NCBI RefSeq assembly: GCF_000150275.1
Contig: NW_002060958.1
Coordinates: forward strand, 402,374 to 466,373
From: Trichoplax adhaerens
Lineage: Eukaryota; Animalia; Placozoa
Direction: 5' to 3'
DNA: 64,000 nucleotides
This document shows, one piece after another, positions 1 through 64,000 of this stretch (position 1 is its first letter; each line of letters starts with the position of its first letter). A program made the position numbers and the translations under genes. The notes under the pieces are model-generated. The model made no database searches. It had not been told where the DNA came from and saw only the letters and a program-made list of their open reading frames with translations.

Positions 1-859
1 GCAATGAAGTATTTATTTTGCAAGTCCTTTGATTATGGCATTCGCTGTTATATTTGACATTAACCTTAAAGCATTTACATCGGTTCGTTGTATATGGCAT
101 AAGGCAATAACAGAAAGAATATTTTTACAACGATCAAAATAGATTCTAATTGTGCAGTTTCCCTAAGAATAATGGCTACACTATGTTATACATCGCCTGT
201 CGCTATACGAGTAAAAGATTGTTTACGTAAAATAAATTTTTTAGCATCGCAAAGTCTGTAAGTCAGGCCTTGCTGTGTATGAAACTTGTAATAGCTATCT
301 ATAGAAACAGCAAAATAACACGATTACACATTTTTCAAATCGCCTTTACCTCTTTCAGGCTTAAGCTGCGGTATTACACGATGTTATCAACTGCGTAAGC
401 TTTTAGTCGTTTGAATAATTTTTGCAGTTTGATTTTGCTTGTAACTGCAGATTCCTTTTTGCATTTCTGTATGAGCATTGGGCATTTGGCGCATTCATTA
501 CTCTTTACATTCACATGTTATTATCACTGACATCTACCTACAATGTCAGACTTGCAGCAAATTAAGCATTCTCTCATTGGAATATTTAAAATGAATTAAT
601 TCGTACGAATACATACTTAAGACTTTTAATGTGTACGAACAAGTAGGAAAAAGTAATGGAAATATGATAAAACTAGCGAAATTCTAGTACTTTTATCGAT
701 CTAGCAACGTTTTTGCAGTACATTAAATATTCTATTAACTATCGAACGTTACCAAAAGATTCAGTAAATAATTTATCTTTTAATGTTAAATAAAAGATAT
801 TTAATGCAGCAATTGTATGCGTATAACGTAAAAACAAACAAATTAATTTAGCTTTGATT

Positions 860-3800
860 TTAACATGAAACAGTGCTGTTAGCTTCAGAATTATCGTTTA
901 ACAAGTCGTAATCGTCATGTTTCTTAGGATATCCAAAAGCATTTCTTAGTATATTTAAAATATATCTAAATTGAATCTCGCCATTATTAATGAATCGATT
1001 ATTCTGCGAATTTGCATTATTCAGCTGATTCATATTATCCAACTGATTCACATCATTTAACTGGTTAGTATTATTTGACTGACTGATATTATTCGACGTC
1101 GTGCTATCAAGTTGCAGCATTTCTTCATCATCGTCTGAGTTTTGATTAAAATTTACAAAAATCATCCGATATGCTTGAACTACAGGTTGAAAATGTATCC
1201 CTTCTGTACAAAAGAATTGATATCCTCTTCGATATTTAACAATATATGTAAGTAGAATCTCGTCAACTTCGTCTTCTGTTAATTCTGATATTTTAAGATG
1301 TTTAAGTGATAAAATTGTAGCTACATAGATAACAGGTGTTTTAGCTATAGCAGAATTTAACGATGAAAACGTTTGAATCTTATAATCCAGTAAAACTGTT
1401 AAAACAAATATGAAGAATAATCCGCTTACAAAAATAATATTGAAGAATACACGCCATAGACTGATTGATATTTGAGGAGCGTAATAACGTAGATATTGAT
1501 ATAACTCTAAAGGAATAGCAACAGGCTGATCGCAAGTTCTATCTTCGTGTTTCTTTTTATCTTTCTTCTCATCTTTATTGTCAGATTTATCGTTATCATT
1601 ACTTATGCCTTCATTACTATTTTTATCGTCTGCGTCAGCCACTTCTTTCGGATAGTAAATCTGAGTTAACTTTTTTTCGAAGCCTTCGATCTTGCTATTC
1701 TTTAAATATTGAGCTATATATTCTAGCATATGATTGATCTTTTCAGCTTGCGGACAATTAGTGCAGCCATTAATACACTGCTTTAATTTAACTTTAACAT
1801 TCCCATCTTGTAATATTTTATATTCAAAAATAATTTTCGAGTTTCCATCGATAATCTGATGGTTAGGCTTGCGATTCATCCATTCAACATAGATCTTGAT
1901 GTATTTTCGGATGTTAACATCTTCAAGCATTTCTGGTAAATCTATAAGGATATCATCGTATGCCATGGCTACATAGACTTCCAAATAACCTTGATTTGCT
2001 TGTAGTATATTGCCTACTATTCGTTTTATCGCACCTGTATATTTTAAGGCGATTATTCGTTTTCGTATCATCCTATCAGTTTTGTTATAAGCATCAGATA
2101 TTTGGATAATGTAATGTACGTATGGAATCACTATAACGATAACAAGACTAAAGTAAACCGAATAAGCGACCACAAATGCTGTTACAGTAATAATGACTCT
2201 GAAAACGAGTTGAAGACCAATCCATAAAAAGCCTATCGTAACAAGGGAATATAAAAATGCTGCGCTAGCATAAAACATAGACATTAAATAACAAGGAACT
2301 CGCCAAGATGGATTAGTTGGTAGGAATGCAGTTCTTAATTTAATTGTTAATATTTCTGTCATAAACATTGCGCTACGGTAAGTGCCTACTCTTCCCGCTA
2401 TAAAAAACAGCAAGCAGAATAGTAATGCTACTAAGTTATTGAAAAGTCCTATAACATGAAATGATCTTAAGTGATGAGTTATCTTGTTAATATAGATGAA
2501 TAATTGAAAATAGCCTTGTCGATTGCTATTTCGCGACATATAGCGATATCGTTGTGATATTTTAGGTTGTTCCTGTTGACTCAATCTATATTTTGCTTTG
2601 CAAAATTGCCGGAGATCGGCTAAAAGTATAAAAAATATACCACCGCCGCTAATTAATGCTACTACCATAAATATTTGTTTGATAAAATGCGGTATAAGTG
2701 GTGTTATATACGGATACATTTTAGGAACAAGGATAAATAATATTGGAAATTTCTGTACAAATATCGATATAAACCCAGCTGACATACAAATTACTGTAAA
2801 TATACAATATTTAAAGGCATGATGTATATGTATCCAAGGATTACTGTCAGCTTTATCGGATAGATAGAAGTATCCTAGATGCTCTAGCTTACATTCATTT
2901 AATACACGAACACGAGTAGATTTGATTTCAATGTCCCTAAGATTAAATATTAGATATAAACTTTTAGAATAAGAAGATATAATAGCATAGATAATTGAGC
3001 GTTAAATTTTAGCATAGCATTAATAATAATACCCATCAAATCAGATAGTTACGCGATATAAAATTTGTAGTATCAATTAATTGATATTATAGAATAATCC
3101 ATATTATGATTGACATTTTAGCTCTTAGAGTTTCTACGACTTCAAGTTATCACGATACTCAAATCTAATAAGGTCTTTAGAGGCGTCAGATTTTTTGAAT
3201 TTAAAAGTGTAAATAAATTAAAGCAATATAGATATTCAAAGCTTGAATATAACCACAAGCACTAACTTTACGTTGGTATACAAAGTATGTTTATTTACAA
3301 TATTTATAGAATGTATTTGAAAATTGTACTGAATCACACTGATAATAATATAGATCGCGATCTTACCTTTCAAATTCCGTTATAAACCAATTTAAAATTT
3401 TGTCTGTAGCTGCTCCACTTAAAATGATGCTTAAACAAACTGAAAATAACTCCATCAATGGAACATACCATTCTAGTTTCTTCTCGATGAAACACTCGTT
3501 AATATTAATCTCCGTCTTCGGTACGCCACTTGGACAGCATGAATAGTAAATTTCATGAGCAAAATTTCCATCGTTTCTTATAAAATGTCTTTGACAGACG
3601 GTACCGCAATTTTTACCGCTACAACTACGATTTAAGCCTGTAAATTCGGCTAGTGCCTTGAATAAGATATAATCTTTACTTTCTAAGTCAGGCAGACGAT
3701 CGTAACAGCCGTCGGTAGATTCAACAAGAGACAACTTATATTCGGATATGAAAACAGAATAAAGACTTAGACTCGTGGCTATATAGGTCGTAGGTAAGGT

Positions 3801-4091
3801 ATAAATAGCCTCACCTAGATTTTTTTTTATCCATGCATAAAAATAAGTACCCCTCCAACCATTATGTGCAGGTATAATCCGATTTCCTATACTCATATTA
3901 AATAGAATCACTCTAGACCAATCCAATTTAGTCAAGTCTTTAAATTTAGTATAAGCTTGTGTCGCATCTTTTACAGATAATTGGCAGATAGCATCCGATG
4001 GTATTTGATTAGTATAACTTAAAGCTGTTTGCCAAGATAGCCAAATAAAAGTAACAACTATATAACGCGATATAAAGTGATTTGTTGCCAT
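860..4091 (-). CDS. Orphan polytopic membrane protein with Cys-rich ectodomain, tandem paralog 1 (933 aa; coding exons 4091-3367 and 2936-860)
   Basis: The 242-aa ORF ends at a phase-2 donor AG|GTAAGA (3367/3366). The acceptor ttaatcttag|G at 2937/2936 continues in frame (R-DIEIKSTRVRVLNECKLEHLGYFYLS...) into the 641-aa ORF. 725+2077=2802 nt, divisible by 3. Signal peptide, 8 ectodomain Cys, many hydrophobic helices; clearly homologous to the three other copies. Confidence 0.9.
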
Positions 4092-4839
4092 TTCGATTTT
4101 GCTATAATTTGAGTATGTGACAAAAGAAGTATAATGATTTCAGCCAGCTAAAGTAGTACGATAGTGTGTTTTGAAAGTATTTTAGTATCTGAAATAAAAC
4201 ACTATTAAACGTAGAATGTCGATTATGCTTAAAAAAGCAATCGTAAACTACGGATTAAAATGTAGACTTATTATAAGAAAGGCAACAAATATTTATTTTA
4301 ATTCTTGTCCTGTATAATTAGTAAGACTTCTACTAGTGTTTCTTATAGATAATCGATATCGTGTTGAATTTCGCCAAATGCTTTGATAAATGATAACGAT
4401 AATATATTTTACAAAGCTAATTATAACCTCATTGATAGCCCTAGTTCGAACAGGATAAGTAGAATGCCATTAATTCAGATAAATACTATCTATTTTATAT
4501 ATGTATAGATAATTTAAAACACGCTGATAGTTTCTGTAGAAAAATGATTTTAACCATTTACTGCTTTGACAAGAAAGTCTAGGATAGCTCTGAAACCAGG
4601 AGGCAAATGGAACTCTACGATCACTTAGACGGTACTAATTATAAAGTTACCAAGTACGACTTACGTAAATAAACGAATAAATAAGACTAGACAACATTTA
4701 TAGGCGTCGAAAACGTAAATATGACAATTAACTAGTAGTGTTAAATCGAACGATAATAAGATGTGAATTGCATTATTGTTCCTTAATTATAGATTTACGA
4801 GGAATTGATAGTTTTCTAGTTGAATCTTAAATTACATTG

Positions 4840-6740
4840 TTATTTGCCGTAATTTATCCTAGTTTTATCCAGTAGACATAAAAGTAGACGCAATTATATT
4901 TTACTATAGTAACCAATGAGCTATAGTCGATAATGTTGAGTAATAGAATTGGATTTGTGTTTATTGCTATATTTGATCTGCTTCTTAAAATTAAACGATA
5001 GAACTATACTGACAATAAAACATTCGGAGTAAAGAAGAGATTATTACGGAGTCTCGCTAATAATATTTACAAATTTCTACAACTACAGATTATAATTTCA
5101 AGGATCAGAATAATTGTCACCGAGCTCATTGAGTAATTTATTGTCACCGTATGAACTTCCGTGAACCACATATAACTAAACTTAGCGAATTTAACAATCT
5201 TGACGGCGATTGCCATTACGCACTAGGAATAATAAAAATTTACCTTGCCATTAGAAACGAAAGTAAGTACTGTATACTTTTCTCAGTAAAAGATGCACAA
5301 ATATAGTTTTTCATTTTCGGATAATATCGTCAATCACACAGAGAGATTATAATAGATATAGTATAGCTAATAAGTCTTATCAATAGAAAAGTTCGTAAAA
5401 CGCGTACTTCAACTTATGCTGTATTGAGCACTCTACAGTCTACAAGCACCATTATTTATACCTTTAAAATGAATATATCTTTGATGACAGTTATGCTCCA
5501 TACAAGGTCGGTTCAAAGACAGATTACCAACTCCGTATATTAAGCAATCGAATTAGAACTACTGTTAACTATTACGTCATCGCTTTGTTCTTTAGAATTT
5601 CTTAAAGTTATATAGATGATGCTAGAAGTATATCCAAATTGAATTTCGCCTTTATCGAGTAATCGATGATTCTGTTCTGTATTAACATCGGACATAAGGG
5701 TTGCATAAGTTGAATAAGGATTACAATTTCCTAATATCATCCTAAACGCTTGAACTACAGGTTGAAATTATAATTCTCTTGTACAAAACAATCGATAACC
5801 TCCATGACATTCAGCGTAGTATCTAAGCAGAAATTTAAAGGATGAATTTGACTAGATAAAATTTGAAATTTACAGGCGTCAAGAACGCGAATGCAGCAAT
5901 CCAATTGTGCGCTTAAATTAGACAACAATAAATTATAAATCTTCTGTGAAAATGATAGTTTTCTATTTAAACCGTTAAAGAGAATGTTGCTCCCATTGTT
6001 ACATCCCAAACTTTATCCTGTCATTCATAAAAATAGACTTAATTATGTTTTCTCTGACAGTGCGCTATTTCGTTTTACGAATTAGTTATATATTTTCGAG
6101 CAAAATAGTAAATCATGTCATGATAGTTACCAATGAGCCATAGTTAGTGATGATAAGTAATAGCATTCGATTTTTATTCGTTCCTCTATTAGGGAAGCCT
6201 TAAAATTCTCCGATAGCACCAATGAATAAGATTTAGAGTGGAATAGAGTTTGTTATGAAGTCTAGCTGACAAGATTTCACAGATTTCTATAGCCAAAAGT
6301 TATAGACTTAAGCTTAAGAACAGTTCTTAATTTTTCCATTGAACATTTTATTGTCCCTATATGAAGTTACATCAACAGCATATAGCTTAATATAGTGAAT
6401 TTAACAATCTCGATGATTATTTCCCTGACGTACCAGGAGCATTAAAAATTACTATACCACTGAAAGTAAAACTAAATATGTTTTCTTAGTAAAAGTTGCG
6501 CTAATATAATTCGTCTAACTATCCTTTCGTTTTCGAATAATATTGCCAATCACACAGAAGGATTGCAATAAGGTATAGCTAATAATAGCTATTAATAGAG
6601 GATTACTTATCTTTTTCAACTTCTACAGCATTAAGATCTTCCAACCTATAACTATTTGTACCTTTAAGATTAAATATCTTTGATGACAGATATACTGGCT
6701 AAAAAAGTATTTCGAGGCAGGTTACCAATTGCGTTAATTA
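4840..6740. repeat. Diverged ~0.65-0.7 kb direct repeat (about 4840-5540 vs 6060-6740, offset ~1200 bp)
   Basis: Co-linear matching blocks: accaatgagc (4912/6129), gaatttaacaatct (5187/6397), caatcacacaga (5331/6547), atatctttgatgacag (5475/6674). Boundaries approximate. Confidence 0.75.
5540..5805 (-). pseudogene. 3'-terminal fragment of a fifth copy of the tandem membrane-protein family
   Basis: Translates as GGYRLFCTREL*FQPVVQAFRMILGN...NHRLLDKGEIQFGY...NSIA*. It matches the family motifs RGYxLFCTxGIxFQPxVQAYRM and GEIQFR but has an in-frame TAA, and I see no homology upstream of ~5805. DNA most resembles paralog 1 (gcttgaactacaggttgaaa at 1173 and 5748). Confidence 0.85.
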
Positions 6741-7959
6741 GATATGAGCTCGCTGTGAACCATGTCATAATTTAAGAGATTGATATATAAGGACTTTGTT
6801 AGACTATAATCCTTTATTGATAGTTGAATATTATTACTATTTACGGAAAATAATATTGTTTTTTACGTCTGATATTATTAATTAATTAATTTGCAGTGAT
6901 AAATACTGAGGTATTAATTAATGACTCTAGCCGTGATATCTATTAATTAGCGCCTAGTCCCATAAGTTACGCTAAGTTGTATCTAAATTAAATCGAGTAA
7001 TCTTTGGTGTCTGTATACTGTGTGACTGAGATGATATTATACAAGATCTGAATACTAAATTGTTAACTGAAGTTTCACCCGAAATCATAGCGGAAAATAC
7101 TGATACCTTTTGGATCTAAATGATCCTCTCATCAAAATACTATTTGTACTACTATCTATTGAGTGTTGACTTTGACTTACAAGTTATAAAATAAACTAGC
7201 TTTCCGCTACTGAAGGTCTCCAGAGGATAGATAGAGCCTAACTAGAATAGATATTAAAGTAGAAGGATAATCACCAGAGTCGTGATAGTATGTTAAGCAA
7301 TATAATCTAAAGTAGTAGTCTTTGCATCATCTTCCTTTTTAGAATATCTAAAAAAGCTTTTTGGATAGTGCTGAAATCAGATCAAAATTGAATTTTTCCT
7401 TTATAAATTAACCGATGATTAGGTTAATCTATATTAGTATAGGATGATGTAAGGGCTGTATAATTTGGATTTGGATTAAAATTACCGAATATAATTCTTG
7501 TAATTGGTATTATACTAATTATATTAAGAGAAGAAGGTATAGTAAAATACGAACGCAATCACAGTGATGGCGCTTTTTCAGTTTAGATCAGTTTAACAGT
7601 CAGATCTAATTGTAATTAATACTAATTATATATAGGAGAGCCAGATTCAGTAATAAACGCAAGTTAAAACTATCTCAGACTTTGTATTAAGGTAAGGGTA
7701 GTTTACTAGCGTACGATCAAACCCAAGATACCGTACAATAATTATAATCGGAGTACCTCTTCAGCCATGGTAAGCTTAGTTGCGCATTTACACTAATTGT
7801 CAGTTAAATCTTAGAACTTAATCCTAGTAATAGGGCCTAGTTAACAATGATCCTGTATGCTTACAGTAGGTCAATAAAAATTTAGGGAGTAGATCGTACA
7901 TTGTACAGTGCTTATATTAATTAATTTTTTATAGCAGTTACGTCCTTGTAAAGAGCGAA

Positions 7960-8200
7960 TTTTTAAATCTCTTACAGTCCGAATTCGCCATCTTGAAATT
8001 TGAGTTTTTAAATCAGGTAAATTTCTAGTGTGATAGTAAATAGGCTGAGCTACTTTTAATCTTAAAAGCAAAGTTCATTTTGAGTCAGGCTATCGAAGAA
8101 GAATCTAATTTCTTCCCCTTCTAAGAAATGGTGAAAACGGCTAAGATAAACCGAATAACCAACTTATTAGACTCTATAATAAAAATTCGATACAATTTGC
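7960..8200. repeat. Conserved downstream element, copy A (3' of paralog 2)
   Basis: Shares blocks such as gaagaat..aatttcttc and ggctaagataaaccg.ataa.c.actta with 13310-13680 and 19660-20012. Confidence 0.65.
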
Positions 8201-8747
8201 TCAATCCAATACTCCTTTTTGATACTCTGCTGAGGAAGTATGAATTATATTTGTATATTATCCGCAAGCAGAAAATGATAGCGTTTCATGATACTAGCAA
8301 TCACCTAAAATTGCTTTATTAAATTATTTATATATAAGGTTATGCACTACTCAATAACCACGAATCGCATTGGTGTATTGCGTCATCAAAAATAGAACAT
8401 TACTATATTTGATACTGCTAGCAACCTTCTTCAATTATTTTATTAAGCATCACACAAGAATTACTAAAAGCATTTGTATATTACTAAAACACAGAACATA
8501 ATAACGTTTTATCATACCAGTAAACATCTAGAATTACTTTATTAATTAGGTACTATTCAAGAATTATCGATTGCATTTGTATATTATTTAAAAACACAAC
8601 ATTATATCGCTACGTCATCAGCAGTCATCTATAATTGCTTTATTTAGCGCAGCGACTATTCTACATCACATAGTGCTTTATTTCATATCACAGTTCTATT
8701 TTTAACACATCTTACTATAATAATTACCTGATATCGCTACAGTCCTA

Positions 8748-11666
8748 TTATGATGTGCGATGTAAAAGCGATTCACGTTCACTGTTTATTGAAAAATCTT
8801 CCTCCTGTCCTTCACAATGTCCAAATGACTGTTTGATTTTTCTAAAGATGTTTCCTAATCTCAATTTGCATGTACTAAGGAATAGACTATTTGCTTGATC
8901 ACGGTAAAGTTCCATTCCTATTGTTCCGCTATCAACACTATCAGGAAAATTATTTGCCAGACTCATCCTATACGCCTGAACGATAGGCTGAAATTGTATT
9001 CCTTTAGTACAAAATAATCGATAACCTCTTCGATATTGAACTATATTAGCAACTAATATCATATCCATAATCTCTTCCTTTAATGCTGGTATTTTAACAT
9101 ATTGAAGCGATAGATTCACTGCTAAAAGAATAAAAGGCAAACTAGCAATGGCAGAGCTTAATGATGAAAATGGTCGAGTTCTGTAATTCAGTAAACTGGT
9201 TAAAATAAAGGTTAGAAAAATCCCAGTTACAAAAATAATATTGATTATCATGCGCCATAGACTGATCGATATGTGCGGTGCATAATAACATAGATATTGA
9301 TGTAATTCTGAAGGAATAGCAATAATCTCTGTATTAGCAATGTCTTCTTTACAGTAATAAATTGGACATAAGTGACTTTTAAAATAGTTACGGTCGCTAT
9401 TCCGTAGATGGTGTTCGATTGTTGTTAACAGCATGTCAATTCCAAGAGTATAAGGACAACGACGGCAGCCATTGACACATTGAGACAGCGTTACTACTAC
9501 AGTCTTATCAGGCAGTATTTCATAACGAAAAACAATTTTACATATTCCATCTAAAATATGGTGATTAGGCTTTTTTTGGATCCATAGAATATACCTAGTA
9601 ATATTATGTCGTATCTGATTGTCTTGCAGCATTTCAGGTAAATCAACTAGAACATTATCGTATGTTATAGTTACAAATACATGTAGATTTCCTTCTTTAG
9701 CACGCAGTATTTCTTTAGTAGTTTGATTTACTTTATCCTGCAATTGAATTATTCGCCTTGATATTATTTTCTCATTTCTAAAATAGGCGTCAAAAGTATA
9801 TACAATATAATACAAGTAGGGGACTACAGTAACTATAACGACGCTAAAATAGACCGGAAAGGAAATCATAAAAGTCACAACCGTAATAATTATCCTAATT
9901 ATAAGCTGAAGGCCCATCCTTATGGTCAATATAGTGGAAATCGAATAAAACAGCGATATAAAGGCTATCAGTGTGGATACGATATAGCTAAGAAATCGCG
10001 CTGACATTTTTTCAGAAAGTAATGCCTTTTTCATTCTCATATGGAACAATTCTGCTATAAACATAATACTTCGTAAATTACCGATTCCTCCAAATATATA
10101 AAATGGTAAGCATAATATAAGCGATAAGAAATTGATGGTAAAGCCTACGACATGAAATGACCGCATGTGGTAAATTGTGCTATTGATATAATGCATGATT
10201 TGGAAGTGTAATTCTCGATAACTGTCTGGTGAAATATAGCGAAGTCGATGTGGTTCCTCAAATATAGGCCTATATCGATAGGAATAATCTTCACGGCTAC
10301 AATATTGTTTAAGGTAAGTCAAAATGATGAAAAATATAGAAATACCACAACTGTAGACTAAATATAGAAATGCTTGTTCTATAAAGCGTGGTATTCTAAC
10401 TTGATACATGTTTGGAAAGATAATAAAGTGAGCTGAAAATTTTTGCATAAAAAATGAAAAAAATCCAATCGAAAAGGTAATAACAGCAAATAGGCAATAC
10501 TTGAATGCATAATTTACAAGCGCCCAGCCAGTTCTATGTTTATTCTCTGATAGATAGAAATATCCCATATCTTGCAGTCTAAATTCGTTTAGTATTCGTA
10601 CAGAGACAGATTCAATTTTAGTATTTCTAAAATAAAATTATAAGAAAACACCAAACAGGAAGAAATAAATTAGTGTTACATTAAACGAATATTGGCTTTA
10701 TACAAACCGCGCTACGTTATTCTAAATTTATAAGATTAATATATTTAGCCTATGTAAGACCATAGACTAATATCATAACAAGGTAATTTCGTTAGGTATG
10801 CTAAGATTTCGCTATCTTATACCTTAACTTTTTATTAAACAAATTAAGAAGAAAATTAACTTATCCAATGAATACAATTAACAAAGTTTTGAACTTAACC
10901 TTTATTTCTACTAATATTGTGGTTGCTATTTAGCTTACCTTTCCAATCTTCGTAGATACCAACTTATTATTCTATCAACAGCTGTCCCACTTAATAAAAT
11001 GCTTAACAAAATTGTGACTAGCGTTACTACAGGGATATACCATAGAAATCTTTTCTTAATAAAACATGTTTGAATATTTATCTTAGCGTTTCGTGGATCC
11101 TTTTGACAGCAGGAATATATATCGATATTATGAAAGAATGCATCCTTTTGTGTAAAATTTCTTCGACAGATAGTACCGCAGTCTTCGCCACTACAACTTT
11201 TATTCAATTCAATCAGTTCAGCCAATGCTGTAAATATAGCATAATCTCTAGAGTAAGAGTCTGATAAGTGGCCATAACAGCCAACTGTCGATTCATTAAA
11301 AGATATCTTCAATGATGACATAAAAACTGCATAAAGGCTTAAACTCATAGCAGCGTAATCATTAGGCAAAGTAAAAATAATTTCGCCTACATTTTTCTTA
11401 ACCCAGCCAAAAAATACAGTGCTATTATGATATCGGTGAACTCTCTGACGTCCTATATACAGGTCGAATATAATCACTCTAACAGAATCAGATTGGATCA
11501 TTTCATTTAAATGCATATAAGTTTGCGCTTTATCTTGGATAACAAGTTGGCAATTGTTTTCATAGGGTGATAGATTCGCTTGAATATCAACGAAATGCAA
11601 TGATAGACAAATCAAAGAAAGGATTACGCAGGGTCCAGTAAATCGATTTATTTTGTTATAAATCAT
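8748..11666 (-). CDS. Orphan polytopic membrane protein, tandem paralog 2 (868 aa; coding exons 11666-10939 and 10626-8748)
   Basis: Donor AG|GTAAGC at 10939/10938; acceptor ttttattttag|A at 10627/10626 gives in-frame R-NTKIESVSVRILNEFRLQDMGY. 728+1879=2607 nt. Same Cys pattern, TM pattern, and PNHHILDG / QCVNGCRRCP / YRRGY motifs. Confidence 0.9.
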
Positions 11667-13309
11667 GATTGCTTGTGATGAGAAGAAACAGAGCTAGAAT
11701 AAAGGATATTCATAAATAGTTACTGTTGAAGCTATCTGCAGTCTTGTATTTTGGAGGAGATCAGCTATCATTTGATGTAGATTGCGATTATTTCTTAATC
11801 GTCATAATGCATTAAGGGACATTTCAGCATGCCTTGACAGGTAAAATAAATATTGTTCCGGTCATGGTTATACCTATCTGCTATCGACTATAAGGACAAA
11901 ATGTGAGAACTCTAATTGGCTAGAAATAATCGTACACAAATGATTTGAATCGAGTTTAAACTGAAATTCTATCTACAGTATTTGGGTTATTTTCCTTTAA
12001 CTACCGTACTGCTTCTATACCTGCAGTGGTCAATAAATACTGTTTTAGGTGACGTTAAAGTTTACAACAAAGGGATAACGTCCCATCATATTGAATCTTA
12101 TTAGTAACAATAATTTTAAATTATAATTGGTACCTAATAATATTTGTTATGATTGAAATTCTCTAAAACTAGTAGAATGAGATCTTTAAGGTAAAAACGT
12201 CAATCGATATTACGGAGAAATATATTTTATTTATAAAAGCCATTATTATCTTCTGGTGAAGTGTAATGATCGAAGTTGATTGTAATAGGCATTTTAAACT
12301 TCTTGGCAGTAAATTAACTGATATCTTAATTTTACAAGATTCATAACACCGCATGCTAGTAATTTTAAATAAGCAACATAACCGACCTTGATTTTCGATC
12401 ATATAGCCTGCTATGCGAGTATAGCATAACTTCTAACTGCGTTAAGGGTTTCTTTTAAAAAATATCGCGAAAAAATTGAAAAGAAACCGCACTATACCGT
12501 ATTTAAGAATTTCATCTTTTGTTTATGAAAGATTGCCGTACTTTTTAATTTCGGGATAAGCCGTAGCTGTTTTACTCATTTCTCTAGTTCATGTTACCTA
12601 TTTGATTTATTAGTTTGATTTATTAGTTTTTAGTGGTGATGCATGCGAATTTACTTTCATTTGCAATGGCTGGTGTTCAGATCACCTCCCATTTGGTCTA
12701 TGCACATCTGATACATTCGGTTGCAGGCACTTGCTGTGTTGCTACAACACATTAGATAATAGCCAAATTTATCAAAGATGGACGACTGCCAATCGTAATC
12801 AAAGCTGGTGTTTTAATAAGTTCAGCATTAAACTAACTTCCATTTAGCATAGGTAAATTTAAGATCATTTGCCAAAGCTGGCGCTAAGCTAATTTCTCCT
12901 TTCAACCATATGCAAACGATATACGTGTTTTCGTCCTCAGAGATTTATTGTTACTTTTCATAAGACTGTGGAAGATTTATAAAAGTATACGACTACCAAA
13001 TATTAGTAATAGTGCTTTTATAGGTATAAATGTCAATCTGATATTCATCTAGTATTTAGCTACTATGGCATAATTAGTATTAATTAAAATGAGCCAGTTT
13101 AAAGCACTGATGCCATTATTAATAGTAGTTCTGTAAGCAATGCAATATATGAACTCAATATTTAGAAAGGATATCTAAACTAGCATTTATTACACGAATA
13201 TGAATAGAAGTAACTAGTATGGAAAAATATTTGGTAATGCCCTTTCAAGATCAGATATCAATCAGATATTAATCAATCGCACTAATAACTCATACAAGAT
13301 CACCGTAGT

Positions 13310-13680
13310 GTACGGATTCTTAGCCCTAGGTTCGTAATCCATCAACTCCAAATTCTGAGTTGTTAAAATCAAGCAAATCCCAATGTGACACAAAATAGTC
13401 AAAACTGTATAATTGACTTATAACAGTTAAGTTTATTAACGTCCGTGTGGCGTCCGTCGGAGGAGAATTCCAATTTCTTCGCCTCATAATAACAGTCGAA
13501 AATGGCTAAGATAAACCGGATAATCGACTTAGCCTCCACGATAACATTTCTTTACAACTTATATAAATTATCATCAATTGCTCCTCTACATAGGAGTCAT
13601 CAATCACATTAGTATATTACTTAATAACTTGACTTAATATTACTATCAGTTACGTCCTTATATAGCACATACTCTATTAA
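13310..13680. repeat. Conserved downstream element, copy B (3' of paralog 3)
   Basis: Co-linear similarity to 19660-20012 (gttaaaat, aaatagtcaa, agaattccaat, gataatcgacttagcct, gtcatcaatca) and to 7960-8200. Confidence 0.7.
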
Positions 13681-14159
13681 GATATACAGTTCTACACTAA
13701 ATACTATCGCTGTATTGCCTACACAAAACTACTGCAATTGGCTAAAATCACTACAATCACTGACCTAATTATTATTTCACTACATAGCAAAACTATAAAA
13801 CAAACGACAGAAATTATCATAGAACACAGATGAAATACATTACCCAGAATATAGTGTAGAATGTAATATTATTATCATACAATTATCATGTTAAGTAGTT
13901 AGATTGCAATCACAAGATGTGCAAATCACAGTAATAGTAAAATATGCAGATCAAGAATAGTCATAATTCAGCAAGTACTAATGATGTAATATTCTATAAT
14001 TCCGCAATGTATCGCAGTTACAGTAGGCAAGATCTTAGCACTATAGCAGCTTACCAGAAAGTATGTTATCAACTACATTAGAGTGTAATGATTCAATATC
14101 TTTCGCGATTATAATATGATGAGATTTCTTATCAAAATTCTTTACATATTAGTTAATGG

Positions 14160-17100
14160 CTATGCAATAGGATCAGTAGCAAATTTATCTACCAGAGGCT
14201 CACGTTCTCCTTTAATTCCTACGCGTTCAGCAATTGCACTATTTTCACTTGAGTTAGAAGTACGTATAAAAATATTTTTAATTGCTTGAAAAATAAGTCG
14301 AAATTGGATTTCTCCTTTATATATAAGTGAATTTGCTTGATTAGACTGATTTTCATGAATGGAAATTTCTTCTTCTACACCGTCCTTATAGGCATCATCA
14401 ATAGTTTGGACATTATGAATCTCAGCTGCTGAATGACCAGTATTTAATTGAAATGCACTATCCGTTGCTATTTCTGTTGACGGACTGTTAATTGATTGGG
14501 TTATATCACTATTAGCTTCTGTTGTGATAACAGATTGATTTCCGCTACTAACTGTGCTTCCTACTGATCGATTACTATTTGAATCTACTTCAGGTATATA
14601 AAATTTTATAGTCTTATTTTTTCTATGGTAATGTTCAAAAGTTGCTCTAAACGACTGAAGGATGGGCTGAAAATAAATACCTCTTTCTAAAAATAATCGA
14701 TAGCCTCGTCTATATTGAATAATATTAGCAATCAGTATTCTATCAATAGTTTCTTCATCTATTTCTGTTGCCACTAAGTAATTCATTGATAGAATAGTTG
14801 CTAAGTAAATATTCGGTACATGTGCGAGTGCAGAATTTAATGATGAAAATAATTGCGTTCGGTAATCTAGTAATATTGTCAGAACAAATATGAAAAGTAG
14901 ACCTGATGCAAGAATAATGCTAGATATTAATCGCCATAAACTTGATGATATCATTGGTACATAATATCTTAGGTATTGATACAGCTCAGATGGAATTGAT
15001 ATGAGCTTATGATGAGCTATATCATCGTGAATAAAGTAGACTTGTTTTGTCCATTTAATGAAATCTTGTGAGTTATTGATATTTAAATGATTTTCAATAC
15101 AATGTTTTACTTGTTGGAAACCTTGCGAATATGGGCAATTTTCACAGCCATTTGTACATTGTAATAAGCTTACTGTAGTCTGCTTTTGATTATCGTTGAC
15201 AGTCTTGATTTCATATTGTATAACAATTTTAGATATTCCATCAAAAATCTGATGATGAGGTTGATTTAATATCCACGAGATGTACTTTTTCAAATTTTTC
15301 ATGACTTTTGGGTCTTTCAACTTTGCTGGTACATCAATTTTGATCTCATCGTAACCATTGGCTAAATAAACTTCTAAAACACCTTTCTTAGCGTTTAACA
15401 GGGCATTCATTTCATCTTCAACTTTATCTTTCACCTTGATTATTCTTGTTGGAATCATGCTACAGTTTTTATTATAAGTTTTGATTAAATTTACAATATA
15501 ATGTATAAATGGAATTCCAATCACAACAGCGAGAGTAAAGTATGTTGAATATGTAATCACAAATGCTATAATGGAGACAATAATCCTAAATACAATTTGA
15601 AAGCTAATCCATAGCAGAGCTAGGTGCATGAACGAATAAAGATGACATAAAAATGAAAGATAAAAAGATAGTATACGATTAATAAAGGGCCACTTTCGGC
15701 TGTTTGGCATATAAATTTTTCTTAGTTTTAATGTTAATCTTTCTGACAGGAAGACTGCAGTACGAAAAGTACTGACTTGTGCAAAAAGGAAAAATGGAAA
15801 AGCAAATGTGAACGCTAAAATATTAAGGATGAATCCAGTAAGATTAAATAATCTTATGTGATGTATCGCGTCTGTAATATAAGTTATCATTAGTAAATAT
15901 GATTGGCGATAGCTTGTTCGTGTAAAATGTCGATGATGTTCTGTTTGGATATTATGATTGGCACCATAGCAAAACAATTTTAAATGAGCGACGACAATGG
16001 TTACTGTACTAATTATTAAGGGGACACCTACCGCTAGTACATATTTTTTTATGTTAAAGGGTATTTCAAGATGAGTCTTAGGAAAAATCATGAACATAAG
16101 AGGAAATTTTTGTATGAGGTATGATGCTGATGCAGTAGCAAAAGATACAATTGGAAGTAAGAGATATTTTAAGCTATCGACAATAGGCTTATAACGATAG
16201 CTGGATTCACTCTTATGGCGAATAGTATACCCTAAGTCTTGCAATGGTGAAGGATTCAATATGCGGACACGTATAGATCCGATTGTAGTATACCTAAGCA
16301 GGAATTAAGAGAATTAAATTTAAGTCAATAGATCTTGAAACTTTATTATGCACGTATACTAAAAATGAAGAAGATCACCGTAATAATCATTTAAACTTTT
16401 TAAAATGTCTACATTTATTATTTTTCATGCAAGAAACGAATGGTACTCGTACTTTTTAGAACAAGTAGTAAAATAAAATACTGGTTACTAGGCGATCTTT
16501 CGGTATACTAAAGTTTAAAAATTTCAGATACAGGTAGTATCTGTTACAGTTTACTTTGTGTATATAGCTACCTTACAGAATTATATTATAGTACATCCAG
16601 TCGTACAAAGATGATTTCCAGAAACAGTTACGATTAAGTCTATGCTTTACTAAAGATAAATGTACAATCTTCATTGACTTAAAATCATGATGACATTCTT
16701 GTATAAATTGGCAAATTCATTAAATAATAAAGTTAATTTGCAATCGGTGTAAACTTACTCGCCAAAAATTGCATACCTTAAAAAATGTATAAACATTATC
16801 AAAAGTCTTTACTTAATTTACCGTAGGCAGAATGTATGCTAGTGTATAATATGAAATAACGCAAAATCAATAATCTACTCCGAACTTGACATGATATTTG
16901 TTATCTTAGTCATTATTGATGAATTTGCCAAAAACGAAGCATATACTATAACCGTTACAATCATTCTAATCTCGTGAACATCTATCTTCACTATATTTCA
17001 TACGAGAAATGATTTAAATCTTTTGTAGAGTCAATGACAAAGTGTTGCAATAATATTATTTCGCTTAATTAACCTTATATAGAAGTATGCTAGTGTAATT

Positions 17101-17886
17101 TAATATAATTGCAGATTAATAGTTTGCACTAAATTTGACTTACAATATTTGACGATCCAAGTATTTATTGATGAATCTGTTCAAAGCCATTCCGCCTAGG
17201 TGGATACTTATTATAGTAGAAACCGCCTGCATTAGTGAGACATACCAATCAGCCCTCTCTTCTGTCAAACATTTATCAATATTAATATCTCCAGTCAATA
17301 AATCTTTATGACAGCATGAAAAGACAATTTTATCGCCAAGCCAACCATCATGTTTAGTATAATTTCTTCTGCAAATAGTTCCACAACTGTCGTTAGTACA
17401 GTTTTCCTTTAATCGAGTAAAATCAGTTAAGGCTGCAAAAGTAATATAACCCTTACAATAATCATCATGGAAGCGATGATAACAACCGGGAGATGATTCT
17501 TGGAAAGAAATTTTCAATTTCGATATGAAAACGGCGTAAAGACTAAATGTTAAAGCAATGTAATCGCTAGGCAAAGTAAATACACCTTTCCCGAGATTTT
17601 TCTTAATCCATGCGTAGAATATAGTCCTGCGAGTGCCAATATGAGTAGTTTTATTGCCTATGTACAGATCGAAGAAAATTGCTCGTATTGATTCCGTTTT
17701 AAGCATTTGTGTAAAATTGACGTGAGCCCGTGGTCCTTCCTTGATACTGAGTCGACATTGTAGCAAGCATGATGATAAATTGAGTTGTGAAGTTGCGATA
17801 GAATGTGGAAATACTAGCAAGATATAGATTATTAAGGGTAGGCAGTAGGATAGAGATCGATAACCAGTAGTTTTTGTGTTAATCAT
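14160..17886 (-). CDS. Orphan polytopic membrane protein, tandem paralog 3 (958 aa; coding exons 17886-17144 and 16293-14160)
   Basis: Donor TT|GTAAGT at 17144/17143; acceptor ttcctgcttag|G at 16294/16293 gives in-frame L-YTTIGSIRVRILNPSPLQDLGY. 743+2134=2877 nt. Confidence 0.9.
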
Positions 17887-18029
17887 GATGCCGATAAAAT
17901 TACTAGTAAGTTTTATAGAACGATCTTTTGCCTTCTTTCCATTTTAAGCTTATAATACTAAATAAAACTTAGCGCAAAATACAGTAGACGTGTTCTGGTT
18001 ATTTAGAGTTTTAATATGAATAAATTGGA

Positions 18030-18470
18030 TGTAAGAAATGAATGAGTACAAAGATTCTTTCACCCGCTACAAATTTTCTATTCGACTTCCTTTGGACATG
18101 GTAAAATCTTTAACAGAGGTTAAATTCGGTGAAAAGTGAATGAAATAAAATAAGTATAAATAACAAATGATTCCATTAAAAAATTAGTCAGCATGCACAC
18201 GCCAATAAAAGCGAAAATACCTCGATGTCGGCCTTATTTGACCAAAGCTACTAATGTGAAAATGTATACCGCACTACTCATATATAAGTAGTTGACGAGG
18301 GAAAGAGGTGCTCGATTAATTTTAACTGCCTCAGGCTAATGTTTTACCTGGGACATTCTATAAGTTAGGAAAATCTATAAAATACATTTAAAATAAATAA
18401 TATTGGACATTATCATTGTCAAGGTAATTACTTTTGGAGCACTTTCCCCGTAATTTTTTATTGTAAATGA
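18030..18470. repeat. 5' flank of paralog 3, homologous to the 5' flank of paralog 4 (about 25890-26310)
   Basis: Ordered shared blocks: agaaatgaatg, ttcggtgaaaa.tgaat, caataaaa, gttga.gaggg, agctaatgt/ggctaatgt. Confidence 0.65.
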
Positions 18471-19659
18471 TAGTTAAATATGGAAAGTAAATATCCTAGG
18501 ATGACAAAACTTATTACTCTTTGCTCGATTTCTCGTGAAACTGAAGCTCTAGTATTTAGCCTTCGCAAAATTTAGTCTTCTTTAGCCTTAATAATAATAT
18601 AGGGCAGAATCTTCGATAGATTTCGATTTAGATTGTTTAATAAGGAGAAGCCTCTGCAATATAGTGTAGATAAAAGGCGAAAAAAGGCTCTAGTACAGCA
18701 ACCACTCGTAATTTAGTTCATTGAATGAACAGACATAGTAAACAAAGAGGTGTTATAAAAATTAGACTCTGTAACTTATGCTATTGCGTTTTACCGTATC
18801 TAATAGCCAGAGCTATATCAATAAATGCTACATTATCGGTGTAATTTTGCAATCTAATTATCACCGTAATGCATTGATTGGACATTTATACTACTGTTTC
18901 GTAGGTAATTACACTTATCCTCAACATTGCATGACCGAAATTCACGATGAAATTCGGAAACTGTACCGCTATTGTCGATCTTATTAAGACACGGTCCACC
19001 ATTGGCCTAATACTGCTAATAGGCAACAATTGAAGACTACCAATTAAGGCCTTAAATACTTAGTATAAATTGTACAAGCAGTAGAGTGCATACCCGAGTA
19101 TTTCATCATTAGCCACTATTTTTTAAGCGATTTATTCTACCTAATCTACTGTATCATATAATTACAATGTCAAGGGTTATTAGTAATACTTCAACAAGCC
19201 TGCAAATCGTTGATAAACTTTCAACAACAGTTTGTAGAAGCGGTTGTTTTAAAAATTTCAGTCAATTTGCAAAATGTTTAATTTCGTAAATTGACGGTAA
19301 CTGTCGTTAAGCTGTGGCACTTACTCACATTTAAAATTAGACAAAATTTGTAAGCGAGTAAGTAAGATTTTATTAATACCTCATAGAAAAAGATCAAAAA
19401 TTTTACTGATAATTATATAATATACTATACATTCTGATGTTACCTCAAAATCGTTGGCGTTTAAATGTTTCAATAAAGAACATTTCCTATTATGTCGAAA
19501 AATCACCTTGATCAGAGTCACTAAAACTATCCAGTATCTTTACGATATTGTCAAGGTCGATTTCGACGTTTTTCGACTCATCATCACATGAGATTACATA
19601 CTAAACACTGCATGAATACACTAATTACACGTCCTTATAATATTATTTGATCTTTTAGT

Positions 19660-20012
19660 GTACGAGATCTTGACCCTAAGTTTGCAATGCGATAACTCAA
19701 AATTTGAGATGTTAAAATAGAGCAAGTCTACAACGTGTCATAAATAGTCAACACGGTATTAATGACTTTAAAAGTAATCTTTATAGCGCCTATCTGTCCA
19801 AGAAGAATTCCAATGACTTCTTCTCATAAGAATATTGGAAATCGGCTAATTAAATAAACTAGATAATCGACTTAGCCTATACAATAACAATTCCATCAGC
19901 TTGGATAAATTATAGTCAAATACTCTTCTACTGTACATTGAAGTCATCAATCAAATTTATTGCCTAATAACAGAATTTAATATGCCTATCAGCTACGACC
20001 TAATATAACACA
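19660..20012. repeat. Conserved downstream element, copy C (3' of paralog 4)
   Basis: Co-linear similarity to 13310-13680 and 7960-8200. Confidence 0.7.
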
Positions 20013-22018
20013 TAGTACACGTAGGAAAATTGAATTACGTTGAGCCCCGGGTTAAATAAGATAGGAGATTTGCGGTGTTAGAGGTAATCTATTAGGTGTT
20101 ATAGGCGTAGCGGATTATTAGTGGATAAAGCTAGGGATATTAGTCGTACGGTTAAGTGGGACTGCATGGCACCTCAAGAAGAGGCACCGGCACGTCTCAG
20201 TAAATGACGGATGACTGGCCCAAAGTAGGGGATGACAATCATACGTAGCTTGGGGTCTTGTATTTGCAAGAGCTATATTAAATGTTAATTAGAATAAGGA
20301 GTAGTATAGGAAAGTTAAAATAAGATATTTCTTCAACAATTTACTTTGCAGAAATCTGATTTTGCTTTAGTTTGATTGCGTCGTAGAACTACTCTAATAT
20401 AGAAGTAAGGTATTCTTATTAGTCATTTGTGTTTAAGAATAATTCCTTCCGCTGTACTTCTTATATTCTAGAACGATCATCTTGCACCTATCTCGTTAGT
20501 TAGTTCAGCTAGCTACATGATAAGCTCGCACGCTTTACTTATTCTACATTGCTATAGTTATTTGACCAGTAACGTTGTTGTACATACTGTAGCCTAACTC
20601 GGTTTTCTCTTCGGCATTAATTCCAATAAACTACTTCTCTGCTAATTTAACTCCAATAATCTATTGCAATCATGACGGATCGCAAGTCTTCCAAAATATT
20701 ACCAATCTTACATAATTTGATTCGGTTACTACGTAGTAAAGGATAAGTAACCCACTTAATTAATGTAAAAAATCTATTGAGATATTTATATTAAAATGCA
20801 GAGACATAAATAGATTATGTCAAGTGTAGAAGTACTGTGGGATTTATATTGTGAGGCTTTAATTAGAAACATGAATTATGAATAGATGGCACGATAGTAA
20901 ATTTAGATATAATCTGATGACTTAATTGGTAAGATATGATTACGCTGAAGGAACATCATTCCGTGACTTATAGAATATACATCGTGAATATTTCTTTAAT
21001 AATCTAGATAGCCTAGGGATAGTCTGATTGCACTAGATAGTCCTTGTAACTTCACTTTATTATATCTCGGCTTGTCTTACAATTCCTGTACAAGAAACTG
21101 TAGTTCTGTTTTTATATTTTCTTTCATTATACCGCCCATCATCAATAATTACTTTGTTAATATGTATTAACAGAATTTTTTTATATAAATTAAATAATTA
21201 AAAATAGTATGTTAGGCTGTTGGATATAGAATGGATTATTGTACGTCATACAGTGAAGCTTATTCTATTTTACTTGCACACTTTAAACACATTTTACTGC
21301 TATAATTGGCTGCAATATAATGGATATGAAATTATTATAATGAACACTTTGAATTCCAACTTAAGTTATATTTAGATATAAATACCAGTTTACTTTAAGT
21401 GTTAACAACAAACTTACATAATTACTTAGAAGAATTATAGAAGGGCCAAACTACTACTGTAATCAACCAAATTATTCAAAAAATGAGATTGCTGGAGATT
21501 TTAGGAATATCCTAACTTTTATCTCCTTATTTCATTACATTTCATTAATTTTTACTACTGAACTGTACTACTTTTTCATACAGTATGCTACGTAGAGCAG
21601 TTTGTAGTACCAAACAATCATCTTATTACTCTAAAGTATTTTAAATTAAATTAGCAATCAATCACATATAATAAGATAAATACTACTGTAGATTCCCGAA
21701 ATTACCAAATCAATAATAATCGTAATCTGTCTTAAATTTTGTTTTGCTATCATAATTGGAGCATGATTATAGAAATTAACTAAATATTTCACTTAAATTG
21801 CAATCAAAAATTGCATAATTCTTAACATAATGATGCTACTGGATATCGTTTAATTCTAAACCTAATACAATAGTCGGGTTCACAATATACAGACGATGAT
21901 GAAATTGTAATTTGTTAATGTTGTTCTCGAAAGTCTTTTATACTTCAACTACTCATGTCTTTCGATTTATGATCGAGTGAATTTTTTTGCCTAGATTCTA
22001 CACACATGAATTCATCTG

Positions 22019-25000
22019 CTATGCAATAGGATCCATAGTTGATCTATCGATCAGAAGTTCACTTTCCGTATTAATCTCTACATTTTCTACAATTCCATTT
22101 TCATTTCTGTTATTACTGCATGTAAAAGCATTCTTGATTGCTTGTAAAATAAGTCTAAATTGAATTTCTCCTTTCTTTATAAATAGATTTGCTTGACTAG
22201 ATTCATTTTCGTTATTTTCAATTCCCGCCGGGCCAATACTTGTATTAAATTGATTTCCATTCGTGATAACATTTTCTGACGATTGATTATTACTCGATAA
22301 TGTTTTACTAGTATATAGCCTTTCAGTCGTATTGATTTGGTTGTATCGTCCAAAAGTTACTCTAAAGAACTGAAGAATCGGCTGAAAATAAGCTCCTCTT
22401 TCGAAAAAGAATCGATAACCTCTTCTATATTGAATAATATTAGCAATCAATATTCTATCAACAGTTTCTTCATCAACTTCTGATACTTTAAAATAATTGA
22501 TCGAGAGAAGCATTACTACATAAATAACCGGAGTGTTAGCGATTGCGCTATTTAACGATGAATACGATTCTACTCTGTAATCTAGTAGTACTGTCAAAAT
22601 AAAGATGAAAAATATACCCAACACAAGAATAATATTGGATATTATTTGCCACAAGCTTAATGATACTGATGGCATATAATATCTTAGATATTCATATAGT
22701 TCTGACGGAATTGATATACGTTCATAATGAGCGATATCATCTTGGATAAAGTAAACTTGTTTTGTATACTTTAAAAAATCTTGACAGCTATTGCTATTTA
22801 GATAGGTTTCGATACAATACTTTACTCCTTCGAATTCTCGTAAGAATGGACAGCTTTTACAGCCACTTGTACATTGCAGTAGGCTTACTGTTGTTTGCTT
22901 TCGATCATCATCCATAATCTTGATTTCATATTGTATAACAATTTTGGATATTCCATCAATGATTTGATGATGAGGTTGATTTAATATCCATATAGCATAA
23001 ATTTCTAGTTTTTTCTTTACTTGCGGATCTTTCAGCATTTCTGGTACATCAATTCTGATCTCATCGTAATCATTGATTATAAACACTTCTAAAACAGCTT
23101 TCTCAGCATTTAATATTGAATTCATTCTATCTTCGACTACATCTCTTAATTGCATTATCTTTGTTGGTATTCTACTACAATTTTTGTTATAAACATTGAG
23201 AATCTGTATTAAGTAATGCATAAATGGAATTCCCATAACAATTATCGGAGAAAAGTATGCTGAATAGGCAACTACAAAAGCAATAATAGATATAATAATT
23301 CTAAATACAAGTTGAATTCCCATAAATAGTAGCATAATGTTAACACCTATATGGCAAAAACACAATGATGAAATACAAACGGATATGGCAGGATTAATAA
23401 ATCGCCATTTTGGATTATTTGATAGATAAGCTTCTTTCAGGTTTAGTGTTAATCTTTCCGATATAAAAAATATCACACGAAAAATACTAATTCGAATAGC
23501 AAGGAAAAAAGGCAAAATTCCTGCTAGCGATAAACAATTAAGAATAAATCCGGTAAGATTACGTAATCTCAAGTGGTATAGCGCAGCTTTAAGATAATTA
23601 GCGATTAGAAAATACGATTGTTGATAGCTGATTCGTGTAAGATACCGATGTTGGTTTGCTTTGACTTTACGACTAGCATCACTCCAGAATAATTTTAAAT
23701 GAGCAATGATAATTATTATTGTAGCAATTGAAAAGGGAACAGCCACTCTTAGAATTAAATGTATAGTTTTTGAGTGTATATTTAGTCCTTTAATTCTGGG
23801 ATAAATCATAAACATTAAAGGTAATGATTGTATAAAATATGACAATATTCCAGCAGCAACAGATACGATTGTAAATAAGAGATATTGTAAGCTTATGATG
23901 ATAGGTTTATAATGATAGCTAGGGTCGCTATTATAGCAAATAGCATACCCTAATTCTTGCAAAGGTAAGGGATTCAAGATATGGACAGGTATAGATCCGA
24001 TTGTAGTATACCTAAGCGTGAATTAAGAAAACTAAAGTCAATTAAGTTCCCATCAATAAATGTTAGCGCATTATACATTTAATTTTTAGTTAGAAATTAA
24101 AATAACGTTTATAATCGAAAAGATCATTATGAATGACTGCATTTGCTATAAATTGGTATAAGGAAAGAATGACCTTGGCGAGAATTTGGAAAATATAATA
24201 TTGTTTACTGAATAATGTCAAGTGAATTGAATTTCAAAAAAATTTTTACGATGTCGTACTTAGTGTTGCATCCATTTTAACAAAAATAGAATACCCATAT
24301 ACATGGAAGTATGATCTACTGAAACTCTTTTAATTCTGACTGCTCTTAACTAACAGTTAAAATATAACTTAAAATAACATAAATGAGCCCATAATTTTCC
24401 CATGCAAATATGAAAGTTGTAAAGTAATTATTTAGCTTGGCTATAACGTCGCTTGGTAACAAAATTTCAGGACTCTTACAATATTACTTTATATTATACA
24501 CATCTATAATTCATACGGAACTGTGGCTGTTGGACCAAGGCCAAACTAGTGATACATCCTTTAGTAAATAAAATAATTTTGTTTCGAAAAATGTAACACC
24601 AAATTTAGCTTTAGATTAAAGATTTGTACGTAATAATATAAGTTGTGGGCTTGATTGCAAGATTGTCCGAGAATTTATTTCTAGATGACATCTACGATAC
24701 GTAATTTAGCTTTTTTATAGCAGTGAATACGGTAAAAGCAATAGCTACCGTATTAATTGGTCATACGATAGTGAGTTGAATTTTGAGCTTACTACTCACT
24801 TGATTGGCAAGATTGGTAATTTTACTAAAAATCATAGTTACGTTTTATTATAATATTTTAAAGATGCCACATCATATTATATTATTCTACTTTAAACTTA
24901 ATGATACTATAACACTTTACTTTGCATTAAGCATATTACCGTGCTTTAGTTAAACTAGAGGTGAGCAAGCGTAATTAAAATATTTCAAAGATAACGTTCT

Positions 25001-25750
25001 ATACTAAACTTACATTATTTGCCTTTCCAAGTAATTATCGAAGACTTCATTTAAAGCTATTCCGCTTAGGTAAATACTCACTGCCAAAGTGAACACTTGC
25101 ATTAAAGGGACATACCAATTAACTGTATCTTCTTTTAGGCATTGTGCAATATTAACTTTCCCAGTTAGTAAATCTTTTTGACAACATGAAAAGTCAATTT
25201 TAGTAGTAACAGTGCCATCATGTTCACCATAAGATCTTTTGCAAATGGTTCCACAGTTATCGTTTGTACAATTTTGACTTAATCGAGTGAAATTTACTAA
25301 AGTTATAAATGTAACAACGTCCTTACATTCTTTAGGTATACGACGATAGCAGTCAGGTGGCGATTCTTGGAAATTGATTTTTAATGTCGATATGAAAATC
25401 TTATAAAGACTAAATGTTAAGGCAACATAATCACCAGGCAAAGTAAATACAGCTATTCCTAATTTTCTCTTGACCCATGCAAAGAATATAGGATTTTCAT
25501 AGCCTTTATTTTTATGAACAGGTTGGTTACCTACATAAAAATTAAAGAAGATTGCTTTTATTTCTTTAGTTTGAAGTATTTGGGTAAAATTAGCGTAAGC
25601 CTGTGGTTCATCCTTAACGTTGAGTTGACACCATGTACATAAATCGGCCTGTGCTTTTACGGTAGAAAATAGAGGCAATAGCAAGATATAGATTGCAAGC
25701 AGCATGCAATAGGGTATATGTCGATATCCAGATTTTATTAAGTTCATCAT
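22019..25750 (-). CDS. Orphan polytopic membrane protein, tandem paralog 4 (909 aa; coding exons 25750-25014 and 24011-22019)
   Basis: First ATG at 25750 (the track's 25795 start is a GTG). Donor AT|GTAAGT at 25014/25013; acceptor ttcacgcttag|G at 24012/24011 gives in-frame M-YTTIGSIPVHILNPLPLQELGY. 737+1993=2730 nt. Confidence 0.9.
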
Positions 25751-27681
25751 AATAATGATAAAATTATTGGTAAGCTTTGTGGAACAATCTGACACTTTCT
25801 TTTTAACCCTACAATCATAAGTAGAAATCTAGGGAAGATCCTATGAGATAGTATATTGATAGACCTGACTTTCAAGGTGATTTAACAAAGTGTGAGAAAT
25901 GAATGGTATATTAGTTCTTTTCTCAGCCATAAACTTTCTCTTAAATATCATTTAGGCACAATAAAGTTTTCCATATGTGCTTATTTCGGTGAAAATTGAA
26001 TTAAGCCAAATCATCATAAATCACAAATTATTCAAATAAAAACTCCTTTATAAACACGCATATGTCAATAAAAACTAATTATGCTTCCACATTTGCTTCA
26101 TTTAATGTAAAGAATTATTAAGAAAACATATGCCGCAATATAATGTTTGATGAGGGGAAGAGAAACATTATATTAATTATTACAGCTCTAAGCTAATGTC
26201 ATTAATAATTATTACTATAAGAAATAGGTTTTATTATAATACATTGTATCCGTACATTGATCATGGTTACAAAGAAACCTACTCTTGAATGCTTTCGCTG
26301 TATTTTATAATTATCGATTAATTAATTACTGGTTGGCCCTCGCTCGTTATACTTCGCATGTGCCAACAATACTTATACCCTTTTATTAATGATTGATACG
26401 AAAAGTAAATAAACATACCAAATAATAGTTAACCTTTATCCAATTTTCCACAAAAATGAAGTTGCAGTAAAGACATACCTATATACAGTACTATGCCTGT
26501 ACTAAGTCTACCAGAAGTAATAGTAGCATTTGTTATTATTAGATACGAAAAGTAAATACAGCTACAAGGTAATGTTTATTCTTTGTTCAATTATCCGTAA
26601 AATTGAATTTATAATACTATGCTTTGGTGAAGAACTAGTATTTTCTGTCCCCTTAAAAACGTACAGTCACAATCACAGCATATCCAGTGTGTTTTCTATA
26701 CTAGTCGATCCCTCGTTCATTATACTTCACGTGTAGCAACTGTACTCGTACTCATGCTGCTTACTAATTTACATGCGCGTTCTTTTGGCTGACATGGAAT
26801 AAATTTATGTGTCTGCTTTTAATGACTATGCGTACTATTGACTTCATTCGTAGAACAGTAGCAATTAAATTATGTAATACTCAGGATTGCGTTGCTAGCC
26901 TCTATAATTATAATTAGTCTGCATAAAGCAACTTGTTCTATCATTTTACATCATAACGTGTTTAGGCACAAGTGCTAGGAGGGGCAAGTAATGTACGAAC
27001 AATCAGGGGCAATGTGAAGTCCTCGAATAGGTGTAGTCCTGTTGGCCAATAAGTTTACAGGCTGGCAAGATACGTTATAATATGCTGTACTCATGCTTTT
27101 AGTACTATGATCGAAAATAGTAGGCGATATTAGCTACTTTCATCTAAGCGACAGGCATACGAGTAAATGTAGAAGAAGACTACGTAACTTTAATTTTTAT
27201 TCATTGGGATAGTCAGTTCAACTTGCAGACGATAACTACAGACTTCTTGCAGTAATATTATAATTATTGAAGCACTGATTATGACCGTGACTTCTCAATG
27301 AATATCAAGCCAAGACTATATTAAACTCAGAGGTTATAATTAAGAACCATATCTACATTTTTTATTGAGGTACCGAGAAATAAAATGTTTACAATACATG
27401 TTATCCACTCTGTATAATAAAGTCTATAGCTCAATATTGTTGCAGTTTTGATGTATTTTGGAGGCAAATTAAAATAAAATAATTCACGAATTTAGAGTTG
27501 TCAAAGTACTTAATATAAACCAATCATTGATTTATCTATTATTTATAGCGGTCAGAACGGTATATAATAATGCTGCCAAATGCGTTTATCGTACATTAAC
27601 CCGCGATAAGATCTTTGCAGCTTAGACCGATGAAATAAATCAACTTTACTTTTACATAAAAGGCAATATATGACTGAAATC

Positions 27682-30600
27682 TTATCTTCTAGATGTCTTT
27701 CCTTGCTTCCTCTTACCGGAATATAAATGCTTAGGCTTCAAATCGGGAATAGCTCTATCACTTTCACCTAAAATGTATTCGAGATAAGATATTAACTTAA
27801 AGATTAATCAAATAGCGAGACAAATGACGGTGACCATGGCATATAACAGTAAGTGGATTTTAAACGGTTTACAGTACCTTTCAGAGCCCCAAACCTAATT
27901 TTCTTTTGAGATTTCTTAGTTAATATTCTCGCCCTTGCCTTTTGCTGTAAAAAAACATAATCATATTTAGAATCTGTACCCAAAATAGTTGTACGTAGTT
28001 CAATTTAAATTGCAATTTTAGCTTACTGAAGGATTTGCAAAGGCCGATTCATCACGTGGTCGTGATTGGCTGCGAGTAACACTTCGTGATGCCTTACGCT
28101 TACGCTGCATGATTTCCTTCGATAGCGATTGTCGCTTTCGTGACACTGCATTAGCCTATATTGTTGATTACAACATCAATTTTCATTTACTACACAACAA
28201 TAACGAAAGGCTATAATAAAAAAAATTTGTACTTCAGTAGAAGTATCCATTGATTCCATTTCATCCATATTTTGAAATTTGTCCAGTCGCGACCGAGTAG
28301 CCTAGAGTCAGAATGGCAACGATCAGTTCTCTCAAATCTAACTATTTACCGTGGTCGTTTCATTTATCTATCTAGCGGAATACCTGTATCTTTCTTCGAG
28401 GCATTGTAGGCTTATTCCTAGATTTCTTTTCGCGATTTTTTAACGCTAGCAGCTTTTTCTTACTTCGAATACTATCAAATGATGTGTCATATAGTGTTTA
28501 ATCTATCGAACGACTTCTAGTAATAAAAAAATTATAATATAACACATACAGATCTGCTTTCTTTTTGATCTCAGTATATTCATCGTCATCTTCGTCCTAT
28601 ATACAAAGACAACATTTAAGACCTCTCTCTAACGAACTGACATACATGTGCAATAGTAGATGATTGTCATTACGTAGCAGTATTGGCTATTAAACTTACA
28701 ATTTCGTCATCGTATATTCCGGCAGCTTCTCTTAGTTCCTCTTCTCTTTCCAAACTTTCTAATTTCTAATTCAAGTTAAGAATTGTCAGTAATTTACGAG
28801 ATTAACTAGATATAAGAGTATAGATCAGATCTACATACTTCCATAATTTCAGGATCAATAAAGTCTGCAATATTTTTCCCTTCGTATATTTCGGGTACGA
28901 TATCATACTTTTCATCTTCATTCTTTAAGTCGTATTCCCCTAAAATTGTAAATATAATTTTAACAACTCAAGATTACACAAACAGTAGGTCAGATTGATG
29001 AGAGGAAATAAAGCATGCATACTTTTTAAATCTAAAATGTAATCATCTCCTAGCTCTTCTTCATAATCACGCATCTGCATATTCAGGACGTAATAAATGC
29101 GCATAATATTGAAAGGTTGTTAATAAATAAGCTAGTACAACTTTACGGAAAAGTGTTGCAAATATAAATCCAAGAAAATTCATGATACTTCAGTTTTATG
29201 AAATAATATTATCACTAACAAGCTTTTTTTTGCTAATCGAATCATCGATAGCTTTCTTTTCCTTTACTGAATCCGGAATGAACACAGGACGGTCCTACAA
29301 GAAATAGATCAAGCTATTACAAATGTAGTTTATTCTTAATTGTCAAAGTCAAGAATGGACGAACTTTATCATCTCTCTGAACTGGGGTGGCAACATGAAC
29401 CCGATTAATGATATCATTTACTCTTCGCGATTTTAGCTTGACTTCTATGCGCTGTGCTAGCAGTCTTTCACAAGCCTTTCATAATAAATGCGGTAACGCC
29501 TTCAATACCAGAACTTGACAAAATTTTGTCATACATTACATTTAATAGCTACAAAATTTTAACCTCTTTCTTAACGTCAAAAAGACCTTCCTCGGTTACT
29601 GTGCTCATTGGAAGTAAGTCAATTCCTTCAGTAGTGAGACTTTGAAGTTGAGTCTATTACGTAATAAAAGTGTTTGAATAATAATGTCGTCTCTACAAGC
29701 TTAGAAATATATTTTAATTAAGCGCATTAGAGGTAAATTTAAAATTATAATAGAGGATTTAGACCTTAACATCATCGGATAAATCTGTCACTCCAATAAT
29801 ATCGATTTTATTTAGGGCAATTAATATTGGCTGTAAACATATAATTGAGTTTGTAATAAGGAAAAAAAGTAATGCGTACGATTATTATTAAATCAAGTAC
29901 TGATGATGATTAATGATCGAATATACTATACCTTTTTGCTAAATAAGGGCTGCAAACTACGAAATAGTCCAATCTGAAATGAGCGTTGATATCATCATAA
30001 GCAATGTAGTATCTGGCATTACCATTTACGTCGTTTGGCGATAACATGTGGTAATTCCTTACCTGTTCCTCTATACTATGTCCACATTGTCCAGAGATAT
30101 CCATAATATATAAAACAGCGGCACGTAAATGTGCAAGCGCAGCAATTGCCTATCCATGAAATGAAGTTGGCCTATTATCATCGTGATCATTAATAGTAGG
30201 AAAAGCGTAATCAAAACTTACCTGCATTTCTATAGCATTCCTTTGTTCTAGAGAATGATCTAAAATCCCAGGTGTATCTACAACCTTGTAATTAAAGCAA
30301 AACATAATTCTGTCTATCAAGATGAAAGCGTCCAATAAATGGAAATCATCGCTAACATGGTATACCTGCCATCTAAGATATTTATAATCCATATGTCCAA
30401 CAAATAGAGATTTGGTCGTGAAAGCATAAGGTTGAACTTCAACGTCAGCTCGAGTTATCTTGTTGATAAAACTAGATTTACCAACGTTAGGAAATCTAAT
30501 GCGGAAAAGAATTTCAATTTCCATTACTGCATCTACATACTGTATGACTATGTTTTGACCGTACTACTGTAAGTACCAGTACGTCACAGTCGCTCATCAT

Positions 30601-32479
30601 CGGCCGGAGGAAAAGTGCAGTACTTACCCGCAGATAAGGATAGTTCTTGTATTGGGATCAATGGTCGGGAGTCGTGCTAAATGCTGCCTCACTGTGTAGC
30701 AAAGGTGTAAATACGAACAATTTAATATTAAATTAACAGAAGGAGACAATGTTCATACAGTAGCTGAATGAGGCTACATATCTCACCTTGTTCTAAGTAT
30801 TGTAGGCTCTGATTTTGTCTTTTAAGGATAGTACACATTCTAATAGTAGAATAGTTAGCAAAAATCAGAGTTATTCATGAGCTATTTTTTAAATCGAACA
30901 AAACAATGTCTTGCAAGTTCCTAATCTTCAATCCAATACCTTCCTAGGGCTGCTTTCTTTAATTGTTTACATCGGTACAGGGAATCCCCATATTTTAGTA
31001 ATCGAACATAATCTTTAGCAACACTACGAACAATAATAATAATCCATTGAATGAACAACAAGAATTTCATTACAGGATTTGGATAATAACAATTGCACTA
31101 TAAGACAACAATGTGATATTACTTGTCTATCAAATGCATTGCAGTGTTCAATTGGCCAAGAGCAAGCTTATAATGATTCTTATCGTAAAGGATATTCATA
31201 AGATCTGCATAAAATGGATGGACTTCCTAGCAAGTCAATTCGATAAATAGGCTGAGCAACGTTGGTTTGACACGAGCAAACTTTTCATTTCAGTCATGCC
31301 ATAATATTTTTCGAAAGCAAAAATCATTATTTTTATACTTACATCTAGCTTGGGGAAATCATTTAGAATCTGGCTCAAGCGATCATGGCAATTTTGTTGA
31401 GTAAACTTGACTTTTCTCATGTAAAATTGTCGAATTCGACCAATTTGATAATGTCTATAGCAAAGGAGATCGATGCATTAATGGGCTTACTATTAACGAT
31501 GCAATAAGAAGGCATTGCTATACGTATTAAGTCATTCATAATGAAGCCTAGCTGGACTATTGATGTAGGATCGAAGCAAAAATGGAATATAAATCAGGTC
31601 ATCTATTCATTTGTGACTATAATAATTGTCATTCACACGACATTAACAAATTTTGGAGTAGAGTATTCCTATTCTGCAAGCCATATCTCACTACGAATGC
31701 ATGTAGTTACAACTGCACTTCGAAGAATATATTGAACTGTATATACTGTACGTGTGTAGTAGATAAAACTAAGCACTACGCAGCCATTATAAACTAATTA
31801 CATCCTATGAAAAAGTCCATTTGGAAACGGGTCTTGTTCCAGCATCACTTATGCAATGCAGCATGAGTAATTACTCATTCCATCATCTTTCATTCCGTCC
31901 ACTCTACACTTGATCATGATGCTGCAGTAGTCAATCTATACAGTACAGTGTTATCATTGATGCTTTACCACGATTTCTACAGTTTACAGTTTATAATAAT
32001 GCTACAGCACAATTTGCACGTCTAGACTCCGATTTGCAATCAGCTAAGCGTTACTTACGAAAGTGGAAATGGTGACGTAGTCATGCAGTGCAAGAAATGA
32101 TGATATGAGAAAAGATTGTAAAGCAAAGCATCAAAATGTCCGTCATCTACTGTACAATCTATATTTACTGCACTTTTCCGATTCCTGCATAAAAGTCTGT
32201 CAAGTTACAATATTATAAGTACGTTTGAACTACATCTATCAAAATTACTTGTGAACCACCGTTGGCGTCTTCCTTTGAGTCTTGGATAAAATGATATCGA
32301 CAAAGTCCTATGCACGTACAAGAATGAATTTGGTCAAGATTTGCAAGTCATTACTATACACATTAATGCACAAGCCTTAACTACCCTAATTCTTTCCAAT
32401 TGTTGGCAAATGAAATATGTACCTTAGCAGACGGAACGACAGTGGTCTTTTTAAAGTTATAGCAAGTTGTAGCTGCCAT
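27682..32479 (-). CDS. GTPBP4: Nucleolar GTP-binding protein 1 (NOG1/GTPBP4), many short exons
   Basis: Exon 1 [19 protein letters not shown]; exon 2 [20 protein letters not shown]; [27 protein letters not shown]; G1 [10 protein letters not shown]; G2 [14 protein letters not shown]; G3 DTPGILD; G4 NKID; C-terminus [17 protein letters not shown] (TAA 27684-27682). Confidence 0.97.
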
Positions 32480-32760
32480 CTCTATCAAGACTTGATTTGA
32501 AATTTTACTTTTAAAGATTGATTGGCCTTTCGCAGACCATCGGATGCCGGTGCTTGGGTAAAAGTATCGCTTACTCGATTACGCTTGATCTCCTTACTAA
32601 TGCTTGGCCTTGATTTAGCCTACCTGGCACATGTTAGGCCAGCTGTCTGTCTGGCTTGCTGTACCGTAATCTGTCCTCACCTCGAGCCTATCACTATAGC
32701 TACTCAGAATAGAGGTATGGCACGCTACTGTACTATAGTAGCACAAGGTAAAAATGGAAG

Positions 32761-33029
32761 TAGTATGGTTCCGATTGGTCCGTAGCCGGATGGACAGACT
32801 GCGTACATCGACTGCACCTTTCTGTACTAGTATCGTTCCGATTGGTCCGTAGCCGGATGGACAGACTGCGTACACCGACTGCACCTTTCTGTACTAGTAT
32901 CGTTCCGATTGGTCCGTAGCCGGATGGACAGACTGCGTACACCGACTGCACCTTTCTGTACTAGTATCGTTCCGATTGGTCCGTAGCCGGATGGACAGAC
33001 TGCGTACACCGACTGCACCTTTCTGTACT
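32761..33029. repeat. Minisatellite, 4 x 67 bp near-identical units, in the NOG1 upstream region
   Basis: Unit gttccgattggtccgtagccggatggacagactgcgtacaccgactgcacctttctgtactagtatc starts at 32768, 32835, 32902 and 32969; one internal substitution in the first unit. Confidence 0.97.
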
Positions 33030-36000
33030 GGTTCGTATTGGTCATCCAACCTGACAAATGTACTGTAGTGTCCATACTGTAGAGTTGCTTCACAGTACAG
33101 TACAGTATGGTAGTGACGTAAAAATTACAGTACAAACCGGAGAGTGTACTGTACACTGTACGGTCATAGTCACAGCCACCAACTACTACGGCAAATGTTC
33201 TATACTGCTACTAGAAGAACACCAACGACTTAAAAGGACTTGTATGAAATGAATGGCCCATGAATGTAGAGTACACGTGCGGTAGTCCATGCCACGTTCC
33301 ATACTGTTTTAATGCACCCATTGGGAGCCCATGGCGTAATCCAGTTTACCTTGATTCTGTCTCCGAATCTTCCAATCTAACCTTGCCTAACGTCAAGGAA
33401 TTACAAGTCTTGACGACTCTGCTCTTACTATCCAAGACTACCTCAGTTCGATTACTTTACTAGTTTGTCACGAGCTAGGAAGAGGCCTAACTTACAGCAA
33501 GGATTGAGAGAGTAATTTCTATCCTATACTACTGTTATTCGGAATACTAGACAATTGGTATTCCAAGGCAGATAGGGTTTAACACAGCGAGACCTTCAAA
33601 ACTTACTAGAAAATCGCAATCGAATTTATTGTCGGCGAACTCGCCGTTGATATTACTAAGACATTTCCTCTAAGCTTAGGAATTGTACTTTCGACCTTAA
33701 CAACTTTGGAGGTGATAGATACAAGCCAGTTTAGCTGGTTGCCAATGACGATTTTAGTCTATCTAATCCTAAATGAAGGATATCAACTGTTAACCACTAA
33801 AATTACAATTAAGGAGACCGTAAAACATTTCTGAGATTTAAACATATATAGAACGTAACATACAAATAAAGCATACATCACCAAGATTACTTTTGTGACA
33901 CTTAGTTATAGATTGTAGTAGTGTTACCACGCAATAATTACTGTACATGAAACACTGCAATAGTAATCATGTCAGAATCACAACAACAGTACAGTTTTAC
34001 TGCTGTAGTGGTTGCCCGAAGAATAACTTGCCTATATATGTAATTGATTTTATCTTTACTCCTTCGTATAGTGCTATCAAAAATTCAATTTTCAAAGTCA
34101 TATTAATACAGTATCACCATCTGCAATATAAGAGCTTATTGCACTACAGTCGCTTTTCTTACTTTCAACGTTATCGTACCTCTAGAGCACAAAGAATGAA
34201 CACTTGACTAGATCAGTTCGTCGAGTTGCTTGATATCTCTTGGACTACCTCAGAGCTTGTAATATATGAAGCAAATTTCTGTTTACAAGTCCCTGGCTGA
34301 GTGCATGTTTTTAATGGATGGATATCCCTCTTTCTACTGTGTTATTGCAATAAACCATGACATGTATTGCTAATGACTTAGTAGAATATTAACTGTACTA
34401 TTGGTAAGGGTATTAGGGTATCGGCCATCACTGATTATCTAGTTTATAGAGTAAATAAGAACAAGTTGATAGGGTCTTGTTCCACTCCGGAAATTTTTTC
34501 GGTGGCAAACGACATTAGGGCTTCCTGTACGATAGCTCGGCAATTTAATTTAGGTACTCTGATGTAAGGTAGACATACCTGCAATAAGCATGCTTTTTCA
34601 TGAGTCATATAAAATGTACTAGCTGAGATATTCTTTCGAAATAAACTGGCACAATTTTCAACGACATCCATCAATATCGTCCATGCTGCACTAGGCAATG
34701 GTTACTCCTGCACAAGGATGCTAATTACTGGTCTGAAGAATAAGCAAAGAGGATTATAAAACATTTCATTTTATTGTACAAGCATAAGTATTGTATTTAC
34801 GGATTACACAATAGCCCAATTTATCTTTTAACTCGATGAACATTGGCAACCGAAGAGAGATCGTATTAATACTCACGACAAAACAGATATAGAAGTGTAT
34901 GTACAAGGTTGGAATATGAACACGTCGGATTTATACCAAAGTTATCACTTATTGTTGTAATAGATACATAATTTAGAGAGGAATTGAAATAATAGGCCAA
35001 ATCACGAAATCTCAAAAGCAAAAGCGTAACGGCTTGCATTCACGCTCGTACTTAACGAGAACTCGCAATCTTTGTCACCTACAAATATACTTAAGTTACA
35101 AATATTTCTCTTTAGGATGATCTAGACAACGGAAAAAATTGTAACCTAGAGGAATGTTAATAGTTAATTACACTGTACACAGGAATAAAAACATCGACAT
35201 GAATAAACAATAATAATCACAAAGATCTATAAAACTTCAGTTTTACCAATGGATTTATATTGTTATATCGCAAATGTTCGGCTAAAAGATTACAGCAGAC
35301 GAGTATTGTAAAAATGGTATCAAATCCGCTTCGTCAAGAAACGGTAATGATAATAACGAAAGCAATGATTTTAAATAAATCAATTCAGACGTTGAATAGG
35401 TAAAGATGACAAATCAAAATTGAACTTATTTTCACTCCATGACAGGATAATCTTCGAATACGCGTATGTACTAAATGCGAAATGGTTAATAAAGAACATA
35501 AATTATATAATTATGAATCAAATATTGTACAAGACAATAAGCTTCTAATCTGAATATATACTCCCAATTGTAAAATTACTGCAGAGAATATTATCCTGAC
35601 ATTACACTAAATTCCAAAAAACAATTTCCGCAATATCGCATGATTTCGTTATCAGTAATTGAATAACGACTAGTGATGCTATCCAGAGTGGGTAAATAGA
35701 CAGACACAGATATACAGTAACAAATACAATTGTACGTACTGATGTAAGTACAATTATGGTCAATACCATTAAACACGATGGTACTGATTTAGGAAATACT
35801 CCGTAACAATATATGCTTCAATAGCATACAATTCATTATTAGGCATAAAGTAAAAAAGAATATAGTAAATAGTATATAAAATAAACATGAAATGAAGAAT
35901 TTCAAGGGATGAAATAGTACTTGATAGTACAATAATGTAATAGTAACTGACAAACAAAAATTGTTATAACATTGCTATATTTTGAATATAGGCGTATGTT

Positions 36001-36118
36001 CTGCAAACAATTTCATTTATTGTCTATGTTGATATAATTTTTTACGAAACAATTTGTTAAAAACATTTTAAAGAAATCTTAAGAAAAGGTTTACCGAATT
36101 AGTAGATTAGTTACATGA

Positions 36119-39100
36119 TTAAACAGTTGATTCTTCAGATTTAGGAGGGAGTTCTACTTCAATAGGATTCAAATTTTCAAAATGTTCTTCTTCTTGGATT
36201 GGTTGATCACATAATGAAGCTAATCTCTCGGCTACACAGCCGGCAGTTAAGCGAGCTTCAGCATCATCATCCCAGCAGTCTTCTATAGTTTCTCTAATCA
36301 AATCCGCAGACTGTCATTCATGCAATAAAGTATAGTTAAACACTTGAAGGTAGAGGCATCAATTTAATAAATAGAATGTAAATATATGCCTAAAACTTAC
36401 AGGAAACGACAGAAAGTTATTTTCCATTTTAGGTCGGCTTTTTTTATCTACAACAAATGTCTGCATTTGTTCTAACGTTGGTACTCTACCCAATTCTTCT
36501 TCAAAAGGTAGATGATAAGCACCCGGTGGACCTACATTAAAATTCGATGTATTATTTGACTGTGAAAAAATCTACAATTATCACAGATGTTTCACTTACT
36601 GTCATTTATAGAGCAACGTGACATTATTTCCCATAGTACAAGAGCCAATGCATAAACATCAATTCGTAGGAAAGATTCTCTGTTGAAACTAATTGCTCCA
36701 TCGAGGACTTCAGGTGACATATATCTGTAAGTACCAACCTGTACATACAGAGAAGGTAATCAAGGTCAACAATGATACAAAAAATGCATTTAGTTATTGC
36801 GATACCATCAACGTATATACCTGCGCATGTATATCTATAGGACGAGTATTGGCATCGAATTTAACGGCTAATCCAAAATCTGCAATACAACAGGTGCCAT
36901 CCGATTTTACAAGAACATTTTTACTTTTAAAGTCTCTATGGGCAATGGACGGCTTGGAAAGTTCACCGTCAGTTCCGATGCCTTCCCAATGTAGATACGC
37001 TAGTCCCTCCGCAATACTTCTAGCCATCTTAATCGCCGCATTCCAATCTAATGCATTATCTTTTAAAAAGCCATGAAGTGAGCCTAACAGCCAAAATAGA
37101 AAAAATGCTTGGTTTTAGCTTGAGATTTAAGGGTCTGATAGAAACTTAAACTGCGCCTTTTATTTCGTTACTTAATATTTCTAGCGCTCGAACTACAAAT
37201 TGGGTAGCGGTTGTAAATACCTTGGCAATGAAATTCAGTAACTATCCAGTACTCATCTTCATGTCGCTTTTCTGCAAAGTAGAAATGCAGTATCTGCGAA
37301 TGTGAAGCAAGATAATGATACATTTCCTTTTCGGCTTCCCATGACATCTTTTTTTGTTGCGTTAATATTTTTACTGCAACTAGGCTGTTATTTGCATGAA
37401 TGTCATTATGGTTGTTATGCCAGTTATGAGACGTACTATTTAACTTTCCTTTCCAAACAGATCCACAGGCACCATAGCCAATGCGTTCAATAAGTTCAAC
37501 ATCATAGGTTTTATCATTATTTTCAGGTCTCAGATTGTTCATTGGAATCACGTTTGTTCCCCCATTTTCTTGTCTTATTGCGTTTCTTCGACACATCCAG
37601 TAAGTTAACGCAATAGTGGCTAAAACAATAACTGCTATCGGAATGATAACCGCTAAAGCAATCTGTGAAGATGGAATAGGTGAGTCGGTTGTTGAATAGC
37701 CACTAGATAAATTCACAGCTGCTGAAGGTGTAGCTACATTCACAGGAATACGAAAGCAAACAACGATTACCCTAATTTTGTCGTCATCATCGTAAGTGAT
37801 TAAACTGATAGGCTGATTGATAGATATCTATAATTCTAATTTATTCTAACCTGATGCTGTTGTAGTCTCATAGGTTACATTGTTTAAGTCAAGGAGGTAA
37901 TGCTTATTGCAATAATCATCCTTACAGCAACAACGGTAAGTTCTTGAGGAGTTATGATAAATCAACGGACAATTTTTATCTTCACTACAGGTAAAATCTG
38001 CATTGGCCCAACAATCTATTAAATGGATATACGTATCAAGAAAGTAAAAAAGGCAACGTTAATTATAATTTTTAATTAAGACATGGATAAAATGATGGCT
38101 AAAATTCTTTAAAATCAATATGATCATTTTAAGACTTGTTTTAATTCATCAATTGATTACACATTGAAAAAAAAAAAATTGTATTAAATTTATTTTTGGT
38201 AGAATTGTAATAACCGTAATGACGTCTTAAAATTAATGTAACTAATGCAAAGAACATCCCTTGCTATCTAAAGATGTTTACAGAATTATCAGCATTCATA
38301 ACTCGTGCAGAGTCAGTCATTATTACGCCAGTCTACATTCTAAGCTAAGTTATTTTAATACTGGAAACGAGAATAAGTGATTGCTAAATAATTGCTACTA
38401 GTTGATTATTATCACTTTGCAATATACGCGTATATTAATTCTCAAAAACACGGCATAAAGTAAGATTGTAATTGAAATACGAGTAATATCGATTGTAGAT
38501 GTCACGAATAAAGCTTAATATCGTAGTCGAGGAGTATAAAAGTTACCAATGAATCAAATCAATTTCAAGCTTTATCAACTCACCTAGAAATGATAATTCT
38601 ATACCATGCGGAAAAGAAGAATTCCTTCTAAAAACTGCTATACAGTGTTCTCTAGATACACTATCGTTGCAATGAACAGTAGTAAGGCATCCGTATATTG
38701 ACTGGTTAATAGCTGCTGTTGAGGAGAAGTTGACGTTACATTTCCCATAATCATACTTATAACAAAACCGCGCACCGGAGACGTTTGATAAATCTGCCAA
38801 ATTTAATAAAATATGTATATATTAGAACGTCATGAATGTAATGTAAAGTAACAGTGATTTAATGTCATTAAACTTTTAACGAAGAACTAATACAATATTA
38901 ATACTATTAATTATAGGCAAAGAGTTACAATAGCGCTCATATAATGTAGATATTTATTAATTCATATGTATTGAACAGATGAAAAATACTAAATTCTTGA
39001 TAAGCAGCAAAAAACGAGAGCGATAACCATTATCATATCTATAGTACTTCAGCAGTCAAATCAAATAGCAATAATTACATGTGTGGCGATAATAAATAAT

Positions 39101-41939
39101 TAGTGATCAAACTGCAACAATATTGGCAGTTTTCTATTAGAGTATATGGTACAATGATAGTTTTCATTATTTTCTTGCCATGTACAAAATGCCAATACGA
39201 TAAGCAAGATACCCTTGGCAGTTTCCTATTAGAGTACATGCTAAAATTACAGCTTTCTGTTATTTCCTTGCCATGCACAAAATGTATGCATGATTAGCAA
39301 GATATTCGTAAATAACTTACAAGAGTCTATAATTGCAAATTGAATGCCATTCTATAATGCGAACTAGAGTAGGACAGCTAATTCATTGACTAATTACTGC
39401 CTAAAAAGCAGTGATGTTTGTAGATGTACCTGTACAATACAAGCGTATTAAAGGTGCTAACAGAAGATGTTCAAAGTCTGAAGTTGGGCCATAAGGCTTA
39501 TTATGGTAATATCAATAATAGCCCTCATGTATTGCAAATGTTAAAGTAAATTGAAGAGACAACTTGTCAGTGTTTGTTTTACATGATCAACTACTGTACT
39601 ATGGTTGTCATTACAGCACGTAAGCAAACTGAAGTTGAATCTTATTCAGTTATAGCCAGCAGATGGTACTGTCATGTAATCTATAAAAATGTGGAAGAGT
39701 TGAGACGTTATTGAGAAAAACTACTTTCAACTTGGAATTGATATGAAAAGTAATATGGAAGTAAGGTAATTTTAAAAGTAGCAGTTTAAACTAGTGGCAA
39801 TTATTATGATGGAGATATCATATGTTTGCTTTCACATGTTCGAGCCAAGTCAGGGATACAGCAAGCAACAAAACACCACTGACATCGGAGACTTTAGCAG
39901 AGAGAATTTTTCCATGCCATATTGATAATACAGCAATACAGTTCTGTTTCCCTTACGGAGACAGATTCCCCTCCTCAAACAGATGGTAGGATCATTACTA
40001 TGGTATGATTTACGGTCCTGGTATGACTGTTTACTAATCAACACAGTTGTAAATACTATTCTAGAATCGTAAATAGCAGAATGTTGATTGATCACTGTCA
40101 TTCATCAATCCTATATCTATATGTGTATATATACGTTAGTAGACACTAACTAGTGCAGTATAGCGAGTGTATACTTACAGGCGAATTAATTACCAATTTG
40201 ACGCATGAAATTACTGTGTAATTTGATTACGGTACTACTCAATTGATTGAAATCGATCAATTATCGTATGTTGAAAGTCAATTCTCGCAATCGACCTTTA
40301 GTTTCGATTGAAAGGTAGAAACAGCAAGATGTAGTATACATTTATACAGAGTTGCAGCTTAGCAAAAAGATGAATGTAGGAGTCATATTGACGTATACTC
40401 CAATTTCTCTCACTAATCGTACACAAATCAATCCAACATTTTAATTCATCAATACAATTTCAAACAATTAGTTATTCATAAACAAGATAAATGAACATCT
40501 TTAAGCAAGAACAGCAAATTATGTTTTGCTAGTAATTTATACAAGTCTCCCACTGTACAATGTACATTTTTTGCCTCTATAAGCCATGTTAAACACGTAG
40601 AAATGTTGTCGCCCATAAATAATTATTATTATTACAACTATGTACTATTATTATTCTAATTATCACAATATTATCCTACGTTAGTACACGGACAACGGAA
40701 GTGGTGCTATCGCTTTAATTTCGTGACGGATCAGCAATGCGTGACAGTACAAGTATAGTAAATAATGCTAAAATGAGGATAGTCATACTGATCGCCATTA
40801 ATAAAGGATCATTGGAAGAATTTTGAGTGTGGCGGTGTAGACTTGAAGATGTTTCAAGCTTCATTAAAAGTCATTTGTATACTGCATAATAGGTAACAAC
40901 CGAATGGAAGAAATGAAAAAAAAAAAATCACTCCCCAGTAAATACTGCAAAGTATAGACAGCACAATATCTGGATTACTATCCCTGCCAGACTAGAATAG
41001 AAGCCTTTTTTAAGAGAATTTCTCACTTCAAAATGTCGATTGCAAAGACAAAAACCGATGACGCCTTGCTAAAATGCAAAGTGCAGCATTATCATTTCAA
41101 AACAATGTTGCATTGATTTACTGTTGATCTAAATAGAACTATACGACTAAGTACGATATAGTGATTGTCATTAGACAGTAAACAATTCAATCGATCAACG
41201 ATTATAATTACAGTTCAAGGCGATTTGAGCGTAATTTGCCGTTGATGTCACGTACTACAGACGTGGAGAACATTGGCTACTATTTACAATACTCATAAAG
41301 TACCCCATTTTTTTTTTTTCAGTTATTTGTACAGTTAGGGAACTGATAGCATCGGGCAACCGTAGTAAACTATTGAATCTACGCCGCATACCCGTCAGTA
41401 ATCTCATATTAATACAATCCATTCATCGGTGTTGTTAGCCCGATGGAAATGGAGGTTTGTTATCTACTTACCAATTGGAATGATCGAATTGAACTCAAGA
41501 CCAAATAATAATATGTATTACAAGATCCTTGACCAGATGGATTTATTAGAATGATGGTATAGTATCTGGTTCTACATGTACGCTTATTGTCGTTTGATGA
41601 CAACAACTGAAGTGATCTTTGCCCATGGTACAACACACATCCCACTACAATTAGAATGGGGAGAAAACAATTTCTTTGATATTTTTATTATTTTGAAATT
41701 TCGAATCTGCTCCGAAAATGGAAACATTATTTTCGACGAATGGAATATGATCAACCTAAGTCTATCTGGTAAATTAAGTCGATAATAATCATGGTGATCA
41801 TGTATTGACGACTGCTACAAAAATAATAAAACTATTATCCATTCTTACCTAGTATAATCAAAAATCCAACAGTTAGAACAGCAAAATTGTAAACGATAGT
41901 AGCGATGTTGCAGTATCTCCTATTATGTCTGATCGCCAT
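36119..41939 (-). CDS. ACVR2: TGF-beta family type II receptor Ser/Thr kinase, activin receptor type II-like
   Basis: Putative signal exon 41939-41849 (MAIRHNRR...VGFLIIL G|gtaag) is in phase with ectodomain exon 38793-38584. Cys box CCCKDDYCN (~37910); [24 protein letters not shown]; no GS box. Kinase motifs [65 protein letters not shown]; C-terminus [11 protein letters not shown]. Confidence 0.92.
39105..39305. repeat. Diverged ~91-bp tandem duplication in ACVR2 intron 1
   Basis: ttggcagtttyctattagagtayatg...tatttycttgccatgyacaaaatg occurs at about 39123 and 39214. Confidence 0.8.
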
Positions 41940-42711
41940 TCTTTGATCCAATTGTAGTAACGCTGCTTTCGGCTTGTATTGAAGTTTTTCCAATCCTATG
42001 ACATATTACACTTAAAATTGTATCGTAGGCAGTAATGTTTAAGTGAAAAGAGATCTAGGATGCAGCATTAGAAATGAAGAAGGAAAGTGCGTGTTATCCG
42101 ATTTTGATAACGTGTCGTTTGTCGTGGACGATGATGGACACTTTTGTTGGTAGAAAGTATCTTTTTCGATGGGGTCTATAATCGACAGGCAAAGTTTTGT
42201 CCTTGTACTAATGGATGGACACGTTGGCGAGCAAGCTTTGCTATTGTCGATCGATGCAAGTGCTTGCAATAGTTTGTAAAGTGGAATGATTTTGACATAA
42301 AAATGATGCAGAATTGAACTTGATCAACACGATATAGTCCACGTTTCAGACAGCACACTGTATAGTAGTATACTATCGCGTGTCACCGTGTATACCACCG
42401 GCAACGACGATGAAAACGATTAAACCTGCCAAGCACAACGATTGTACGGCGATATCCACGGGTAATAATGATACTCTTTTCCTCACTAATCAATACGTCG
42501 ACATGATTCCAGTAGCAACCACAATTGAATCGATTGGAAAGCTTGCAGTCCCCAATCTAATGAGAACTTGTATAGTGGCTGAGACAAGCCATTAATCCCG
42601 GTAAAATGTTCCAAAGTTGCACCTCTTATAACTGTCTACCATGGACTCCTCGATCGTTACCACCACTTTCTAGTTTTCTTTCTACTGTCCGTGTCGGAGA
42701 TGATCATCATT

Positions 42712-42980
42712 CATCAGTCTATCAACAGTACAGTACTCTACGTACAGTACAAAGGTGCTTGACTGTACACTGTACTGTAGGAGTCCATCAAATGGTATCG
42801 TCGTCGATCATCAATTCAAATTGTCCACTAATACAGCACAGTACCCATCAGTCTATCAACAGTACAGTACTCTACGTACAGTACAAAGGTGCCTGACTGT
42901 AACTGTACAGTACACTGTACTGTAGGAGTCCATCAAATGGTATCGTCGTCGATCATCAACTCAAATTGTCCACTAATACA
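42712..42980. repeat. Near-perfect direct duplication (42712-42835 and 42846-42980) upstream of ACVR2
   Basis: catcagtctatcaacagtacagtactctacgtacagtacaaaggtg...gagtccatcaaatggtatcgtcgtcgatcatcaaytcaaattgtccactaataca occurs twice; the second copy has ~11 extra nt of CTGTA/TACAG repeat. Confidence 0.92.
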
Positions 42981-43494
42981 TACTCGCTGACCTCCGTTTT
43001 GTTCTTGTACAACCAGTACAAAGCAATAGAAAACAAACAAACAAAATGAAGATACTGTACCATCCAAAAGGACCTCAGGGTTTCTACTGTAAAGTACAGT
43101 CATGGACTACTCCATCTTGTCGGTAAGATTGAGTAAGTCCATGGTACAGTATAGAGCGTTGAACGATTGGACACTGTTGGTCGATACGTCAGCGTCACAA
43201 ATAGAAGGATTGGAGCATTGGACTAGTCAAGGATGGATCGTTGGCACATTGAACTTAACCCTTAGTCCATGGGTACAGCATGCACCCAGGACTACGATCG
43301 TCCTAACTTGTACCATGTACTCCAAGCTTTGCATCATACTGTAGACTACTGGAAAAAGAGAGACTTCTAGAGATCCTAGGGGTGAGATCGAGTAGTCTAT
43401 CAATACTAACTAGTCCAAGGCTGCATTCCATTTTACAGCTGCCATGGACTTCTAGAAGCCTCTTAGGGGGCTGGAAGCGTTCAAACTTGCTTCA

Positions 43495-44030
43495 AACATA
43501 CTGTATTACACAAGTTGTACCGATGACTTGTACACGATGTACTGTACTGTACAGTATATTGTACTGTACTCAATCAACAATACAGTACTGTACTGTACAG
43601 TACTGTAGGATTGCACGGAGCACTGCTGTACAGTACTCACTGTACAGTGTACACTGTACATTGTAATTGTAAAGTACCGCACTGCGCTTGCTTGTACGGA
43701 CAGAACAAGCTCTACATCATATTATGATATGATGATAAGCAAGATCCATTAATAATCGTAAAGGGTATTGGACTACTGGTCCGACTGTCCGAGATCCGAG
43801 TCAAAGTGCAGAACAGTTTTTACTGGAAAGTTGACATTACAGTACTGTACTGTACAGTACAGTACAGTCCTGTACATACTGTACATGAAGTGCAATCATT
43901 GTGTACTGTACTGTACTGTACAGTCATGTACTGTACTGTACATTGTACAGTGTACAGTACCTCGTGTACAGTACGTGTACTGTAAAGTACGGTACTGTAC
44001 GTGTACTGTACTGTACATTACAGACTGGAC
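43495..44030. repeat. (CTGTA/TACAG)n low-complexity tract in alternating orientation, with palindromes
   Basis: Dense gtact/gtaca pentamers; perfect 24-bp palindrome gtactgtactgtacagtacagtac at 43842-43865. Confidence 0.9.
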
Positions 44031-47000
44031 AAAAGTAGGAAACCTACGCCTGGTACCGCACTCTACCGTACGGTACCGTAATCGACTTGAAACACTATAT
44101 CACTTTTGGCGGGATAATCTGTTTATGTCCGCAATTGCGCGCGAATATTGACCAATTGCCTTCCTTCAAGGTACGTGAAATATGCAGGTCATTGCCCTTT
44201 TATATTGTTCTCCAGGCGGAAAATGAGCCAATACAATGCAGACGCAATATCAGTCATTCACCAAAGCAACACTGAATATGGATTTTATTTTTTTCTATCC
44301 ACTTCCAGCAAAATAAAGTAGAGTACTAGACCGTCTGCATACGTATTTATTTTAGTAATTGATTGACGGGCATATTTTCGCGGTTTTTAACGCTAGCTTC
44401 CATTCATTGCATCCTCTGCCTCAGACTCGCAGTACTTTGGATCTACAACTGCCATGACTTATGCTAAATGAGTAAAAAACATCATTGCTTTAGCATTGAC
44501 TCTACTGGACCAAAATAATAGCTCTATTTCGCTCACCGATCTGTATAAATAATCCAATCCATCATGCAAATTAAAGTCATGCTAACGTACGAGTGCCACT
44601 AAATTACTCATCAAATACATACCGTATCGATATGACAATATACAGGCTGTGCTGTACATACTGTTCAATGATCATGATACGCCTTTTCCTGTATAGAATT
44701 ATGTATGATGATGTCTGCATGATTCAACGACGTAGAAATGCGATCCATTGGATACTGCATGTCTATGAATCCAACGCCAGATCGTCAATGTATAGCTAAT
44801 CTCCAACTGAATACTATATTGCAAATATTCAGTCTGCCTTTGATGGTTGATTTCCAACTAGGCAGGAAAAGGTGCCTTGATTGGACTACAAACTGTACTG
44901 TATGCAAGTGTATGTACAGTATGTTATGACACAAGTCCACTGAAAATCGCATCATACAGTAAAACTAACACGTCTAATATAGACTGTACAGTACTCCTAG
45001 ACAGTGTAAAATACAACCACTCCACTTGCGAGTTGCGACACAGTTTTTACCCGCCAAAGAGTGGAAAGCCACTGTACAATACAGTCATGCAGTACTTGCA
45101 AGTGGACTATATATAGAGAATGAAATGATCGGACGTCCTGCTCCACCTCTCACCACAGCAGAGAAAAAAAAAAGGAGGAAGAAAAAAGGCTATTCGGTGC
45201 AACATACAGGTAATGCCTGAATTGGTAAATATATTGACAGGAAATAATACTGCCAGCTCGTTAATCACTTTGTGACATTGACATCCCAACCAACCAACCA
45301 ACTATGCAAAATGAAAGAAATTGAAGGAGAGCAAAACTTTTTGCTTGCTTGTCAATAATGCTCAATAATTTCATTTTGAACCGACGTCAGCAGGGAAGTA
45401 CTGCCTTGCCCCTCTGGTCTCCACACGTCGATTATGCTGGTGGATTTTGTCGGAATGACATAGAAGCATCCACAAAATGATCATTCCATTCGATCTTGGC
45501 AGATATACAATCCTAACTTGGCTGCTCTGAAAGACTCTACATTACAAGCGCAATGTTGGTGCTATAGTATATGGGCAAATGATAAGAATGGATTGAATGT
45601 TTTCTTACATGCAATACGGTAGAACTACCACTGTATCGGTATCGTGTGACCGCATGCACAATTTAGTCATAGCATTTTTCAAGGCTAAAAACAGTGACTA
45701 AAATGATGCGGTATTATGATTATTTTTTGTGCGTACATGTAAGCTACATAGCATGAGCACGTTAAGGAAGCACAGCGGTGCATGACGTTAGAAAATAGGC
45801 AGTAATTTTCCAGACCAGTTTTCTTAGCAGTATTGAAAGGTGTTTGAAATGAAACTCTACAAAATGAGATTAATTGCATAGGTTAGCTAGGTAAGGTGGA
45901 GGGCAAGAACATGGCCTCGATTAAAGCCGCATGAGATACGTTTGCAAAGCAAATAAACCGTTTGTGGTTATTTCTAGTAGTCTAAGGCTAATTTTATCTG
46001 AAGCCAGCAAAATGCATATCTTCTCTCTGTGTCAGCACTGTAGTGATGATACGCCTACTGTTTGATGAGACGGTTATTATCATTTTAGTGTTGCATACTG
46101 CCCCAGGATTGTAAACCTAGTACCGATCACAACAGTAGCATTGACTTCGTGCAGTACAATATCCCTGTTCAATAATGATACAATATGGATACAAGCAAAT
46201 AAGAGTCGCAATTACTAGACAACTATTAGAGTGGTCGAGTTTATCGCACGCACACCTACCTGTAATAAATGAACAGTTCTTCAATTCACATATCTCTAAT
46301 AAACGAACAGTTCTTGAATTGAGCCCATCAAATATCATGAAATACTTTATTCTCATTTATCACAACAAGTGTTAACCTACTGCAGTAAATGCTCCGATGT
46401 TACCTATTTACAGTATCTTCAATGTGAGATTAACTTAATATAGAGTATACGGGTGCATACATCATATCCAGTAATGTCTGCAAGTATGCAAAGCACATAT
46501 TTAGGAAAGAAGAATCACATACTCGTATAGAGTATGTCCATACGTACTAAATATAGACGACTACAGCGTACGGGTTGAGCTCACGTTCGGTATACGGTAC
46601 TTCGTCCACTGTGTATATACAATCTATATGTACTTATACTTTTACATTATCCCTGTCACTTCGCACTGAGCATATTATATGCATGTTACATATGGCTTAT
46701 TAATCTGATTATTCCATGTACAGTATGCGTATTTATATTTATTTTAGATTTATACATATGATATTATTGCATTGGCCTTTAATTATGTAACTAAATAACA
46801 TTATTGTTGTATTTTCCTCTTTAGGTCGGCTTCTAAATGTTTCTGCTTCACTGACGTCTGCAATATGCAACATGTAGGAAAGATACTGAGTGTATAAATC
46901 CAAAGTATAATATCTTTAGTGGCAGCAGTTTCATGTAGCTAGTCACTATCACAGAATCGGATGTACCGTCATCATTGATAACTTAGTATTATAGTTATAT

Positions 47001-47719
47001 AATTCGTGTAGTCCTACTAGTCGTATTAGTTTTGCAAGTGTTAGATCTAGTATCATGGTCTGTTCTTTTCTAAAGCATGAAACAGAAGTTCATTTATTCA
47101 AATACAATCGTCAAGCATAAACAGATTTTGGAGACGGAAACCTATCTATCTACTGAGCGATTTTCTACATAAATTATTAATTGGCGTCATTTTGTAATTA
47201 CTGTAGTAACATCAAAAGATTAAAATTAGTGGTGAAGAATTGAATCAATACTGTACCGTGTGCAACTAGGTAAAAATTCCTCTCGAGATTGAGGACTTTC
47301 ATCGTTGCAAATACTGTAATTTGGCAGTAACTTTCAACAGTAAACATTACTGTACAATTGAAATTTATAGTACAGTCTAAAATACTTCTTGTTTATAGTA
47401 TTTAAAAGATAAGAAAGACAACATCATTACTTGTCGTAATATCGCTCTGTGGCTATTGTCAGTGTAATCGAGCTTCATTAATTAGACAAAAGTTCTCGAA
47501 ATTGTATCTTTGGATACATCACTGAAGTGATTCACTACGTAAGAAGCATTATATCACGCAGAACCTTTAGCGATAATCAAAGCGACGTCTTCTAAACGCT
47601 ACTCGGATTTGACACGTGTGAAGTGGAAGGATAAAGTCAATTCTACTACTTGGACGCTGAAAAATTACATATTACGTGTATTCAGTAACAATTCCTTAGA
47701 ATTTAAAAAATTATAAGAT

Positions 47720-50264
<2,545 letters not shown>

Positions 50265-50911
50265 TGAAATCTTATTATTTCTGTATTTCTAACTATTCCA
50301 GCGAACTATCGTTGTAGCTATTATTTCTTATCATGCATAAAAGACCAAAGAATGGTACTTAATAGGCTTATTTCAATTGTCGAAATTGTTGCACGGTTTG
50401 ATTATAAGATAGTAGTACCGTATAACATTCTTGTGTGTATATTAAATCAATTGCCAAGGTTTCGGCTCATATTTTATCATTTCCCTTATATAAATGCTGT
50501 ATATGTGCCAATGTTTATTGTGCAACAAGATATACCTAAATCTTGAATGTACAATTACTATGTTTGCCTATGAATTTTAAATCTCATATTGTTGTCGCAT
50601 TTCTTCGATAGTGAATACCACCAAAAATCCTTTGCAGGATATGCTCGATTGACGAATATTTTATTAATGCTCAAATGAGACAATTACATAAAAAATACTA
50701 ACTTAAGATACAGTGGTTGAACAGGTGTACTGCTTAACGTACGTAAGGCGTCAAGTTATTGCAGTCCCAAAGTAAAGTATATTTTTATACAAGAGAATAG
50801 TATCTTATTGCTAATAAAATTTGCTGTTTAATGCAATTATGAAAAATTAGTGAACGTGAAATCATTTCACAAACTCCTGTATAGATGAAAGCCGGTATCA
50901 TCAAGATAAAA

Positions 50912-53255
50912 TTAATTATTCTTGTTTGCACTCTTGTCGGTCTCAATTGATTTATCATTTACCGATTCTGTAGAAGGAGCTTTTCCGTCCTTGCCATGTT
51001 TTGTTTTTCCCCTCCTATTCGTTCCACTGCTGTCCTAAAACATTTCAGTATTAACAATGATTCTCTTGATTATTAACGTGTAAAGAACAGAAAATGGAAC
51101 ATATAGTACTAGATGTTCCCCCTAAATGTTCCAACCTCATGCTTTCTGAGCGATTCAAATGAAAATGTAGTAGGACCATCATTAACTAACGAAACCTGGC
51201 CAGTTGATCCAAAGATATTGGCTGTAATTATAAATATTTTCAGTCTTTAATACTTCTGAATCTGAATGCTTCCTTTTTAACCACATAAACTCATGAACAT
51301 AAGTTGGGAGTATATTAAGTGCATTATAATCGCCTAAATGATTCAAACATATAAAGAATGACAAAATTTGCGTCTCTTCTGTTATGCGTTCAGAGCCTAT
51401 GCTTACACTTTATCCTTTCTTCCAAGTACTGTGATTTGATCGCAGTCAAAAACTTTTCGAACAGTTCCTTCGATTTCTCCGGTGGCATACAGTTGTTAAA
51501 AGCCGGTTTGGCACCTTTGAATGCAGCAATTAAAGTATACTGTCCAACGAGAAATATACTACGAATTAATACGACGATCTACAATTACATCAAATTTGTA
51601 ATGACAACAAAATAACTGTTTGCTTAGCTCAATTTTAAAAAAAATATCCTTAGGCAAGTATTTTAATTACTGAATTATACAACAGTTATCTATAATAGGA
51701 CTGCATATGCCGAAATGCTTTTACTACCGCGAACTAGAACAAGTGTTTTTATCTATAAAATGTCATAGTAAATATTCAAAGTTCCATTTAAATAATATCA
51801 AGTAAATGATTACAGCAATTCTCAATTCGCTCTGATCGCTGTTAATACCTGACTGACACATAATATTTCATAGTTCATTTCCTTAACATTTCTTTCCCAT
51901 AGTTTATCTTCATCATTAAAGACTCGTATCGTTAAAAGTCTTTTAACACTGCAAAAGCATTTAACACAGTATTAGTGTTAGCACTCACCAATAATCAAAT
52001 AGTCTTTCAACCGTAATAAAGATGTTATAACCTACAGATAATCAATATCTTTTTCTGAGTCATCCTTTCCGATACCAATAAATGCCACTAATCCAGGGCC
52101 AATCGAACTTATTAGATCATTGCCGACTGTGATAGATGAATGAATATAGACTTATTAGCGCGGACAGTATCAATAATGTTTTATATTACAAAATGGCACT
52201 CGTAGCAAATCAATATACCCGATAAAGTAATATTTTAAAAACATGTTAGAATTCGAAGTGGAATACTGCGTTGTGGAGCGCAAATGAGAAGATAATATAG
52301 TTGGTATTTTTATAGATTAAAAGCATTAAAATTTATAAATAGATAATGTAGTCTATGCATAGAGATATTACTAGGAAGCTGCAGTTATCGATACAGAAAG
52401 TATGGGCCACTATAAGAAATAGATACACCACGCATTAACTATACGTTATTATCTTCAATGAATTATAGAGGTATAAGAAAATACTACGCTTGTATTTGCT
52501 ACTACCAGAGACTGACATGAATAATATGTATATTATACAAGTCAGGGTATGCTAGCAACGCCATTGTAAACTTCGAACTACACTAACTGTGAGAGTTTAT
52601 ATAACGTAGTCAAAAATATCAATAAACCGCTCAACACTAAAGTCTCGACGTGGAGAATTTACATATCGTACTGTAGTAGAAGTATTTTATATCAACACAG
52701 ACCATAGCATTGAACTGTACAATATACTGTACATGCAGACAGGGTAATCCATAAGATCACATCTTCTACAGTAAATGATAACGTTATTGAGTATTGATGC
52801 ACTTTTAGTTGCACTTTAGCAAAGCCTTGATTGCACACGAAAGTATCTTTACAATCAAAAAGCTCCAATACCTAGCTAAGGGTTAGCACTAAAGCAAGAG
52901 TTATCTGATATTATTTCAGCTTTAAATTATTACTACTTGGAAGGGTATTTGTATCAATCCTGCGTCAGTAAAAGCGAGCCAGTTAACGATCAAAACTTTG
53001 ACGCGATTTCCATTGGAATGTCATTAATCATCATACACTTATTACATCCTAGACTACTAGATGATAGTCCTATCTAGTGGTCCATAGACTCTATGGCAGA
53101 ATATTCAACTATATTAAACTGTACAATGTACATTCATTACTGTCATGAAATTGCCAATATGATCGGAGTATGTACCCTAAACATTGTGCAATGTATATTT
53201 GCGTATACGTACTTGTTACACGAGCTTCTGTTACACGCTGTACAAGAGCTTTCAT
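50912..53255 (-). CDS. DTD1: D-aminoacyl-tRNA deacylase 1
   Basis: Exons encode MKALVQRVTEARVT / IGNDLISSIGPGLVAFIGIGKDD / KRLLTIRVFNDEDKLWERNV...CVSQ / YTLIAAFKGAKPAF / IFGSTGQVSLVNDGPTT, then a charged tail exon ending TAA at 50914-50912. Confidence 0.9.
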
Positions 53256-54155
53256 GATGAAATTTGTAACACTGGACAGATTAATTAATAAAGCTCCATC
53301 TAGCCTTCTTCAACGCTTCTATTTAACATTCAAGAAATAGATGAAATAGAAGCAGCGATATTACATCATTATAAAACTCGTATGCTACTAGATCCCACTC
53401 CAAGTCTGTTACCACGGCTACAGCGCTGATTCATGGCTGAGTGCTGACTGCTGAGAGTGCGTGCAGCCATGGTCCAAGAAGAAGACCAGAACGGATCACT
53501 CTTGGACGGACAGACATTGTCGCCATCATCTCGTCAAAATATTGGGCCAAGCACTTTGTTATAGCCGTGCCTTAGTATGCAGTCGGTGGGTTTGAATTAG
53601 CTGACGTTTTCTCAATCAAGTCATGTTCCATTGAATCTTACTATCGGTTACAAATTTCAGCTTGAAAACAGTTATATAAGGTCTTGGACGCTATTTCTCT
53701 GAGTGATTTAGAAAACAGACACGGAAGATCCATACTAAGTACAGTAGTCATTTTTGGCCTCATTGGGTCAGAATAGTCCGTCTGTCTGATCGTAATGTAG
53801 TAACTGTACCATGGACTCTAGTATCGACTGTCCACTACAGTACCAGTGCCCAGTAGTACAGTTCAGTACTGTACACTGTACACTCAGTACAATGTCCATG
53901 CATTGAGCAAGACAAGGTTGATTGATTTTATTTCAAAGTAGGTTAGAGCAGAAAGCCTGGCAAGGAAATATCAACACTAATTCTAACTTCTTTCTTGCTT
54001 GTAATTGCATTGAAATCGATAAGCTTCGACTTGCCAACATTCGTGGTAGTCCATAGAGGTTAATGACAGTGGAAAGAGATCGTGCTTGCATCATTGCATT
54101 GAACCAAAAACACCCTTGAGCTCGTCGCTACTTTGATAGATAGAAAAGATCAAGG
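53256..54155. promoter_or_regulatory. Probable bidirectional promoter/5' UTR region between divergent DTD1 and PEX12
   Basis: Start codons are 900 bp apart, head to head; locally higher GC and a CTGTA/TACAG cluster at ~53800-53892. Confidence 0.6.
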
Positions 54156-57100
54156 ATGGCTTCCTTCTCGGCCAATTTTATGCAACAAAACTACTTAAGG
54201 CCTTCACTATTCGAGTTGGTCGCACAAAATAGTATGACAACTGCTTTAAGGCCTGCTATAAATTATGCATTAAAGGTGAGAGTGTAAAATTGATTTACTG
54301 TAATGCTGGATAATAATAATCCATTTCCACCGACTTGTCTTCGTCTTTTCACCACCATTCGTGTTCGATTCAATCGTTTCCATTCCTTCCCGTCTTGTAA
54401 TCTAATCGGCACTTTCAATGCAATATTGGCCTACAAATTCCTTGCTTTCCTATTTGGACTGATTTTATCTTTTTCATCAGTAGCTCTGTTGAAATAATGA
54501 ATTAGAGAGTTTTACGTATTAGTAATCATACGTTATGGATTGAAAACACGTAGCTGGTAATCGCATAATACCATTGAAGGCACCTTACTGCAGTATTTAC
54601 ATTACAATATCTCACTATCAAACAGCGCAACATCTTGGCTGGTTTTATCCTTTTCATCCATAGTGCTAGTAAAATGTAAATGTAAGCCTTGGTAATGGAT
54701 CAAGATTGAAAATACTTGCCAATGTTATGCTAAACATAAGATTAGTAGATCTTCAATTGCCAATTGTTTCAGCTGGGACATTCAATAGGTATCAGCAAAT
54801 TCGTCTAAGTTACCAGTAGAATAGGCAATATCAAAGAGAAGGTCAATTTTGTTTTAACATTATGACCTACATTAGTTCATAGCACTTTAGTACTGTAGTA
54901 TGCCTGAAAATATCCAAGGTTAGTCTTCTGAAATGGATGGTGTTTAACCAAGTTTATTCTTTTGCAGACAATTTCTCAACATTACCCTCATCTTTGTGGC
55001 TGGCTATGGCGTTACAGTGAAGAAATATACGGCTGCCTCGATCTTGTCTTGCAAATGTATTCGTTGCGCAGATTCGGTATTGAAAAATTTCTTTACCTTT
55101 ATATGGAAAAATGTCTTCTTGTATAATTTTTACAGTCTAATAGTGTACAGCGCAGTAAGCTGCATGACTTAGACTAGCACAAGTTTACTCTTTGAACCGA
55201 GAAAGTGATAGATACCGCAAGACAGCGCTATAACAGTCTCTGTAAATTTGCAGACGCGTACGTTCATATACACTGCACCTTTAGAGATAGAAAATTACCA
55301 TATCGATAATAGCCGTACGAGTTATAATAAGCCAATGTACGATGATACTTTTCAATCTATGTACGCATACATACTTAATGCCTTTATATTATATTATGAT
55401 TACATACTGGTGCTCATCAAATTTCAACTGCATTAATTGGAACCTCGACTGAAAATATCTTACACTTTATTACTACGATATAGAGGCATCGTTTTATGAG
55501 AATTTTTATGGACTAAGAAGATCTGATATTAACGCCAAAAATATGGGACAGTCTCTAAGTACAAAGCATCGATTGTTGTCCCTCTTGTTCTTGGTACACA
55601 GAAATTATTAGTAGTAATATTAATTTTATGCACATTTGTCGTTCAGATTATAAGTATAGTCAACTAATGTGCTTATGTTCAAGTTGTAGCAGTTTAGAAT
55701 TGTTTCTGATGCTTTCTCATTAAATTAATTCTACATGCCATTGACCCTTAGAGGTTCTAGAGGTCCATGGCTAGGCAAATTTATTGCAATTACTGTATAC
55801 TTAGAGTTGGTAATAATGTATCTTGTCTAACCAAATCGAATTAGGTTGGTGTACCTTATATTAAAAACAAATTAGATACCTACTTCAATGAATGGAACGA
55901 TGAAATTACGACAGTGAGTATATTACATAAGGCAAAGGATTTCAGCACCTGTTATTCCTATGTATTAATGATTCTTTTCTCGTTTTTGAACGACTGGCAA
56001 TTTTCTCATATAAAGTTTATTCTAAATTTTATACAATCAGACCAATAATAGTACGTCTCAAAAAATTAAAAATTATTTCTTGGTAGTGTATCCGTACATA
56101 CATTTTATTTCACAAGTAAGTAACATGACTCTGCATAGTATTATCTTGTGTTGTAGTAAGTTCATCAAATTCACAAGTGACATACGTTCTTTTCCCTGTT
56201 ATTACATTATTGTTAAATTATAGACTATTTCCTTAGCCTTCAATTTAATGTATGCTTTCGGAATAGATGACTCATTCTCACCGTTGCTCAAGTTAGCAGG
56301 TAAATACCTCCTTATGGTAATACAAATTATACAGTAATATTAATCAATGACATTGGAGGTTTCGTTGTACTTGCTATAATTTATAGTTTACATAAGAACT
56401 GATCCACATCGAATATTTTTGTACTAAACTATTCTTTCTTTTTCTTAACCCGGTCGGATGACTATATATACTGTATTTACAATAGGCTTACGACTAACCT
56501 TACTTACAAAGGAGGATGTTGTAAGTGACTCATTCTGGAGACAATTAATTCTTCAATTTTATGTTAGAATATTCAAAATTTATAAATTGTATATCTATTT
56601 AGGAATTAATTGAAAATAGAGAAATTAAGAAGCATCTAACAAATAAAACGTTGGATAGTATTACAACAACGATATGCTTTTGCACCTTATTTGCCTTGTT
56701 GATCATTGAAGTATAAATTAATTACCATACGTCGATTTGTTTATGCAGGTTATCCTTATGGGGTAAAACTATGAGGGTTATTAGCACGATATTTTCCTTC
56801 ATTCTGAAAGGCCTTACGAGTAGTTTGCCCGTCCTAGCGTTTTGCCTTAAAATCGTCGAATGGTGGTATTCAGAAGAGAATACAACTCGATCATCATCGA
56901 CATTTGCTGACCTACCTATTCCTCCGCCTCCAGATAAACCAAAAGTATGATTGTAGGATTTCAAATATTTTGAAATTTTACTGTCAATTCGAGCTAATCG
57001 TAAACCAAAAAATCACATTGCGCATAAGTTACCTTAATTAGCACACCTTCATACAAAAGAAGCTGACATTTCAAAATAAAATTTTAGATTCAGTCATTAT

Positions 57101-57493
57101 CTCCTGGTTAATAGAGTGATCAGCTTGTTGGAGAACTTAAAGTAAAAACCTATTTTTATTTTGTATTGCTAATTTGCTATACACAGACAGCTCCAAATGG
57201 AATTAGACCTCCTATTAACACAGCTGAATGTGCGTTATGTAATCAAGGAATAACTAATGCTACTGCCTTATCTACTTCAGGGTAAGTAATAATGTACTTA
57301 TTGAAAGTAAATCGAAGTAACGATATCATTGCTGATCAGCTTTTCTATACTTGTACCAATTTAATCTTTCTGCAGATATGTGTTCTGCTATCCATGCATA
57401 TACCAGTACCTCAAACAGTCCGGAAAATGTCCAATAACCCATCTACCGACCGGAATACAACAATTAGTTAAAATTTATCCAGGCGCTGTGTAA
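54156..57493 (+). CDS. PEX12: Peroxisome assembly protein 12 (RING peroxin)
   Basis: Exon 1 MASFSANFMQQNYLRPSLFELVAQNSMTTALRPAINYALK; ASFYENFYGLRR; VGVPYIKNKLD; KIVEWWYSEE...LPIPPPP; degenerate RING CALC...NATALSTSGYVFCYPCIYQYL...CPIT; stop 57491-57493. Confidence 0.94.
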
Positions 57494-58043
57494 TCTAGTG
57501 GTTTCTAATATATTATAGATTAACAGATACATGTAATCCGTAACATAATTGTAGAGGTTACTATTTTTTCGCAGTCTGGGAAGATCTAATCACATCTACA
57601 AATTATATCTTTGTTGAATTAACGATTTAATGTAAAAAGTTTATGCAAGATCAATACGGTATCGATTATATTATAAATAATTTATTTTATTCAATACATC
57701 AATCTTTCAAAATCGAGAAAAAAGCATTCTTTGCCACTGAGCTAACGCATATCTCTCACCTTCACAATTTTTTATAATGACGCTATAATTTTATGAACTT
57801 TTGATTATTTTATACAACAGAACACATGAACTTTAATTATTTTATACAATGGAACACGTTACAGGATGTCAGTAAAAATAAAATTTATTTAAAAATAGAT
57901 CGCAACACAAATTTATCACGGCTTTTGTAGCTTGTTTCGAAAACCTTTTAAACTTCGTCGGCATTATAGAAATAATGCTGGTTATTAGTGATAAGAATTC
58001 ATTGATTTACATTACAATTCGAGATTTATATTTAAATACAAGT

Positions 58044-61000
58044 TTATGAATGAATAGGGTTTAGTGCCCACTGCATGACGGACGTTGGACAATTAGGATA
58101 TTTCTGCAAGGCTTCTGCAATCTGTGTAGGCTGAACTAGTAATGACATTTGCCAGTATTCTTTCTGCAGACGTTTATGTGGATGATTCGTAGGCTTAATC
58201 AATGCCATATCAATCAAACGTTCGTATGCCTACAAGACGAAATTGGTATTATACATTTTGCTTTCTCGTGCGTACACAGTACTTACTACAGACAAGCTAA
58301 ATAAATTTAAATTCGAATAAATCGAACCTTAAATATCACCGGTTTTGGAAATTTCTCCACTAATTGCGATTTATATAAAATAAATTGCATGTATTCTAAA
58401 AAAAATAGCGAGCAAACTTTAGGATCAGTCTTATTAATTTCCCATTGTTTTAGTTAACCAATATATATATATTCTTATCCACCTTGATATACCATCTCAA
58501 ACGTAAATGTTGTGGTCCTTCTTTTATCTGATAAATGTTTCATGGCAATAATTAGCGACAGTTCCAAGACCGATACGCCTACATTTTGGATATAAAACAA
58601 TATTCTCACTCACTAACTTATCATATACTCATATTAAGATAGTGACTTTAATGCGAGTAAGCATTTATCGATTTTTGAATTGGGCTAGACCTTGCAAAAG
58701 GAGAACCGTGTAATCTTTGACGATATGTTTGCAAGATTTTATTATATCGTCTGGCACAATATTAGGATGACTTTCATGAATCAAACATACTGGAGTAACC
58801 TATAGCAAGAGTAGTTAATGCATCACTTAACGTATGAAAATAATACTGTTTACGAAATTGGTCATCTAATGCTAAGTATTGACAAAAGTTATTGATGGTC
58901 ATCCAAATTTTATCTTACCAATAAATTTTTTAATAAACGTAAGTCTTTACTATAATCAAATAATCTTCGTAAAATATCATTAACGCTGCCATCATTTGCT
59001 AATTTCTATTTGAATAATTATAAGATAATAATACCGTTTGATTAGATAATAAATTATAAGATATGGCATTAACTGACTTTCTAAAGCTAGAAAGATATTA
59101 TGAAAAGAATGAAATCAATGTTCACGTCAAATAATTCTGATCATGGCTTTTAAGACCTCAATATGATTATTCCATGATTTTGTCTGGCTAGGTTTATGGC
59201 CTTTGCCTTCTATTTTGAGTAAAGACCTTGATAAATTAGGGCAAAGAGAATAAATTTACCGGATGATTATTCTGATTTATAGACGAATACAAAAGTAAAT
59301 CTTATAACTATTTGAATACTGCAACATGTTAGGAAAATACCAATCATGTGAGATTGCGGTTTTAATTTACAAGAGAATACAAGAGCAAATTCTGTGATTA
59401 CTTGAACACTGCAACATATTGATCAAACGACGGGGCATATAAGAGGTAAATTTGGCGATGAGAAAATCTTGATTTTACCCTTTTTTCTAGCAATTCCAAC
59501 ACGTCCTGTAATAAAATAAAGACCAAAACTAAATCCATAATTTGCAATTTTTAATTAAGGCAATATTTGTAATTACTAACCAGCCTGCAAGTAACTCCGA
59601 TAACAAGGACCGACACTTTGGCTGATTGACATACTTCAAATAAATTATACAGAAGAGCTTGATTTCGATGTCGGGTGAATAAGTCGAAAACATCTAATAT
59701 AAATATGATCGAGCCTTTTTTTGGATTACCTATTAAAATCAGTTAATTGCGCGCTATCGTCATATGTTACATACATGTATTATTAAAGGGTCTTCTCCAA
59801 ATATTTTTATGCTTAGTTGAACCGGGAATAAAAGTTATCTATTTATCCTTTATAAAAACATTAATAATAATCAGTACTCTACCATTTTTGTAGGACTCTA
59901 AAATATAAGCAAATGTTTCCCCAAATGATTTCTATAAGGAAAAACATAGCTTATTAATTATTGGTTCGTTTATCTACAACGAATACAAGTTCTTCATCCT
60001 ATTCTAAATATCGGCTGAGTTTACGGTGTTATATCGCAGTGTAAATGCATTAGTAATTAGCAGTTTACCAACTTTGAAAGTTTGAACTCACTATAGATCT
60101 ATCTCTGACATCTTCTACTCCTAGCTGTTCACCAATAGAGATTAAAGCAAGCTTGTCATCAACTTGAATCAAGCCTAGTCAAGTCAGATAGATGATTACA
60201 ATAGACGATTAGAGCAAAGTATGCATAACGCAATATAACTAACGCTAATCAACTCAACACTTTTATGATAAAAGTTCCATCGAATTCTTAAATACCTAAT
60301 AGGAAGGTAGGTAAAATAATTACATAATCCGAATTATCCACTATTTACCATTTAAATTTACTTGCGAATATTTGTCAGCTACATCTTCGGTATCTCTTAA
60401 TTTATTGATAGCAGATCGTATTAGCTATTCAAAATATAAAATCGGTACTTTATACTTATTAAAAATATTTGTGATCAGAATAACAATAGACATTTCGACA
60501 TTGAATTAGTAAACAGGCTATATTATGAAAGACTGTTACTGCTGACAGTAGACAATCATTTTATGCTCCACTATCGCTATAAAGAAGGTGAGAAAAGCTA
60601 CCCTAGACCAGGTAAGTTTACGTGCAAATTTGCTATACCATTGTTTTTCCGCTTGCTGGAGGTCCGATAATCAAGATGGAATTGCTTTCACCAAATAGGG
60701 TGCATAGTCGAAGCAATTGCAATAACTTTCTGCAAAAGTAAGCAGCATTATAAGCGTAAAAATGCTTCAGTAAATACTGATATCAACGACCGTTACTATC
60801 ATGTAAACAATCTGCTATTAATTTTACGAAATTTCAATTTAAAACCGTAGTTCTATCCATTTTTAAGCAATGGAATCGCTTGCATTGGCACAAAAAATTG
60901 AGTAGTCAAACTTTGCTGATGTAATGGAGTTTGCAGGTATTCGAGTTCTCCTTACACTTACGTCTCCCTACGACATTCCTCGATAAGACTTTACAAATAT

Positions 61001-61553
61001 TGCGCTTAAATAACAAATACTATACTAAAATTATTGCAACTTAGGAAGAGTTTCAAAACAGGCAGGAGTGATGTGCACTGTAGCATCTAACTATACACAG
61101 CTTCTGCATCGAACTTTTAGACTGGAGCACGGTTCATATACTCGTGCAGTCATTAGTCCATTTCATCAATCACTCTGCAGCCTGTAAAATCATCATCCCT
61201 ATCGTGACAATGTTCATTTTGATGGTTATATAATTAATGAAGCTAGTATCTTGTCGACATTAGTTACAATTGCAACGCACGAGATGATCCAAAATCATCC
61301 TGATGGTATACAATATACCATTACAGTTCAGAAAACATAAGAGAGTTTGTGCAACAATCTGTTCTAGAGATGAGATAGCATAGTGATTCTACTCAGAGTA
61401 AGAATCGAGTAAAAGATCCAGATCGAAATGATACATTGACGTGAACAGTACTTACTCTTGTTCATCCTGCAATCCTATCAATTCTTGATTAAGACAGTCG
61501 TGACATATTTTATTTCTCAATTCTGATTGAATTAATGAATAATTGTAATCCAT
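58044..61553 (-). CDS. ORC4: Origin recognition complex subunit 4
   Basis: Exon 1 61553-61456 ([18 protein letters not shown]...); Walker [18 protein letters not shown]; [16 protein letters not shown]; [24 protein letters not shown]; [15 protein letters not shown]; C-terminus [16 protein letters not shown]; stop 58046-58044. Confidence 0.95.
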
Positions 61554-64000
61554 TTCTTCTGCAATCGCTGCAGCCTTGCTCTTACGCACAACTTCAAGTC
61601 AGCTACCTACTGTATTGCACGTATTATGAGACTCAGTAGCCAAAGGTAATAAGTCTTCCACTTTGTAACTTGTAGTAAATTCTTGCGTTGACTATACCCC
61701 CAACCAACGACTAAACACATTTATTGCAATCACAAGAAGTGAATGCTACGAGTAATCAAATTGCACGCCGATTTTGCAATGGTCTCCTTGACTTCAGCAC
61801 CGTTAATAGCTGGCCTCGATTGTTTCGCTGGAACGGATTGCCCCGATTCGAACCAGCACCCACAGCTGTACACTGTAGAGTACAGTATAAAGTATTGTAT
61901 ATACTGTAGCAACAACGCAAGTACTCAGCGTTCGGCATGCTGCTTATGAGCCTGGCTGGCATTTTTGGACTGTTTGAGTATCGATACTATGAATATATTA
62001 GAGTCCGATTTCTGTTCCTTGTACTGTAGCGACGTAACGCAAACACTGTATTTGTTCGTCGCTAGTCAATGTCATGGTATCGTAAGTCTTGCATGGGAAG
62101 CTATACTGCCGATATGCTTTCTTCTAAGTTAATATGTCACCGATAGGGTAAGGCAGGACATGGCGACCTAAAGGCAATTTTTCCTTCCTATAAGTCTTAA
62201 ATCAAATCCAATTTGATCTTTAATGATTGAGTAAATGATCATTGGAAGGCAACAGAACACTGCTGATGATGATAGACAGAGCAAATTTAAATTCTAACTT
62301 GAAATGGAATGGATAATTGAATTTTGCTGAATCATCATCATCGGTATTAGGTTGCGTTCGGACAAATAATTCGTTCCATAACTTATGGCCAAATTTGAAC
62401 CTTCATTTTAAAAAATGTTACAAGAAATTTCTTGCCTAGATCATTTAGGTTGTTGTCGAGTGAGAAATAAATATATCTGTCATACAGCTACCTCAGCATG
62501 ATCTTCTATGGCAGCCCGTATCTTACCAAGAATAATATGGGATGGATGGGACTATCACCCCAACCTGTAGATCTTATATTTGAATTGAAACTTTAATTTT
62601 CAATTTAAATGCCAAATTTTGGCTTCTGCCCTTGGCGAAGTGAAGTCGGTACAGTCTAAAGCCAATAAACAGTGTCAAAATTTTGAATACTACTGCATAT
62701 AATCATTAGAATATTGTACTAGTAACTTATAACTTATATCAGTCGATTTTAAGTCGTGCTTGATAGGTGGTTTCTATTTTATACCCAATTCAATTTAATT
62801 CAGCTGCTCTTGATAAAGGTGTACGTCGCATAAATTAAATAGCATTGACCGTATAACCACAGTAGAAAAGGTTAATCCTTGATGTTTTCTTATTTACCCA
62901 CTATTTCACAAATCGTATGAGTCTCATTAAATAATTCTTATACCTATGTATGCGTACTCCAGGGATTTTATATTCGATCAATTGAAAAATCGGTTTCATT
63001 AGTTACTGAATATCAAGATGGACTACGATTGTATATTATTCTTCGAAATGGCTGTTATGGTAGCGTAAGTCATGTTTGGTTAGTTATGTCGTGGGTAGGA
63101 ACGAATATTCAAAACACCTTCCCCTATACGAGGATCTACCGATTGCAAAATTCTTACATCAAGCTAAAATAGGCTAAAAATGCAAGAGTGGATTCTCATT
63201 TAAGGTGCTCTATAGCACTACTGAAGATCGTAAAAAAAGTTAAATTTGCCAGTTCAAATCGAAACATGATTTCTCACATTCTCCATCGATATTCTCGCTA
63301 TGAAAGATTATGTCAATAGATTCGCGCAAGTTACATAGTAACAGAGTATGATTAATTAATTATTAGGCAGGCTACCAGGATAGAACATAAGTTAACTTGG
63401 CAGGCTATCTAGGGCTTCTTTTTGGTTTTAATCATGGGTCAATTCATTGAAATATCTATACTATGGCTGTCATGCTCCGTTACATCGACTATATTATTCC
63501 CTAGGGAAAACTGAACAAGAATATATCCTAATTATGACATTGTGATGTTATACTGCTTGTTAGGTGAAACAATACGCTGGCCACTTTGCTTATAAGAACT
63601 ATCACTATACTTGTACTTACTCGTTTAAGTGATTGTTAACCCAGTACTTCCTAATTTCAAGACATCAAGTAATGCCACATTTGGGAAGATTGCCATTGCT
63701 CACTATTTATTGAAGCTCAATTTTACTAATAAATTGTTAAACAAATGCAATCTTCAATTCAATCTGAACAGTACAGAGGAGAAAAAAAAATCGTTGTTGT
63801 AACGGAGCTATTCGTTATCGAGTTAAAGCGATTTGGTAGTGAACATACTCTTTTCTTATTTTTAGACTAGCTTACACGAGCCTACAATTTTTAAAAACTG
63901 TCATAAAGCAGATTTTGATCTTTATTCAGTTTGACTAACTTTATTGTGAGTTGTAGCAGTAGAAAAGAATAAGATATAATTGACCTTATAACAAGAATTA

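What the first reader, a model, noticed from the sequence alone, without database searches (positions are those of the whole stretch)
860..25750. Tandem array of four unrecognised ~900-aa receptor/channel-like membrane proteins, hidden as split ORF pairs
Seen: all four short/long ORF pairs join in frame through a phase-2 GT-AG intron at the same protein position, giving 933, 868, 958 and 909 aa proteins. Architecture: signal peptide; ~185-aa ectodomain with 8 invariant Cys, several NxS/T sequons and a WxK(K/R)xxGxxxxTLPxxY motif; a TM helix; ~5-7 further hydrophobic helices; a ~200-aa soluble loop; two more helices joined by (F/Y)SSLxSAxA; and a tail with YRRGY..F...G..FQP..Q..R and GEIQFR. 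Established knowledge: I see no GPCR (DRY/NPxxY), kinase, Cys-loop, iGluR or ENaC signatures. Inference: a lineage-expanded family of ligand-sensing receptors, channels or transporters (e.g. chemosensory or immune), diverged enough to be old but with intact frames.
Basis: partly seen in the sequence, partly recalled or inferred. Interest (0 to 1): 0.9.

Follow-up and report, generated by a model that had tools for sequence, protein, structure and literature searches.

The report
Placozoan orphan nine-helix membrane glycoprotein genes
Four neighbouring two-exon genes of the simple animal Trichoplax encode large multi-pass membrane glycoproteins from a family of at least 25 genes seen only in placozoans; they match no characterised protein family or solved fold, so their role (probably surface sensing) is still untested.

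Summary
Four minus-strand ORF pairs join through GTAAG...TTAG phase-2 introns at one homologous position, giving 933, 868, 958 and 909 aa. Spliced transcript contigs from two independent studies carry junction 3367^2936.

The window is Trichoplax adhaerens. Gene 1 is exactly TRIADDRAFT_60552 and gene 3 is TRIADDRAFT_60554. Gene 4 matches TrispH2_008795. No public protein was found for gene 2. So the genes are uncharacterised, not hidden. A newer Pfam release already lists the outer domain as DUF8415 (PF28478).

The family has at least 25 loci in tandem clusters on three contigs of this genome. A profile search of 1.84 billion proteins found 35 hits. Every named one is Trichoplax. The unnamed ones come from AT-rich metagenome or Logan contigs that look like other placozoans.

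Inferred layout: signal peptide, glycosylated Cys-rich head, nine helices, a cytoplasmic alpha/beta domain and a structured tail.

A sensing-receptor role is the best guess (about 0.4). Channel, transporter or endomembrane roles remain open.

The scan has already reported this family on other DNA of this genome (s1-760860, s1-739349).

The parts
3367..4091 (-). Gene 1 (TRIADDRAFT_60552) exon 1: signal peptide, DUF8415 ectodomain, first membrane helix
   Evidence: ectodomain model pLDDT 83.5
2937..3366 (-). Gene 1 intron, 430 nt, GT-AG, phase 2
   Evidence: skipped in transcript contigs of runs X5 and X6
860..2936 (-). Gene 1 exon 2: eight further helices, cytoplasmic domain, tail, stop
1475..2086 (-). 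Gene 1 large soluble domain (residues 526-729), inferred cytoplasmic; carries the subfamily CxxxCxxC and an acidic/basic low-complexity insert
1220..1234 (-). YRRGY core of the conserved tail motif (Y810, G813, Y814 kept in 22 of 22 paralogs)
10939..11666 (-). Gene 2 exon 1
8748..10626 (-). Gene 2 exon 2 (312-nt intron at 10627-10938); no public protein found for this gene
17144..17886 (-). Gene 3 (TRIADDRAFT_60554) exon 1
14160..16293 (-). Gene 3 exon 2 (850-nt intron at 16294-17143)
25014..25750 (-). Gene 4 exon 1, counted from ATG 25750
22019..24011 (-). Gene 4 exon 2 (1002-nt intron at 24012-25013); ortholog TrispH2_008795
5540..5830 (-). Decayed tail fragment of a fifth copy (..FQPVVQAFR.., ..GEIQF..) with in-frame stops

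Best explanation
These are four real, selection-maintained paralogous genes of a placozoan-restricted family of large membrane glycoproteins. Shown: the two-exon structure, splicing of gene 1, intact frames, membership of a family with at least 25 loci, and the absence of any detectable relative outside placozoan-type DNA. Inferred layout: a cleaved signal peptide, then a roughly 180-aa disulfide-rich, N-glycosylated alpha/beta head (Pfam DUF8415) that is the only sizeable extracellular part. Nine membrane helices follow, with invariant polar residues inside them (Q303, Q484, R488). A roughly 200-aa alpha/beta domain and a structured tail (YRRGY..F...G) sit in the cytoplasm. Inferred mechanism: surface sensors. 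The head binds an external ligand (food, microbe or conspecific cue), and the change passes through the conserved helix core to the cytoplasmic domain and tail. The tandem expansion gives different specificities. The descriptive part is near certain. The stated confidence is for the sensing-receptor mechanism.
For: Gene structure and lengths come, and the spliced contigs from two studies. Constraint: dN/dS 0.41-0.47 at dS 0.68 for genes 3 and 4. Family size: 34 exon-2 and 25 exon-1 matches in the same genome, in clusters on C1399, C1411 and C1397. Restriction: only 35 hits among 1.84e9 representatives, and all named ones are Trichoplax. Topology: sequon density is 2.37 per 100 aa in the head against 0.70 in the large loop at equal Asn content. 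K+R per loop alternates 4.9, 1.3, 5.6, 3.3, then 0.3, with 7.8 in the tail. Hydrophobic segments come, and helices from the model. The head is well modelled (pLDDT 83.5, pTM 0.73). In a recent inverted duplicate upstream of the window, all 17 mismatches of a 1136-nt block lie inside exon 1. They change 15 codons, 12 of them non-synonymously, and there are none in 449 nt of flank and intron. That fits diversification of the head.
Against: No homology, fold match, expression pattern or experiment ties the family to ligand binding or signalling. Within the window the head and the rest diverge at the same rate (identity 34-54% against 36-57%, similar dN/dS), unlike typical arms-race receptors. No known signalling domain or motif is present. 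Invariant Gln and Arg inside helices fit a transport or ion path equally well. Plasma-membrane location is assumed. The nine-helix topology rests on simple statistics, not on a dedicated predictor or on coordinates. The exon-1 mismatch cluster could come from gene conversion.
Confidence: 0.4

Rival explanations
1. The proteins are ion channels or solute transporters. The conserved polar residues in the helices (S299, Q303, Q484, R488) line a permeation or substrate path, and the head and cytoplasmic domain act as regulatory modules.
For: Nine helices carry invariant Gln and Arg. The strongest conservation lies in the hydrophobic stretch 455-525 (residues 484-525) and the cytoplasmic parts rather than in the head. 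A large cytoplasmic domain sits between helices, as in many channels.
Against: No Pfam, PDB-sequence or fold match to any channel or transporter was found. No internal repeat or pore-loop signature was seen. Oligomerisation was not tested.
Confidence: 0.25
2. The proteins belong to the secretory or endolysosomal pathway (for example granule or lysosome membrane glycoproteins, or cargo receptors). The Cys-rich head then faces the lumen rather than the outside.
For: The topology is the same for luminal and extracellular heads. Trichoplax digests externally and has many secretory cell types (abstract of PMC12013895). Conserved Tyr-containing tail elements could serve sorting.
Against: At least 25 diverged paralogs are more than such housekeeping roles usually need. 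The Tyr motif is predicted to be folded (pLDDT 80-91), not a free sorting signal.
Confidence: 0.2
3. The family is a very diverged branch of a known multi-pass family (for example GOLD-headed seven-helix proteins, LMBR1-type nine-helix proteins or insect-type seven-helix chemoreceptor channels) that the available tools could not recognise.
For: The whole-protein model is only moderate (pLDDT 65.5) and too long for a sensitive domain search (note). The alignments contain paralogs only. No AlphaFold-database or profile-profile library search was available.
Confidence: 0.12
4. The ORF pairs are decaying pseudogenes or chance frames.
For: A decayed tail fragment lies between genes 1 and 2. Several copies upstream of the window show stops inside the match.
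Against: The four frames are intact and under constraint. Gene 1 is transcribed and spliced. Orthologs exist in Trichoplax sp. H2 and in more distant placozoan-type DNA.
Confidence: 0.02

Closest known systems
Pfam DUF8415 (PF28478)
   Same: This family covers the exon-1 ectodomain. It is precomputed for gene 1's protein and for exon-1 products of relatives.
   Different: It is a domain of unknown function with no literature. It is absent from the local Pfam copy, so its membership and taxonomic range could not be inspected.
GOLD-domain seven-helix (GOST) proteins: TMEM87, GPR107/108, GPR180, Wntless (my own knowledge)
   Same: Both have a roughly 200-aa Cys-containing luminal or extracellular head before a multi-helix core, and for several members the function is unclear.
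   Different: The head here is predicted alpha/beta, not a beta-sandwich. There are nine rather than seven helices, and a 200-aa cytoplasmic domain lies between helices. No Pfam hit and no fold hit was found.
LMBR1/LIMR-type nine-helix proteins (my own knowledge)
   Same: Both have nine helices with the N terminus outside and the C terminus inside, and a large cytoplasmic insertion within the helix bundle.
   Different: Those proteins have no signal peptide or Cys-rich head, and the insertion sits at another position. No Pfam or fold match was found.
Lineage-expanded chemoreceptor families (insect-type GR/OR seven-helix channels and their GRL relatives, nematode and vertebrate chemosensory GPCRs; my own knowledge)
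   Same: Both show tandem arrays, many diverged paralogs and restriction to one lineage.
   Different: No sequence or fold relation was found. These proteins are twice as long, carry a folded head and a cytoplasmic domain, and nothing is known about where they are expressed.
MHC class I-like alpha1-alpha2 platform (RAE-1, ULBP3, EPCR)

Membership tests
Pfam DUF8415 (PF28478) | Match of the protein to the family's HMM | tested here: met
   The precomputed Pfam column lists PF28478.1 for P0001 (gene 1), P0004 and P0039. It is named DUF8415 on the 217-aa exon-1 product in L060. I could not rerun the HMM because it is not in the local library.
G-protein-coupled receptors (any class) | Seven-helix core matching a 7tm Pfam model or a GPCR fold | tested here: not met
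GOST / Lung_7-TM_R proteins | GOLD beta-sandwich head plus a seven-helix core matching PF06814-type models | tested here: not met
   The head is modelled as alpha/beta with 6-7 strands and 5-6 helices. No Pfam hit was found, and no such chain appears among the fold matches shown.
Known ion-channel families (Cys-loop, iGluR, ENaC/DEG, TRP, voltage-gated-like, OSCA/TMEM63, anoctamin) | Pfam or structural match to the pore-forming domain | tested here: not met
Insect-type seven-helix chemoreceptor channels (7TMIC/GRL) | About 400 aa, N terminus inside, seven helices, conserved motif in the last helix | tested here: inconclusive
   The architecture differs (signal peptide, head outside, nine helices, 870-960 aa). 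No 7tm_6 or 7tm_7 Pfam hit was found. No direct profile-profile comparison was run.
Zinc-binding loop domain (His + CxxxCxxC), proposed in note s1-769909 | Metal ligands conserved across the family | tested here: not met
   The three Cys occur in only 10-11 of the 22 same-genome paralogs (16 of which have a residue at C633 and C636), and no His column reaches 12 of 22. This is a subfamily trait at most.

The most novel reading that the evidence does not exclude
The family is an independent, placozoan-specific class of cell-surface chemosensory or microbe-recognition receptors. It would be built from a head fold and a nine-helix core that occur nowhere else, so an animal without neurons would have invented its own large receptor repertoire.
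Probability: 0.25. Interest if true: 0.8.

Novelty: categorically new. Interest (0 to 1): 0.55.

Why it matters
Placozoans sense food, microbes and each other with very few cell types, and most of their receptors are unknown. A family of at least 25 large membrane glycoproteins with a confidently modelled outer domain that has no solved neighbour is a concrete candidate set for such sensing. It is also a possible source of a new membrane-protein fold. The family is catalogued only as hypothetical proteins and a DUF, so any functional result would be new. If it proves to be an endomembrane housekeeping family, the interest falls to that of an ordinary lineage-specific orphan.

Tried and rejected
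- Pfam on all eight exon products and four database relatives gave only sub-threshold noise (Glyco_transf_61 E 0.08, Folliculin_C E 0.084). I rejected these hits.
- A profile search against PDB sequences gave nothing below E 0.5.
- The ESM Atlas on the whole protein and on the head gave no usable hit.
- Foldseek against PDB, for the whole model and the head, gave nothing at E<=0.001.
- The family-wide zinc-site idea is rejected.
- Word-index searches with the family alignments A5 and A4 added only Trichoplax or unnamed proteins.
- Literature searches for the gene ids, PF28478, DUF8415 and placozoan-specific membrane families found no paper.
- I looked for cell-type expression in supplements of PMC10580291 and PMC12013895. 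The gene numbers were not found, and the files are cut or small.
- An exact look-up of P0001 on assembled contigs found no record.
- A partial neighbour gene of a related contig had no match in this genome.
Whole-length work used the database record P0001 only.

Full report
**What is there.** The first 26 kb of the window hold eight long minus-strand ORFs in four short/long pairs.
- In every pair the upstream ORF ends in phase 2 at a GTAAG donor, and the downstream frame opens just after a TTAG acceptor.
- The introns are 430, 312, 850 and 1002 nt, and no exon has an internal stop.
- GEIQFR is missing in gene 2.

Genes 2-4 were analysed exon by exon, by reference. All whole-length work used the database record P0001, which is exactly exon 1 + Arg + exon 2 of gene 1.

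**RNA evidence.** Contigs of two runs from two different studies (X5, X6) skip exactly 2937-3366 and lack the intron. Run X1 covers the intron like genomic DNA. These transcript contigs also extend about 550 nt upstream of the ATG. The single read-laying run could hold only one gene, so the other three junctions are untested by reads. Public gene models P0006 and P0005 contain the predicted junction peptides of genes 3 and 4.

**Identity and annotation.** The window is Trichoplax adhaerens, G000:C1399:402374-466373.

| Gene | Public record | Source |
|---|---|---|
| 1 | TRIADDRAFT_60552, 933 aa | |
| 3 | TRIADDRAFT_60554, a 701-aa model | |
| 4 | TrispH2_008795, 909 aa, 99.7% identical in exon 2 | |
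| 2 | No database protein at 50% identity or more | |

The genes are therefore uncharacterised rather than hidden. The precomputed Pfam column gives PF28478 for gene 1. A related contig names it DUF8415 and places it on the exon-1 product. The local Pfam copy lacks that model.

**Family and range.** Profiles of exon 2 and exon 1 find 34 and 25 matches in the same genome. They lie in clusters on:
- C1399, at 369-428 kb, which includes the window;
- C1411, at 1.565-1.606 Mb and 2.04-2.19 Mb;
- C1397.

The exon-2 profile was searched against 1.84 billion representatives.
- It found 35 proteins at E<=0.001. Every named one is Trichoplax adhaerens or Trichoplax sp. H2.
- The unnamed ones come from Logan runs SRR30664516/7 and two ENA metagenome assemblies.
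- Their contigs have 32% G+C and the same two-exon layout.
- One 3' flank matches the orthologous Trichoplax locus at 76%.
- I read them as other placozoans. This is an inference, because the organisms are not named.
- Some of these proteins are only about 25% identical to any T. adhaerens copy. They form a clade that has no T. adhaerens member.

In the quick tree the four window genes group with P0007, from one of those samples (SH-aLRT 98). Their sister group is the cluster just upstream. If P0007 comes from another species, the split between genes 1-2 and genes 3-4 is older than that species split. For genes 3 and 4, dS is 0.68 and dN/dS is 0.41-0.47. The older pairs are saturated.

**Architecture.**
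- The N termini look like signal peptides (by inspection; helix 4-25).
- Across 23 heads, C36 and C129 are invariant. Five more Cys, W87, G93 and P100 are at least 90% conserved.
- Sequon density is 2.37 per 100 aa in the head against 0.70 in the large loop, at equal Asn content.
- K+R per loop alternates 4.9, 1.3, 5.6, 3.3, then 0.3, with 7.8 in the tail.

Together these fit nine helices with the head outside. The 200-aa domain and the tail would be inside, and the outer loops would be very short. This is inferred, not shown.

Kept in all 22 same-genome paralogs are Q303, Q484, F496, F504, P513, Y525, D574, P576, L653, P717, Y810, G813, Y814, F817 and G821. R488 is kept in 21 of 22. The CxxxCxxC noted by another first-stage reader note on this window (s1-769909) occurs in only about half of the paralogs, so it is a subfamily trait.

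**Comparison with known families.**
- No Pfam model matches, and no PDB sequence matches.
- The head was modelled from 23 paralogs and reaches pLDDT 83.5 and pTM 0.73.
- The literature searches found nothing on these genes or on DUF8415.

**Function.** Nothing tested here shows what the proteins do.
- I favour surface sensing (about 0.4). The head is the only real extracellular element, the family is expanded in tandem, and the helix core and cytoplasmic parts are conserved.
- In a recent inverted duplicate upstream of the window, all 17 mismatches of a 1136-nt block fall within exon 1. They change 15 codons, 12 of them non-synonymously. By my own calculation, the chance that all 17 fall in exon 1 is about 2e-4.
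- Gene conversion could also explain that pattern. Within the window, the head does not evolve faster than the rest.
- Channel or transporter (0.25), endomembrane glycoprotein (0.2) and unrecognised member of a known family (0.12) remain open.

**Earlier scan reports.** Reports s1-760860 (a nine-helix, roughly 820-aa two-exon glycoprotein family) and s1-739349 (about 28 genes, placozoan only) describe what appears to be the same family on other pieces of this genome. My census, topology and negative searches agree with them and were made independently here.
- the read-level splice proof;
- the DUF8415 link;
- the confident head model without any PDB neighbour;
- the clade structure, including a branch with no T. 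adhaerens member.

**Verdict.** This is an uncharacterised, lineage-restricted membrane-protein family that fits no known kind. Interest is moderate until expression or function is known.

Noticed in passing
window 5540-5830 (-): A decayed tail fragment of a fifth family copy lies between genes 1 and 2. It carries ..FQPVVQAFR.. and ..GEIQF.. with in-frame stops. A similar tail fragment lies just before the window start (G000:C1399:401989-402201).
   Followed up: partly
G000:C1399:367491-372209 (L009) and 380341-384990 (L011), upstream of the window: This is a near-identical inverted duplicate of a family gene. All 17 mismatches of a 1136-nt block lie inside exon 1 (15 codons changed, 12 non-synonymous and 3 synonymous) and none in 449 nt of flank and intron. 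One copy has lost a conserved Cys and has a shorter exon-2 frame. The cause could be diversifying selection or gene conversion.
   Followed up: partly
window 4203-4640 and 300-829: Transcript contigs of runs X5 and X6 extend about 550 nt upstream of gene 1's ATG. In run X6 they also lie downstream of its stop. These are long UTRs or unannotated neighbouring transcripts.
   Followed up: no
window 8748-11666 (-): Gene 2 has no protein of 50% identity or more in the 15-billion-protein collection, so it seems to be missing from public annotations of both Trichoplax genomes.
   Followed up: partly
window 30150-30524 (-), 32827-33156 (-), 37168-37743 (-): Exon-sized ORFs of ordinary multi-exon neighbour genes: an MMR_HSR1-type GTPase (E 2e-12), a weak FAA-hydrolase match (E 0.008) and a protein tyrosine kinase exon preceded by a possible membrane segment (E 8e-7).
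   Followed up: no
L033, L034, L031 (Logan SRR30664516/7, ENA ERZ23499115): A family clade (P0023, P0026, P0028, P0030, P0031, and possibly P0027, a long branch of unsure place) is only about 25% identical to any T. adhaerens copy. It is found in samples that also hold 50-77% identical orthologs of other clades. The clade is probably lost in, or never gained by, Trichoplax.
   Followed up: partly
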